Source: Nitrospirales bacterium | Lineage (GTDB): Bacteria > Nitrospirota > Nitrospiria > Nitrospirales > UBA8639 | Assembly (NCBI GenBank): GCA_963555755.3 | Contig: OY820905.2 | Location: forward strand, 288,001-352,000 | Direction: 5' to 3' | DNA: 64,000 bases | Shown: piece by piece, positions 1 through 64,000 of the stretch | How positions within the stretch are numbered: the first letter of the stretch is position 1 | Layout: each line of letters starts with the position of its first letter | Position numbers and translations under genes: made by a program | The notes under the pieces: model-generated | What the model was told of the DNA's origin: nothing | What the model saw: only the letters and a program-made list of their open reading frames with translations | The model's database searches: none

Positions 1-660
1 ACGGCCGGAATTCTCTGGCAATTTGCGGGTATGATCTTTGCCTCATTCGTTTCGGGATCGGTGCGGTATAGCGCGGTGTACTCAAGTTTTGCCATCCTGA
101 TTATTTTTCTCATTTGGGTGTATGTCGGATGGCTCATTGTCTTAACTGGGGCTCAGGTTGCGTATTATCATCAACACCCCTCGGCTTATTTGACCAGGTT
201 ACGGTGGAAGCAAAATACTGCGGCGTTTCGTGAGCACCTCGCACTGACCATGTTAGTCCATATGACCCGTCGATATTTGGGTCATGAGCCACCCTATCAG
301 GAACAGGAATTGGCTACTAAACTTGGGGTGCCACTCTCCGCGCTGGAAGACATCGTGGAGGATTTCATCGATCACGGATTGGTCTATCGCACGGTGGAAC
401 CCAAGGGCATGATGTTGGGACGACCGCCCGATCAAGTATTCGTGTTAGAAATTCTCCAATTGGTGTGTCACAGGGAATATCCTCCGGTGGAACGTGATCA
501 AAACACGATTGACCCTGTCGGTACGCTGTTGCAACAGCGCGATCAAGTTGTCCGCGATACGCTCAATGGGATGACCCTTCAAATGCTTTCTGCTGAAGAA
601 CCGGCCGAGTTGGCGATTCCCCAGCCATCTTCCCTCTTACTTGACCAAACAGTCTCGTAA
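1..660 (+). CDS. YihY/BrkB-family membrane protein with C-terminal HTH (5' part outside window)
   Basis: YSAVYSSFAILIIFLIWVYVGWLIVLTGAQV is YihY-like; Rrf2-like HTH follows. Confidence 0.75.
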   Translation, partial: TAGILWQFAGMIFASFVSGSVRYSAVYSSFAILIIFLIWVYVGWLIVLTGAQVAYYHQHPSAYLTRLRWKQNTAAFREHLALTMLVHMTRRYLGHEPPYQEQELATKLGVPLSALEDIVEDFIDHGLVYRTVEPKGMMLGRPPDQVFVLEILQLVCHREYPPVERDQNTIDPVGTLLQQRDQVVRDTLNGMTLQMLSAEEPAELAIPQPSSLLLDQTVS

Positions 661-850
661 GCTTGCCATTGAGTTCCCTGTATGTATAAAGGAGCCTGAT
701 GATGAAACTGAACCCTCTGACGGTTGACCCCATTATTCGAGCCACATATGGAAACAGCATGCGGCGGTGGGGGAGAGGGGACTATCAGCCGACTTCAAGA
801 TCGTCACAAGAACCCAAGTGGTGTGTCGTGATGGCTCGGATTAGTTTCTC

Positions 851-1762
851 ATGAACTTGCACAAAAAGATTTGTGTAGGCCTTGTCCAACTCGCCTGTTC
901 ACCTGAATCACAAGAAAACCTTGATCGGGCTGTGGGCAAGATCGAGGAAGCAGCTCGAGGTGGGGCAACACTTATTTGCCTTCCGGAGTTATTTCTGTCC
1001 CAATATTTTTGCCAAAAAGAAGAAACCGCGTTCTTTGATTTGGCAGAACCTGTGCCTGGGCCTTCCACTGATGCCTTAAGCAAGATTGCCAAGCAGAATA
1101 AGGTCGTCATTATTGTACCGATTTTTGAACGGCGAACGGCTGGAATTTATCATAACTCGATGGTCGTGCTTGATCGCGATGGATCAATGGCAGGTCTCTA
1201 TCGCAAGATGCACATTCCCGACGATCCGGCCTACTATGAGAAGTTTTATTTCACTCCAGGGGATAAAGGGTTTCAGGCGATTCAAACGAGTGTGGGGAAA
1301 ATCGGAACGTTGATTTGTTGGGATCAATGGTTTCCCGAAGCTGCTCGGTTGACCACGCTTCAAGGTGCGGAGATGTTGTTCTATCCGACAGCGATTGGCT
1401 GGCATCCTTCAGAAAAATCGCAAGAGGGCGCGACACAACGTGAGGCGTGGCAAACGATTCAACGCAGCCATGCCATTGCCAATGGCGTGTTTGTTTCCGC
1501 GGTGAATCGTGTTGGGTATGAAAAACCCGAGGACGGCGAGGAGGGCATTGAATTTTGGGGAAGCTCGTTTATTTGTGATCCATTTGGAAGTGTCTTAGCC
1601 GAAGCGTCAACAGATAAAGAGGAAGTGTTGCTTGCGGAGATAGACCTTGGCCGAGTGGAAAAGGTCCGCCGCCATTGGCCCTTCCTCCGCGATCGTCGGG
1701 TCGATGCGTATGGAGGCATCACCAAACGATTCTTAGATGAAGACGATAATGGGGAGTGTTAA
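851..1762 (+). CDS. aguB: N-carbamoylputrescine amidase (carbon-nitrogen hydrolase)
   Basis: LPELF, YRKMHIPDDP.YYEKFYF and ICWDQWFPE catalytic motifs; lies near agmatine deiminase. Confidence 0.88.
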   Translation: MNLHKKICVGLVQLACSPESQENLDRAVGKIEEAARGGATLICLPELFLSQYFCQKEETAFFDLAEPVPGPSTDALSKIAKQNKVVIIVPIFERRTAGIYHNSMVVLDRDGSMAGLYRKMHIPDDPAYYEKFYFTPGDKGFQAIQTSVGKIGTLICWDQWFPEAARLTTLQGAEMLFYPTAIGWHPSEKSQEGATQREAWQTIQRSHAIANGVFVSAVNRVGYEKPEDGEEGIEFWGSSFICDPFGSVLAEASTDKEEVLLAEIDLGRVEKVRRHWPFLRDRRVDAYGGITKRFLDEDDNGEC

Positions 1763-1910
1763 GAAGGAAAAGGGTTAACCCCTCACCCCAACCCTCTCCC
1801 CACAAGGGCGAGGGAGTGAAAAAGTCTGGCCATAATTTGTGATCCATGTGAAACGTCATTCTGATCCCCTCGCCCCCTTGGAGGGGGAGAGGGTAGGGTG
1901 AGGGGGAAGT

Positions 1911-2417
1911 TTGAAGAAGCCACTTTCACCGACACGCAATCTAGCCAAAGGCATGCGCCGGCGTCCGACAGATGCTGAAGGAGTATTGTGGCGAAAATTG
2001 CGAGATCGCCAGCTAGGCGGAGTTAAGTTTCGTCGGCAACATCCAGTAGGGCCTTATATCGTCGATTTTTATTGTCCTGAGCGAAGTCTTGTCGTAGAAG
2101 TTGATGGTGGACAACATGTAGAGAACCAAGAGGCCGATGAACGGCGTACAAAAGAATTAGAGAAATTAGGATATCACGTTCTTCGATATTGGAATCATGA
2201 GGTTTTGAAGCTCACTGAAGCAGTCCTTGAGAAAATTCTTCAAGAAATAGAAATCCCTCACCCTAACCCTCTCCCTTCGAGGGAGAGGGAATCGGGAAAA
2301 TCAAATAGTTCTGATACTCAAGGCCAGATCATTCTCAGTACCTCTACTCACAAATATATATCAAGTGGGGAGTCAATTCCTCACCCTAGCCTTCTCCCTT
2401 CGAGGGCGAGGGAGTGA
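1911..2417 (+). CDS. DUF559 (Vsr-like) endonuclease, copy 1
   Basis: FRRQHPVGPYIVDFYC..LVVEVDGGQH..GYHVLRYWNHEV. Confidence 0.85.
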   Translation: MKKPLSPTRNLAKGMRRRPTDAEGVLWRKLRDRQLGGVKFRRQHPVGPYIVDFYCPERSLVVEVDGGQHVENQEADERRTKELEKLGYHVLRYWNHEVLKLTEAVLEKILQEIEIPHPNPLPSRERESGKSNSSDTQGQIILSTSTHKYISSGESIPHPSLLPSRARE

Positions 2418-2508
2418 AAAAGTCTGGCCATAATTTGTGATCCATGTGAAACGTCATTCTGATCCCCTCGCCCCCTTGGAGGGGGAGAGGGTAGGGTGAG
2501 GGGGAAGT

Positions 2509-2887
2509 TTGAAGAAGCCACTTTCACCGACACGCAATCTAGCCAAAGGCACGCGCCGGCGTCCGACAGATGCTGAAGGAGTATTGTGGCAAAAATTGCG
2601 AGATCGCCAGCTAGGCGGAGTTAAGTTTCGTCGGCAACATCCAGTAGGGCCTTATATCGTCGATTTTTATTGTCCTGAGCGAAGTCTTGTCGTAGAAGTT
2701 GATGATGGACAACATACAAAGAACCAAGAGCCCGATGAACGGCGTACAAAAGAATTAGAGAAATTAGGATATCACGTTCTTCGATATTGGAATCATGAGG
2801 TTTTGAATCTTACTGACGCTGTCCTTGGGAAAATTCTTCAAGAAATAGAAATCCCTCACCCTTGCCCTCTCCCTTCGAGGGCGAGGG
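2509..2887 (+). CDS. DUF559 endonuclease, copy 2 (no stop codon; in frame with aguA)
   Basis: Near-identical to copy 1; EVDDGQH variant. Confidence 0.75.
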
Positions 2888-2928
2888 TAAAGAAAAATCC
2901 TGGGATTGGAATTGGGTCTTCCAGCCGA

Positions 2929-3993
2929 ATGCCTTCGTTTTTGGGGTGGAGAATGCCGGCGGAGTGGGAGTTGCATGAGGCCACGTGGTTGGGGTGGCCG
3001 CATAATGCTTCGGATTGGCCCGGGAAATTGGCGGCCATCCATTGGGTGTATGCGGAGATTGTTCGGAAGTTGGCGGATGGAGAAAAGGTCCGAATTCTTG
3101 TCAATTCGAAAGTTCATGAAGATCGGGCCAAGCGCTTTCTTCGCCGGGCTCGCACCAATTTAGGCAAGGTTGAGTTTTTTCGCATTCCCACGAACCGCGG
3201 ATGGACCCGCGACTTTGGTCCCATTTTTGTTAAGCAGGATCCGCCAAATTCTGAAACCGCCATCGCTCGGTTTCGATTCAATGGTTGGGCTCGCTATCCC
3301 GATTGGAAAAAAGACAATCAGGTTCCAGTTCGCGTGTCGAAGCGTTTGAATTGTAAATTATTGCCGATCCCATTCCAGGGAAGGGAAGTGGTACTTGAAG
3401 GAGGGTGTATCGACGTCAATGGCACCGGCACACTACTCACCACTGATGAGTGCTTGCTTGATGCTCATATCCAAGTGCGTAATCCTGGCATAAGTCGAGA
3501 TGATTATGAAATGATATTCGGCCAATCATTTGGCGCGACCAATGTGGTGTGGTTGAACAAAGGCATTGCGGGTGATGACACACATGGGCATGTTGATGAC
3601 ATCTGTCGATTTGTCGATCAACACACTGTCGTGCTGTGCCAAGAGCGCAATATCCACGACGAGAACTACCGGTCATTAGCCGAAAATCGAGAACGTCTTG
3701 ATAGTGCCCGATTGGAAGATGGGGCGAAAATTGAAATCATCCCGTTGCCCATGCCCAGTCCGTTATGGTTCGATGGCCGTCGATTGCCCGCGAGTTATGC
3801 CAATTTTTACATTGCCAATGCGGCGGTACTCGTACCCACTTTTAATGATCCTCATGATCGACTGGCTCTGGGAATTTTGAGTGACCTTTTCCGGGATCGC
3901 CCTGTTGTTGGGATCCATGCCGTCGATTTAGTGTGGGGGTTTGGCACCATTCACTGTTTGACTCAACAGCAACCTTCTCTACGCCCTAGGTAA
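2929..3993 (+). CDS. aguA: Agmatine deiminase (start uncertain)
   Basis: RMPAEWE.H, WTRDFGP, LEGG, DDTHGHVD, GTIHCLTQQ. Confidence 0.9.
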   Translation: MPSFLGWRMPAEWELHEATWLGWPHNASDWPGKLAAIHWVYAEIVRKLADGEKVRILVNSKVHEDRAKRFLRRARTNLGKVEFFRIPTNRGWTRDFGPIFVKQDPPNSETAIARFRFNGWARYPDWKKDNQVPVRVSKRLNCKLLPIPFQGREVVLEGGCIDVNGTGTLLTTDECLLDAHIQVRNPGISRDDYEMIFGQSFGATNVVWLNKGIAGDDTHGHVDDICRFVDQHTVVLCQERNIHDENYRSLAENRERLDSARLEDGAKIEIIPLPMPSPLWFDGRRLPASYANFYIANAAVLVPTFNDPHDRLALGILSDLFRDRPVVGIHAVDLVWGFGTIHCLTQQQPSLRPR

Positions 3994-4010
3994 CCTTTCG
4001 TTTACGCCCC

Positions 4011-4949
4011 ATGTCGCCTAGCCAATCATTTGTCCTTCCTGTACCACTTCGACTCGGGTGGATTGGCACAGGTGTGATGGGTGCGGCGATGTGCGGACAC
4101 TTACTGGAGAAACAGTATCCTATCACCGTCTATTCGCGAACACGTCAAAAAGCCGAAGGCTTGCTTGAACAAGGTGCTCAGTGGGGAGAATCTCCCGCAC
4201 ATGTCGTGGAACAGGCTGATGTGGTATTTACCATGGTTGGGTTTCCGCACGATGTTCGTGAGGTGTATTTCCGTGAATCCGGTCTTCTGAATCACCTTCG
4301 ATCTGATATGGTGTTGATCGACATGACGACGTCGCCTCCCAGCCTTGCTGTCGAAATTCATGATGCGTGCCAGACGAGGGATGCTCACTGTATTGATGCT
4401 CCGGTATCCGGTGGTAATGTGGGTGCGCAGCAGGCAACCTTGTCAATCATGATAGGGGGTGAATCGGACATTGCCGCAGCGGTTCGTCCACTGTTTGAAA
4501 TCATGGGTAAAACAATTATCCATCAAGGTCGAGCCGGTGCTGGGCAACATGCGAAATTGTGCAATCAGATCACCATTGCCGGGACGATGGTTGGTGTGTG
4601 CGAGTCCTTGTTGTATGGGTATCGAGCCGGCTTGGATTTGGAGACAATGCTTCAGTCCATTCGAGGTGGCGCAGCCGCCTGCTGGACGCTGGATAATTTA
4701 GCTCCACAAATTCTGCAGAGAAATTTCAACCCTGGCTTCTTTGTCGAACATTTTGTGAAAGACATGGGATTGGCGCTGGAAGAAGCCAAGCGAATGGGGC
4801 TGGTCCTTCCAGGATTAGCGCTGGTGCACCAGTTATACCTGATCGTGCAAGCCTATGGGCATGGTCGAGCCGGGACGCATGCTCTGATGTTGGCTCTCGA
4901 ACAGTTGTCGAATATCCATCTAACGAAGAAGGTTGATTCCCCGAGCTAA
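4011..4949 (+). CDS. NAD(P)-dependent beta-hydroxyacid dehydrogenase
   Basis: GWIGTGVMG, DAPVSGG, KLCNQ, FVKDMGLA. Confidence 0.88.
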   Translation: MSPSQSFVLPVPLRLGWIGTGVMGAAMCGHLLEKQYPITVYSRTRQKAEGLLEQGAQWGESPAHVVEQADVVFTMVGFPHDVREVYFRESGLLNHLRSDMVLIDMTTSPPSLAVEIHDACQTRDAHCIDAPVSGGNVGAQQATLSIMIGGESDIAAAVRPLFEIMGKTIIHQGRAGAGQHAKLCNQITIAGTMVGVCESLLYGYRAGLDLETMLQSIRGGAAACWTLDNLAPQILQRNFNPGFFVEHFVKDMGLALEEAKRMGLVLPGLALVHQLYLIVQAYGHGRAGTHALMLALEQLSNIHLTKKVDSPS

Positions 4950-4975
4950 GAAATTTTCGGTTTTCACTGCTCTTC

Positions 4976-6730
4976 ATGCCTACCTTTGATGATTTGCGAA
5001 ATACATTAGCCCGTATCGATGGACGAGGGTATAAGGCCTATAAGGATCTTGCCGGGGCTTTTGTCCATACCCACTGTACTGTGTGTATTGATCATGTGCA
5101 GGGAGATCCCTTTGCTGCTCCTTCCAAGATTCGCGTTCGTGTTCCATCCACGGTTGCTAAGATTCCTCCCGATCTTTTTTCGAATAAGACCCGGCGCATT
5201 GCGTTGCAAGATTTTTTGATACGAACCGTAGACGAGTCCATACGTGTGATCTGTCAAGGGCATCGAGGTATTGGAAAAAGTGGCCTCATATCGATCGATG
5301 TGGGTGGCCAAGAGGTGTTGGAACGAACCGCGATGGTGGTGACAGAACAGTGGATTGAAGCGAGGATGGAAGTTGGTTTGCCTGCCCAGGGCCGGACAGT
5401 TCTGGGTCGCCAGGCTGAAGCCATGTTGTGTCAGGAGTTGCCACACATCGTTACTAAAAGTATGAAGTGGGACGCTCTGGATCAACAACGAGCAAGGGCT
5501 TTCGTGGATTGCGTGGAAAATCAGGAGGCTATCCGAGAACAACTTGACTCCCTGGGTCTCATTGCATTTGTGGCTGATGATTCACTATTAGCACGTGCCA
5601 GCGGTGCTTCAGATCGACCGCTGGAAGGTAGTCGTGCCCACGCCTTTCTGTCCCCTGACTCTCTTCGAGTGAGGATTCCCCTCCCTCATGTTGTTGAACA
5701 ACAAGGCCAATCCACCCAGAAGTTGAGGGGATTGGGCATTCCCAAGGGCGTCACCCTTATTGTAGGAGGAGGCTATCATGGAAAGTCTACGCTGCTGCGT
5801 GCCTTGGAACGTGGGGTATATCCGCACATTCCTGGTGATGGGCGGGAATATGTGGTCACGGTGAGTCATGCGGTGAAAACGCGGGCAGAAGATGGACGAC
5901 GCATTGAACAGGTGGATATCAGTGGGTTCATCACGAATCTTCCTTTTGGTCAGGACACTACCCATTTTTCGACTGATAATGCGAGTGGCAGCACCAGTCA
6001 AGCGGCGACCATTCTTGAAGCGATCGAAGTGAATGCCACGGTTCTGTTGTTGGATGAAGATACCTCCGCGACCAATTTCATGGTGCGTGATGCGCGGATG
6101 CAAGCGTTAGTCCCAAAAACCCATGAACCTATTACGCCGTTTATTGATCGGATTCGGGAACTGTATGATCAGCATGGCGTCTCGACGATTCTGGTCATGG
6201 GTGGATGTGGTGATTATTTCGATGTCGCCGATACCGTGATCATGATGCGAGAGTTTCAGCCGGTGACCATGACAGCAGAAGCTCATCGGATAGCGAATGA
6301 ACAAAAAACCCAACGTCGTATGGAAGTGGTGTCGCTTTTTGCTTCCGTTCGTTCACGAATGATCCACATGGATAGCGTGGACTCCTCATCAGGGAAACGC
6401 GATACGAAGATAGATGCCAAGGCTCTGCATCATGTGGCCTTTGGTCATGATGCTATAGATTTGAGTGGTGTGGAACAGTTGGTGGATGTGAGTCAAACGC
6501 GAGCGGTTGGATATGCCATTCAGTTACTTGTGCAACGAACAACACGTTCTCGATTTCGTATCGCAGATGCTGTTGCCATGGTGGATGAGATTTTTACTCA
6601 AGAAGGGTTGGATTGCCTAGATCCGTATTACAAGCCGGGGCACCATCCTGGAAATTTTGCGCGACCCCGCCCTTATGAAATTGCCGCGGCGATTAATCGT
6701 CTGCGGAGTGTTCGTCTCTCCCAAGAATAA
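4976..6730 (+). CDS. ABC_ATPase-domain P-loop protein
   Basis: DHVQGDPFAAPS, GGGYHGKST, ASGSTSQAA, LLLDEDTSATNFM. Confidence 0.85.
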   Translation: MPTFDDLRNTLARIDGRGYKAYKDLAGAFVHTHCTVCIDHVQGDPFAAPSKIRVRVPSTVAKIPPDLFSNKTRRIALQDFLIRTVDESIRVICQGHRGIGKSGLISIDVGGQEVLERTAMVVTEQWIEARMEVGLPAQGRTVLGRQAEAMLCQELPHIVTKSMKWDALDQQRARAFVDCVENQEAIREQLDSLGLIAFVADDSLLARASGASDRPLEGSRAHAFLSPDSLRVRIPLPHVVEQQGQSTQKLRGLGIPKGVTLIVGGGYHGKSTLLRALERGVYPHIPGDGREYVVTVSHAVKTRAEDGRRIEQVDISGFITNLPFGQDTTHFSTDNASGSTSQAATILEAIEVNATVLLLDEDTSATNFMVRDARMQALVPKTHEPITPFIDRIRELYDQHGVSTILVMGGCGDYFDVADTVIMMREFQPVTMTAEAHRIANEQKTQRRMEVVSLFASVRSRMIHMDSVDSSSGKRDTKIDAKALHHVAFGHDAIDLSGVEQLVDVSQTRAVGYAIQLLVQRTTRSRFRIADAVAMVDEIFTQEGLDCLDPYYKPGHHPGNFARPRPYEIAAAINRLRSVRLSQE

Positions 6731-6731
6731 T

Positions 6732-7156
6732 CCTAGAAACCGCAGTTGGATCACAAAAGTCCGCGCAAGCTCTCAGGGTCCGTCACGAAATAACCGGGAC
6801 AATTGGCCGAGACGATTTTGGAGCGAGCCAAGGAGCGAAGAGCGCGCATACCGGGAGTATGGAAGCGATGAGCGACGCCGGCGGAGCCCAAAAGCGTCCG
6901 GCCCTCCGGGGAGGCCCATCTTTGGCCCGGGGCGGCGTTGCTCCTCGGTCACAGAGCCCCGCTCTGCTCCCTCGTCGCGCCTTGCCCCGATCACAAATCT
7001 GGGCCTCCCAATTGTCCCGGTTATTTCGTGACGGACCCTAAGCTCGCCTGGCAAAATAAAAAAATGTCTCTTCACCAGGTGACCACGACTTTTTGTATTT
7101 CATCATGCACGCCAATATCTTACACGTCTTTTTTACGCCCAACCGCCGTTTCTATG
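6732..7156. mobile_element. MITE family G (CCTAGAAAC ends) carrying nested MITE H
   Basis: Inverted homolog of the uninterrupted copy at 10612-10773. Confidence 0.8.
6775..7039. mobile_element. MITE family H
   Basis: Perfect 32-bp TIR AGGGTCCGTCACGAAATAACCGGGACAATTGG. Confidence 0.85.
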
Positions 7157-7667
7157 ATAATTACGCCGCTTCCTCAGCCGCGACGCCCCAAAAGAGGAGT
7201 AGAGCGCCCAGGCATTTTTTCTCAGACAGGCTCAAAGGTGATTGGGTCCGTAGGCGTGTATCAGATAGGACAATGAGGCGGGCCGTACAATCGTAACGGT
7301 AGGTGTCTCATGAGAGTTTTGGGGAATACAACGTTCAGATCCCTGAAATTTCTAGAACTCCACCTTTGTCGACACTTCAACTCCCAATACAGAAAGGCCC
7401 CGTACGATCGTGAAGGTTTCGATGGTCATCGCTTTGCGGATGAATGTCCTGTACATGATTCATGAGAGGACCCTCTACGCAGCAGCGTGACGAAATCACG
7501 CTGCTGCGTGGGCTGTGCCACGAGGGGGCACCGGGGCGGGTGGCGCCTCGTGGAAAAATTTTCCCTCTAAGGCTTCTTAAATTTGGGCCTTATTCTTTTC
7601 ACCAATTTGCGGTTTTTCCTCATACTTTCCTTATCGGTTTGTAGGCAGAAACCTTCCAACATATTCA

Positions 7668-7808
7668 GGGCACCTCTAAAAACCGTCCTTTTCCGTGATG
7701 GCGGCGTCAGCCGCGTGCTCAAATCCTCATGTATTCGCCCATACACTCCGGTTTTCCGCGCGCGGCTTCCTTGCCCTCACAAAAAATGCCTGGTTTTTAG
7801 AGGTGCCC
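7668..7808 (+). mobile_element. 141-bp MITE family A, copy 1
   Basis: TIR GGGCACCTCTAAAAACC; TSD TTCA; five copies in window. Confidence 0.92.
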
Positions 7809-7920
7809 TTCAGTTGATTGGCGATGGTATCGGTTCCAGGAACCTGGTAAAAGTTGAAGAAACTTGGTCAAGGTATTGGCTGCGATCAAGCTGAGAAAAA
7901 TTCAGAAAGGTGGGAACCTA

Positions 7921-8302
7921 GGAGCCTGTCTGAGATTAGACGAATCTTCTGTGGGTGCGCTGGAGTTGGCCAGATTTTCTGATCCTTTTCTGGAAATGTT
8001 GAAAAAGCCGCCAGCCTTCGCCAAGGCTACGGCAGACAAGCCAGCTGCGTTCTCGGGCTTTTGGTGTGCTCACGTACTCCGTGTACGCTCCGCGCGCCAA
8101 GCCTACTCCGCCGAAGTAACCTTTGGCTACGAAGGCCGGGAAGCCCTGCGGCTTTGCTGGACGGTCCCCCGCCTCCGCGAGGGCATGCTTTTTGAACATT
8201 CCCCGTTTTCGTTGAATAGTTCCACTATTTGCCTCACACGATCGAAACATCTGACTCAAACCAGCATTCCCTCGCGACGGTCCCTAATCCCGGACAGGCT
8301 CC
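7921..8302. mobile_element. MITE family I (GGAGCCTGTC ends) with nested family-B variant (7992-8204)
   Basis: TIR GGAGCCTGTC/GACAGGCTCC; relative at 61786 shows the empty site GATCCTTTTCGTTGAATAG. Confidence 0.75.
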
Positions 8303-8464
8303 GAGAAACCACCGTTGGGTCACAACAGTCCCCCGCAAGCGCTTGGCGCCCCTCGAAAAACAGAAAAAAGTGTCATCACCACCAAAGTGACCACGACTGT
8401 TTCTCTTTCACGATAAAGACCAAAAATCGTAGGGGTTTTTTTTCGCCCAACGGCTGTTTTTCGG
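8301..8464. mobile_element. Diverged MITE family G copy
   Basis: Similar to 6732-7156 and 10612-10773. Confidence 0.6.
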
Positions 8465-8527
8465 TATCAAGTTGATACGTCTTTTTCCCGAAAAAGCGAA
8501 AGAAGGATTTCAAAGGGGATAGATACG

Positions 8528-9316
8528 ATGGTCGCGAATCAGGAAAAATCTTCGACGATCTTTTGGTGCTGGGACTTTCGAGTTCAGAATACCGTTCTTC
8601 ACCCTCACTGGGTTCGTCGTATCTTCATACTCAGTTTTTTGACCGTTATCTTGTCGTGGTGCCTGGCTGCTCCGATTGTAGCGGCTGAACCGGTCCCGCC
8701 GAATTCCGTTCAGCGTGTGACAGTTCCTATTTTAGGGACGACCCTCAATAAGCATTGGGAGCAAATTGGTGTGGTGGCTGAGGTGACCATTCAGTTTGTG
8801 CATCGGCGTGATCATGACGGTCTTCGTGTGCAATTTCACACATCACCGGGCCGGTTTTCCCCAGGAGCCCAGCGAGCTGTTCAACAAGCGATTGATCAAG
8901 TCGCAAAGGTGAGCCACTTGGATCCTAAGTCTTGGACTGTGACGCTTACCCTTCCGCACCAGGGCTTGACCATGTATGGAGAAAGTTTGTCGGGAATGAT
9001 CGGCTTGAGTGTCTTGGCTCTGGCGAAAGGAGATCCGTTGCCACAAGATCGCGTCTTAACGGGGACGATTACGCCAACTGGCCAAATTGGTGTGGTGGGG
9101 GGAGTCCCGTTAAAAATCCAAGCTGCCTATGAGATGAAACTTCGACACGTGTTGATTCCCGAAGAAATCGATGTGGCAGATGGAGACTGGCGTACACCGT
9201 TTTTAATGCAGGTGTCCCCCGTTGGGACGATTAAAAAAGCCTATCGTGCGCTCACCGATCGCTCCTTAGAAGCTGCCTCTGCTTCACAAGTCATTTCAAA
9301 TCTTGCCTCGAAATAA
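8528..9316 (+). CDS. Exported S16/Lon C-terminal protease-domain protein
   Basis: GESLSG Ser, TGTI..G.IG.VGGVPLK Lys; hydrophobic N-terminal region. Confidence 0.75.
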   Translation: MVANQEKSSTIFWCWDFRVQNTVLHPHWVRRIFILSFLTVILSWCLAAPIVAAEPVPPNSVQRVTVPILGTTLNKHWEQIGVVAEVTIQFVHRRDHDGLRVQFHTSPGRFSPGAQRAVQQAIDQVAKVSHLDPKSWTVTLTLPHQGLTMYGESLSGMIGLSVLALAKGDPLPQDRVLTGTITPTGQIGVVGGVPLKIQAAYEMKLRHVLIPEEIDVADGDWRTPFLMQVSPVGTIKKAYRALTDRSLEAASASQVISNLASK

Positions 9317-9653
9317 CCTTTTTCACTGCCTCATCCCTTGCTGTCTTTGGTGTACCGAAAAAGTTCTGTCGGATGGTATCTTGACAGGACCCACAAAAAT
9401 GATGATTCTGCAAAAAGGGGCCGATGATTGTTGAATCGTTTTCATGAAATGGACTGTTGAACTTGGTATTCCCCGTAGCTTGCTACGGGGTTACCGCTTA
9501 GGTCCCCCCTTTGGAAAAAGGGGGTAGGGGGATTTTCAAAATCATATTGTTCCTCTGAATACCCCGTCAGCTTGCTGCGGGGATCTTTTATTTAAATAAA
9601 AATTTCTATAAGACCAATACCATTTGATGAATTGAGAGAACCTAAATAGCCAT

Positions 9654-9915
9654 GGGCGTTCAAAAAGGCTCGTTGTCTGACCCGCCCAACCCAGGCGCGC
9701 CAAGATGCGCCCTTCCACAGGCAAGGCCGCAGTCGCTCCTGGCCTTCGTAGCCAAAGGCTACTTCGGCGGAGTAGGCTTGGCGCGCGTAGCGTACTCATA
9801 GTACGTGAGCACGGCAAAGGGCCGACCTGCCTGCGCGAAGCCGCTTTGGCGGAGGCTGGGAACGCTGCTGGCGGACCCTTCGGAACGACTCAGGGCATTC
9901 TTTTTTAACAGCCCC
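9654..9915. mobile_element. MITE family B variant with inserted palindromes
   Basis: GGGCGTTCAAAAAG..TTTTTTAACAGCCCC ends; family-B core; contains CCCTTCGGAACGACTCAGGG. Confidence 0.75.
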
Positions 9916-9927
9916 CGAAAGGTGAAC

Positions 9928-10467
9928 ATGAAACCAGGGTTTGCGGTAGATATTGATAACGTGCTGGCGTTGGCCGAACAAGAGGTTCAACGGATTTATC
10001 ACGAATTGACCGGGGAGTTATGGCCAGGGGAACTGTACGCTAGTGCTGGGGGATTGGATGGGAGTGTCATTGATCGGAAATTGATTGAGAAAATCTTTGA
10101 CTATTTTCACGAATGCAGTATTCCGACTCTTCCCGTGGTGCCAGGTGCCAGTTTGGCGTTACATCACCTTCAGCAGCAGTTCCGGATTGTGATCATTACG
10201 GCTCGTCGTCCAAGTACGCGACCGCAAACAGAAGAGTGGCTTCATAGACATGAGTTTCCTTTTGATGAACTGCATCTCACCGATGATAAGACCGACGTGG
10301 CTGAAGGGTTGGTGTTTGCAGTGGATGACCATCCTGAGCATGTGCAAGATTATGTCAGCCGAGGGATTAAGGTCTTTCTGATGGACCAGCCATGGAACCG
10401 GTGTTTTTCGGCATCTGGAGTAACGAGGGTGTTAAATTGGGAACAGTTACTTCAGACCTTTCAATGA
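9928..10467 (+). CDS. HAD-family 5'(3')-nucleotidase-like protein
   Basis: AVDIDNVLA, IITAR, VDD, QPWNR; the longer ORF start lies inside a MITE. Confidence 0.75.
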   Translation: MKPGFAVDIDNVLALAEQEVQRIYHELTGELWPGELYASAGGLDGSVIDRKLIEKIFDYFHECSIPTLPVVPGASLALHHLQQQFRIVIITARRPSTRPQTEEWLHRHEFPFDELHLTDDKTDVAEGLVFAVDDHPEHVQDYVSRGIKVFLMDQPWNRCFSASGVTRVLNWEQLLQTFQ

Positions 10468-10587
10468 GGGGCTGTTGAAAAAGTCCGCCAGCGGCGTTCT
10501 CGGGCCTTTGTCGTGCTCACGTACTGCTGTACGCTCTGCGCGCCAAAGGCCCTGCGGCCTTGCTGGACGGGCTTTTTGAACAGCCCC
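10468..10587. mobile_element. Minimal MITE family B copy
   Basis: TIR GGGGCTGTTGAAAAAG; lacks the internal palindromic inserts. Confidence 0.85.
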
Positions 10588-10611
10588 TTTTGTTCTTGGA
10601 TATTCATTGAA

Positions 10612-10773
10612 CCTAGAAACGGCAGTTGGGCGCAAAAAAGACGTGTAAGATATTGTCGTGCATGGTGAAATAAAAAAAGTCATAGTCACCTCGGTGGTGA
10701 TAAGACTTTTTTTATTTTGCCAGGTGCGTCAAGAGCTTGCGCGGACTTTTGTGATCCAACTGCTGCTTCTAGG
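10612..10773. mobile_element. MITE family G, intact
   Basis: TIR CCTAGAAACGGCAGTTGG/CCAACTGCTGCTTCTAGG; TTGAA on both flanks. Confidence 0.85.
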
Positions 10774-10883
10774 TTGAATAAGTCAGATGATATTATCCCT
10801 TGAGAAATTCGAGTTTTGGAACTGTCCCATTGACCAATTTTTCTTACAATTTTAATTGCTAAACCCGGAAGGTTTAAGACCCC

Positions 10884-11546
10884 ATGTCAAAAATTGAAAC
10901 AGTGGTACTTCCGCAGGTTGGCTCGATTCAGCTTGTCATTCAATCAAAACGACATATTCGCTCGCAGGAGAAGTGTGGCGGCCTTGATGCCGAATCGAAT
11001 GAATGGTTTTATTGGAATCGCCTGTGGGCCTCGGAGGTCGCGTTATCGGAATATCTCATCCAAGAATTCTTTTCGGATACACTACACGGGAAAACAATTT
11101 TAGAGTTGGGATGTGGAACCGGTCTTGCGGGGATGGTCTGCGGTAAATTAGGGGGGGTGCCGACATTTTCAGACAAAGTGCCGATGGTCATGGATTCGAT
11201 CCAAGACGCGTGTCGGCTCAATGCCATCCCTAATTATCATACGTGCATTTTGGATTGGGCCAAGATTTCTAAACCCCTCGATCGTTATGATCTGGTTTTG
11301 GGCAGCGAAATTTTTTATGACAACGAGTTTCTTGAGGATATTTGTAGGTTATTGGTAGAGGTCTTGCCGACTGGTGGAATTGGGTTGTTTTGCGATCCCA
11401 ATCGGCTGGGAGTGGAAGCCGTTGAATCTTGCTTTGCTTCCAAATTTCAATTGACTCTGAGGAACCTTGACGTGGAGTGGCCGCGACCGCCGGCAAAACA
11501 GACAACGACAAAAACCGTGTTGCTCTATCAATTGGTCAAAAGATAG
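10884..11546 (+). CDS. Class I SAM methyltransferase (METTL21/Methyltransf_16-like)
   Basis: YWNRLWAS, LELGCGTGLAG, LDW, DLVLGSEIFY. Confidence 0.85.
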   Translation: MSKIETVVLPQVGSIQLVIQSKRHIRSQEKCGGLDAESNEWFYWNRLWASEVALSEYLIQEFFSDTLHGKTILELGCGTGLAGMVCGKLGGVPTFSDKVPMVMDSIQDACRLNAIPNYHTCILDWAKISKPLDRYDLVLGSEIFYDNEFLEDICRLLVEVLPTGGIGLFCDPNRLGVEAVESCFASKFQLTLRNLDVEWPRPPAKQTTTKTVLLYQLVKR

Positions 11547-11563
11547 AAACTACCCAGGTGGAT

Positions 11564-11682
11564 AGACTGAAGGCTGAAGGCTTTTAGGGGGCAAAAAAGC
11601 GTGACCATACAAAACGTCAGGCATTATGAGTGATAGCCTTCAGCCTTCAGCCTTCAGCCTTCAGCCTTCAGCCTAAAGAGCC
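11564..11682. repeat. AGCCTTC heptamer array with an inverted partner between convergent genes (possible terminator)
   Basis: (AGCCTTC)x5 at 11635-11674; complementary CTGAAGGCTGAAGGC at 11567-11581. Confidence 0.8.
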
Positions 11683-11713
11683 AAATAGTTACAAAAAGTA
11701 AACGAATAACCTG

Positions 11714-12601
11714 TTACGGTGTGGTCGATTCTGACGCCTTGGATGACCTGATGTGCTTCACGCGTAGGATTTGTTGCGCATCTTGACTTTTTTGCTGTTT
11801 CAATGCCCGGTAGATTTGAGATCCGTCGGCCAATTGCATGGGAATTTCGCGCGGGATCACTGTCGTGCACGGGTCGGTCTCAGATCGTTCAAAAGAGGTT
11901 AGGCGAGTAATAGATTGTTCTGCATGCCGAATTCGCAAAATTGTTGAGACACAGGTTCCTGTTTTCGCAGATTTTGTCACAATTTCTGCTTCATTCCAGG
12001 TTTCAATCTCGTACAGATTGGTATAGCTCAACAAGGTGGCGGTATATCCCGGGGCCAATTTTGCGGTTGAGACCGAACATAAATTCCATTTTCGGTGACA
12101 GGAAATTTGTGAGGTTTGCAGGGCTTCTTTGACAGGAAGATTCGGTAGCGCCCATGTCCCATGAGCCGAAACCATCTCCTCCCAGTTCGCATCTTCAAAG
12201 CGATATTTTGGGATGAATGGAAGGATCTGGTCCAGGGTCCTATTATCATCCGTGAGGTGTTCCAGGGTTTCCTTATTGATCGTTCCCGTTTCTGAAATGC
12301 CGACGTATTTCTGATAGGCGCGCAAGGCGTCTTGTGTTGGCTGATCGAGCTCCCCCGAGAAAGGGCCAATCCCATATCCAAACCGACCAAGATAAATTTG
12401 GGATCCCAGGACTAACAAGCGAAATTCTTCAGGGCTGAGTTGTTCCAATTCTTTTGCTTCTTGAATGTGCTGAGGGGTTTTTTGAACATCTGCTTGCTCT
12501 GGATGCACCTGTGTCGGTTGTGCGATTTCGGCAAACCCGGCGGATGAGTAACTGAACACCATGACTAGGCTGATAAGAGCTCGACTCCAACGCGTGGACA
12601 C
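11714..12601 (-). CDS. Exported peptidoglycan-binding-domain protein
   Basis: Signal peptide; LGRFGY..G.LD..TQDALRAYQ...GI.ETG. Confidence 0.75.
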   Translation of the reverse strand: MSTRWSRALISLVMVFSYSSAGFAEIAQPTQVHPEQADVQKTPQHIQEAKELEQLSPEEFRLLVLGSQIYLGRFGYGIGPFSGELDQPTQDALRAYQKYVGISETGTINKETLEHLTDDNRTLDQILPFIPKYRFEDANWEEMVSAHGTWALPNLPVKEALQTSQISCHRKWNLCSVSTAKLAPGYTATLLSYTNLYEIETWNEAEIVTKSAKTGTCVSTILRIRHAEQSITRLTSFERSETDPCTTVIPREIPMQLADGSQIYRALKQQKSQDAQQILRVKHIRSSKASESTTP

Positions 12602-12756
12602 AATTCTCCTTTAGTTAAAATGCTGGAATTTCGTATGGTAAAACCAAACCTCATGATGGCAAGACAAACCTTGGAGGGTCAAGTGGCAAACTATTGGGAG
12701 GTGGTTGCGTGAAAAAGCGGAGCGAGGAATGCAAGGAGAGACTCAGCTGGATTGTA

Positions 12757-13133
12757 AGGGTTCGCGCAAAAATAACTTCCCATTTTGGGGTGCTGAGACC
12801 CTTGTCTGGCAAGGCGTGAAGACTGCGCATATTCTTAGTATGGGTCTGTTGAATAATTCAGGTCCATGACCCATAGATGCTCCAGACAAGCCAGCTCGCA
12901 TCAGGGGAAGGGAATGTTCAAAAAAGCATGCCCTGAGTCTTTCCGAAGGGTCTATCCAGCAAGGCCGCAGCCATTTTGACGCGCGGAGCGTACTCTCAGT
13001 ACGTGAGCACGGCAAAAGGGCGAGAACGCCGCTGGCGGCTTTTTTCAACATTCCCAGTATGTAAGGGAGGAGCAATACTGCCAGACGGGATGGATTGATG
13101 CCCAAAGATGGGAAGTTATTCTTGCGCGAGCCC
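12757..13133. mobile_element. MITE family C with nested family B (12842-13055)
   Basis: TIR GGGYTCGCGCAARAATAACTTCCCAT; AGTAT duplicated around B; empty C copy at 49317. Confidence 0.9.
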
Positions 13134-13308
13134 TACGTTCAAAAGACAGCCCGGATAAGAAAAAGTGAGAATGTGAAACAGAGGACCTCGTGTCGTATCG
13201 ACGTGTGGCAGATCATGCCGGTGGTCTATGATTCTTCCCGCTTCTTCTTTTTCCGTTCCGTGTGACGATGGCATCAACTCGGGTTAATGTGTTGGTACGA
13301 AAATACTG

Positions 13309-13584
13309 TTATGACTCAGCCTTCTCATCGTTCGGTGGGGGCAATAAATTTTGTCCAGGTGTCGGGTTTTGCCTTTTCCGATTTTTCACCGCACGCTCAA
13401 GCAGGGCCACTGAATCTTTGAGTAAATCGGCTGCGCAGGCTAACGTAACTTGAAGCTGCTGCATGGCTTCGGGCCACATGCCCGCAGCTTGAAGATCTTG
13501 AAACCGGCTATGCTGATCCTCAAGAATGGCTTTCTTGGCATCCAGCATTAAACTTTCGGCCTCGAAGTTTACTTGGTGCTCCAT
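13309..13584 (-). CDS. Hypothetical protein
   Basis: ATG with GGAGG RBS; sigma54-like promoter upstream. Confidence 0.7.
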   Translation of the reverse strand: MEHQVNFEAESLMLDAKKAILEDQHSRFQDLQAAGMWPEAMQQLQVTLACAADLLKDSVALLERAVKNRKRQNPTPGQNLLPPPNDEKAES

Positions 13585-13634
13585 AATTACGCCTCCCCTT
13601 GATTGTTAGTATTCACGTGTTGCTCTACCTATTG

Positions 13635-13651
13635 AGCAAAGGGAATGCCAA
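13635..13651 (-). promoter_or_regulatory. sigma54 -24/-12 promoter
   Basis: TTGGCATTCCCTTTGCT on the minus strand. Confidence 0.7.
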
Positions 13652-14096
13652 CACGATAGCGGTGAGGCGTTCGTCGATCTTTCTATCTATTGAAGAATGT
13701 ACGTTGAGAATTTTCCAGTTTTTGTGAGTGCCCGGGCATGGAGTGCATGAGCGTTATTGTAAAAAATCTTGATACCTTTCCTGTGCCTCGCCATGTTTAT
13801 GCTTGAAAAACTTCATAGATTGAAGGACTTACACCTTGCCCGTCTCCTGTAAAAAATCCCGACACAACTGACGGGAAATTTTCCACATTCAAAATTAAGC
13901 CAAGCCGGGTTGTTGTTGGCCCTGGTTGGGTTGGTCTGTTGTCAATTGTTGCGTACGCACCGGAGATTTAATTTTTTTTTATCAGGAGAGGATGTCGGAA
14001 TCAACTTGATGAGGGACAGTGCGTGAAAGGGCTGAGGAGCAGGTGGTGATATTGGTGGCAGTGAGACTTCCTTATGAAAGAGAAGTCAGATCCAGT

Positions 14097-14523
14097 TTAT
14101 TGCATTTCGATGGCCCCACCATTGAGATCGTAGTCTACACCTTTAAGTTCAATCTTATTGCCGATATGCCAGTGTTCTGCTGTCACCTCCGAGACCATGC
14201 CTCCCGGTAAGTAAAATTTAGCCTGTGGAACAGAAATTCCGGTTTGACTCTCTTTCTTGACCGCAAGTATGACGCCCTTCAGGGTTTTGTCCACCAGAAT
14301 GGCTGTCTCACCTTCAATCTTGAGTTCAAAACGATCTTGCTCGTTCGAGGTCCAGGCATTGTGTTCGAGTTTGGCCACTTGCGTGCCAGCAGGATTGTAT
14401 AAATCCATTGATAAGAGTATGGCGCCATCATCGCTAAGGGCAACCCGAATGAGGTCATGGCCTTCAGCTTGAAAAATGCCATTTGTATTTCGTAGTTGAT
14501 TAGAGCCAATCGTGATATCCATG
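14097..14523 (-). CDS. Hypothetical protein
   Basis: GAGGA RBS before MDITIGSN. Confidence 0.65.
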
Positions 14524-14697
14524 CTGTCCTCTTTGCCGAAAAAAATGTGTATTGGTGGAACGAACCAAAAACCCGTTTCATCGGAAACTCTGCACCTTAC
14601 CGAACCAAAACGGAAGCGGTCAACTGTGATGCAATGACGTCGTCGTGCTGAAGGCCGACGTATGCTTATGCCCATGAGTAGTGATGAGAATGAATGT

Positions 14698-14819
14698 AGG
14701 GTCTTCTCCCAAGTGAGTGGGTAAATTGGGTCGAGTCATGTCCTGAAAGGCTCGCGGGAGAAGAGGTTGGTGGATTTTTTGACCGTGGGAAAAGTGGCCA
14801 GGCTTTCTTGAGGCTTCAC
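14698..14819. repeat. Dispersed ~120-bp repeat E, copy 1
   Basis: Near-identical to 50996-51117. Confidence 0.85.
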
Positions 14820-15139
14820 CCTGATCATCCCTCCCCTTTGGAAGGGGACCTGCCGGCGCGCCGGCGCGCTTTGGCGAAGGCGTGGGCGAGGTGGGGTAGA
14901 GCCCGTGGCAAGGAGCGAGCTGCAGCCATGCTGAAAGCCCGGACCGGATTCGACGGCAGGCTGCTGACGTGGTCACGAATCTGGATGGGGTGCTCCAAGA
15001 GCGACCTGAGCGGCTGTCGTGGCCCTCTACCTCCCCTACCCCTCCTTACAAAGGAGGGGACTAAAAAAACCCCTAGAAGTTACCCACACGATTTGGAGAA
15101 GAGCCAAAAGAATAGATCAGTCGGGTATGATTTCATTCT

Positions 15140-15800
15140 TTATTCTGTCTTCGTATTAAAGAAATATCTCACCCCATCTACGTGCACGACCGGCATGACC
15201 ATTCCTTGTTCCAAGCCATCGTGTGAAAAACCATAGATAATCGATTCCCAGGGAATCAGCGTTCCGGTAAAGAGGATTCCTATTTCGAGAGATTCGCCCT
15301 TCGTTATTCGCTCTTTGAGAGAAGTGAGTAGGGCAGGTGGGGGGATTGCAACCATTTCATTTGGCAGGCCAACCGGTTTAAATCGTACAATGCCCCAGGT
15401 TGTCTGAGTCGGGTGAGGGCCCATCACGACTTTAATCCCTTTGTGCGTATCGTGATATTCGCCAAGAATGCCCGACCACACAAAAGCAATGCGTTGCGTC
15501 AGTAACGAATGTCCTTCGCGGAGATCGTCTCGCCTTCGGTTTAGAATAAAAAGTCTCGCGCCATGTTCTTTCCCAGGTGGATCATGTAATTGATCCCATT
15601 CCGGCGGATGCTTTTCTAATTCGTGTAAAAAATCTTCCTGTTCCTGGGCCGTGAATAGTGCCCGAATCGAATCGCCTTGGACCAACGAGTACATGTGTGA
15701 CAGGGGTAGTTGATGTAGAGGCTGAATCCCTGAGGGAGGTTCTGCCACAGCGAGTGAAGGGAACGAAACGAACACACAAACAAGAACGCATAGGGAATTA
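15140..15800 (-). CDS. Hypothetical exported protein; 5' end obscured by MITE A
   Basis: Long ORF with signal-like ..PSLAVAE. Confidence 0.55.
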
Positions 15801-15801
15801 A

Positions 15802-15942
15802 GGGCACCTCTAAAAACCCGGCATTTTTTGTGAGGGCAAGGAAGCCGCGCGCGGAAAACCGGAGTGTATGGGCGAATACATGAGGATTTGAGCACGTGGC
15901 TGACGCCGCCATCACGGAAAAGGACGGTTTTTAGAGGTGCCC
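15802..15942 (-). mobile_element. MITE family A, copy 2
   Basis: 141 bp; TSD TTAA. Confidence 0.92.
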
Positions 15943-16042
15943 TTAATTGAATAACTCTGGAGATGGGTACCCTTCGATCCCTCCCCTTGCTGACAAAGGA
16001 GGGGAACAAAAAATGGATCATCAGTTAACTCGTTTCTTTGAT

Positions 16043-17140
16043 TTACTTATACGACTCTAACAGGGTTCTTTGTTCATGAATAAACAAGTGCAACTTGTTA
16101 AGTAGGAGATAGGCGGTGATGGAATCTCCTGCCCGTCGGCGAGAATCGGGTGAAGTTCGTGCAACCAAACGCTGCCCCTGTGCTACAAGGTACACGATAT
16201 GATCGCCACCAAGATTTTCGATGAGATCGATGGTGCCTGAGAGGGTAATGTGGATTGCACCAGGCGGATCGAGTCCAACATCTTCCGGACGGATGCCCAA
16301 AATGGCTGAGCCGGAGCCTAGGGTTGGAGTGATATCAACTCGAGCGTTGAACCTCAGTGTGAAATCTCCTGCTTGAAATTCCAAATTCTTGTGGTTGGCT
16401 TGAACCGTCCCTTTAATGAGATTCATAGGAGGATTTCCAATGAACCCCGCGACAAACGGATTACTGGGTTGATGATAAATCCGATCCGGCGTTCCGATTT
16501 GAAGAATGCGGCCTTGATCCATGACCACGATTTTCTCCCCTAGCGTCATGGCCTCAATTTGATCGTGAGTCACGTAGACCATGGTGACGCCCAACCGCTG
16601 ATGCAGTTTCTTCAGTTCCACCCGCATGGAGGCTCGTAATCGGGCATCCAAATTGGAAAGCGGCTCATCAAACAGAAACAACTTGGGCTTTCGCACAATG
16701 GCGCGGCCCATGGCCACTCGTTGACGTTGACCACCGGAGAGTTCTTTGGGCTTCCGGTCGAGCAAGTCATGAATTTCTAGCAACTCCGCAGCTTCGCCTA
16801 TTCTCTCCTCGATGACAGACGAAGGTTCCTTTCGCACTTTCAAACCAAAAGCCAAGTTTTCTCTGACCGTGAGATGTGGATAGAGCGCGTATTGCTGGAA
16901 GACCATCGCAATATCGCGATCGCGTGGGGGGAGTGCATCAACGGTTTGGTTTCCAATAGATACTGAACCACTTGTTTGTGCTTCAAGCCCGGCAATAATC
17001 CGAAGGAGAGTAGATTTTCCGCAACCCGACGGACCAAGCAGCACGACAAACTCACCATCAGAGGCCTCAAGCGAAATGTCGTTCAAGACGCTCGTGTTGC
17101 CGAAAGATTTATGTAGGTGAGTGAGTGCGAAGCCTGGCAT
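16043..17140 (-). CDS. Sugar ABC transporter ATP-binding subunit (MalK/UgpC-like)
   Basis: GPSGCGKST, LSGGQRQR, FDEPLSNLD, YVTHDQ. Confidence 0.93.
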   Translation of the reverse strand: MPGFALTHLHKSFGNTSVLNDISLEASDGEFVVLLGPSGCGKSTLLRIIAGLEAQTSGSVSIGNQTVDALPPRDRDIAMVFQQYALYPHLTVRENLAFGLKVRKEPSSVIEERIGEAAELLEIHDLLDRKPKELSGGQRQRVAMGRAIVRKPKLFLFDEPLSNLDARLRASMRVELKKLHQRLGVTMVYVTHDQIEAMTLGEKIVVMDQGRILQIGTPDRIYHQPSNPFVAGFIGNPPMNLIKGTVQANHKNLEFQAGDFTLRFNARVDITPTLGSGSAILGIRPEDVGLDPPGAIHITLSGTIDLIENLGGDHIVYLVAQGQRLVARTSPDSRRRAGDSITAYLLLNKLHLFIHEQRTLLESYK

Positions 17141-17143
17141 TGG

Positions 17144-17971
17144 TTAACCTTTGACTGCTCCTGAAGAAAGGCCGCTAATAATCCCTCGTTGGAACAACAG
17201 AACCAAGAAAATTAATGGCAGCGTCGCGAGCACAGAGGCGGCAGCAATTTCTCCCCACGGCATGGTGAATTCACCTTGGAACAAGGCAATGCCAACCGGG
17301 AGTGTTTGTTTGGCGGGATCGGTCAGAAACAACAGCGCAAAGAAAAATTCGTTCCATGCGTAGATAAACGTGAGGATGGCCGCGGTAAACAGACCTGGTG
17401 CTGCGAGAGGAAGCATGACCTTATACAGGGCTTGCCATGTGGTGCAGCCATCGATTTGAGCGGCTTCTGCGAGCTCATGAGGAAGTTCTTTGAAAAACGT
17501 TGCAAGAATCCATACTGCGAGGGGAAGAGTCAGCGTTACGTAGGGCAGGACCAAGCCCCAATGAGTATTGAGCCCACCGATGTGTTTTAATATTTGCCAC
17601 ACAGGTCCGGCAATGACAATTTGCGGAAACATGGCGACACAGAGTAACCCGCTCAGGATCCACACTTTGCCATGGAGACGAATCCGCGCCAGCGCGTAGG
17701 CGGCTGGGGTGGCGATGGTCAGTGCAATGATGGTGGTGGAACTCGCGACAATCACACTGTTCCAGATGTAGTTGAAGAGTTGATGATCAATGATCGCCGA
17801 TTGATAAAATACGATACTGCCATCGGGCCACCAGGTTGGGGGAATTGCTTCGACTTGGATCTGAGATTTTAAAGAGGTCAGCACAAACCATATAAAAGGT
17901 AATAGGCTGCCGAGGACAGCAACAGCAATCCCGATGATCAATGCGAGGCGTTCTGAGAAAGGCTTGGTCAT
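17144..17971 (-). CDS. Carbohydrate ABC permease (MalG-like)
   Basis: EAAQIDG EAA motif; AWNEFFFAL. Confidence 0.92.
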   Translation of the reverse strand: MTKPFSERLALIIGIAVAVLGSLLPFIWFVLTSLKSQIQVEAIPPTWWPDGSIVFYQSAIIDHQLFNYIWNSVIVASSTTIIALTIATPAAYALARIRLHGKVWILSGLLCVAMFPQIVIAGPVWQILKHIGGLNTHWGLVLPYVTLTLPLAVWILATFFKELPHELAEAAQIDGCTTWQALYKVMLPLAAPGLFTAAILTFIYAWNEFFFALLFLTDPAKQTLPVGIALFQGEFTMPWGEIAAASVLATLPLIFLVLLFQRGIISGLSSGAVKG

Positions 17972-18864
17972 GCCTTCTCCTGTTCTAATAGTTTTGAGCC
18001 TACCGTGCGAACATAAAACAACGAGAGAATTAAAATCGCCACAAAGACGGTGACGGAAATGGTCGTTCCGTATCCAACACGCCCTTCGGTGAAGAGTGTT
18101 TTATAGGCGTAGAATTGAATCACCTGCGTGGCATCGCCTGGTCCACCCTGAGTCATGACAAAGACCAAATCAAACACCCGAAACGCATCGATCGTCCGAA
18201 ACAAGAGTGCGGTGAGGAGGGCGGGTTTCAGCAGGGGAAAGGTGATGTGCCAAAACCGTTGCCACGCAGTCGCTCCATCAATGCGGGCAGCATCATACAC
18301 CTCATCCGGGATCACTTGAAGGCCAGCTAACACAAGCAGGCCGGCAAACGAAGACGTTTTCCAGACATCAGCCAAGACAATCGCGCCAAAGGCCATCCAC
18401 GGATCTGCCAGCCAGGGGACATACGCGTCCACCTGATCGCCAAAGAGCATGAGGTTGACGAGACCATATTGATCGTTCAACAAAAACCGCCACATTTGTG
18501 AGGCCACCACGGTAGGGATGGCCCAAGGAATCAACACGGCAGCCCGAACCCATCCTCGCCCTTTGAAATGCTCATGAATGACCAGCGCAATGCCAATGCC
18601 CAGGAAGAGTTCGAACGTGGTAGAAAGAATGACAAAGCCAAGCGTGACGATAAACGCCTGATGCGCAACCGGATCTTGAAAGAGCTGCACGTAATTGCCA
18701 AGCCCGATAAATGGCTGCCCCAGACTCGGCAAACCTAAGTAGATGCGGTGGAGACTCAGAAAAAACGAATCCATCGCCGGATACAGCGAAAAAATCGCAA
18801 CAAACGTCAGTGCCGGAAATACCATGAACCAGCCAGCGCTCTGCTCTGAGGTGCGTTTGGTCAT
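17968..18864 (-). CDS. Carbohydrate ABC permease (MalF-like)
   Basis: DAARIDGA, FRVFDLV..MTQGGPG. Confidence 0.92.
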   Translation of the reverse strand: MTKRTSEQSAGWFMVFPALTFVAIFSLYPAMDSFFLSLHRIYLGLPSLGQPFIGLGNYVQLFQDPVAHQAFIVTLGFVILSTTFELFLGIGIALVIHEHFKGRGWVRAAVLIPWAIPTVVASQMWRFLLNDQYGLVNLMLFGDQVDAYVPWLADPWMAFGAIVLADVWKTSSFAGLLVLAGLQVIPDEVYDAARIDGATAWQRFWHITFPLLKPALLTALLFRTIDAFRVFDLVFVMTQGGPGDATQVIQFYAYKTLFTEGRVGYGTTISVTVFVAILILSLFYVRTVGSKLLEQEKA

Positions 18865-18884
18865 AAAGGGAAAAAAACAACCTG

Positions 18885-19043
18885 GATCCCCGCTAAAAAC
18901 TGCGGGGATGACGGTTTAAGGTTATAAAGGCATATTTACTGTTCATTTTTTTGCTATCAGTCGAATGAATAAGAAGTATCATGTTTTGTGCCAATCACTG
19001 ATTCCCAATCGCGTCATTCCCGCGGTAGTAAGCGGGAATCCAG
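18885..19043. repeat. Inverted pair of CGTC-type REP palindromes
   Basis: GGATCCCCGC..GCGGGGATGAC and GTCATTCCCGC..GCGGGAATCC. Confidence 0.7.
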
Positions 19044-19194
19044 GTTTTAAGTTTTCACCGATTGTCCATTCTCCCGCCTTCGGCACCGCCAAGACACGCA
19101 GACAAATTTGGTTCTTATTTCCTCGCCCCCTAGGAGGGGGAGAGGACAAAGGTGAGGGGGTTGTCTTCGACTAAAGCAACAACATCATAAGTAA

Positions 19195-20568
19195 TCATTG
19201 GCCCGCACCCTGCACCAAATCCAAAAACCGATTAATTTGCCGATCCGCTTCCTTGGCCTCTTCCAAAATATCTGTCTCAGGAAACGCCAACACACGACTA
19301 AAGTACCGCTGCAGAATATGAGAAACGATCGGATACACCGGCGTGCGTGGCCGAGGTTTTGCCGTTTGAAAAACCGGAAACAAATCTTTGTATTGGGGGT
19401 TCGCCTGGAGGACTTCGGAATCAGAATACAGCGCAATGCGTGAAGGAGCCAACGACGCATGAAGCGCAAAATACTTTTGCATCTCAGAGCTGCTCATAAA
19501 CTCGATGAATGTCCACGCTTCATCAGGATGTTGAGAATACGCGCTAATCCCATACAGCCAACCACCTAAGGCTGAAACACTTTTGCCTTGCGCAAAATGC
19601 GGAAGGACCGTCACACCAACATGGCCAACGATCTTGGAATGACGCGGATCATTGGACAACCCCCACGCATAGGGCCAATTGCGATGAAACACGGCTTTCC
19701 CTTGAACAAACACCGCCAGAGATTCCGGCTCTTGATACGTGAGCACCGCCGGTGTTGCAAGCTGCTGAATGATCTGCTCTCGCACAAATTTCACCGCTTC
19801 TGTGGTGTCAGGCGAAGCCAACGTAGATTGAGTGCCATCCTCAGTCAGGAAAGAACCATTGTGACTGCCGACAATTTCCAGCATGTCACACACCAGCCCT
19901 TCGTATTGTTTGAACTGCCCGCTATAACCCCGTAACGCCGGTTGTGCGGATCGTTCACCTTCCACAATCGTTGTAGCCTGGCGTACCAATTCATTCCAAG
20001 TGACGGGAGGCGAAAATCCATATTTCTCCAACAGATCCTTCCGGTAGTAGAGGATCCCGCTATCGATGCGAGAAGGCACGCCATAGATGTGCCCTTGATA
20101 GGTGCCGGCTTCAATCGTCGCTCTCAAGAACTTGCGACGTTCGGAAGGCGTGAAATGATCGTCCAAAGGCAAGGCCCACCCCGCCGCCGCAAATTCCGAC
20201 GGCCAAATGACATCCATGAAAAACAAATCCATGGACTGATCCCTATTTTTGAGCTTTTGCGTCAGGAGATCGTGATAGGCGGTCGAAGAATGAGGCGCGA
20301 TTTCCCTCTTGATGGTGATGGTGGGATGCGCGTGTTCAAAACGCCCAATCGCCTCATCCCAAACCTTTGGATGATCCGCCTTCCACGTGACAAAATGAAG
20401 AGTGACTGTGTTGGCATCCGCACCTTGCGCGAAACTATGAGTAGCTCCCGCACTAACGACAAACCATAACCAAAAAAATGCAAGAAGAAGCCTTGGCCAG
20501 TCTGCGCGTTTCGGAGGTTGAATGGATTGCGAAAAGGTTTTCATGGGAATGTTCCTGTCCTGTATCAC
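19195..20568 (-). CDS. Sugar ABC substrate-binding protein (trehalose/maltose-like)
   Basis: MDVIWPSEFA, QYEGLVC, FHRNWPYAW, LGGW, PRPRTP.Y. Confidence 0.88.
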   Translation of the reverse strand: MIQDRNIPMKTFSQSIQPPKRADWPRLLLAFFWLWFVVSAGATHSFAQGADANTVTLHFVTWKADHPKVWDEAIGRFEHAHPTITIKREIAPHSSTAYHDLLTQKLKNRDQSMDLFFMDVIWPSEFAAAGWALPLDDHFTPSERRKFLRATIEAGTYQGHIYGVPSRIDSGILYYRKDLLEKYGFSPPVTWNELVRQATTIVEGERSAQPALRGYSGQFKQYEGLVCDMLEIVGSHNGSFLTEDGTQSTLASPDTTEAVKFVREQIIQQLATPAVLTYQEPESLAVFVQGKAVFHRNWPYAWGLSNDPRHSKIVGHVGVTVLPHFAQGKSVSALGGWLYGISAYSQHPDEAWTFIEFMSSSEMQKYFALHASLAPSRIALYSDSEVLQANPQYKDLFPVFQTAKPRPRTPVYPIVSHILQRYFSRVLAFPETDILEEAKEADRQINRFLDLVQGAGQ

Positions 20569-21044
20569 AGGGCCACTTCAGGAGCAAGAAGATCTCATAA
20601 ATTTCCCCCTCCTTTGTAAGGAGGGGATAGGGGAGGTAGAGTCTTCAATCAGCAACAAACTTGCAGTTGTTTTGTTCTCAAGACAGATCTTTTGCTTTCC
20701 GAAACCCTCGCCCCACTGGGGAGAGGGAAGGGTGAGGGGAATCTGTATCCGATCAGATACACCACTGTATCCATTGTATCCATTCAGATACAAATTTGAC
20801 GATTGACATTGACGCTTAAATAAAAATGAGCAGTCGTGACGCATCAACAAAGCCTCAAGCCGAGCTGGCATGAATCTTGTGGCTTCATAGTTATTTGTCT
20901 ATGACAACTGCTAGCATTGGTAGGGAACGAGCTTATGAATAACACACGAGACTTCATTCATGATCAAGGGCATTCAGTGGTCGGATTCTACCCTGCAAGT
21001 CGCAATACTGTGGAGAAGAGTCCCGCTGTCCGGTCAACTACAGT

Positions 21045-21258
21045 GGGCCTGTTGAATATTTCAGGTCCATGACCCATAGGTGCTCCAGAGAAGACGGCTC
21101 GCATAAGTGGGAGGGAATGTTCAAAAAAGCATGCCCTGAGTCTTTCCGAAGGGTCTATCCAGCAAGGCCGCAGCCCTTTTGACGCGCGGAGCGTACTCTC
21201 AGTACGTGAGCACGGCAAAATGGCGAGAACGCCGCTGGCGGCTTTTTTCAACATTCCC
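21045..21258. mobile_element. MITE family B, long form, no TSD
   Basis: Matches 12842-13055; abuts the attI module. Confidence 0.88.
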
Positions 21259-21416
21259 TTGAGGGAAACCGGAATAGGCTGACAATGCCTACAGTGTTTG
21301 TCCCTTTCCAGATGGTTGAACATTTCTTGCTAAATATTGGAAAACCTTATAGTTTTTCCGAAACTCTAAAACGTAGTGAGTCGGGATAGGCTGACCGAGC
21401 TACTTAATAGTTAGGT
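21259..21416 (+). promoter_or_regulatory. Promoter+attI-like module type 1, without intI
   Basis: Homologous to 31879-32035; TTGCTA-17-TAGTTT (21327-21355); homology ends at GTTAG (21410). Confidence 0.75.
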
Positions 21417-21438
21417 TGTCAGGGCACAGGCGCGCACA

Positions 21439-21921
21439 ATGAGAACTACAGCGAAGAAAGGTCGATTCTTCCGGTTGGAAGAGGCAGACACAATCGCTCT
21501 GCTTCGCGAGCACAGTCTGTTCGACGAAGACGGCGATCTCATCCGCGTAGAGTACGCGAACCCAAAGCGGGAGTTCTCTACCAGGCACGCCGTTTTGGAA
21601 CTGCGCCCACGCTCGCGGATTATGTTCTACTCTTTAGGTGAAGACACAGCACGCGAAGCGGCCATTGCGACCCTGCAGAAGGCCGTTGCCATTTCGAAGG
21701 ACCTCAATCGACGACCGCTTCCGGTCCGAGGAAACTCGGATGCGACCGTGGTCATCTACAGGGAGAAGCTCGGTGGCCTCCGTGTTGTCGAGCGCCGCAC
21801 CTTCTACCAGCAGCGTAAGTACCGAGGGGACGCAAAGTTCTCGAACGCCTTCCGCGCACGTAAGATCCGAGTAGAAGAGAAGGACATGAATCGTGCAACC
21901 TACCGAAGTTCAAGCAGGTGA
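21439..21921 (+). CDS. Cassette hypothetical protein
   Basis: ATG just after the recombination point. Confidence 0.65.
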   Translation: MRTTAKKGRFFRLEEADTIALLREHSLFDEDGDLIRVEYANPKREFSTRHAVLELRPRSRIMFYSLGEDTAREAAIATLQKAVAISKDLNRRPLPVRGNSDATVVIYREKLGGLRVVERRTFYQQRKYRGDAKFSNAFRARKIRVEEKDMNRATYRSSSR

Positions 21922-22177
21922 TAACTTGCCATTAGAGCCTCCTGATAAAGTTACTATCCTATGGCTACTTAAGCATGTGCCAGTAACGTTATGTGTGGCG
22001 TTTTTCACCCTATTATTGGCGTCATTTAGTTTTGGTGTTAAAACGAGCCATATTCTCCTGGTACGCGATCTATATGGATTAAAAAAGACGCAGTCTTTAG
22101 AAGAAAATGCGCCATCTAAAAGTAAACCTAACAAGCCCATCCAGCAGACGCCCAAAAGTGACGCTGCTGATGGGTAA
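21893..22177 (+). CDS. Small cassette membrane protein
   Basis: One hydrophobic segment; runs into attC. Confidence 0.45.
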   Translation: MQPTEVQAGDNLPLEPPDKVTILWLLKHVPVTLCVAFFTLLLASFSFGVKTSHILLVRDLYGLKKTQSLEENAPSKSKPNKPIQQTPKSDAADG

Positions 22178-22185
22178 CGTTATGT
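22126..22185 (+). other. attC site
   Basis: ACCTAAC...GTTATGT imperfect palindrome; ACCTAAC complements GTTAGGT at 21410. Confidence 0.88.
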
Positions 22186-22209
22186 GCTTAGTAATGGAGG
22201 TGATGAGTT

Positions 22210-22398
22210 ATGAGTACTGCTAAAGAAGAGGTAAAAGCACTTCTGGATAAGCTTCCTGACGATTGTTCACTGGAAGATGTCCAGTATCATCTTTACGTTG
22301 TTGAAAAAATCCACAGAGGAATCGAGCGTGCCGATAAGGAAGGGGTGCTCAGCCAGGACGAGGTAGAAAGGAAGCTTAATACATGGGCCTCGAAGTAA
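22210..22398 (+). CDS. Putative antitoxin
   Basis: 62-aa acidic ORF overlapping a RelE/ParE gene. Confidence 0.75.
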   Translation: MSTAKEEVKALLDKLPDDCSLEDVQYHLYVVEKIHRGIERADKEGVLSQDEVERKLNTWASK

Positions 22399-22697
22399 AG
22401 TGGTCACCGGAGGCGGCAGAGGACCTCGAATCGATCGCGGAGTATATCGCCAGAGATTCAGAGCATTATGCCAGAGCAGTTGTAACAGAAATATTATCGA
22501 TTTCTCGTAATGTCGGTGAATTCCCTTTGATCGGTCGTGTTGTGCCGGAAGTTGGAGATGGGACGATAAGGGAAAGGTTCGTGTACAGCTACCGCTTGGT
22601 ATATCGGATCGAGTCTGAAAGAATCCTGGTTGTAGCAGTAATCCACGGCAAGCGGTTGCGAGAAAATGTCGCAGAGCGACTTGAAGACAGCACATAA
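22383..22697 (+). CDS. RelE/ParE-family toxin
   Basis: WSPEAAEDLESIAEYIA..FP.IGR..RE....YRLVY....I.V.AVIHGKR. Confidence 0.88.
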   Translation: MGLEVKWSPEAAEDLESIAEYIARDSEHYARAVVTEILSISRNVGEFPLIGRVVPEVGDGTIRERFVYSYRLVYRIESERILVVAVIHGKRLRENVAERLEDST

Positions 22698-22762
22698 CAA
22701 GCCCATCAAGCCGACGCTCATTCGCAGCGCTTCGTTCGCGCGGCTTATAGGCGACGTTAGGC
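22692..22762 (+). other. attC site
   Basis: ACATAAC...GTTAGGC; R'' complements GTTATGT at 22179. Confidence 0.88.
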
Positions 22763-23102
22763 GCCAGACATATATGTAAGGAGAAAATATGGATATATTA
22801 GGTATTGTTGGTATCGCAGTTGGCGTTGCAGGTCTTATATTTGGACTGGTTGAACACTCACGAAGAGTTAAGCTTGACGTTGCACTTCGCACACAATTTT
22901 CCACATCATTAAATCGAGTTCGGGCATTGGTAACCTACAATGATGACATAGTACAACTTACTGAAGGCCTGGATTCTCCGAAAATCACAAAGTGGGTGTG
23001 GTCAACTAACAAAGGTCTTTCTGATCTCTATGTATCAATGGTTGGTTACTATATCGCCAGCCATCCCTCATTCACATATGATGATATTAAGAATTGTAGT
23101 AA

Positions 23103-24551
23103 CTACTCAGGTGTGATGATCTTTGTAGTGAATTGTGCAGGCATAAAGGGGTGGCCGATCATGGCTTGTGAAATGGCTTGCAGCATGTTGCCGCCCTGCT
23201 TTCTCGCGGTAGAAAGGTAGCTTCGTATGCGGGCGAACTGCCTCGCGCCTTGAAGCGTTCGAAAACACCCGGATATTTTGAGGCGGAGCTTGATCATGCG
23301 GATATCCTGTTCTGCCAGATTATTAGTGAAGGGAACCTGTCTGTCATGGAGGAACGCGAGCACGGAGGCTTCATGCTCGCCAAGACGGGTGAGGAGATTT
23401 TGGGCCTTGGTCTTTTTGGGCCGGCCTCGTGACTTTTTCTGTGGCGGTGCCGGAAGGGGGTTGGCCTGCCATCCGAGGGTGAGAAGATCCCTGTATTGTT
23501 TCAGCCAGGGGGTTTTCTGTTCTTCCGTTAACTGTGCGAGTTGCTTGCTGACAAACACGTTCATCGTCAGCAACAGGTCAAACATGTGTTTGGCCCATGG
23601 TTGTTCGTGCTGCTCGAACAGGCACGTGAGTTCCCGCAAATGATGGGCGTTACAGAGGCCGTGGGCACAGTCATAGGAGAGATAGGGTTTCCAGAAATCG
23701 TGGATCAGGCGGCCAGCAAAATCCGGGAGGATCTGGAACTGCTCGATCGCCTCTCTTCCCCGTTTGGCGTGCACACCGTAAAAGGTCAACGTGGCCGTGC
23801 TGGCACTGTGGAGCCAGTGGAGCGTCCCGGCCGTGCGGACGCCGCTTTCATCGGCATGGAGGATGGGACTCTTGCCGAGCGCTTCTTTGACCGCAGTCTC
23901 GAACGGCGCGAGGTGCTCATAACTTCGGCGGGAGGCCTCGTCAATGGTGGCGTCGCTGACCGAGGCGCCATACAGATCAGCCATCATCTGGCTGACACGG
24001 CGTAAGGGGATCAACTGTTGGTTCTGGAGGTAGACCAGGAGGCTGCGAAATCTGGGACCGTACTGTGCCGGCGCAGGCAGGTCATCAGGAAATGACGCCG
24101 TGACCGAGCGGCCGCATTGGGGGCAGGTTTTGATTGCTCCCCGATATTCGGTGACGTCGAGTTTTGGCTCCGGCAGTTCAAAGAGCTGCCGGCGTTCATA
24201 GCCGGTGACCGTCTCGTTGGTGAGGTCGGCATGGCAGGAACAGGAGTGAACAGGCAGGTGGACCAGGTGGTCTGGGGTTTCCACCTGTTTTAACGTCTGG
24301 CCGGCATGTCCCTGTTGGCCGCCCGGCTTTTTCCCGGAAGGTATGCGCAGGCTCTTGGTTCGGGGCTTGGCCGGTCCATCGGACGAGGGCGGTTTGCTGC
24401 TGTTGCGACTGTGTTGGTCGAGCCGCTGTGCCAGTTCGGTGACATGCGTGGTCAGCGCCTGCCCCTGTTCCTGCAGCGCCAGGATCAGTTCGACGAGCGC
24501 CTCGGGGTTGCTCTTGGCCAGGATGAGGAGTGCGTCGCGGGTGAAGGTCAT
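23103..24551 (-). CDS. IS66 transposase
   Basis: NSSKPPSSD, Zn ribbon, HADESG, CNAHHLREL, TNNLAEQDIR. Confidence 0.93.
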   Translation of the reverse strand: MTFTRDALLILAKSNPEALVELILALQEQGQALTTHVTELAQRLDQHSRNSSKPPSSDGPAKPRTKSLRIPSGKKPGGQQGHAGQTLKQVETPDHLVHLPVHSCSCHADLTNETVTGYERRQLFELPEPKLDVTEYRGAIKTCPQCGRSVTASFPDDLPAPAQYGPRFRSLLVYLQNQQLIPLRRVSQMMADLYGASVSDATIDEASRRSYEHLAPFETAVKEALGKSPILHADESGVRTAGTLHWLHSASTATLTFYGVHAKRGREAIEQFQILPDFAGRLIHDFWKPYLSYDCAHGLCNAHHLRELTCLFEQHEQPWAKHMFDLLLTMNVFVSKQLAQLTEEQKTPWLKQYRDLLTLGWQANPLPAPPQKKSRGRPKKTKAQNLLTRLGEHEASVLAFLHDRQVPFTNNLAEQDIRMIKLRLKISGCFRTLQGARQFARIRSYLSTARKQGGNMLQAISQAMIGHPFMPAQFTTKIITPE

Positions 24552-25435
24552 GGCTTGCTCCGGCAGAGGGCCTGTCGGAAGTGGCGGATGAGGGGATAGA
24601 GATAAATTGCCTTCACCGGCACGCGCAGAGCCTTGTCACGGTCCTGCCGGGACCGGCCTTTGGTCTGCCCGACATAGAGCCAGTTCGCGGCCTGATAGCA
24701 GATACCTTTGAAGCGGTCTCGCTCCACAAAGGTCTCCACCAAGTGGACGGGATGGCCGTATTTCTCGATCCAGTCCTGCCGGAGACGTCTCATGACCCGG
24801 CCCAGGAGATGGCTGGCCAGATGCGGCACACGCACCCAGGGCAGGATGAGAAAGCGGGTATTGTTGGTCATGAAGTTGAGGTTGGCGGCTCGGGTGTCCG
24901 GCTCCCAGCCGATAAAGGTGTCGCGCGGGGTGGTTTTCCAGGCGGCGGAACCGAAGAGGAGGCAGGCCAGATCCTGCCCGGAGCGATCCCGCACCAGGTA
25001 CTTGAGATGTTCACCGACCGTTCGGGTGAACCCGAGGTAGTGATGGTGGCTCAGGTAATATCCCACACAACTGGCTTCGTAGGAATGTGAGGTTGGAATA
25101 TGAATGGACAGGGGCGTCAGGGTCTTGAGAGCTGCGTCGATGTGCGGGGCTTCGGGAGGCATAAACCCCTTTCGGAAAGGGGGGAAGATGTTGCGTCGAG
25201 AGGCGACACGAATCGGGGGCAGCTTCAGGAGCCCGCGATGTTCGAGTTTGTCGATCATGCTGCGGGCGGCAAAGGTTTTCAGTTGTCCGGACGGGGTCTG
25301 CCAGCCCCAGTGCCGACAAATATGCTGGGTTATTTTATGGCGGCTCCAGTCAGGGTGCCGGCAAACCAGATGGCGTAACCAGCACAGATCAGATTGGGGG
25401 AGGCGACGACCTTGACATGTAATCGCTTCATTCAT
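24548..25435 (-). CDS. DUF4338 (DruA-like) protein
   Basis: HHYLG, RD.FIGW, NNTRFLILPW, LASH.L, ETFV...RF.G.CY.AANW. Confidence 0.85.
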   Translation of the reverse strand: MNEAITCQGRRLPQSDLCWLRHLVCRHPDWSRHKITQHICRHWGWQTPSGQLKTFAARSMIDKLEHRGLLKLPPIRVASRRNIFPPFRKGFMPPEAPHIDAALKTLTPLSIHIPTSHSYEASCVGYYLSHHHYLGFTRTVGEHLKYLVRDRSGQDLACLLFGSAAWKTTPRDTFIGWEPDTRAANLNFMTNNTRFLILPWVRVPHLASHLLGRVMRRLRQDWIEKYGHPVHLVETFVERDRFKGICYQAANWLYVGQTKGRSRQDRDKALRVPVKAIYLYPLIRHFRQALCRSKP

Positions 25436-25664
25436 GGCCCCGATTATGCCATGGGTGGAGCCGTTAGTCCAGAAAAAAATCAGGCTATAGAAAATTGACC
25501 TGAGTAGTTACGAATTGTATTGAAAGTGGAATTATTACTACTGCTTGGGAAGAACAAAACTGGAGAGAACATGTTGCAGTACGCAAAGAAAATAAAAGCA
25601 CGGCACCACCAGAAGCCATAATTAAGGACAACTCTATTCGGAGATATATAGTATGAATTTATAT

Positions 25665-26993
25665 GGTTCCTCGTCATATCATGTGGAATTGAAGAGGAAA
25701 CGTATAGGCGCTGCGATCATGTAAATCATGGTCATAAAGGTCTGGGGGTTTCGATAGCCTCGTGCTCTTGAGCGAGCAGCCTGAAATAACGAATTCAGCC
25801 CTTCCATACGGGCATTGGAGTAGGTTGACGTCCAACGCTGGAGAATCCGTTGGGTGTGGGTTTGCAGTGTGTTCAACGCTTTTCTGATGGCTTCGAGTTC
25901 TGGGGCATCGCTCAGCATGGAGTGGGCGTGATGAAGAAAGTGTGTCAGTCGCCACCGAGCGGCACGGAGTGTTTGAGCCTGCCTGACCCATCGCACCTTT
26001 TCCTTGATCCGCCAGGCAATGGTGGTCAGAAAGTCTCCGTCCTCCAATTCCTGCAAAGCCAGCTTCTGTTTTTCCGTTAACCCCTTGCCTTTCAAGACCG
26101 CCCACCGCGTGGCTTGGGGGAGTTTGGTCTGTTGCTGCTCACGCTTGCGCACCGCCTCGACGGCTTGAGTAAACAGTTGCACCACATGGAACCAATCCAC
26201 TGTGACAGTGGCTTGCTCAAACTCTTCTTCGACCGCGGCCCAAAAAGCCGGCGACATATCACACACGACTTCCAGCACGTTCTCCGCACGGCCGCCATGC
26301 GCCTTCAGCCAGGCCTTGAAATCCTTCACGGTCTGCTTGCCCTTGCCGGGCGTGGCAAACACAACAGGCTGCGTCCGGCGCTTCATGTCCACAAACACGG
26401 TGACATAGTTGTGGCCTCGCTTGGAGGCGGTTTCATCAAACCCAAAGGCTTCCAATTCCCGCAAGTCCAGTGCTTTCAGCGCTTGGCCAACGTAGTGCTG
26501 AATGATGCGCCACAATCGCTTGTCCCTCTCGCCCACCAGCCGGGCCGTGGCCGCAACAGGCATCTCCCGAACCAGACTCATCACCACCTGTTCAAACAGT
26601 AAGGTGAACCGACTCCCTTCACGCGCCCACGGAACTTCAATCCACTTGACCCCGTGCTCGGGGCACCGGATGCGGGGCCCCTTGGCGGTCAGCAGACAGT
26701 GGTGCTGAAAGAAGTTCAGGTGTCGCCAACGAAGCTCTTTGAAGTCATGCGCTTTACACTCCTTGCCGCACTCAGGACAGGGAAACAGAGAACCCCGATC
26801 CGAGGCCAGCTCAAGGTGTAACTCATGCGGGTTCTTCTCGGTATCCAGATGTTGAGAAACCACTTCCCACGGCGCACTCATCCCCAGCCCTAAAGAAAAT
26901 ATCTCACGTTCGTCCATCATGATCGCCCCCTTTTATTGGGGACGAATTAAGCCACATCAAACCAATTAATTCCACACCTCATGACGAAGAACC
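25665..26993 (-). mobile_element. ISL3-family IS; transposase 25679-26920
   Basis: TIR GGTTC; TSD ATTTATAT; FDET..RGHNY, CDMS, DWFHVV, NARMEGLN. Confidence 0.92.
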
Positions 26994-27008
26994 ATTTATA
27001 TTACGTAT

Positions 27009-28881
27009 CAGTAGTGTCCCAACGTTTGCTGTCTGGATCGATCTAAGTTATTGATGAAGCAGGCATTAATCATGATTTTTCCTGGTCTCGATTTGAACTG
27101 CACGAACTGGTTTTGCCACCCTGCGAGGAATCTTTTTGCAGGAGGGTTGAATGAACCAAGGCCAGTTGGTATTTGCACAATTGACGCAACATCTGCCGCT
27201 CACGACATTCCGACGCTGTGTGGCACGGTACCAAGGGAGCTATTGTCAAATCTAGTGTCTGAAGCGTTACTCACGCGGCGACCGGGTCCGTGGTTGTCTG
27301 TTCGATTCCATCGATAAATTGAATGTCCGCAACGACTTTGGGCCACTCTCGGAATCCTCGCAAGCGCCTCCATGTTTTCTCTGCGCATTGACCTAACTTG
27401 AACATCCTGTGCAATATGCCATCTCGCGTGAGACATCCCTTTGTGCGGATCGTCCGATGCCGAATCGTTCCAAAGGTCGATTCGATGGGATTGGTGGTCC
27501 GGAGACTCGGCCAATGGGCAGCCGGAAACGTATAGAACATCAGGAGCTCCTCTCGATCTTTCTGCAAACAGGCTGTGGCCTTGGGATATTTGAGCGCATA
27601 GGTGTTGAGGAATACATCAACGGCTTGCTCCGCCAACCCTTTGGTCTCAGACCGCCAGATGTCTTGTACGGCCTGCTTGGCTTTGGATTGCACACTTTGG
27701 GGCAGCGCATTTAAGACATTCTGTGTCTTGTGGCACCAACACCGTTGATGCCGCGTCACCGGGAAGATTTCTTCCAGGGCCGCCCAGAAGCCGAGGGCGC
27801 CATCCCCAACAGCCAAGGCGGGCGCGTTCAGCCCGCGGGCTTTCAGATGCCACAGGACTTCCCGCCAACTTTGGGTGGACTCACGAATCCCGTCTTCCAT
27901 CGCTAAGAGATGTTTCTCCCCGGAGGCATTCATGCCGATCACGACCAATGCACCTAAGCGCTGCTCTTCAGCTCGTACGCCACTCTAGATCCCATCGACC
28001 CAGATATAGACCCACTGGTCGGCATCGAGTCGACGTTGTCGCCAGAGGGTATACTCCTTCCGCCAGATCTGCTTGAGCCGAGCCACCGTACTGGCGGACA
28101 GCCCCTTGGCCTCTGGGCCCACGAGGACTTCCAGAGCCGGTTGCCTCTCTCCCGTCGAGATGCCTTTTACGTACAGCCATGGGATCGCCGCTTCCAAGCT
28201 AGCCGACTTGCGCACATACGGGGGGACCAGCGCCGAGTGAAACGTGACCGGTTTGCCCTGGCGACTCCGTACTTTTGGGACTTGTACGGTCACCGGCCCA
28301 ATGCCCGTCTGAATGTCGCGCGTCGGATGATGGCCGCTGAGGACAACCCTCGCATGCCCCTGTTCCGTTGACTGGTCTGCATAGGTCGCCAAGAGCTCGG
28401 CCACCTCTGCTTTCAGGGCTTGGGCAAGAAGCTTCTGCGCCCCTGTTCGAATCAACTCCGTCAGCGAATCGGTCCTTCCTCGATCTTCTTCCTCTGATTT
28501 GGTACATTCCTGCATCGTGGCGTCTCTCCTTTGTGGTTGTGGTGGATGTCTCGCAACACCCATTTCAACCCGAGACGCCGCGTGTTTTCAACTGATCCTA
28601 GACACTACTTTCAAGTATAACTCTACCAAGGCGAGCACAAGGTGAAAGCGTTTTCGTGTCTGGACCAATTTTTTTGTATGGCCTTTGCACAGCTGACCTT
28701 TCGCGAGAGCCTACGCGACATCGAAGCCTGTCTGCGTGCCCAGCGCTCGAAGTTGTACCACCTAGGCATTCGCGCCGTCGTGTCGCGCAATACCTTGGCC
28801 AATGCCAACGCTGTGCGAGACTGGCGCATCTATGCCGACTTTGCGCAAAGTCTGATGGGGATCGCTCGACAGTTGTACATA
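27009..28881 (+). mobile_element. Truncated IS4-family element (DUF4372 N-terminus from 27151), interrupted by IS256 and cut by IS3
   Basis: CAGTAGTGTCC end; MNQGQLVFAQL..RYQG joins EHKVKAFSCLDQF..RESLRDIE. Confidence 0.8.
27237..28623 (-). mobile_element. IS256-family element; transposase broken by an in-frame TAG at 27985-27987
   Basis: TSD TACCAAGG; VDGI*, GDGALGFW, QRCWCHK, RTTNPIES. Confidence 0.88.
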
Positions 28882-30997
28882 GAGGTGGTCCTAGGAATTC
28901 GGACAGGGTTTTAGGCTACAATTGATGACCAAAGGAGGGTCATGGATTATGAGTCGAACCCGAAAGAATCATCCGGCCAATTTTAAGGCCAAGGTTGCGT
29001 TGTCCGCGCTCCGAGAGGATGCGCCGCTATCAGAGCTGGCTGTAAAATATGGCGTGCATGCACCGTCATTCATCGCTGGAAACGTGAAGCCCTGGCCTCA
29101 ATGGCAGCCGGGTTTTCAGGAACGCTTGCGAAGAATCACACCGATCAGGAGGCCCACATCCATGAGCTGCACGCCAAAATTGGCCAACTGAGTGTGGAAC
29201 GGGATTTTTTAGTCGGTGCCTCCAACCGGTTGGGGTCAGGAGGCGTCAAGAAATGGTAGAACCATCCAATAAGCAGCTGAGCCTCAAGACGCAATGTCAG
29301 TTGCTCTCCATCAGCCGCTCGGGCTGGTATTATGATCCCCAAGGGGAATCCCCGCTGAATCTCAAGCTCATGCGGCTAATCGATGAGCAATTTTTAACCA
29401 CGCCCTATTATGGCAGCCGTCAGATGGCACGCTGGTTACGGCGCCAGGGGTATGGCGTGGGGCGTCACCGGGTGCGGCGCTTGATGGCGTTGATGGGCGT
29501 GCACGCGATTTATCAGGAACCGCGCACGAGTGCGCCTCACCCGCAGCATCGGATCTATCCCTACCTCTTGCGGAATCTGGCTATCACCCGGGCCAATCAG
29601 CTCTGGTGCACAGATATCACCTACAGTGCGCCCAGCCTTCGGAGGTGTCATGGAGGACACTGCCGGAGCTTGAGCATGTTTGGAATGTAGAAGGACTGCC
29701 TATGGAAGGATGAGTCCGATACCCGCTTTTCGCTACGGAAAAGCGAGAGCCGAAACGGCGGTGACCTGCTATGCACTGGCAGGGTGACGGAGCCCGTGGG
29801 AAACGGGGCGTGAGGCGAAGTCGTTACGCCAAGATGCGTCTCTAGGCTGAGTGCGGGAAGGTTGAGGGACACGAACCGGTTCATGCGCGTCTGTGGGTTG
29901 AAATGTCACCACCTCCTACACGGCTTAATAGGGGGTTCACGGACAGATATCGGGTACAGGTATGAGCTGATATCGGGTGGCGGTGCGAAATGTAAGCGTG
30001 CCGCCACTGAGCAGCGTGGAGTGCGTAGCTAGCACGCGGCGTCTGTGACGACTTGCGGCAAGCAAGGAGAAAGATTGCGACCGGCAACCTCCCCCGCATG
30101 GTGGAGTCCAACATGTGAACTGGGGAAGGCGATGAAGGGGATGCCAAGGGAGTGCGATCCCGATGCCCCCATCGCTGGCGGAGCTCCCGTAGTAGTCGGA
30201 GACAGGGAAACCCTGTTACAGGGCGAAGGGGAGCAGCTCAAGGAGCTTGCGGGGCAGATTAACTGCCGGGAGAGAGGTGAAGACCTTTGAGAATCAGTGA
30301 AATGCAACGCAAGCTGGCGACGTGGTCGGCCGAGAGGTCGCCATGGCCATGACTCATGCTTGAGTGGAGAGCCGTATGCGCTGAGAGGCGCACGTACGGT
30401 TCGGGGAGGAGAAGCGGGGAAATAGCATATGACTACGCCCTGCTTCTTACTCTACTCCCGATCAAGCGAGGATTTTTATATCTGGTGGCGATTATGGATT
30501 GGCAGAGTCGCAAAGTGCTCTCCTGGCGCCTGTCCAATACGATGGATACGCATTTCTGCGTGGAAGCGCTGGAGGAGGCGCTGGCCTTGTATGGCGTGCC
30601 GGAAATATTCAACACGGATCAAGGCTCGCAATTTACGTCGTGTGAATTCACCTCGGTGCTGAAAGAACACGGGATCAACATTTCCATGGATGGAAAAGGT
30701 CGGTGGATGGATAACGTGTATATTGAACGGCTTTGGCGGAGCCTGAAATATGAATGTGTGTATCTGCATGCCTTTGAGAACGGCTCTCAGGCTCGTCACC
30801 AGATTGGCGCATGGCTCAGCCATTACAACCAAACACGGCCTCACTCGACTTTCGATGGACAAACCCCCGATGAGGTCTATAATCTCTCTCATCTTCAGAG
30901 GCCCGACCCTGGAGAGAAGAAGCAAGCGGCATAACCTCAACCATCAAGTTGTAGCTTAACGTTGCCGCAAACCTGTCCAACAAAGTGGGACCACCTC
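28882..30997 (+). mobile_element. IS3-family element (orfA frameshifted near 29060; orfB split by intron)
   Basis: IRs GAGGTGGTCC..GGACAGG; YGSRQM, WCTDITY|IP, NTDQGSQF, DN.YIERLWRSLKYE. Confidence 0.88.
29626..30455 (+). ncRNA. ORF-less group II intron (830 nt)
   Basis: 5' GTGCG; domain V GAGCCGTATGCG-CTGAGAGG-CGCACGTACGGTTC (~30369-30403); domain VI ending AC; exon join restores DITYIP. Confidence 0.92.
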
Positions 30998-31881
30998 GGT
31001 TCATCATTTACAACAAGCGTCAACCAGCCGAGATGAGTGAAGCCGAGATCGGCCAGTTCCTTTCAAGCCTGGTGTGTGAAGGGCTCGTCAGTGCCTCGAC
31101 TCAGAACCAAGCTTTGAACGCCCTGTTGTTTCTGTACCGGGAAGTTCTCGGTAAGAATATCAAGTACGTGAACGGGGTTGTCCGTGCCAAAAAGCCAAGA
31201 AGGTTGCCCATAGTTCTGACAACAGAGGAAGTCAAAAGAGTGCTTCGTGGCTTAAGCGGCACGCCATGGTTGATGGACCTGCTCATCTATGGAGGGGGAT
31301 TGCGTTTGATGGAGTGCTGCCGTCTGCGAGTCAAAGATCTTGACTTTGCGCAGAATCAGGTTGTCGTGCGGAGTGGCAAGGGGAATAAGGATCGCTACAC
31401 CACACTTTCAACTGCCATCAAGGAACCTCTCCTTCGACACCTCCAAGGGGTCAAGGGGCAACATCAGACTGATCTCAGGAAAGGTCTGGGGAGTGTCGCC
31501 TTACCCCATGCCTTTGAGCGGAAATATCCCAATGCCGGGAAGGAGTGGGGGTGGCAATGGGTGTTCCCGGCCACAAGCCACTACACCGACAGAATCACTG
31601 GCGTCAAGCGCAGGCATCATCTGCATGAGTCCGTTTTGCAACGAACCTTCAAGGAAGCGAGACTCAAAGCCGGGATCGCCAAATCGGCAAGTTGTCATAC
31701 GCTTCGCCACGCCTTTGCGACCCACCTCTTGGGGGACGGGTATGATATTCGGACGGTCCAAGAGTTGCTGGGTCACAAAGATGTGAGCACAACGATGATC
31801 TACACCCATGTGTTGAACCGAGGCGGGAAGGGAGTCCACAGTCCGACCGATCGACTCGGATTTGGCCTGGAGAACCTTTGA
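30998..31881 (+). pseudogene. intI: Integron integrase, 5'-truncated
   Basis: GLRLME, GKGNKDR, IntI patch ALPHAFERKYPNAGKEWGWQWVFPA, HTLRH, LGH..V.TT.IYTH. Confidence 0.92.
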
Positions 31882-32035
31882 GGGAAACCGGAATAGGCTG
31901 ACAATCCCTGCAGTGTTTGTCGGGTTCCCAAGAGTGGTAAATTTCTTGCTAAGTGTTGGAAAAGCTTATAGGATTTCCGAAATTCCAAAACGTACTGAGT
32001 CGGGATAGGCTGACCGAGCTACTTAATAGTTAGCT
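31879..32035 (+). promoter_or_regulatory. Promoter+attI downstream of the intI 3' end
   Basis: TTGCTA-17-TAGGAT (31946-31974); ATAGGCTGAC direct repeats; GTTAGCT at 32029. Confidence 0.78.
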
Positions 32036-32048
32036 GGACAAGAAATAG

Positions 32049-32435
32049 ATGACGCTGAAACGAAAGCGTAGGACCGGCTTACAGAAGAAGGCAAAGCGCG
32101 GCTTTCGAGGCCATCCGATCGCCACGGTCGCCTTCTACGGACCCGATGCCGATCGCGCCAGCAAGGTCGCCGTTGGAATAGTTGTGGACGAATCCGACGA
32201 AGTGGTCGACATGAAGCGTTGGCTTTCGGACGACGTGGACGTGCGAGCGGATCCTTCGATCGGCGAGTCGATCGAGGAATTCATCCGGGGGCACGGAGTT
32301 CGTAGTGTGGTAATGACCGATCGCATAATCGGTTGTCCGCACGAGGAGGGACCCGCTTATCCAAAGGGACAAACCTGTCCAAAGTGCCCGTACTGGGCAG
32401 ATCGTGACCGTTTCTCTGGCGAGCGAATAGAATAA
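32049..32435 (+). CDS. Cassette hypothetical protein with Cys/His cluster
   Basis: GCPHEEG..CPKCPYW. Confidence 0.75.
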   Translation: MTLKRKRRTGLQKKAKRGFRGHPIATVAFYGPDADRASKVAVGIVVDESDEVVDMKRWLSDDVDVRADPSIGESIEEFIRGHGVRSVVMTDRIIGCPHEEGPAYPKGQTCPKCPYWADRDRFSGERIE

Positions 32436-32448
32436 TGCTGAGCACGCC

Positions 32449-32529
32449 AGCTAACAATCCGTTGAAGCTGTCGGTCACGCTCCTTGCTTGCGCAAGGGTC
32501 GTGCCCGCAGCTTAACGACAACGTTAGGC
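32449..32529 (+). other. attC site
   Basis: AGCTAAC...GTTAGGC. Confidence 0.88.
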
Positions 32530-32566
32530 GCTAAAAAAGCCAACATAAGTTGGCAAAGGACTTTTC

Positions 32567-33349
32567 GTGACGATCCTGGAAAAGATCAATTTTGCTGGGG
32601 CGACAATACTTGCCATTCAAGCTTTCATCATATTTGTCGTAGCCTATCATCGACAGCAAAGTCTACATTTGCAGGCGTTTTTTGTTCATTGGGGCATAGT
32701 ATGGCTCTGTTTGTTCATCTTTTACCTCCTCGATTTGATATACGAAACACCTGCATTAACATACGTTGGTATGAGTGTCGATACCATAGGCAACTTTGCG
32801 CTCGCCTTCGCGGCTTATGCGCTATTTAGAGCCGATCAATTCAATTGGTCAGACAGATTGCTCATTTACGGTTACGGAATACTACCAATAGTTATCGTTT
32901 TCAATATCGCAGTATATGTCCTCATCCCGAACTCAGATATTGTTTGGATTATGTTCTACAACTCGCCCAATATCCTGATGGCCGCTGGCTGCTCGATAGC
33001 AATAGGCATCGGACTATTCCGTGAACCCACCGCAAAAGTAGTCCGCTGGCCCTTAATGATCGTTTTTCTCACATATGCCTTCCTTCAAATTCCCGCGTAT
33101 TATTTGGATTTTCTAAAGAATGTGCCGGAACTTGATGCGAGTAAGAACGCCATGTCGGTTTTTCTCGCATCTGGTAAGTTCGTACTAATTGTTGCTTTCA
33201 CTACCATGGCAATTTCTAATACTGAAATTGGGAGCGAGAAGTTTGTTAAGACAATTCAAATAGCGACTTGGATTCTTACGCTCGGATTCAGCCTTTATAT
33301 ATTGCTATTTCGGTTGCTGCAGGCCCTCTCGCTTTCTAATGGAGGTTAG
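32567..33349 (+). CDS. Cassette polytopic membrane protein
   Basis: About 7-8 hydrophobic segments; AT-rich. Confidence 0.75.
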   Translation: MTILEKINFAGATILAIQAFIIFVVAYHRQQSLHLQAFFVHWGIVWLCLFIFYLLDLIYETPALTYVGMSVDTIGNFALAFAAYALFRADQFNWSDRLLIYGYGILPIVIVFNIAVYVLIPNSDIVWIMFYNSPNILMAAGCSIAIGIGLFREPTAKVVRWPLMIVFLTYAFLQIPAYYLDFLKNVPELDASKNAMSVFLASGKFVLIVAFTTMAISNTEIGSEKFVKTIQIATWILTLGFSLYILLFRLLQALSLSNGG

Positions 33350-33358
33350 TAGCCCTGC

Positions 33359-33469
33359 ACCTAACAAGGCGTTGAACCGGACGTGCCACAGCTGTCTTTT
33401 TTGTGCCGGCGGTTCATTTTTGTCCCAAAAAAGCCAGCTGCGGCACGCCGGTTAACTTTGTCGTTATGC
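33359..33469 (+). other. attC site
   Basis: ACCTAAC...GTTATGC. Confidence 0.88.
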
Positions 33470-33475
33470 TGCAAA

Positions 33476-33976
33476 ATGACTACTCGTTCTGATATCGAAA
33501 AGCGGTTCGTCGAACAGATCCGCTGCGTTGACGACCTCGCACAGATCGTCCTCAAGGGCCATCTGGTAATGGAAGAGGTGATGACCGAGGCGCTTGGTCG
33601 TTTTGTCCTGAACCCCGAATTCATTGAATCGGCAAGACTCCAATTCCATCAGAAGGTCAAACTATGCCGCGCAGCGTCCGCGAATGAAAAAGACAACTCA
33701 ATGTGGGCTCTGATTGATGCCCTAAACAGCCTAAGAAACCAATTGTCACACTCACTGGACGCAGAAAAGAAGCAAAAGAAACTTCAGACAATTCGCGAAC
33801 TATACGATCGCGAATTTCCAGATGGTAACCCGGACGAAATCGAAGACATGAACCCAGACTCAGCATTGTGCATGCTCGCGCTCTCTGGATGTTTGGGTTT
33901 CGTGTCGTCGCTCCTTGCCGAAATCAAAACATTTGAAGAGATGGTCAATCTTCATCGTCCACCACCAAGAGCTTGA
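33476..33976 (+). CDS. Cassette protein, HEPN/MtlR-like
   Basis: LKGHLVME and RNQLSH (RxxxxH). Confidence 0.6.
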   Translation: MTTRSDIEKRFVEQIRCVDDLAQIVLKGHLVMEEVMTEALGRFVLNPEFIESARLQFHQKVKLCRAASANEKDNSMWALIDALNSLRNQLSHSLDAEKKQKKLQTIRELYDREFPDGNPDEIEDMNPDSALCMLALSGCLGFVSSLLAEIKTFEEMVNLHRPPPRA

Positions 33977-33989
33977 TCGCACAAATACA

Positions 33990-34120
33990 GCATAACAAGG
34001 CGTTGCACCGGTGCACGCTCGTCTTTCGGCTTTTCAACGTCTTCACCTTCGTTTACGCTTTTTGGTTGTTCAAACGTTAATCCCATTGGGCCGCGTGCCC
34101 GGTGAACTTGGTCGTTAGAT
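33990..34120 (+). other. attC site
   Basis: GCATAAC...GTTAGAT. Confidence 0.88.
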
Positions 34121-34154
34121 GCTATTCGTCCTGTGAACTCAGGAAGGAGGTACC

Positions 34155-34778
34155 ATGCCTTTAAGTCGCTATCTGGCAGAAAAAGGGAACGCGTTAGAAT
34201 TCAACCTATGTGTTTTCGAAGGAAAGGACGATTGGTCTGACGAAGTACGAGAGAGGTTAATCGAAGAAAGCATACAGGTTTTGGATGACCTGACATTGGA
34301 TCCCGTTTTAAGCTTTTCACTACAGGTTGCCTACGAGACTGCACGGGAACCCGACGATTCGATCAAGAAGGTTCTTGCAGGAGGCGAGGCCCTAAATAGC
34401 TTTTTGGAATCCGAGAAATTTCTTCTGGAGTCATCGGGGTTTCAGGCGGGAACAGTTGATTCCGTTGTAGGCCTTGTCAGGGAGAATCTAGAAGCCGGGC
34501 TTAGTGGGCTCGTCCCGCCGAGCGATGTATTCAAGGCTATAGTTAGATTGAAATTTGCCTTAATTGAAGCCAAAGAAGGGAAGCGGCCATTCCGCTGGCA
34601 CCACGTTGCCCTAAAGCTCGCATTAGGATTCTCTGGAGCAAGTCTTATCGGGCTCAACGCCAGTGGATTGGCGCTAACCGTGGGAATTTTCGGACCACTT
34701 ACTGCTCTCTCCAGTGCTGTGGGCGGGATCATTCTTGGCGAATCAGGAAAAGGGGCGTTAGAACTGATATCGAGGTGA
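34155..34778 (+). CDS. Cassette hypothetical protein, C-terminal Gly-rich TM hairpin
   Basis: AGGAGG RBS; lies between attC sites. Confidence 0.75.
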   Translation: MPLSRYLAEKGNALEFNLCVFEGKDDWSDEVRERLIEESIQVLDDLTLDPVLSFSLQVAYETAREPDDSIKKVLAGGEALNSFLESEKFLLESSGFQAGTVDSVVGLVRENLEAGLSGLVPPSDVFKAIVRLKFALIEAKEGKRPFRWHHVALKLALGFSGASLIGLNASGLALTVGIFGPLTALSSAVGGIILGESGKGALELISR

Positions 34779-34825
34779 GTCCGACCTGGAGTTCAAGCAA
34801 ATCAGAACTAGGGTCGGAATATGCC

Positions 34826-34897
34826 ATCTAACAAGATGCTGCAGCTGACGGCCAACCCGCTGCGCGGCTTGTCTGCAGCTGAGCTTGGTCGTTAGCC
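34826..34897 (+). other. attC site
   Basis: ATCTAAC...GTTAGCC. Confidence 0.9.
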
Positions 34898-35015
34898 TGA
34901 CAGATTAGTTGTATAACAAGCTCCCGACTGGGAGGCGAAATCATGCAGATCCGAGAGGCTAGTTTGCATTTTGATCCAGCAGGAAAAGGAGAAGGGCATG
35001 AGTGGGCGAGAAACC

Positions 35016-35657
35016 ATGAGGCGAGCTAGGCTTGGTTTCCTGGCCGTTCTGCTGATCGCAGTTGGCTGTCAGGTAGCTGGTACACAGAAGGAGGGTGGAA
35101 AAACCATGAGTGGTCGTAACCTTACTCCGGAGCAGCAGGCGATGGTCGAGATATGGGAACGACACATGGCCGCCGAGTTCGAGGAGAAAAGTATCAACGC
35201 GACGATGGCGACAATGACGTCTGATCCCTTCGTCAATCATGTCCCTGTCATGACAGGTGGCGTTGGCTCTAGTGAAGTCCGCCACTTCTACAGCACGTAT
35301 TTCCTCCCCGGTCATCCACCGGACACCGAAACCTTACCGGTCGCTCGCACGGTTGGAGATGACCGCGTAGTGGACGAACTGATTCACAAGTTTACCCACA
35401 CGATCGAGATGCCGTGGATTCTCCCCGGCGTACCGCCTACGGGCAAACGGGTCGAAGTTGCCGTCATCGTGGTTGTGCAGTTTAAAGAGGGAAAGATCGC
35501 CGGTGAGCGCATCTACTGGGACCAAGCTTCCGTACTCGCGCAGGTCGGCATGATCGATGCGGAGAAACTGCCCGCGACAGGGATCGAGGCCTCCCGCAAA
35601 GTCGTTGACCCCGCACAGGAACCATCCAACAGGTTAATCAAGCGGGTGAGTGAATAA
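35016..35657 (+). CDS. SnoaL-like/ester cyclase family protein, possible lipoprotein
   Basis: VNHVP..TGG, LPGVPPTGKRVE, ERIYWDQASVL; LIAVGC lipobox-like. Confidence 0.8.
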   Translation: MRRARLGFLAVLLIAVGCQVAGTQKEGGKTMSGRNLTPEQQAMVEIWERHMAAEFEEKSINATMATMTSDPFVNHVPVMTGGVGSSEVRHFYSTYFLPGHPPDTETLPVARTVGDDRVVDELIHKFTHTIEMPWILPGVPPTGKRVEVAVIVVVQFKEGKIAGERIYWDQASVLAQVGMIDAEKLPATGIEASRKVVDPAQEPSNRLIKRVSE

Positions 35658-35664
35658 CAATGAT

Positions 35665-35813
35665 GGGGGCAAGGCTTGAATTCACACATTAACTTCCTTC
35701 TGGTCTGCCCTATGACGTGGGAGCAATCGGTGTGTGGAAAAGTTGAGGTAGACCCTGGAGCTCGATTTGCGTGTGCCCATGGCTCAAAAGGTATTCACTT
35801 ACAACCTGACCCC
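35665..35813. mobile_element. Element D (GGGG.CAAG...CTGACCCC), copy 1
   Basis: Five ~150-bp copies in window. Confidence 0.8.
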
Positions 35814-35849
35814 TTAACTATAAAAAGTTTTATACCAAGGGAGGTAAAT

Positions 35850-37076
35850 ATGCGTACCAAGTTGATGGCCATCATAGTTTTAACTGCAACGCAATTTTTT
35901 ATATCATCACCTGTGTTCTCAAAAGAAAACGATTTTACAACTCTTCGTGTGGCTTTATATCCCTATGTTCCCAATCGGCATTCCTTATTTCATAAAGTTG
36001 AAAAGATATTCGAGAGTCGTAATCCAGGTGTCAACCTGGAGTTAGTTGAAGATTCGGCTCTCCTCGAGAAATATTACTCAGGAGGGTTACAGAAAACAGT
36101 TGCCGATGTTTATGAAGTAGACACTATACTTTTATCCGATCTGATTAAGTCAGGAAAGATTTCACCTATTAAGCTTCCCAGCGGCTCATTTACGAAAGAA
36201 GCAATTGCTGCTGTGACTAGACACGGTGATGTTTACGGTGTTCCTCATTGGCTATGCGGGAATTTTCTCATTTATAAGAAGGGTGATATAGAAATTGAAA
36301 GTTCAAAAACCTGGAAAGATTTAAACGAGGTTCTAAAAAAACGGAATGAAAGTGTATTTGTTGATTTTAAGGGAAAATCAACCTTAGGAGAATGGTACCT
36401 TACAGCTTTGTCAGGACAGCAAGGGCTAGAGCAAGCGCAGAAGCACGTTTTAGAATCTGAAGAATTAGATGAACAAGCTGTTAGTTCTCTAGCTTCAATG
36501 TTGAAATCCTGTCCTGCGGGCTTTTGTCGTAATGATGATCTTCATGATCGTGCTGGTTATTATTCAAGGGCATTTATAGCAGGAAAGTCTAGCGGTTATG
36601 TTGGATATTCTGAATCAATTCACTATGGAATTCAGTATGCCATAGATAATTGCACGAAAACCTCAAGCTGTTTGTCAATAGATGACATTGCTGTTCGTAG
36701 GCTTCCTGGATTTTCGGAACGTTCGGTGAATGAAGGTATCGGGTGGGTCGATGCGTTAGCCACAGATTCAAGCCTGGATGCTAAAAAGAAAATTTTAGCC
36801 ACAAAGTTTATTGAATTTATGGTGTCTGAGGAAGCATATAAAGTAATTTTAGAGCCTGAATGGGGAGAAGCACCCAGATATTTAATTCCAGCACAAACAG
36901 GTATCAATATACAGAACGCGCCGTTATATGGTTCATTCTATGAAGCTCATTCTGGGAGGGCCACGGGAACATTGGTAGGGCTAAATAATAAGTTACGCGC
37001 AATGGGGAAGAAACTAAATTGTGAACTACCAATTAGCAGAACTGATATTGTTACATTAGAACAGTGTACTCCCTAA
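35850..37076 (+). CDS. Thiaminase I (thiamine pyridinylase)-like periplasmic protein
   Basis: LYPYVP, DVYEVD, YGVPHWLCGNFL (Cys), VGYSES (Glu), WVD; signal peptide. Confidence 0.72.
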   Translation: MRTKLMAIIVLTATQFFISSPVFSKENDFTTLRVALYPYVPNRHSLFHKVEKIFESRNPGVNLELVEDSALLEKYYSGGLQKTVADVYEVDTILLSDLIKSGKISPIKLPSGSFTKEAIAAVTRHGDVYGVPHWLCGNFLIYKKGDIEIESSKTWKDLNEVLKKRNESVFVDFKGKSTLGEWYLTALSGQQGLEQAQKHVLESEELDEQAVSSLASMLKSCPAGFCRNDDLHDRAGYYSRAFIAGKSSGYVGYSESIHYGIQYAIDNCTKTSSCLSIDDIAVRRLPGFSERSVNEGIGWVDALATDSSLDAKKKILATKFIEFMVSEEAYKVILEPEWGEAPRYLIPAQTGINIQNAPLYGSFYEAHSGRATGTLVGLNNKLRAMGKKLNCELPISRTDIVTLEQCTP

Positions 37077-37168
37077 AAATGCCTAACAAGACAAATTAAC
37101 TCGAAAAAGGTGGCGCTACCATTTTTCAATCTTCACGAAGCCACTTCAAGACCATCTTCGACAGAGAA

Positions 37169-37318
37169 GGGGTCAAGTATTGACTGCATACATTAACTTC
37201 CTTCTGGTCGGCTGCGATGACGTGGGATCAATCGGTGTGTGGGAAAGTTGAAGTAGACCCTGGAGCTCGATACGCGTGTGGCCATGGGTCAAAAGGTATT
37301 CACTCACAACCTGACCCC
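37169..37318. mobile_element. Element D, copy 2
   Basis: GGGGTCAAG...CTGACCCC. Confidence 0.8.
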
Positions 37319-37320
37319 TT

Positions 37321-37493
37321 CATCGTGCCACACCTTTCGCCATTCATTTGCCACGCATCTGCTGGAAGGCGGCTACGATATCAGGACAGTGCAAGAACTG
37401 CTGGGCCATCGCGACGTCAAAACGACCATGATCTATACTCATGTTCTCAATCGTGGGGCAGCTGGAGTCCGCAGTCCGCTGGATGGGTTGTGA
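37321..37493 (+). pseudogene. intI: intI 3' fragment, second lineage
   Basis: [44 protein letters not shown]. Confidence 0.9.
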
Positions 37494-37676
37494 GCCTATT
37501 CAAATAAGTGGCATTATCCTGATCCGCATAAGATGCCAAACTAACTGGACTCGTGGATGCAACCAATTGAAAAGACAACGATTCCGGCGTATTGTTCAGA
37601 AGGCGCGATGCGTGTTATCCGGACAGAAACTCGAAGACCCGTGCTCTTACACGGATCCATCTAAACATTGTTAGAC
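37494..37676 (+). promoter_or_regulatory. Promoter+attI-like module type 2, copy 1
   Basis: TTGAAA-17-TATTGT (37567-37595); homology to other copies stops at GTTA (37670). Confidence 0.78.
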
Positions 37677-37704
37677 GCCCTCGTATCGTCACAGCAGGAG
37701 CGAC

Positions 37705-38604
37705 ATGGCAAAAGCATCGCTGCCACTTCCGAACGGAGCGACTGTGGAAATCGAAGGCTCCATCCATGAAGTCAAGGAACTGCTCGAGTTCTACGGAGGG
37801 CGCGCTGGAAAGGAGTCCGGTGCACCCAAGAAGCGCGCATCCAAGAAAGGGACGAAGGCTGCCGAGCCAGCAGCACCCGAGGCCAAGGGCGTGGACATCA
37901 CGGAGGTAGTTAATCTCGTCAAGAGTTGCGACGAAGCCGAGGACATTGAGGCTCGAATTCTGGACAAGAGCACCCAGGTCGCTCGCGTTCTGCTTCCGCT
38001 CTATATGGTCCATGAGTACTTGGAGAACGCGCATGCCTTGTCATCGGGCGACGTTGCTGCAATTACAACTCAATTGAGCGTTCCAGTGGCTCAGCCGAAC
38101 GCTTCAAGAACGCTGTCAGGTACTGCGTCCAAGTACGTCATCGGCGACACCTCTCGGAAGAAGGGAGCTGCAGTCCGGTACAAGCTCAACAGGAGAGGTG
38201 TCAAGCACCTCCAGTCTGTCATAGCCGGCGATGCCGGTTCAGTCTCGAACGAAGCCACTGGCCACTCGACCCGAAAGAAAATACCGAAGAAGGCTGTCGA
38301 GAAGACTGGACCGAAGAAAAAACCCGCGAAACCGAAAGCGGCAAAGAAGCGAGCCTCCCGATCCTCAACAAAGGGAAGCAAGACCCGGCGCCCTGCCCCG
38401 GGCGAGATGCTAAGGGAACTTGTCGCAGGGGGATTTTTTCCCAAGTCGCGAACAATCAACGCAATCCAAGAACACGCCCAGCACAACCTTGCTCATACGT
38501 ATGGAGTCAACGAACTATCCACTCCGCTACGCCGCGACATTCACAATAACCTCCTAGTCAGGACAAAGAACTCCGATGGCCAGTACGAATACGCCGGGTC
38601 CTAG
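37705..38604 (+). CDS. Cassette protein with wHTH-like domains and Lys-rich linker
   Basis: GCAGGAG RBS; LSSGDVA.I..., YKLNRRG. Confidence 0.7.
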   Translation: MAKASLPLPNGATVEIEGSIHEVKELLEFYGGRAGKESGAPKKRASKKGTKAAEPAAPEAKGVDITEVVNLVKSCDEAEDIEARILDKSTQVARVLLPLYMVHEYLENAHALSSGDVAAITTQLSVPVAQPNASRTLSGTASKYVIGDTSRKKGAAVRYKLNRRGVKHLQSVIAGDAGSVSNEATGHSTRKKIPKKAVEKTGPKKKPAKPKAAKKRASRSSTKGSKTRRPAPGEMLRELVAGGFFPKSRTINAIQEHAQHNLAHTYGVNELSTPLRRDIHNNLLVRTKNSDGQYEYAGS

Positions 38605-39388
38605 TTCTGGCCTAGAAAGTGCTCTCGAAAACGCTCCATCCAAGTTTCGGAAGAGGATCATCGAATCCTATACTGAAATTAAACGCAGGCACCGCGAAGC
38701 AGGATCGGGGTCGGGGATCGACGCGGCCGGGCTGAGCGCTGGTAAGTTTTGCGAGTCGGCCATAAGGCTACTTCAGCACGAACTGACTGGTGACAGTGTC
38801 CGCTTCGGGAAACACATTCCCAACTTCCCGGACGCTTGTCGCAAGCTGATCGTCCTCGATGCCTCGACAGGTCCGGAATCACTGCGGGTCTTGATTCCGC
38901 GAGCGCTGGTTTTCCTTAATACTATGCGTGGGAAGAGAGGAATCGGCCATGTCGGCGGAGACATCGAGGCCAATTCAATTGATCTCGCAACAATCGTACG
39001 CATGTGCGACTGGGTACTGTGCGAGCTCATTCGTGTCTACCACAACCTTCCAATCGAAGATGCTCAAGCAGTAGTTGATTCGCTTGCGACCAAGCAGCTT
39101 CAGGACATCTGGGAAATCGGCGGAAGGAAGCGAATACTTCGCACAGGCTTGAATTTTAAGCAGGAGGTTCTTCTTCTTCTCTACTCGCAGCCCGACTCAG
39201 CCGCCCTGGCCGAGGAGCTGTTCGAATGGAGCGAGCATTCGAACAGCTCCGTTTTTCGCAGAGACGTCCTCAAGCCGCTCCACAAGGCGAAGTTAATCGA
39301 ATATGACCAAGCGGAAGAGATTGCATACCTATCCCCTCTTGGCGTCATAGAAGTCGAAGAAGTTCTCGATGACCGCCCGGGCGTCTAA
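38576..39388 (+). CDS. Cassette protein, HEPN-like N-terminus plus wHTH-like C-terminus
   Basis: GKFCES, RGKRGIGH, YLSPLG; ends at GGGCGTCTAAC complementary to the cassette start. Confidence 0.7.
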   Translation: MASTNTPGPSSGLESALENAPSKFRKRIIESYTEIKRRHREAGSGSGIDAAGLSAGKFCESAIRLLQHELTGDSVRFGKHIPNFPDACRKLIVLDASTGPESLRVLIPRALVFLNTMRGKRGIGHVGGDIEANSIDLATIVRMCDWVLCELIRVYHNLPIEDAQAVVDSLATKQLQDIWEIGGRKRILRTGLNFKQEVLLLLYSQPDSAALAEELFEWSEHSNSSVFRRDVLKPLHKAKLIEYDQAEEIAYLSPLGVIEVEEVLDDRPGV

Positions 39389-39468
39389 CACGAGCTTGCA
39401 GTCGGACTGGGCAACAGCCAGGCGTTACGACCTTTGGTAGTAAGGGAATAAGGGGGTCAAGATAAGGG

Positions 39469-41372
39469 CAGGGCCATTTCATTCTTTTTATAAGCAAGGG
39501 ATTCCATGAGGTTTTTTGTGCCCTCTTTTTCAGGGCAGGGCCATGCGGATGGCTAAATGGGGCTTGCCCCAGAGCAGTCTACACGCCTGCGCGATATTGG
39601 TGTAGCCTTTCAGGCGTAAGAGACTGATGGCATAGCGTCTCAGACAGGTCATGACCATTGGGCCATTGAGACTTCGTATCTGACTCCTGTCTTCATCAAA
39701 GGTGACGTCCAACACATAATGCTGCTTATTCTCCACACTCCAATGCTTTCGGTTTTGCGAGAGGATGGTCTTCGGCCCCGCCTTGTCTTTGGACTGACTC
39801 GTGACACCGCAGACCGCTTCGACGGTCGTGAGGCCCTGCTTGAGATGCGTCACTTCCCTCTCAATGCAGAAGACTTGCTGGACATGAGGAAAGTTGACAT
39901 AGGCATTCAGGGAGTCATCGCACCAGATCCTGCGGGTCGTGATCTGCCCATGGCCTTTCTCGGTGGTGGCATAATCGCACCGGCGTGCTCGCAACGCTAA
40001 GGCCTCAATGTCGTGCTTCAAGGTGGGCTGGTTTCCCTTGACGGTGAAGACGAAGTCGGCGCCGCGTTCGTGCACCAGGTACTCGGCAATCTCTTTCTGG
40101 GTGAGGAGCGCATCCGCCGTGATCACCTTCCCTGCGATCTCGAGCGCATCTAACAGGGGCCGCACGCAGGGGATCTCATTGGTCTTGGAGTGAACTTTTT
40201 TTGGGTGAGGTGGCGCCCGGCTTGATGGGTGACGGCGCTGAGGACGTGGGGCTGTTCGCTTGGGACCTTCGACGTCCCCCGCATGGTCTTCCCATCAATG
40301 GCAATGCCCTGATCCTCCCCGCCGAAGGTGTCCAGCCACCGGCCGAGCAGGGTATCGACTTCACAGGGGTCGACGGCCGTGATAAAGCGGTAAAGAGTGC
40401 TGCGGCTCGGGACGAGGTAGCGCCCCCCTCGCTGAGTACAGCCTAGCCGCTTGCGCATCGGCTGCGATAACTGCTGGGCCCAGTCCGAGATCGCTTCATA
40501 GCCGCGCGCGCCGCACAAGGTGGCACAGAACATGATCGCCGTGAGGGCGCGTCGGGTGTGCCGTTGCCCTTGCAAATGGCGGGGATCGGTCAGCTGCACC
40601 ACATACGTAAAGAGGGAGTCCGTCTGTTTTGTATTCAATCTCATCTGAGGCGCTTCTCCTTTCTGATAGGGCTGATCAAGCATCGGGCGTGCAAGGATCT
40701 CTCGGGCTTGGGGATGCAGCCGCACGACTAGGATGCGCTTCGGTCTCTCATGCTGAACATAACACGTGTTCGACTTGCGAAACCCTCGTGTCAGACCGAG
40801 CTCGTGCCACCCGGCGGCCCGATAGCAGGTCCCGGTGAAGCGGGCAGGATCGACGAAGGTCTCTAAGAGGAGCAAGGGGTAGCCGTGGTACAGTTGCCAA
40901 TCGGCCGAGATCCGTTTCGCGCAGAGCGACAGGACTTTCGAGGCGAGGTTCTTTTGCGAACAGCCCGGCAGCATGAGAAACCGGGTGTTGTTGGCCAGTA
41001 AATGGAGTCGTTGCCATTGAAAACAGGGGGGCCAGCCGATCCAGTGGTCTCGCGGTCTCGATTTGAGGGCCGCCGCCGCAAACACCAGCAAGGCCAGCCA
41101 GCGATCCTGCACACAGGCGAGATATTGTATCGATTGGCCAATCAGCGGGGCATGACCGAGGTAGTGGTGTCTGTCGAGAAGGGTCTTGAAGGCGTCCTTT
41201 TCGTCTCGGACAATTGGGCGAACCACGACTTGCCTCAGATCAATGTCCGGCTGTCCGCTTGGCGATTCGTCTGGCATGCAAAAGAGTATGCCGTAAACGA
41301 AAAGAAAAAGCCAGCCTAAATCGATTATTCCTTATTATCTATAAAGTTACACTTTAATATGAAATAGCCCTG
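39469..41372 (-). mobile_element. ISAs1-family element with DUF4338 fusion, copy 1 (1904 bp; ORFs 40150-41277 and 39530-40165)
   Basis: TIR CAGGGC; TSD AGATAAGGG; IAIDGKT, TADALLTQ, VKGNQ, HWSVEN..H. Confidence 0.92.
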
Positions 41373-41378
41373 AGATAA

Positions 41379-41528
41379 GGGTGGCAATTCTTGACTTCAT
41401 ATATTAACTTCCTTCTGGTCGGCCCGCGGACGTGGGCGCAATCGTTGTGTGAGAAAGTTGATGTAGAGTCTGGAGCTCGATACGCGTGTGGCCATGGGTC
41501 AAAAGGTATTAACTCACAACCTCACCCC
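41379..41528. mobile_element. Element D, copy 3 (left end hit by ISAs1)
   Basis: Homology to the other D copies. Confidence 0.78.
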
Positions 41529-41533
41529 TTAAC

Positions 41534-41713
41534 TATTCAAATAGGTGGGATTACCCGGATCCGCATAAGATGCCAAAATAATTGGACTCGTAGACGTAAC
41601 CAATTGAAAAGACAACGATTCTGGCGTATTGTTCAGAAGACTCGCTGCGTGTTATCCGGACAGAAACTCGAAGACCCGTGCTCTTACACGGATTCATTTA
41701 AACACTGTTATGC
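41534..41713 (+). promoter_or_regulatory. Promoter+attI-like module type 2, copy 2
   Basis: TTGAAA-17-TATTGT (41604-41632); GTTATGC at 41707. Confidence 0.75.
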
Positions 41714-41743
41714 CTCCTCAATTAAAAACCAGGGAGCGATTCT

Positions 41744-42313
41744 ATGAGAACAATTAGATTGTTGATTATCGTCATCGCAGTAAGCAATGCCAACACGGCT
41801 ATAGCGCAGCAAATCCCACCACCCGTTGACCTCGGTATTCAGAACATTCTCCAAGAAACGGAAGTCTGGTGCTGGGCGGCCGTAGCTCAACAAATAATAC
41901 TCGCCTTAAACGGACCTCAGGGTACGCCACCACAATGCGCGATGGTTGCTATAGCTAATAACGCAAACCCTCAAATCTGCTGCCAAATACCGCAACAGTG
42001 CCTGGTCGGAGGTAGTCTTCAACAGATACAAGGTCTAATTGCACATTTCGGTGGGCACTATTCAGCCATTGCTCCGCCAGCAGATCCCATGACTATATAT
42101 AACTCGCTAGCATCGGGGAAGGCGATAATTATGGCAGTACGGTCTAGTCCTTTTAGTGGTCACGTCATTGTAATACGCGGGATGCAATGGGTTCCAACCC
42201 AGTTTGGCTTCCAGCCGGTACTACATATAAACGATCCAATGTCGTTTTTTACGCAACCAGTACCATTTCAGAATATCGTTGGATATTGGCAAGCGGCGAT
42301 AGTCGTTCACTAG
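41744..42313 (+). CDS. Exported papain-like cysteine peptidase (cassette)
   Basis: Signal peptide; QETEVWCWAA, GHVIVIRG, INDP. Confidence 0.75.
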   Translation: MRTIRLLIIVIAVSNANTAIAQQIPPPVDLGIQNILQETEVWCWAAVAQQIILALNGPQGTPPQCAMVAIANNANPQICCQIPQQCLVGGSLQQIQGLIAHFGGHYSAIAPPADPMTIYNSLASGKAIIMAVRSSPFSGHVIVIRGMQWVPTQFGFQPVLHINDPMSFFTQPVPFQNIVGYWQAAIVVH

Positions 42314-42430
42314 ATGCATAACAAATCGTTCAACGCGGACGCTAGATGCATAACAAATCGTTCAACGCGGACGCTTGACTGTGGCTTGCCGTTTGCTGCG
42401 GCTTCGGTCGGCCTCAATCAAGCGCCGGAA
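42310..42430 (+). other. Truncated attC with 32-bp tandem duplication
   Basis: CTAGATGCATAACAAATCGTTCAACGCGGACG x2; no GTT R' box. Confidence 0.75.
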
Positions 42431-42451
42431 AGGTGAGGGGGCAATAAGGGG

Positions 42452-44355
42452 CAGGGCTATTTCATATTAAAGTGTAACTTTATAGATAATAAGGAATAAT
42501 CGATTTAGGCTGGCTTTTTCTTTTCGTTTACGGCATACTCTTTTGCATGCCAGACGAATCGCCAAGCGGACAGCCGGACATTGATCTGAGGCAAGTCGTG
42601 GTTCGCCCAATTGTCCGAGACGAAAAGGACGCCTTCAAGACCCTTCTCGACAGACACCACTACCTCGGTCATGCCCCGCTGATTGGCCAATCGATACAAT
42701 ATCTCGCCTGTGTGCAGGATCGCTGGCTGGCCTTGCTGGTGTTTGCGGCGGCGGCCCTCAAATCGAGACCGCGAGACCACTGGATCGGCTGGCCCCCCTG
42801 TTTTCAATGGCAACGACTCCATTTACTGGCCAACAACACCCGGTTTCTCATGCTGCCGGGCTGTTCGCAAAAGAACCTCGCCTCGAAAGTCCTGTCGCTC
42901 TGCGCGAAACGGATCTCGTCCGATTGGCAACTGTACCACGGCTACCCCTTGCTCCTCTTAGAGACCTTCGTCGATCCTGCCCGCTTCACCGGGACCTGCT
43001 ATCGGGCCGCCGGGTGGCACGAGCTCGGTCTGACACGAGGGTTTCGCAAGTCGAACACGTGTTATGTTCAGCATGAGAGACCGAAGCGCATCCTAGTCGT
43101 GCGGCTGCATCCCCAAGCCCGAGAGATCCTTGCACGCCCGATGCTTGATCAGCCCTATCAGAAAGGAGAAGCGCCTCAGATGAGATTGAATACAAAACAG
43201 ACGGACTCCCTCTTTACGTATGTGGTGCAGCTGACCGATCCCCGCCATTTGCAAGGGCAACGGCACACCCGACGCGCCCTCACGGCGATCATGTTCTGTG
43301 CCACCTTGTGCGGCGCGCGCGGCTATGAAGCGATCTCGGACTGGGCCCAGCAGTTATCGCAGCCGATGCGCAAGCGGCTAGGCTGTACTCAGCGAGGGGG
43401 GCGCTACCTCGTCCCGAGCCGCAGCACTCTTTACCGCTTTATCACGGCCGTCGACCCCTGTGAAGTCGATACCCTGCTCGGCCGGTGGCTGGACACCTTC
43501 GGCGGGGAGGATCAGGGCATTGCCATTGATGGGAAGACCATGCGGGGGACGTCGAAGGTCCCAAGCGAACAGCCCCACGTCCTCAGCGCCGTCACCCATC
43601 AAGCCGGGCGCCACCTCACCCAAAAAAAGTTCACTCCAAGACCAATGAGATCCCCTGCGTGCGGCCCCTGTTAGATGCGCTCGAGATCGCAGGGAAGGTG
43701 ATCACGGCGGATGCGCTCCTCACCCAGAAAGAGATTGCCGAGTACCTGGTGCACGAACGCGGCGCCGACTTCGTCTTCACCGTCAAGGGAAACCAGCCCA
43801 CCTTGAAGCACGACATTGAGGCCTTAGCGTTGCGAGCACGCCGGTGCGATTATGCCACCACCGAGAAAGGCCATGGGCAGATCACGACCCGCAGGATCTG
43901 GTGCGATGACTCCCTGAATGCCTATGTCAACTTTCCTCATGTCCAGCAAGTCTTCTGCATTGAGAGGGAAGTGACGCATCTCAAGCAGGGCCTCACGACC
44001 GTCGAAGCGGTCTGCGGTGTCACGAGTCAGTCCAAAGACAAGGCGGGGCCGAAGACCATCCTCTCGCAAAACCGAAAGCATTGGAGTGTGGAGAATAAGC
44101 AGCATTATGTGTTGGACGTCACCTTTGATGAAGACAGGAGTCAGATACGAAGTCTCAATGGCCCAATGGTCATGACCTGTCTGAGACGCTATGCCATCAG
44201 TCTCTTACGCCTGAAAGGCTACACCAATATCGCGCAGGCGTGTAGACTGCTCTGGGGCAAGCCCCATTTAGCCATCCGCATGGCCCTGCCCTGAAAAAGA
44301 GGGCACAAAAAACCTCATGGAATCCCTTGCTTATAAAAAGAATGAAATGGCCCTG
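42452..44355 (+). mobile_element. ISAs1-family element with DUF4338 fusion, copy 2 (ORFs 42547-43674 and 43659-44294)
   Basis: TSD CAATAAGGGG; near-identical to copy 1. Confidence 0.92.
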
Positions 44356-44361
44356 CAATAA

Positions 44362-44511
44362 GGGGGGACAAGTCTTGACTTCATATATTAACTTCCTTCT
44401 GGCCTACCGCATGACGTGAGATCAAACGGTTTTTGGGAGAGTCGAGGGAGACCCTGGAGCTTTATACGCCTGTGGCCATGGGCCAAAAAGTATTAACTCA
44501 CAACCTGACCC
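44362..44511. mobile_element. Element D, copy 4
   Basis: GGGGACAAGTCTTGAC...CTGACCC. Confidence 0.78.
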
Positions 44512-44663
44512 ATTCATTTGCCAGGCATCTGCTGGAAGGCGGCAACGATATCAAGACAGTACAAGAACTGCTGGGTCATCGAGATATGAAAACCACAATT
44601 ATCTCCACCCATGTTCTCAATCGTGGGGCAGCTGGAGTCCGCAGTCCGCTGGATGGGTTGTGA
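44511..44663 (+). pseudogene. intI: Degenerate intI 3' fragment
   Basis: [30 protein letters not shown]; catalytic Tyr lost. Confidence 0.85.
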
Positions 44664-44846
44664 GCCTATTCAAATAAGTGGCATTATCCTGATCCGCATA
44701 AGATGCCAAACTAACTGGACTCGTGGATGCAACCAATTGAAAAGACCCCGGTTCTGGCGTATTGTTCAGAAGACTCGATGCGTGTTATGCGGACAGAAAC
44801 TCGAAGACCCGTGCTCTTACACGGATCCATCTAAACATTGTTAGGT
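44664..44846 (+). promoter_or_regulatory. Promoter+attI-like module type 2, copy 3
   Basis: TTGAAA-17-TATTGT (44737-44765); GTTAGGT at 44840. Confidence 0.78.
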
Positions 44847-44866
44847 TTCAGCGGAAGATCTTATCG

Positions 44867-45262
44867 GTGCTTGCTCCGAATCAATTTCAGGTTAACGAAG
44901 CTTGGATCGCGTTCAAGCTAAATGACGCTCCGATTTCCATACAGGAAGATGGCGACTTTAACGTTCTGGCTCTAATGGATGCAGCGAGTTGCTTCATTCT
45001 AGGCACAGAGTTAGTGCCCGCAGATTCGACAGAACCATCTCAATTGGAGTCCATGCGATTGCTGAAGGGTGGGCAATCTCATAAAGATCAATTGCCGAAA
45101 AAACTCTTAATTCCAAACAAGCAAATTGCAGATATACTGACAAGAGAAGCCGAGCGGATCGGCATCGTCGTAGTTCGTGTTCCAGAAGAGCAGCTTTTGG
45201 CGTTCATAGATGAAGCACGTGAGGGATTTCAGGAGCACGTAAATGGGGGCCGGACGCACTGA
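44867..45262 (+). CDS. Cassette hypothetical protein
   Basis: GTG start after attI; followed by attC. Confidence 0.65.
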   Translation: MLAPNQFQVNEAWIAFKLNDAPISIQEDGDFNVLALMDAASCFILGTELVPADSTEPSQLESMRLLKGGQSHKDQLPKKLLIPNKQIADILTREAERIGIVVVRVPEEQLLAFIDEAREGFQEHVNGGRTH

Positions 45263-45263
45263 A

Positions 45264-45362
45264 ACCTAACAAGCGCGATCGAGACCGACGCTTGGCTGCG
45301 CCCTTCCTTCGCTACCGCTTCGGTCGATTGCAATCAAGCGCGGCTCATCGCGGACGTTAGGC
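45264..45362 (+). other. attC site
   Basis: ACCTAAC...GTTAGGC; CTGAAACCTAAC complements GTTAGGTTTCAG. Confidence 0.9.
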
Positions 45363-45428
45363 TGCATAGCCCACCCTATTCGTGAAGTTACTTGCCCGCC
45401 CGAGGAGGAAAGTCGAAATATGATTTCA

Positions 45429-46440
45429 TATGCCTTCCCATTTGACTAAGGTTAGTCCCTAGACTAGTCTGCTGGACTATGGACACAGGGTATGCTGCTG
45501 ATATCTTGGATTTTTCTGTTAGGTTCCACACCGAAGAAGCGTGCTTCGAGTACTTGCGGGCGATTCGGTGGCCAGACGGGTTTATGTGTCCAGCTTGCGG
45601 TCATCGCGGTGGTTGGTGGCTCAAAAAATATTTCCGGTTTGAGTGTTCGTCGTGTCATAGACAGACATCACCGCTAAGCGGCACAGTGATGCATAGATCG
45701 CACTTGCCGCTACGGCTTTGGTTTTGGGCTGCCTATTTCGTCTCCACGCACACACCTGGCATCAGTGCTGTGCAATTGCAGCGTCAACTCAGTATCAAGA
45801 AGGTGGATAGCGCCTGGTATTTGCTCCACAGATTGCGACGAGGAATGGTACGACAGAACCGTGAACGGCTCGCAGGAACAGTTGAAGCCGATGAAACCCA
45901 TATCGGTGGACCGGTAAAAGGCAAAACGGGCCGTGGCGTCGCGAAAGCGAAAACCAAGACGTTAATAGCCGGAGCCGTAGAAATTGTCACGTACACACAA
46001 GGGGATCACTTTCGAGAGAAAGCAGGGCGTTTACGATTAGCGATTCTTCAAGACGCTGGAGAGAACGAGATCAAAGCATTCCTCAATAGCCATGTCGCTG
46101 AGGGCAGTAAGATCAAGTCCGATGGTTGGAAGGGATACTCGGCAAAAGCCTTGGCAGGATACGAACACCTGAGACGGACCCAGGGTGACCCAGCAAGTGC
46201 TGGGAAGCACGCTCCACACATCCATAGAGCGTTCGGCAATCTGCAGACCTGGCTGAACGGGATTCACCATGGAGTGGATTCAAAATACCTGCAACACTAT
46301 CTTGATGAGTTTGTCTTTCGCTATAACCGCCGTGAGACTCCAATGAGTACCTTCCAGAGTTTGTTGAAAATCCTGACCAGCAGCTCAAAACCCTTGGGAT
46401 TCAATAAACTGAAGCAACCTTAGTTAAATGGGAAGGCATA
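45429..46440 (+). mobile_element. IS1595-family element; transposase 45479-46423
   Basis: TIR TATGCCTTCCCATTT; TSD TGATTTCA; Zn ribbon, VEADET, SDGW, YLDEF.FRYNRR. Confidence 0.92.
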
Positions 46441-46517
46441 TGATTTCAAATCCCAGGATACTCAGAGTGCGACCCCCTTTACAGCGAGGTACTGTGTTGT
46501 TGCCAACTCGCGAAACG

Positions 46518-47171
46518 ATGCTCCTGATTAGCCGCGCATGCCTTGCGACGGCATTGCTCGTGATGATGGCCGCCTTGGGTCAGTCGGTTCACGCCACAGG
46601 CGGAAGTCAGACGAGGTTTCAGCGCATTTCGACGCAGTTCATCGCAGCATTGGGTACTCCAGGTGCAACCTCCGGGAGCGGCGCGCAGTCGTGGGGTCTC
46701 TGGCCTCTGGATCCGGGCCCTCGTGGAGTGAGGTTGAGCAGCTTTGAGCAGTTAGAGGAGGCGGGTGGAGTGGCCCCCGCACGCTGGAAATTCGACCACA
46801 CAGACTGGTGGCTGGAGGAACACGGCTTAATAATGGAGCAGCCGAGATTTCCGATCCCTCCTGGCAAATACCTGGTCACGGGTAACCGCGAGGTCACGAC
46901 CGTGCTGACCATTCATCCCGCTGACAAGGATGGAAATAGGCGCTGGGAGCTCGATGACCACGCGACGCTCTATGACGTGACGCACTTGGGCTGCCGCTCC
47001 GCGCGGTATACACCGATGACCGGTGACGGTTCGTGTTCTCCGGTAAACGTGCAGAAGACTGCGTTTCCGGTCACTCCAGGGGGGACGATGCCTACAGTCG
47101 AGGGCTGCAAGAAGCAAGACTATGCGGTTCTCTTCGTGATCGCTGTGGTAGTGAAAAACGAAGGTCGGTGA
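46518..47171 (+). CDS. Exported cassette hypothetical protein
   Basis: Signal peptide; followed by attC. Confidence 0.7.
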   Translation: MLLISRACLATALLVMMAALGQSVHATGGSQTRFQRISTQFIAALGTPGATSGSGAQSWGLWPLDPGPRGVRLSSFEQLEEAGGVAPARWKFDHTDWWLEEHGLIMEQPRFPIPPGKYLVTGNREVTTVLTIHPADKDGNRRWELDDHATLYDVTHLGCRSARYTPMTGDGSCSPVNVQKTAFPVTPGGTMPTVEGCKKQDYAVLFVIAVVVKNEGR

Positions 47172-47205
47172 TGCCGGCAAGATTCGTAGCGTATAGCGAG
47201 ATGTC

Positions 47206-47278
47206 GCCCAACAAGCGCAGGCAGTCGAGCAAACCACTCGCTACGCTTGCGGTCTGCCGCTGAGGCGTTGCGTTAGAT
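47206..47278 (+). other. attC site
   Basis: GCCCAAC...GTTAGAT imperfect palindrome. Confidence 0.72.
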
Positions 47279-47307
47279 GTCACACGCGACTAAAGGGCTA
47301 ACTCGAT

Positions 47308-48182
47308 ATGGAACAAACGACAGAATTTCGAGAGATTACTGCGAATTCGGAATCACAGCAGCCAGGCCTAAGCTTCCTGCTGACGTTCATAAGGGCACCT
47401 CTAAAAACCGTCCTTTTCCGTGATGGCGGCGTCAGTCGCGTGCTCACATCCTCATGTATTCGCCCATACACTCCGGTTTTCCGCGCGCGGCTTCCTTGCC
47501 CTCACAAAAAATGCCTGGTTTTTAGAGGTGCCCACAACATGTAACCTGCTCTGTGCGACAATTTTTCAGGTTCTGAGTCATATACCTCCGTGGAAAGAGG
47601 ATTCACCGATCGAGGATTTTACAGGAGGCATCCTCTGGATGCTGAGCTTAACTTGCCTGCTGATTGCATGTCGTTACACATCCTCTAAGATCGAGGCTGA
47701 TTTTTTGGCTGATGTCATGTGCTGCCCTTTCTGTACTGGCGATGGATGAGATATTTGCATTCCACGAACGTCCCGAACAACAGGGATTATTCAACGACGA
47801 CTATTTTAAGGTAATTTGCTGGCTCGCGACGGCCTTCGTATTCCGCCTTGTCTTCCGCATGGAGGAGCCTTCTCTTACTGCCAGGCGTGCCATATTCACA
47901 GGCTATCTGTTCCATAGCCTGTATATTTTGGTTGAGCTAGGGGATGGGGAGTTTTTTCGAATACCTTTTCTATCGATACATCTTCTTAAGTGGTCGGAGG
48001 AATTTTTCGAACTCTTTTTCCTGGTGTCATACCTGTTAGCTTTTGTCCTTATCCACATGAGCCATAGTAATGATAAAGAGAGAGTCGGCCAGAGGGAAAC
48101 TTACCTAAATCCTGCACTAGATATGAATGCACTGCGTTCGGATCGGCATTGTGTCTCGAAGGGGTTCGACGGATTGGTCTAG
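47308..48182 (+). pseudogene. Cassette membrane-protein gene broken by MITE A and a frameshift near 47685
   Basis: Frame continues after removing the MITE, then shifts; MDE...FHE membrane motif. Confidence 0.6.
47393..47533 (+). mobile_element. MITE family A, copy 3
   Basis: 141 bp, same TIR. Confidence 0.92.
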
Positions 48183-48365
48183 AGAGCCCGGACATGGTGG
48201 AGTTACTCGAGAATGAGCTTACGATCGAAGGTAAACCATAAGCCTTCTCACAACCGCATGGAGCGGCCACAGTATGCACAAAGTGCCTGAAGTGAAACGG
48301 CAGCCGCGTGCCGCTCATGCGGGACATTAGACCACATCCGTGACCTGCAGAGGAGGTTCAAGACG

Positions 48366-49316
48366 ATGACCAGCTTGCGAACTTTTCACCGTGTACTCCT
48401 TCTATTCGCGCTGGTGCTCTTCAGCGTTGCGTCAACAGTCTTTGCCCAGGCTAGTCGGACAGTATCGATTCACCAACTAAGCGACGATTACGGTTTCCCG
48501 TACGGTGGCACTCAGTCCATGAATCTTAGTGGCTTCGTGGGATACAAGGGACGTCTCTTTATCGTGGGTGACAAAGGACTTGATCGAAGTCTCTATGAGA
48601 TTCGTAAGGAGGGAACGCAGTGGCGCATCATTTCCCGGGTTCCCCTAAAATTCAGTAGTCCGTCTGATTTGGAAGGGGCATTCTACTCTGCCACCGGGTT
48701 GTTTCTGGTAAACGAGAGCCAGCAGCGCGTGTACTGGTTTGATTTCGATGGAAACAGTGCGAAACGGCGACGATTGACGATTGATTTCCCTCAGTCAATG
48801 AATTCGGAGAATTGGGGTAATGCAGGATTGGAGGGCGTTGCGTACGATGATGAACGTGGCCTTCTATATCTTGCAAAAGAGCGATCGCCACGAGCAATAC
48901 TGGTTTTCGCTGTAAAGGAATCAGACGGATCCAGTGCGTTCATAAAGCAGTTTGACATACGACCTCCAGCCGGTGCTTCGGGCACGCATAGCTTTTCAGA
49001 TCTGTATTTCGAGAACGGTTTTCTCTATGCGCTGGAACGACGTTCATTGTCAGTCGCAAAAATCGACACAGTAACCGAACAAGTCGTCGGCCGCCTCGAT
49101 TTCAGCTGCATCATCGATACGAATGGTGGCCTCTACGATGGTGATCCCAATAGATACGGGTTAGCGGAGGCCTTGTTGCTCACATCTGACATGGTCCTCA
49201 TCGGACTCGACAACAACGGGAAGCCGATCAACGATGCTAACAAGTTCGCGCAGCGTTTCAATCTGAATGGCACGCAGCCGACTATTTTGCAGGTTCCCAG
49301 GCCTGCGGGCTTCTAA
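48366..49316 (+). CDS. Exported beta-propeller protein (SdiA-regulated/YjiK-like)
   Basis: LSG, DLEG, NAGLEGVAYD..L.LAKERSP; preceded by degenerate attC end ATTAGAC (48326). Confidence 0.7.
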   Translation: MTSLRTFHRVLLLFALVLFSVASTVFAQASRTVSIHQLSDDYGFPYGGTQSMNLSGFVGYKGRLFIVGDKGLDRSLYEIRKEGTQWRIISRVPLKFSSPSDLEGAFYSATGLFLVNESQQRVYWFDFDGNSAKRRRLTIDFPQSMNSENWGNAGLEGVAYDDERGLLYLAKERSPRAILVFAVKESDGSSAFIKQFDIRPPAGASGTHSFSDLYFENGFLYALERRSLSVAKIDTVTEQVVGRLDFSCIIDTNGGLYDGDPNRYGLAEALLLTSDMVLIGLDNNGKPINDANKFAQRFNLNGTQPTILQVPRPAGF

Positions 49317-49473
49317 GGGCTCGCGCAAGAATAACTTCCCATTTTGGGGTGACGAGACACCTGTCTGGCAAGGCGCGAGGACTGCGCATACTCTTGGTAT
49401 GTAAGGGACGAGCAACGCCGCCAGACAGGATGGATCGACGCTCAAAGATGGGAAGTTATTCTTGCGCGAGCCC
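49317..49473. mobile_element. MITE family C, uninterrupted
   Basis: TIR GGGCTCGCGCAAGAATAACTTCCCAT; TAA on both flanks. Confidence 0.9.
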
Positions 49474-49721
49474 TAAGGCTGGGATGAGGGGGCAACCTAT
49501 TAGACGGCTCTGGTTAAGTGGACACACGGCTCCGCTCTTTTTCTCTATGCTTCTTAAATCCTGGCTTCTTAAAAAGGGGACGCTACCCTTTTTCGACCCT
49601 TTTGGGGCGAGGTTCATTGTGGATGGCCAGGATATTTCAGCACTGCTCATTGAAAAAAGCCTCGCCGTACCCTGTGACGGGGGGATGAAGACCAATGATT
49701 GGTGTGAATAAGGAGGATGAC

Positions 49722-49979
49722 ATGCAAAACCAAATTAAAATTTTAATTTTTTTATCTGAGAGTAATAACGGTAGATGCACGTATGCGGAATTTAAAAGGT
49801 TCGATAATGACCCGACCCACCACTTAGCCACATTTTTACTAGACCTGATTTTCACCGGCAAGGTCCAGGATAATACGGGCACCGATGAATATATTTTGAC
49901 CGATGAAGGGAAAACGTATCTCGTAGAATTACAAACGTTGTCTGTTTTGTCCAAAAGTGTGTCCCAAAAAAGTAAATAA
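49722..49979 (+). CDS. Small hypothetical protein (wHTH-like)
   Basis: AAGGAGG RBS; YILTDEGK. Confidence 0.55.
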   Translation: MQNQIKILIFLSESNNGRCTYAEFKRFDNDPTHHLATFLLDLIFTGKVQDNTGTDEYILTDEGKTYLVELQTLSVLSKSVSQKSK

Positions 49980-50252
49980 AAAGCCCCAGGGCTCCGAAGA
50001 ATCCTGAGGCTTGAGTCGAACGCTACACATGGACGGGATGAGCCTAGCAGATCGGGGTTGTCAATCCGAGGGTATTCTTCTGGTCGTGCGGTGTAGCAAG
50101 GGGGGAGGAGGGTGAGGGTTTCCTCTATGCAGGGAAACACCACACGAAAAGATGGGGTCAGACTCGATTAAACACAAAGACGTCGAGTACCGTTAACCAA
50201 AAGGCATTTACCCAAAATCCGCGCGAACTTTTTTCGCAAAAGGTTCAAGCCC

Positions 50253-50894
50253 ATGTCATCACCAACCCGAGGGATACTTTATCGAATTTTCGATTGGCTG
50301 AATCGCCTCATCTGTCGTGTCTTGTATAAGGTTCGCCCACCATCAGGGTCGCCCCTGCCTGAAAGTGGCCCTGTGCTCTTGGTCTCCGATCACTCTTCCT
50401 ACAGCGATCCGATGGTGTTGGCGGCTACCGCTGGTCGCCCGATTATTTTCCTCACTGCCAGAGAGATTTATCATCGTCCCTTTCTGGGATGGTTTTGCAA
50501 GACGGTCCGGTATATACCGGTGCGCCGGGACGTTCAGGATGTCGGGGCGGTGCGGGCCATGCTCCGGGCTTTAAGCCAGGGCGAGGTTGTTGCCCTCTTT
50601 CCGGAAGGGGGCATTGACGAATATCGGGAAGAGCGTGGACATTTGGGAATTGGATATTTGGCGTTGAAAACGGCGGCCCCCGTGGTGCCGGCTTCCATTG
50701 TATGGGACCAAGCCAGTCCCCTCACTCTGGGGCGAAGTCTTTGTACCCCTCGGAAAGCAACGGTCCGCTATAGCGCGCCGATTTTATTCCCATCTCTCGC
50801 ACACCCTGATCGTGAACACATTGAGCAGGCCACCGCCAGAATCATGGATGCCCTTCGTGCCCTCAGAGATTCCCAGACCTCCACTCTTTGCTAA
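50253..50894 (+). CDS. Lysophospholipid acyltransferase (PlsC family)
   Basis: HSSYSD, IPVRR, LFPEG, PVVP. Confidence 0.88.
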   Translation: MSSPTRGILYRIFDWLNRLICRVLYKVRPPSGSPLPESGPVLLVSDHSSYSDPMVLAATAGRPIIFLTAREIYHRPFLGWFCKTVRYIPVRRDVQDVGAVRAMLRALSQGEVVALFPEGGIDEYREERGHLGIGYLALKTAAPVVPASIVWDQASPLTLGRSLCTPRKATVRYSAPILFPSLAHPDREHIEQATARIMDALRALRDSQTSTLC

Positions 50895-50995
50895 GCAACT
50901 GTTGCTCTCCCTCCGTAGGGGTCAACCTTCTTTTGTGGGACAGGTCTCATGTTTTGCACGCGAATGACTCGGAAATATAAACCGAAAAAGAGAAA

Positions 50996-51117
50996 AGGGT
51001 CTTCTCCCAAGTGAGTGGGTAAATTTGGGCGAGTCATGTCCTGAAAGGCTTGCTGGAGAAGAGGTTGGTGGGTTTTTCGACCGTGGGAAAAGTGGCCAGG
51101 CTTTCTTGAGGCTTCAC
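50996..51117. repeat. Repeat E, copy 2
   Basis: Matches 14698-14819. Confidence 0.85.
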
Positions 51118-51466
51118 AAGGCAACGATCTCTTGGTGAGATACAGGGGGCTCGATAGTCCGGGGATCAGCAGAAGGATTATGCAACGAATTGTCGGAGCG
51201 TGTGATAAATATGAGTATTTCAACGTTTTGGTACTTGGTTACTTCGAAAACTCAGTACCTACGTTTGAGAATTATGACCTGTCCGCGATGTTCACAGAAG
51301 TAGGCTTTACCTGGAAACATCGATTGGCGTGGGTTGACCAGAATTCAAGCACCTATGATAGCATTCATTTTGCGGAACCAGTCTTGTCAAATCGTGGATT
51401 TTCGGCACGTCTTTTCCGGGAAGTTGAAGATGCAACACAATGGCTTCTTCGCGACACTACTGATTC

Positions 51467-51523
51467 ACATAACCATTCGCTCAACCGGACGCCTGAAGGC
51501 GATGGTTCGCTCGCACGTTAGGG
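51467..51523 (+). other. Solo degenerate attC ending a 5'-truncated ORF (51132-51521)
   Basis: ACATAAC...GTTAGGG. Confidence 0.55.
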
Positions 51524-51553
51524 CTATAGGGAAATCATGACGTGAATACTACA

Positions 51554-51694
51554 GGGCACCTCTAAAAACCGTCTTTTTCTGTGATGGCGGCGTCAGCCGC
51601 GTGCACAAATCCTCATGTATTCGCCCATACACTCCGGTTTTCCGCGCGCGGCTTCCTTGCCCTCACAAAAAATGCCTGGTTTTTAGAGGTGCCC
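51554..51694 (+). mobile_element. MITE family A, copy 4
   Basis: TSD TACA. Confidence 0.92.
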
Positions 51695-51749
51695 TACAGA
51701 GCAATTCTCCATTGATGCATGAATTGGAATAAGAATTGAACTAGGGAAA

Positions 51750-51909
51750 GGGGTCAAGAAAGAGTCCAGACTTGACTTAATACTTTAACTTCCTTCTGGT
51801 CGCTTCGATGACATGGGCGCAATCGGTGTGTGAGAAAGTTGAGGTAGATTCTGAAGTTCGAACCGCGTGTGGCCATGGCTCAAAAGGTATTCACTCACAA
51901 CCTGCCCCC
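51750..51909. mobile_element. Element D, copy 5
   Basis: Homology to the other D copies. Confidence 0.78.
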
Positions 51910-51924
51910 TGAACGGACCCTTAC

Positions 51925-52278
51925 ATGAGTGAATTTGTCGAATATCTCACGGAAGTGTTTGTTGATTTTGGACCGATTCAGACGCGGAAGATGTTTGGGG
52001 GCTACGGCATTTATCACCAGGGGGTCATGTTCGGACTCGTCGCGGATGACACGCTGTACTTGAAAGTTGATGATACCATTAAACCGTATTTTGCAACCAA
52101 AGGTTTACGCCAATTTGAATATGACAAAGGTGACAAGGTTGTGAAGATGTCCTACTATTTGGCACCCGATGACATTCTTGATGATCCGCAAGAAGCGGCA
52201 ATTTGGGCTCAGCGATCTTTTGATGTGGCCGCGAGGTTGAAGATCGCAACGATTCGGACCCGTCGCTATATTCCGTAG
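51925..52278 (+). CDS. TfoX/Sxy N-terminal-domain protein
   Basis: RKMFGGYGIY....MFGLV..D.LYLK, MSYY. Confidence 0.88.
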   Translation: MSEFVEYLTEVFVDFGPIQTRKMFGGYGIYHQGVMFGLVADDTLYLKVDDTIKPYFATKGLRQFEYDKGDKVVKMSYYLAPDDILDDPQEAAIWAQRSFDVAARLKIATIRTRRYIP

Positions 52279-52311
52279 TCGTGACACATGAGGTGTGAGG
52301 AGGTTTTCGAG

Positions 52312-52770
52312 ATGAGACATTTCGAGGAGCGTTTCAAAAATCTAGGAGTGTGTTTCTGTATGCTGCCGTTACTTGGTTGTACTGGTCTCCAGTTTCAACC
52401 TGCGACTCCAGAGGAAAACAAGGCGCTGGTATATCTGTATCAGCCCTCTGAATTTTTCCCTGATGGAGAGCACAATCTCGTGGCGGTGAATGAAAAAGTC
52501 GTGGCGGAGATTGAACCTGGATGTTATTTTGTTCTGGCGGTTTCCCCAGGTCGGATTTCCGTGACCCGAAAGCTGACGTCATCGTTTGGGCTGTTGTCGC
52601 CGAGTTCGCATATTGGCTGGTGGGAGGGTTTCGTCGAGATGGAAAATTTTGGAGCGAAGAGTGGACATCGATATTATATTCGTTTTCCCGAAGGGGTGTA
52701 TGTGGATGAAGAGGAGGAAGCTCTTGAAGAAATGGAGGAACTCAAACTGCTTGAGCCTTACCAGGAATAA
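52312..52770 (+). CDS. DUF2846-like lipoprotein
   Basis: LLGC lipobox; ALVYLY.P; G.RYYIRF. Confidence 0.65.
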   Translation: MRHFEERFKNLGVCFCMLPLLGCTGLQFQPATPEENKALVYLYQPSEFFPDGEHNLVAVNEKVVAEIEPGCYFVLAVSPGRISVTRKLTSSFGLLSPSSHIGWWEGFVEMENFGAKSGHRYYIRFPEGVYVDEEEEALEEMEELKLLEPYQE

Positions 52771-52854
52771 GGGTTGGAATTGCATCATAGCCCTGACCTA
52801 TTCACAACATATTTCTCGGCATACACTCTTTCACGGCCACGGTCCAAGGCGGAA

Positions 52855-53616
52855 ATGACTTTTGCTCTCACCCGACAGCCAGCTTTGTCGCTTGAGAATG
52901 GGGAAGTCACTCATGTTTCCCGTCAAAGCATCGATCTTCCGCTTGCGTTTCACCAACATGAAGCATATTGCCAGGCCTTACAACACATGGGAGTGGAGGT
53001 TGAACGACTTCCATCTGTAGAAGGTCATCCCGACAGTGTCTTTATCGAGGACAACGCGATTATCCTCGATGAACTGGCGGTGCTTTCTTCCATGGGCACT
53101 GTTTCACGGCAGGGTGAGATCGATTTCCTTCTTCCTGTTCTTTCCAGACATCGTAGTGTCGTTACGATATCACCACCTGCCCTACTTGAAGGCGGTGATG
53201 TGTGTTGTATTGGCACAACATTGTTGGTGGGAATTTCTTCTAGGACCAACTGGTTGGGAGCAGATGCTCTGCGAGCGATCGTGGAACCGTTCGGGTATCG
53301 AGTGACTCCCATTGAAATTCAAGGGTGCCTCCATCTGAAAACAGCATGTACACCTCTTGATGATAAGACGCTGTTGGTGAATCCGACTTGGCTGGACTTG
53401 GATGCCCTGAGACAGTTTCAGCTTGTGCGGGTACCATCCGCAGAACCGCTCGGCGCGAATGTGTTGCGCTTGCCTCAGGGAATTCTGGCAAATGCTGCAT
53501 TCCCAAGGACTCTCGATTTGATGAAGGCCGAAGGGCACACGGTCCGTGACATCGAAATAAGTGAGTTTTTCAAAGCTGAGGCTGGGCTGACATGTTTGAG
53601 CCTCATCTTTGATTGA
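52855..53616 (+). CDS. Dimethylarginine dimethylaminohydrolase family protein
   Basis: PDSVFIED, LEGGDV, LHLKT, AGLTCLS. Confidence 0.88.
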   Translation: MTFALTRQPALSLENGEVTHVSRQSIDLPLAFHQHEAYCQALQHMGVEVERLPSVEGHPDSVFIEDNAIILDELAVLSSMGTVSRQGEIDFLLPVLSRHRSVVTISPPALLEGGDVCCIGTTLLVGISSRTNWLGADALRAIVEPFGYRVTPIEIQGCLHLKTACTPLDDKTLLVNPTWLDLDALRQFQLVRVPSAEPLGANVLRLPQGILANAAFPRTLDLMKAEGHTVRDIEISEFFKAEAGLTCLSLIFD

Positions 53617-53668
53617 GTGTGTATTGTGACATAAAGGCCTTTGTGTATGCCCCAAAAGGAGTCTTGCT

Positions 53669-54067
53669 GTGATACGAAGATCGTTGTTTGTCGTGTTCAT
53701 GTGGACCATTCTTTTTCTTCCGGTCGCCTATGGTGAAAATCCCGACAATTCTATTTCTGTGACGGCCACGGATTTTCAATTTAGGCCGAATACCTGGAGC
53801 ATTGCTTCGGGCCAGGACATAGCCCTTTCTTTTACCAATAACGGCGTGCAAGAGCATGAATGGGTATTACTCAAACAGGGAACTGAAGTGACTCTACCCT
53901 TTAATGACGATGACGAAGAAAAAGTCTTCTGGGAATTGGAAACCGGTCCTGGTGCAACCAAAGTAGGAATATTTACTGCTCCACCTCAATCCGGCACCTA
54001 CACTATTGTCTGTGGAAAACCTCGACATATTGAACGGGGAATGACCGCTACTCTGATCGTCCAGTAA
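53669..54067 (+). CDS. Exported cupredoxin (type 1 copper) protein
   Basis: HEW and C..P.H...GM ligands. Confidence 0.85.
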   Translation: MIRRSLFVVFMWTILFLPVAYGENPDNSISVTATDFQFRPNTWSIASGQDIALSFTNNGVQEHEWVLLKQGTEVTLPFNDDDEEKVFWELETGPGATKVGIFTAPPQSGTYTIVCGKPRHIERGMTATLIVQ

Positions 54068-54435
54068 TGTGTTCTTCTTTTGTGGGATGACGGACCCTAA
54101 GGATCCACCGGCCGCACCTCTTCTCGGTTTTGCGATTTTCGCTATTCGCTATATATTGCCTGAACGATCAACGAATTGAGGATTCACAATCGTTCTTCGT
54201 CCAGATCAATAGCATCGACCCATCTTGTGACTGTGGGCAGTTGGTCCACAGTCACCCCACGTATTTCGGCAATGCCGGCAAGTAAGGCGTTCAAGTGGGC
54301 TCCATTTCATTTTTCGGTTCTCCATTAACAACCATGTCATTCCATTGGTCTTTATCTTCCGGGGTCAATGCCATGCCATGCCCCTTGTACCCAGAAGGCA
54401 GGTTGAAGTGTTATTTGGCAAGGTCGTGGATGCTA

Positions 54436-54452
54436 TGGGCATGGGGTTTGCT
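54436..54452 (+). promoter_or_regulatory. sigma54-like promoter
   Basis: TGGGCATGGGGTTTGCT upstream of the STAS gene. Confidence 0.55.
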
Positions 54453-54547
54453 AGATTAGAGTGTGATACGAATGGAAAAGGTTATTTCCATTCATTAACA
54501 CCTTTTACACGTTGATTCAATGACCTTTTTCTCATAGAGGAGGAAGT

Positions 54548-54880
54548 ATGGAAATTTCTGGTTACTGGGAAAAAGATGCCCGGGTGATTGCCGTGTCAGG
54601 GTCAATTGACCCATCGGAATGGGTTGTCCTGACTGCGGCGTTTCTGGCTGCACAGATTGCCCAGCGTCGACACATTGTTTTGAATTTAAGCAAAATGGAT
54701 GGTGCGGAACCCTGGGTTGTCGTGAAATTGTTTACGTCATATCTTCAACTTCGGCAACAGGGCATTCGTTTGAGTCTTGTGAATCCCCAACCTTTCCTAC
54801 GTAGGAAATTAGAACCAACCAATATCCCCGCCTTTGTTGACTACTTCTCTAGCGACCTAGAAGCCTTGAAGGCCGCATAA
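54548..54880 (+). CDS. STAS-domain protein
   Basis: VSGSID, IVLNLSKMD, LSLVNPQP; GAGGAGG RBS. Confidence 0.75.
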   Translation: MEISGYWEKDARVIAVSGSIDPSEWVVLTAAFLAAQIAQRRHIVLNLSKMDGAEPWVVVKLFTSYLQLRQQGIRLSLVNPQPFLRRKLEPTNIPAFVDYFSSDLEALKAA

Positions 54881-55012
54881 TCCTTTGAATATTGGGAATG
54901 TTGAAAAAAGCCGCCAGCGGCGTTCTCGCCCTTTTGCCGTGCTCACGTACTATGAGTACGCTCCGCTCGTCAAAAAGGCTGCGGCCTTGCTGGATAGACC
55001 CTTCGGAAAGAC

Positions 55013-56224
<1,212 letters not shown>

Positions 56225-56360
56225 GGCATGCTTTTTTGAACATTCCCTCCCACTGACGATGCGTGGCTCATCTGGAGCTTTTTGGGGCTGTTGGAGTGCA
56301 ATATTCAACAGGCCCATATTGGACGAGTTGTACGTAGGAGAGGTTGCCTACTTGATTTAT

Positions 56361-56501
56361 GGGCACCTCTAAAAACCGTCCTTTTCCGTGATGGCGGCGT
56401 CAGCCGCGTGCTCAAATCCTCATGTATTCGCCCATACACTCCGGTTTTCCGCGCGCGGCTTCCTTGCCCTCACAAAAAATGCCTGGTTTTTAGAGGTGCC
56501 C
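56361..56501 (+). mobile_element. MITE family A, copy 5
   Basis: 141 bp, same TIR. Confidence 0.92.
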
Positions 56502-56701
56502 TTAACTGTAAAAACAAATTTCCCTTGATCTGTTTTTACCTTTCACAATGATTGTTGAGCAAAAATGGTCGTTGGGGTTACTGGATGTCGGAATACAAGA
56601 GGACGGAGAAATTCGACAATTACTGAAAGATCGATGGGTGGTTCGTGGAAATTTTGTTGCGCTGCTGTTACACCTACCGTACACTCGATTGCAGGTCTAC
56701 T

Positions 56702-57877
56702 ATGACACTTGATGTACTGAAAAAAAGTATCCATGAGAAATCCAACGCGAATTTGGGTGTGTATATTCACATTCCCTTTTGTCGTGTGCGATGCCAGTTC
56801 TGTGCGTTTTATGTGCAGACGTATCGAGATGAAAAGGTGGAGGCTTTTCTTGACGGGTTGGATCGAGAAATCCCACTGTATGGGCGAGAGATGGGTTTTG
56901 AAAATATTTCTGTCACTTCTGTGTATTTTGGTGGGGGGACGCCGACGGTATTGTCGTCTCGGCAATTGGGTCATGTGTTGGATGAAATCCGAAAATGGTT
57001 CGTGGTTGCGGCTGATGCCGAAATATCCCTGGAAGCCCACCCAGGAACGGTCGATCAACAGAGCTTAAACATGCTGCGTTCGAGAGGATTCAATCGGCTT
57101 AGCATTGGAGCTCAATCCTTTGATGACCAAGAACTCCTCCAGTTAAGTGGGCGATCAACGCGCCGGACCACGCAAACAGCGATGGAATCTGCTCGACAGG
57201 CTGGGTTTGAAAATATCAGCTTGGATTTGATGTATGGGTTTCCCGGACATACCGCCGATTCTTGGGAGCAGACAGTAGATGCCACCATTGCCTTAGCCCC
57301 GACTCATCTTTCCTGTTATGCTTTTACTGTCGAGGAAGGTTCGCATTTGTACGATAAGGTCAAGCATGGAACGGCTTGCCCACCGGATGAGGCCGTTCAA
57401 GCCCGTCTAGCGATGCTCACCGGTGAATATCTTAGGGCAGCTGGGTATGAACAGTATGAAATTTCAAATTTTTGCCAATCTGGCTTTGCCTGCCGACATA
57501 ATCTTCGTTATTGGCAAGGTGAATCCTATCTTGGGTTAGGTCCTAGCAGCCAGTCTTTTGTGAGTGGAGTGCGGTTTGGAAATGTGGCGGATCTGGATTC
57601 CTATTGCCTCGCACTCATTCAGAAAGAATTACCCATTGACCATTTGGAAGCGCTCAACACACAGGAAATCCAACGTGAGCAAATTGTCTTTGGGCTGAGG
57701 ACAATGAGAGGCGTGCTTCGCGATCAGGTTGGATATCTGTCAGAGAGGGATGTCGGGTGGGCTAGGGCTTTCAGTGGTCTGAAAGTGCAGGGTTTGCTCG
57801 TTGAGGAAGAGGGGTATGTGCGATTAACGGAAAAAGGTATCCAGTTTGCGGATACGGTTGCTGTGGCATTGATTTAA
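56702..57877 (+). CDS. hemW: Radical SAM heme chaperone HemW
   Basis: YIHIPFCRVRCQFC, FGGGTP, YEISNF, HNLRYW, YLGLGPSS. Confidence 0.88.
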   Translation: MTLDVLKKSIHEKSNANLGVYIHIPFCRVRCQFCAFYVQTYRDEKVEAFLDGLDREIPLYGREMGFENISVTSVYFGGGTPTVLSSRQLGHVLDEIRKWFVVAADAEISLEAHPGTVDQQSLNMLRSRGFNRLSIGAQSFDDQELLQLSGRSTRRTTQTAMESARQAGFENISLDLMYGFPGHTADSWEQTVDATIALAPTHLSCYAFTVEEGSHLYDKVKHGTACPPDEAVQARLAMLTGEYLRAAGYEQYEISNFCQSGFACRHNLRYWQGESYLGLGPSSQSFVSGVRFGNVADLDSYCLALIQKELPIDHLEALNTQEIQREQIVFGLRTMRGVLRDQVGYLSERDVGWARAFSGLKVQGLLVEEEGYVRLTEKGIQFADTVAVALI

Positions 57878-57966
57878 GACCTATGACCTTCCTGAAAGAG
57901 ATGGCGTGAGGCGAAAGGGTGTGGAAAAATTAGGTTTGTCTACCGGTTCACGATTTTCCCACCCCG

Positions 57967-58275
57967 TTAATTTTGGTCAGGCTGACTGACTTCTTTCGAA
58001 TCTTCTTGGTCAATCGTTAGACAGTGAGTGTCAAGCCAGCTTCCAGAACACTCCAACACTTCACGAACCATGGTTTCAGGGTGTTTCGTCCGTCGAATGG
58101 TCCATTGGCACACGTATTCCAGCAAATGTTGACGGTCAAATTTTTTGGTAGATGTTTTGGCTAAGGAAGCGAGTTCTTCCATCCCGGTTTGAACAATATC
58201 CTCTACCACATCATGACTATATGATGTGCGGGTGGTCACGTATTGAGTTATTCGTTGAATTTCCTGTTGATTCAT
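57967..58275 (-). CDS. Hypothetical protein
   Basis: 102-aa ATG ORF. Confidence 0.6.
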   Translation of the reverse strand: MNQQEIQRITQYVTTRTSYSHDVVEDIVQTGMEELASLAKTSTKKFDRQHLLEYVCQWTIRRTKHPETMVREVLECSGSWLDTHCLTIDQEDSKEVSQPDQN

Positions 58276-58544
58276 AGTTACAAAGCCGTTGGGATGATAG
58301 GATTAGGCAAATGTTTCAGTCTTGATGGTGAAGGCTCATTCTAAATGGTTCATCGTGAACCCCACAACGTTACTTTTATCCTTATCTTTTCATTCTACTT
58401 ATATGCACATTTATTAGGCATTTTGCTTTGATAGGCATGGTTTCTAGGTCGATGGTTTTTATAAACAAGGTTATCCACATTTGATTAACAGTTTTTGGGG
58501 ACATGATTTTTTGTGAAAGTTTTCATTCCTTTTATTGATTGAAA

Positions 58545-60957
58545 GTAACTACTCAGGTGTGATGATCTTTGTAGTGAATTGTGCAGGCATAAAGGGGTGG
58601 CCGATCATGGCTTGTGAAATGGCTTGCAGCATGTTGCCGCCCTGCTTTCTCGCGGTAGAAAGGTAGCTTCGTATGCGGGCGAACTGCCTCGCGCCTTGAA
58701 GCGTTCGAAAACACCCGGATATTTTGAGGCGGAGCTTGATCATGCGGATATCCTGTTCTGCCAGATTATTAGTGAAGGGAACCTGTCTGTCATGGAGGAA
58801 CGCGAGCACGGAGGCTTCATGCTCGCCAAGACGGGTGAGGAGATTTTGGGCCTTGGTCTTTTTGGGCCGGCCTCGTGACTTTTTCTGTGGCGGTGCCGGA
58901 AGGGGGTTGGCCTGCCATCCGAGGGTGAGAAGATCCCTGTATTGTTTCAGCCAGGGGGTTTTCTGTTCTTCCGTTAACTGTGCGAGTTGCTTGCTGACAA
59001 ACACGTTCATCGTCAGCAACAGGTCAAACATGTGTTTGGCCCATGGTTGTTCGTGCTGCTCGAACAGGCACGTGAGTTCCCGCAAATGATGGGCGTTACA
59101 GAGGCCGTGGGCACAGTCATAGGAGAGATAGGGTTTCCAGAAATCGTGGATCAGGCGGCCAGCAAAATCCGGGAGGATCTGGAACTGCTCGATCGCCTCT
59201 CTTCCCCGTTTGGCGTGCACACCGTAAAAGGTCAACGTGGCCGTGCTGGCACTGTGGAGCCAGTGGAGCGTCCCGGCCGTGCGGACGCCGCTTTCATCGG
59301 CATGGAGGATGGGACTCTTGCCGAGCGCTTCTTTGACCGCAGTCTCGAACGGCGCGAGGTGCTCATAACTTCGGCGGGAGGCCTCGTCAATGGTGGCGTC
59401 GCTGACCGAGGCGCCATACAGATCAGCCATCATCTGGCTGACACGGCGTAAGGGGATCAACTGTTGGTTCTGGAGGTAGACCAGGAGGCTGCGAAATCTG
59501 GGACCGTACTGTGCCGGCGCAGGCAGGTCATCAGGAAATGACGCCGTGACCGAGCGGCCGCATTGGGGGCAGGTTTTGATTGCTCCCCGATATTCGGTGA
59601 CGTCGAGTTTTGGCTCCGGCAGTTCAAAGAGCTGCCGGCGTTCATAGCCGGTGACCGTCTCGTTGGTGAGGTCGGCATGGCAGGAACAGGAGTGAACAGG
59701 CAGGTGGACCAGGTGGTCTGGGGTTTCCACCTGTTTTAACGTCTGGCCGGCATGTCCCTGTTGGCCGCCCGGCTTTTTCCCGGAAGGTATGCGCAGGCTC
59801 TTGGTTCGGGGCTTGGCCGGTCCATCGGACGAGGGCGGTTTGCTGCTGTTGCGACTGTGTTGGTCGAGCCGCTGTGCCAGTTCGGTGACATGCGTGGTCA
59901 GCGCCTGCCCCTGTTCCTGCAGCGCCAGGATCAGTTCGACGAGCGCCTCGGGGTTGCTCTTGGCCAGGATGAGGAGTGCGTCGCGGGTGAAGGTCATGGC
60001 TTGCTCCGGCAGAGGGCCTGTCGGAAGTGGCGGATGAGGGGATAGAGATAAATTGCCTTCACCGGCACGCGCAGAGCCTTGTCACGGTCCTGCCGGGACC
60101 GGCCTTTGGTCTGCCCGACATAGAGCCAGTTCGCGGCCTGATAGCAGATACCTTTGAAGCGGTCTCGCTCCACAAAGGTCTCCACCAAGTGGACGGGATG
60201 GCCGTATTTCTCGATCCAGTCCTGCCGGAGACGTCTCATGACCCGGCCCAGGAGATGGCTGGCCAGATGCGGCACACGCACCCAGGGCAGGATGAGAAAG
60301 CGGGTATTGTTGGTCATGAAGTTGAGGTTGGCGGCTCGGGTGTCCGGCTCCCAGCCGATAAAGGTGTCGCGCGGGGTGGTTTTCCAGGCGGCGGAACCGA
60401 AGAGGAGGCAGGCCAGATCCTGCCCGGAGCGATCCCGCACCAGGTACTTGAGATGTTCACCGACCGTTCGGGTGAACCCGAGGTAGTGATGGTGGCTCAG
60501 GTAATATCCCACACAACTGGCTTCGTAGGAATGTGAGGTTGGAATATGAATGGACAGGGGCGTCAGGGTCTTGAGAGCTGCGTCGATGTGCGGGGCTTCG
60601 GGAGGCATAAACCCCTTTCGGAAAGGGGGGAAGATGTTGCGTCGAGAGGCGACACGAATCGGGGGCAGCTTCAGGAGCCCGCGATGTTCGAGTTTGTCGA
60701 TCATGCTGCGGGCGGCAAAGGTTTTCAGTTGTCCGGACGGGGTCTGCCAGCCCCAGTGCCGACAAATATGCTGGGTTATTTTATGGCGGCTCCAGTCAGG
60801 GTGCCGGCAAACCAGATGGCGTAACCAGCACAGATCAGATTGGGGGAGGCGACGACCTTGACATGTAATCGCTTCATTCATGGCCCCGATTATGCCATGG
60901 GTGGAGCCGTTAGTCCAGAAAAAAATCAGGCTATAGAAAATTGACCTGAGTAGTTAC
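58545..60957 (-). mobile_element. IS66/DUF4338 element, copy 2 (transposase 58549-59997; DUF4338 59994-60881)
   Basis: Proteins identical to copy 1; TSD GATTGAAA. Confidence 0.93.
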
Positions 60958-61225
60958 GATTGAAATAAAAGTAATGGTTGAAGTTAAATTACATTCATTA
61001 TATTTTACAGTGTGATTGGTTATTGAAAAGGCTTTAACCTTTGCTTGAATTGATGAATCGAGTGTCATGAAAATAAAAGTATGACTTGAATGGCGAAATG
61101 GGTACGTTTGGCTGTTATCCACAGTATTGAATGGGGTAATTTTACTAACGGTTTCGAATAATGGCATGCGGAGCATGCGGACTGATGAATGTTTGTGTTG
61201 GCATTCCTGTTTATTTCCAAAGTGG

Positions 61226-61753
61226 TCATGAGGATGCACCAAGCTGCCAAATAGTCTGAATTCCCAAAACGATGAGAGTAAAGGTTCCCCCAACTAACAG
61301 AAATAGGAAAACAAGAAGTCCGATCACAAAAATCCAATCGCTGGTAGTTGCGCGGGTTGTGGTTTGGGTGGTATAGCGGCGCAACAATTGTGCATTGATT
61401 TGGTTGCTTCGAAACCAAATGGAAAATAGATCCCCAAGCCCAGGAATGGCGCCAATCACGGTATTGATCCCCACATTGAGCGCCATTCGGGCTAGGACGA
61501 TTTTTGGAACATGCAGTTGAGCAGCAAAAAACAGGATTGAGGAGCCAATGAGGTTGGCGATGATATCGCCTATTCCTGGCACGAGGCCCAAGAGGGGATC
61601 GAGGCCGATACGAATCCGAGTCCCAGGAATGCAAAAGGCAGAGTCGAGTAAACGGGCGATGAACTCGGCAAAGGCTCGAACTTGTTCTCGATCTGATTCT
61701 TCCTCAAGAACGGGTTCAACCGTGGGCCTTCTATATTGAGTATGATCGTCCAA
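61226..61753 (-). CDS. DUF4112 membrane protein
   Basis: LLDSAF.IPGT..RIGLDPLLGLVPGIGD. Confidence 0.88.
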   Translation of the reverse strand: MDDHTQYRRPTVEPVLEEESDREQVRAFAEFIARLLDSAFCIPGTRIRIGLDPLLGLVPGIGDIIANLIGSSILFFAAQLHVPKIVLARMALNVGINTVIGAIPGLGDLFSIWFRSNQINAQLLRRYTTQTTTRATTSDWIFVIGLLVFLFLLVGGTFTLIVLGIQTIWQLGASS

Positions 61754-61785
61754 GAGGTTCTTCCTATTTTGGCATCTCGTACCTA

Positions 61786-61923
61786 GGAGCCTGTCCCAGA
61801 TTAGACGAATTTACTGTGGGTGTGCTGGATTTGGCCAGATCTTCCGATCCTTTTCGTTGAATAGCCCAACTGTCGGGTCTAGGTTGAAGCTGACTCGAAA
61901 TTAGATTTAACAAATCAGGCTTC
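61786..61923. mobile_element. Degenerate MITE family I copy
   Basis: Left part matches 7921-7990 joined to 8206 onward. Confidence 0.6.
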
Positions 61924-62084
61924 CTGGAAATTGTCAAGGGGGTCTTGGTCTGGTTTCATTTCCAATATGGAGTAAGGGGGTGAGGAGTGAAAAGCAAAGA
62001 GTCCTTTGGTATCCAGCTCCTTCCTCCTGACTCCCTACTGATTCTTTCCCTGGAAATGCGTAACTATTTCATGAGTGCTATTCA

Positions 62085-63584
62085 ATGACGACTTTTATTC
62101 CCAAACGACCACGATTGTCGAAATCGCGCTTTCTTTCCGGTCGCCAGTGCCATAAACGCCTCTATTTTGAAGCGTATACTCCGGAGTTGGCTGCTAAAAC
62201 TGATGGTCAACGTCAAGCCATGTTGGACATGGGCAAACAGATTGGCGACACGGCGCAACAATGTTTCCCCGGCGGGCAACTCGTGACTGAGGGGTATCGG
62301 CAATCAGCGGCTGCCTTGGAGCGGACCGCCACCTTCATGACCAACCCCGACATCCCCGCCATTTTTGAAGCGGCGTTTCAGTATGAGGGGACACTGATTC
62401 GGGTGGATATATTGGAACGAAGCGGGGAGCAGACGTGGCGTTTGATTGAGGTCAAAGCCTCTTCTCGTGTGAAAGCCGTGCATTATCATGATCTGGCTAT
62501 ACAAACGCATGTGTTACAGGGAGCTGGCATTGCTATTTCACATGTCTGTTTGATGCATATCAATCGGCATTATGTCTTTCAAGGCGGGGATATCGATCTA
62601 CATCAGCTCTTTGTCGTGGAAGACCTTACCGAAGAGGTCTTGCCACGATTGTCCGGTATTCCTGATCAGTTGGAACAGATGCGTGCCGTATTAACTCAGG
62701 AGGTTCCGCCGGTGGTGAAGCCGGATGGCCATTGCCATACGCCTTATGAATGTCCGTTTTGGGATCATTGCACGCAGGAAAAATCCGAACGCTGGATTTA
62801 TCACTTGCCTGGCACCAAAGAGGTGGTGAGGCGAATGATGAAGCAGGGTATTGAACTGATCGATGACATTCCTTCCCGCGTGAGGTTGTCCGCATTGCAG
62901 CAGCGTGTAAAGGACAATGTGGAATGGCTCTCTCCAGAGTTAGAGCAGACCTTGAAGTCGGTACACTATCCGATCCACCATCTTGATTTTGAAACATTCA
63001 TGCCGGCGATTCCGTTGTATTCGCAGACACGTCCCTATCAGCCCGTTCCTACCCAGTGGTCGAATCATATTGAACGCGAGGATGGGACCCTTCAGCACGA
63101 AACCTATTTGTGTACGGACCACCGGGATCCTCGAGAAGAATTGGCCGTCGCCCTTCTCTCTTCCTTAGGACAGGACGGGAGCATTTGCGTCTACTCCGAT
63201 TATGAGAAGTATGTGTTGACTGCCCTGGCAGAAGTATTGCCTTCTCTACGAACAGAATTGCTTCAACTCACGCATCGGTTGTGGGACCTTCTTTCCGTCA
63301 TCCAATCGCACTATTACCATCCGGGGTTTGCAGGGTCTTTTTCCATCAAGTCGGTGTTGCCGAGCTTGGTGCCTTCCTTAAGTTACTCCGATCTGGAGAT
63401 TCGGGATGGGGCTACGGCTTCAGCGATGTATCATCAGATGGTCTTCAAGGAAGCGGATTGGGTGGAACGGCAACGAATAGAATCAGCATTGCATGAATAT
63501 TGCGCACGCGATACATTGGGCATGGTTGAATTGCGTCGAGTCTTAGCTGAGAAGGTTCAACACAGAGTCCCCCCAACGTCCTGA
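62085..63584 (+). CDS. DUF2779 protein (PD-(D/E)xK nuclease plus RNase H-like domain)
   Basis: LSKSRF..G.QC, RVDIL..IEVK, C..PYECPFW.HC, LDFET, GSFSIKSVLP, YC.RDT. Confidence 0.85.
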   Translation: MTTFIPKRPRLSKSRFLSGRQCHKRLYFEAYTPELAAKTDGQRQAMLDMGKQIGDTAQQCFPGGQLVTEGYRQSAAALERTATFMTNPDIPAIFEAAFQYEGTLIRVDILERSGEQTWRLIEVKASSRVKAVHYHDLAIQTHVLQGAGIAISHVCLMHINRHYVFQGGDIDLHQLFVVEDLTEEVLPRLSGIPDQLEQMRAVLTQEVPPVVKPDGHCHTPYECPFWDHCTQEKSERWIYHLPGTKEVVRRMMKQGIELIDDIPSRVRLSALQQRVKDNVEWLSPELEQTLKSVHYPIHHLDFETFMPAIPLYSQTRPYQPVPTQWSNHIEREDGTLQHETYLCTDHRDPREELAVALLSSLGQDGSICVYSDYEKYVLTALAEVLPSLRTELLQLTHRLWDLLSVIQSHYYHPGFAGSFSIKSVLPSLVPSLSYSDLEIRDGATASAMYHQMVFKEADWVERQRIESALHEYCARDTLGMVELRRVLAEKVQHRVPPTS

Positions 63585-63748
63585 CCATTTTCATAATTTC
63601 CGCATGATCTCTTCCATTGACCCAATTGGACCACCTTGTTAGAATCCACCCACATGTCTCGACACTGGGCATGTGCAGCGAACGTCGTGCCAGGCCCTTC
63701 CTTGCCTGATGTATGCTTTCCTTATTCACATTCTCATTAATTGTCATC

Positions 63749-64000
63749 ATGATACGGATTTTAGTCTTACACGGTCCTAACCTCAATATGCTTGGTGTGC
63801 GCGAACAGGACCTGTACGGGCATCAAACATTGAATGATATCAATGGGTTGCTGGATTCATGGGCCAAGGAAGCCGGTGTACACTTAGAAGCCAAGCAGTC
63901 GAATCATGAAGGGGACCTGGTGACGTTCATCCAGGAGGCGCGAGGGCAATTTGATGCCATTGTGATTAATCCTGCGGCGTACACACATACCAGTATAGCC
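63749..64000 (+). CDS. aroQ: Type II 3-dehydroquinate dehydratase (partial)
   Basis: [12 protein letters not shown]...[18 protein letters not shown]. Confidence 0.92.

Follow-up and report, generated by a model that had tools for sequence, protein, structure and literature searches.

Integrons of reversed layout have been described from Treponema denticola, Chlorobium and Blastopirellula, and the accessible text of these reports gives the arrangement that we also find here, namely an integrase gene (intI) co-oriented with its cassettes, an attI site after the 3′ end of intI, and cassettes that end in attC (PMC6557892, PMC4889954). The present locus differs from them, as so described, in having five platforms in one region and ten in the genome, none with an intact intI. 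A second related class is that of the CALINs, attC arrays without an integrase, for which IntI acting in trans has already been proposed and two of which are reported from Ca. Nitrospira inopinata in the accessible parts of the sources (PMC4889954, PMC9024848, PMC9668308). They roughly equal complete integrons in frequency, and the usual interpretation is that they are degraded integrons, according to the accessible part of one of these sources (PMC9024848). This reading follows from attI being undetectable outside classes 1–3; indeed, the accessible description of IntegronFinder limits its exact match to attI of classes 1–3, so that sites of the present kind would be invisible to it.

The window analysed here is a stretch of 64,000 nucleotides from a Nitrospirales bacterium, whose genome is of the nitrite-oxidiser type. 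It contains a region that probably consists of tandem, integrase-free reverse-integron platforms (predicted Pc plus attI), likely copied after intI had been lost and likely loaded with different cassettes by an IntI acting in trans. The platforms are five post-intI segments of two types:

21259..21410, plus strand: module T1-a, post-intI segment with putative Pc and attI, no intI; G/TT at 21410
31879..32029, plus strand: module T1-b, putative Pc and attI immediately 3′ of the intI stop; G/TT at 32029
37494..37670, plus strand: module T2-a, palindrome at -156, TTGAAA-17-TATTGT at 37567-37595, attI core; G/TT at 37670
41534..41707, plus strand: module T2-b, putative Pc and attI, no intI; G/TT at 41707
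44664..44840, plus strand: module T2-c, putative Pc and attI; G/TT at 44840

The original prediction had placed the two module types at these positions, and all coordinates were verified. The type-1 copies are identical at 131/151 positions and the type-2 copies at 170/177 (37494 vs 44664), 158/174 and 157/174, and in all five modules the homology ends, as had been claimed, at the core GTT(A/AG). Each is followed by a different first cassette, whose R″ complements the junction over 8, 9, 11, 7 and 12 bp in the order of the modules (longest match within 3 kb), in agreement with the predicted maximum of 12 bp; the chance of such matches at 3000 random genomic GTTs is 5.9%, 2.2%, 0.8%, 19% and 0.4%, respectively, and every R″ match opens an attC-like hairpin 3′ of the last ORF of the cassette. 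Both segment types are observed directly 3′ of the end of a co-oriented intI and stop at the cassette crossover, and the reverse-type layout (intI co-oriented with the cassettes, attI on its 3′ side) was found as predicted, in the window at 30985-32029 and, for type 2 behind a full-length intI, in L076, L096 and L020. In type 2 an inverted L-like box is spaced 4 nt from GTT; in attI1 the spacing is 5 nt. A genome-wide search for both modules added five type-2 sites beyond the window that had been overlooked earlier, bringing the genome to ten platforms with eight type-2 copies. Three of these five sites keep an R″ match of at least 8 bp and one has no intact cassette, which points to decay at many sites.

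Upstream of the modules, intI persists as three pieces:

30985..31881, plus strand: 5′-truncated integron integrase that lacks its first ~30 residues but retains the catalytic motifs and the IntI insertion
37320..37493, plus strand: 57-codon 3′ remnant of a type-2 intI (86% to the intact IntI of L076)
44511..44663, plus strand: type-2 intI 3′ remnant, 50 degenerate codons, catalytic Tyr lost

The ORF at 30985-31881 scores 406 bits against TIGR02249 (cut-off 265) without model positions 1-27, which are replaced by an IS end, and aligns to IntI4 (2A3V) starting at residue 36. A CALIN should have no neighbouring intI; since this truncated gene still passes the HMM cut-off, array b behind it would be scored as a complete integron, and the four other modules have an intI remnant or nothing. 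The graded erosion described earlier, from near-complete through 57 codons and 50 degenerate codons to absence at modules 21259 and 41534, is borne out, and so is the lack of an intact integrase: the sole near-complete intI is cut 5′ by an IS, and tblastn of the 99%-complete genome, queried with the IntI of the window and with five full-length homologues, returned no second IntI but only the three window pieces and XerC/D-like matches of <32% over length. An integrase elsewhere in the genome was ruled out as a candidate on this ground.

The modules alternate with cassettes, MITEs and IS elements as follows:

21044..21258: high-copy MITE adjoining T1-a at the place expected for the end of intI; the genome has 82 near-full copies
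21411..25660, plus strand: array a, with cassette 1 (attC 22126-22185), a ParE-type toxin-antitoxin cassette (attC 22692-22762) and a third cassette, split by an IS66/DruA-ORF element (23099-25511), whose attC was not found
25665..30997: IS stack of ISL3, IS256-family, IS4 fragment and IS3-family element, its right end cutting intI
29626..30455: ORF-less remnant in the IS3-family element, which we take from its end motifs to be a group II intron; the intron-free joint 29625>30456 was seen
32030..35657, plus strand: array b, four cassettes with intact attC (32449-32529, 33359-33469, 33990-34120, 34826-34897), followed by a SnoaL-domain cassette that has no recognisable attC
35666..35813: MITE E copy 0, with an 8-nt right junction common to module 41534
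35850..37125, plus strand: thiaminase-I-like cassette gene, left half of attC only
37169..37318: MITE E copy 1, an internally deleted Y1/RAYT-type transposase element with ~23-bp terminal inverted repeats
37671..39420, plus strand: two-ORF cassette behind T2-a, R″ 11 bp, attC truncated
39450..41528: MITE E copy 2, split by an ISAs1/DruA-ORF element (39460-41372) missing from run X8
41708..42430, plus strand: papain-like protease cassette behind T2-b (weak PF12385 match, under 1e-4), attC truncated, 32-bp tandem duplication
42447..44511: inverted second copy of the ISAs1/DruA-ORF element, which has inserted into MITE E copy 3 (44364-44511) at its left end
44841..49316, plus strand: array e, four cassettes, attC 45264-45362, 47206-47278 and 48245-48332, with IS1595 (45429-46441) and a last gene truncated by a MITE

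The majority of the cassette proteins have no Pfam, NCBIfam or PADLOC match. Full-length attC at E<0.001 number nine in the window, eight of them being training sequences of the model itself (R1), and the genome-wide search with this model gave 13 matches, all behind attI modules, with 150 of 1343 candidates scored and an attC at 2864k missed. The MITE E copies are 80-89% alike and occur upstream of modules only; copy 0 is possibly the relic of a sixth module whose attI is gone. Each type-2 module in the window lies 3′ of such a Y1-transposase-derived MITE, itself 3′ of a truncated attC, so that the internal attC before three modules are all truncated. Paired identical MITEs with target duplication (IMU type) were not seen around the modules. 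As a general cause of intI loss, Y1/RAYT ends were rejected and are retained as a local feature only, a crude end motif sought upstream of the sites having been present at 18/109 sites vs 76/706 control windows (p 0.11).

As IS and MITE copies abound in the region and no single record spans it, the repeats might be thought to be assembly artefacts. The module copies, however, differ by 4-13%, and unitigs from the three studies P1, P2 and P3, one of which may be the source of the assembly itself, have 0 differences over 30928-34042 (intI, T1-b and cassettes), 35621-37400 (MITE E, thiaminase, MITE E, intI remnant), T2-a with its cassette and MITE E (37609-39459 joined to 41373-41499), and the T2-b end with its cassette (41664-42339). 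The doubt is thereby largely refuted, and an artefact is scarcely credible.

The type-2 attI core is present in 48/115 genomes of the family, at 157 sites and at most 13 per genome (reversed-pattern control, 0), and IntI above cut-off in 3/115, counts in which kin genomes are dependent and MAGs can miss mobile DNA. Four near-contiguous genomes of 1-2 contigs (G003, G083, G084, G095) have 4-7 sites each and no IntI above cut-off, and among the 150/157 sites listed, at least 12/48 carrier genomes have co-oriented sites within 10 kb. Among unique sites with at least 1.3 kb upstream (n=80), near-full intI was found at 2, a remnant at 21 and none at 57. The imbalance of many attI against few IntI, observed in the host genome, is family-wide. 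No source of an IntI in trans was found: the core pattern had 0 matches in viral contigs, and plasmid matches covered the intI part only. Phage or plasmid carriers of the modules were not found either.

The modules had further been predicted to be amplified, which holds in part. Local copying is compatible with what is seen for the three type-2 copies of the window: 37494 and 44664 group as sisters (97/81), a clade uniting all three passes the topology test unrejected (p-AU 0.54), the three share an upstream MITE subfamily that the six nearest foreign copies do not have, and the MITE-intI junction of 44664 is derivable from that of 37494 by one short deletion. For the genome's eight type-2 copies as a whole, a single origin is rejected (5 changes, p-AU 0.0003); subsets of 3, 4 and 6 copies are not (p-AU 0.54, 0.29, 0.14), although non-rejection does not establish clades. 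This result, together with foreign copies that are 93% identical to 37494 and so exceed 41534 (91%), would suit a history in which every module arrived separately, as a complete integron imported horizontally into a neutral IS-rich hotspot, and then eroded on its own with no local amplification. Such a history holds for type 1 vs type 2, but the sister pair, its junctions one short deletion apart, and the MITE subfamily that the window copies share, unlike the six nearest foreign copies, make it very unlikely. Between 37494 and 44664 identity rises from the MITE (126/148) through the intI remnant (138/153) to Pc-attI (170/177; Fisher p 0.0007 and 0.045), a gradient that is patchy, with ~135 consecutive identical bases, so gene conversion fits as well as selection.

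Independent cassette capture, perhaps with an integrase in trans, had been predicted from the sequence and is now supported by family data, an IntI in trans being most likely needed. Three sets of sites share an intI-deletion junction but have different first cassettes (13/15, 9/9 and 4/6), an R″ match of at least 7 bp being kept at 7/15, 5/9 and 3/6 of them; across the family an R″ complement of at least 8 bp occurs at 36/98 sites vs 3.3% with swapped cores. The same sets could arise if complete integrons had been loaded first and an intI-deletion allele had then overwritten several of them by homologous recombination, with the intI promoter or a MITE as one arm and Pc-attI as the other, no integrase having acted after the loss. 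The patchy identity of 37494 and 44664 looks like conversion, the set of 15 has homology arms on either side of the deletion, many junctions and attC sites are decayed, and the accessible text of one source reports that homologous recombination exchanges cassettes in the SGI1 integron (PMC7056807). This overwriting nonetheless needs many coexisting intact integrons per lineage, with near-full intI at only 2/80 sites, and the upstream contexts of the nine-site set are unrelated but for one shared pair among the 9, which leaves little 5′ arm; we regard it as the main rival, though a rather unlikely one.

We prefer loading by IntI in trans. Since intI and array are co-oriented, a deletion can take intI yet keep Pc-attI before the cassettes, and such deletions would have left Pc-attI, sometimes with the intI promoter too, in place. 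A platform 3′ of another attI or attC would lie within an ordinary attC-ended cassette, where normal IntI chemistry, or else recombination of one MITE copy with another, could copy or move it, and in the window the unit MITE E-intI remnant-Pc-attI was likely duplicated locally. Each attI may have taken cassettes while a complete integron was transiently present, and later deletions ending at MITE E would have truncated the attC upstream of three modules and thereby locked the cassettes concerned in place. One such unit begins with GTTAGGC at the crossover of an upstream attI in L171 and L240, where it occupies the cassette slot of that attI, and in L054 it follows half an attC; the cassettes that its own attI carries differ. 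These contexts could also come from ordinary insertions at the upstream attI, the unit unmoved. Among the joints listed for four runs, whose contigs drop rare variants, none was a cassette excision at attI or attC. More tentatively, and at somewhat under even chances, the Nitrospirales may harbour non-autonomous mini-integrons, 150-350-bp Pc-attI units nested in cassettes, up to 13 per genome, serving as live landing pads for rare passing integrases.

A 17-bp-spaced sigma70-like promoter had been ascribed to every module. It stands for type 2, where TTGAAA-17-TATTGT scores 9/12 in all three window copies, and is weak for type 1, where the promoter scan found none and boxes picked by eye score 8/12 and 7/12. 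Across the family, 46/61 copies have a promoter-like box of at least 8/12 between -120 and -90 (4.7 expected), nearly all at ~-103. An IHF-like box, scored with what we take to be the IHF consensus, overlaps the -35 and reaches at least 8/9 in 28/61 copies, and it, rather than the promoter, may be the conserved feature. Conservation of a promoter-like box at a fixed place would be expected if segmentation were adaptive, internal promoters being kept to restart transcription along a long array, and promoter-bearing ORF-less cassettes are proposed for the same job in other integrons in the accessible text of one report (PMC6557892). RNA-library run X9 has contigs over the first cassettes of modules 31879, 37494 and 41534, weak evidence as contigs only, and also over intI, IS elements and a neighbouring ABC gene; they leave 33870-37139 uncovered, an absence that in contigs is uninformative. 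Against adaptive segmentation, 36/48 carrier genomes have no tandem pair among the sites listed, IS elements lie between the segments in the window, the scan finds no type-1 promoter, and the -35 overlaps the IHF-like box; we consider it distinctly improbable. The related claim that the layout avoids loss of expression along an array found no support in any test: most modules are dispersed single sites, and the arrays are short, broken by IS and preceded at three modules by truncated attC.

What sets these arrays apart from CALINs, as characterised in the accessible text on the latter (PMC4889954, PMC9024848, PMC9668308), is the conserved attI and promoter-like box that they have retained, with which they could take up cassettes besides donating them. 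In this attI family there are ~40 orphan sites per near-full-intI site, often in tandem and with signs of cassette turnover after intI loss, and since the sites are defined and a natural intact integrase exists (L076), the question whether CALINs are serviced in trans can be put to a direct test. The pattern also suggests that nitrifying bacteria need not keep an integrase to gain cassettes, and 'dead' integrons with orphan attI may still be live. If the mini-integron reading is true, many CALINs would act as live sites of capture, with integrase and platform evolving as separate partners, autonomous and non-autonomous. In the titles and abstract openings of the open-access literature searched, no orphan multi-copy attI was reported.

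In In104, the complex class 1 integron of SGI1, a second attI reportedly lies behind a truncated intI1, with an intact intI1 present. In the accessible text this integron likewise has two tandem attI with a cassette of its own behind each (PMC7056807), but it is a single clinical structure of standard orientation, whereas the layout here recurs in at least 12 genomes, without an integrase. Repeated lineage-specific loss of intI by stops and deletions is shared with Xanthomonas, where, as far as the accessible text goes, it concerns one locus (ilvD) and the same lesion usually accompanies identical arrays (PMC12444791); here the loci are many, and a shared deletion junction goes together with different first cassettes. 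MITEs also lie beside the defective platforms of IMU-flanked class 1 integrons, which a transposase moves in trans according to the accessible text (PMC3575428), whereas here MITE E is upstream only and identical pairs with target duplication are missing. The region is closest in kind to the reverse integrons and CALINs, and its further attI resemble the second attI of In104.

G000, the source genome (4.62 Mb in 2 contigs, completeness 99.4%), carries in the window an island dense in IS elements and MITEs that adjoins an ABC-transporter operon. All five predicted modules, each a post-intI segment with putative Pc and attI, were found at their places (type 1 at 21259 and 31879; type 2 at 37494, 41534, and 44664). 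Similarity between copies ends at GTT, as had been proposed, and R″ of each first cassette is complementary to the junction over 8, 9, 11, 7, and 12 bp in module order, match lengths that arise at random GTTs with chances of 5.9%, 2.2%, 0.8%, 19%, and 0.4% (3000 trials). The attC model R1, trained on 18 sites including 8 from the window, detected 9 full attC sites there (E<0.001). Past 49316, where the predicted feature ended, a weak attC and a further copy of the MITE subfamily E lie at 51467-51909, and the island therefore reaches approximately 52 kb. One low-GC cassette carries a thiaminase-I-like gene (35850-37076; TIGR04541, 99 bits, under the cut-off).

As a check for assembly artefacts, unitigs of three studies were compared and had 0 differences across several module junctions; no record covering the whole region was found. 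In run X8 the IS of 39460-41372 is missing, representing the empty site, and no cassette-excision joint occurred among those listed in four runs. Contig depth in run X1 was 31-68 over much of 19000-23098 and 59 over 41718-42371, against 145-223 at neighbouring single-copy DNA, and nearly even in X3; the low values may reflect subpopulation deletions, depth being a poor measure.

The only near-complete integrase gene is the following:

30985-31881, intI, passes TIGR02249, match beginning at model position 28

An IS3-family end stands in place of its first helices, and the search of the whole genome gave no other copy, in agreement with the predicted absence of an intact integrase. Five full-length homologues used as genome-wide queries revealed no second IntI in G000, and searches of phages and plasmids found no source there. 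Type 1 lies directly 3′ of this intI, and in another family genome (G014) 3′ of an intI remnant. In three of the sites retrieved by the GTDB and metagenome scans (L076, L096, and L020), type 2 comes right after an intI that is full-length and points the same way; in L096 and L020 this gene has a stop in the N-terminal extension. Because the type-2 segment is placed right after co-oriented intI, and R″ matches of at least 8 bp are in excess (36 of the 98 type-2 sites with at least 1.5 kb downstream, vs. 3.3% with swapped cores), its context and junctions identify it, at the sequence level, as a reverse-integron attI region. In two other sites (L061, L142:5755) an internal deletion joins N-terminal to C-terminal intI codons and retains a TTGAC-17-CAAGAAT box, so that transcription from the intI promoter could continue into the cassettes. 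At L183, two attI cores 85 bp apart (1604-1689, minus strand) flank a cassette 5′ fragment, and the body of intI is replaced by a hairpin-ended element.

Counted from the GTT crossover, the type-2 segment has an 18-bp palindrome at both -156 and -23. Between the two, near -103, lies a promoter-like box that scores at least 8/12 in 46 of 61 related copies (expected 4.7). The sigma70-like promoter predicted for every copy thus holds for type 2 as a conserved promoter-like box, but type-1 matches fall under the scan threshold. In 28 of these 61 related copies, the -35 overlaps a box resembling the IHF consensus. As to the hypothetical expression benefit of the layout, RNA-library contigs cover three first cassettes, but they cover intI, IS elements, and neighbouring genes as well.

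Such platforms are multiple across the family. The type-2 core pattern (up to 3 mismatches; 0 matches for the reversed-pattern control) matched 157 times, in 48 of the 115 genomes of the family; of these 48, 32 hold two or more sites, with a maximum of 13. Co-oriented sites no more than 10 kb apart occur in at least 12 genomes among 150 matches listed. IntI above cut-off was found in 3 of the 115, one being the broken copy of the window, and in none of G003, G083, G084, and G095, assembled in 1-2 contigs each, with 7, 4, 4, and 5 sites. Upstream of the 80 type-2 sites with at least 1.3 kb available, drawn from 168 unique sites of the GTDB and metagenome scans, a single IntI query detected near-full intI at 2, a remnant at 21, and none at 57. 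Of titled records with the core, 53/59 carry a Nitrospirota name; the core was absent from the 38 genomes of genus g4.

In each of three sets, sites have a common intI-free upstream junction followed by differing cassettes. Set 1 is a unit of ~330 bp in which a promoter-like box, 5′ UTR, and first intI codons are joined to the final ~110 bp of the attI region. Its 15 copies, spread over seven genomes, precede 13 different first cassettes; the junction is exact in 11 copies, and 7 retain R″ of at least 7 bp. Set 2 comprises 9 sites with 9 cassettes and hardly any common upstream context, and set 3 comprises 6 sites with 4 cassettes. The set-3 unit starts with GTTAGGC precisely at the crossover of an upstream attI in L171 and L240 and sits after an attC half in L054; a different cassette follows its own attI in each. 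We consider it somewhat probable that a whole chain of events produced this arrangement: co-orientation of intI and array would let deletions take intI and leave Pc-attI; a platform 3′ of another att site would lie within an attC-ended cassette; the nested platform could be copied via normal IntI chemistry or recombination between MITEs; each attI would be loaded by IntI acting in trans; and upstream cassettes would be fixed by deletions ending at MITE E. The main rival, which we regard as unlikely, is that deletion alleles passed by homologous recombination onto integrons already loaded with cassettes. The originally predicted independent capture, perhaps with an integrase in trans, agrees with the common intI-free junctions bearing different first cassettes, but no IntI source was located in phages or plasmids. 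Two intI-free junction families (L054, L060, L171; and L047, L058, L064, L066, L090, L098) begin ~200-270 nt before GTT with hairpin motifs that resemble each other (GACCCAAAGC..); in L090 the motif comes after a small tyrosine-recombinase gene. This motif may represent the target site of a further recombinase that carries the platform.

Genome-wide search found five further type-2 sites in G000 outside the window, with R″ of at least 8 bp in 3/5 and no intact cassette in 1/5. A tree was built from 62 type-2 segments (at least 140 nt aligned, duplicates removed, the 3470k copy added); 37494 and 44664 are sisters in it (support 97/81). The predicted amplification of modules is compatible with the window trio, whose clade was not rejected (p-AU 0.54), but not with all eight G000 copies, for which a single clade was rejected (p-AU 0.0003, 5 changes needed). 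The 37494 and 44664 copies agree at 126/148 positions of MITE E, 138/153 of the intI remnant, and 170/177 of Pc-attI, with ~135 consecutive identical bases, a pattern that fits platform selection or gene conversion.

Upstream of every type-2 module in the window lies a copy of MITE E, which derives from a Y1/RAYT-type transposase element by internal deletion and bears terminal inverted repeats; the MITE is preceded in turn by the attC of the cassette before it, represented by its left half. One short deletion suffices to derive the 44664 junction from that of 37494. The MITE E copy at 35666 is possibly what remains of a sixth module, now emptied; it and module 41534 have an 8-nt junction in common. 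G000 has 17 Y1_Tnp matches, and 21-mers with at least 6 copies make up 11% of it; such repeats lie 150-650 nt upstream of 7/10 attI modules, which are not independent, vs. 25% of ORF starts. Two different IS types, IS66-like and ISAs1-like (23099-25511, 39460-41372, 42447-44357), each encode a domain of the DruA family (PF14236), either in an ORF of its own or joined to the transposase N-terminus, and very high contig depth suggests that these are present in many copies. Both ISAs1-like copies sit inside the left terminal repeat of separate MITE E copies (39450-39460; 42437-44364), suggesting a target preference. We take 29626-30455 to be an ORF-less group II intron remnant within an IS3-family transposase; intron-free joints are present in X1 and X3.

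Judged by its sequence, the region would act as a reverse integron minus its integrase. It differs from a complete integron in lacking an intact intI, and from a CALIN as defined in retaining attI. Tandem attI is already known from SGI1 (PMC7056807), trans action on CALINs has been proposed (PMC9668308, PMC4889954, PMC12444791), MITE-linked defective integrons are known (PMC3575428), and only two CALINs are given for Nitrospira (PMC9024848). The open-access literature searched contained no account of orphan attI platforms in multiple copies. In Xanthomonas, strains sharing an intI lesion usually carry identical arrays (PMC12444791), whereas here the first cassettes differ.
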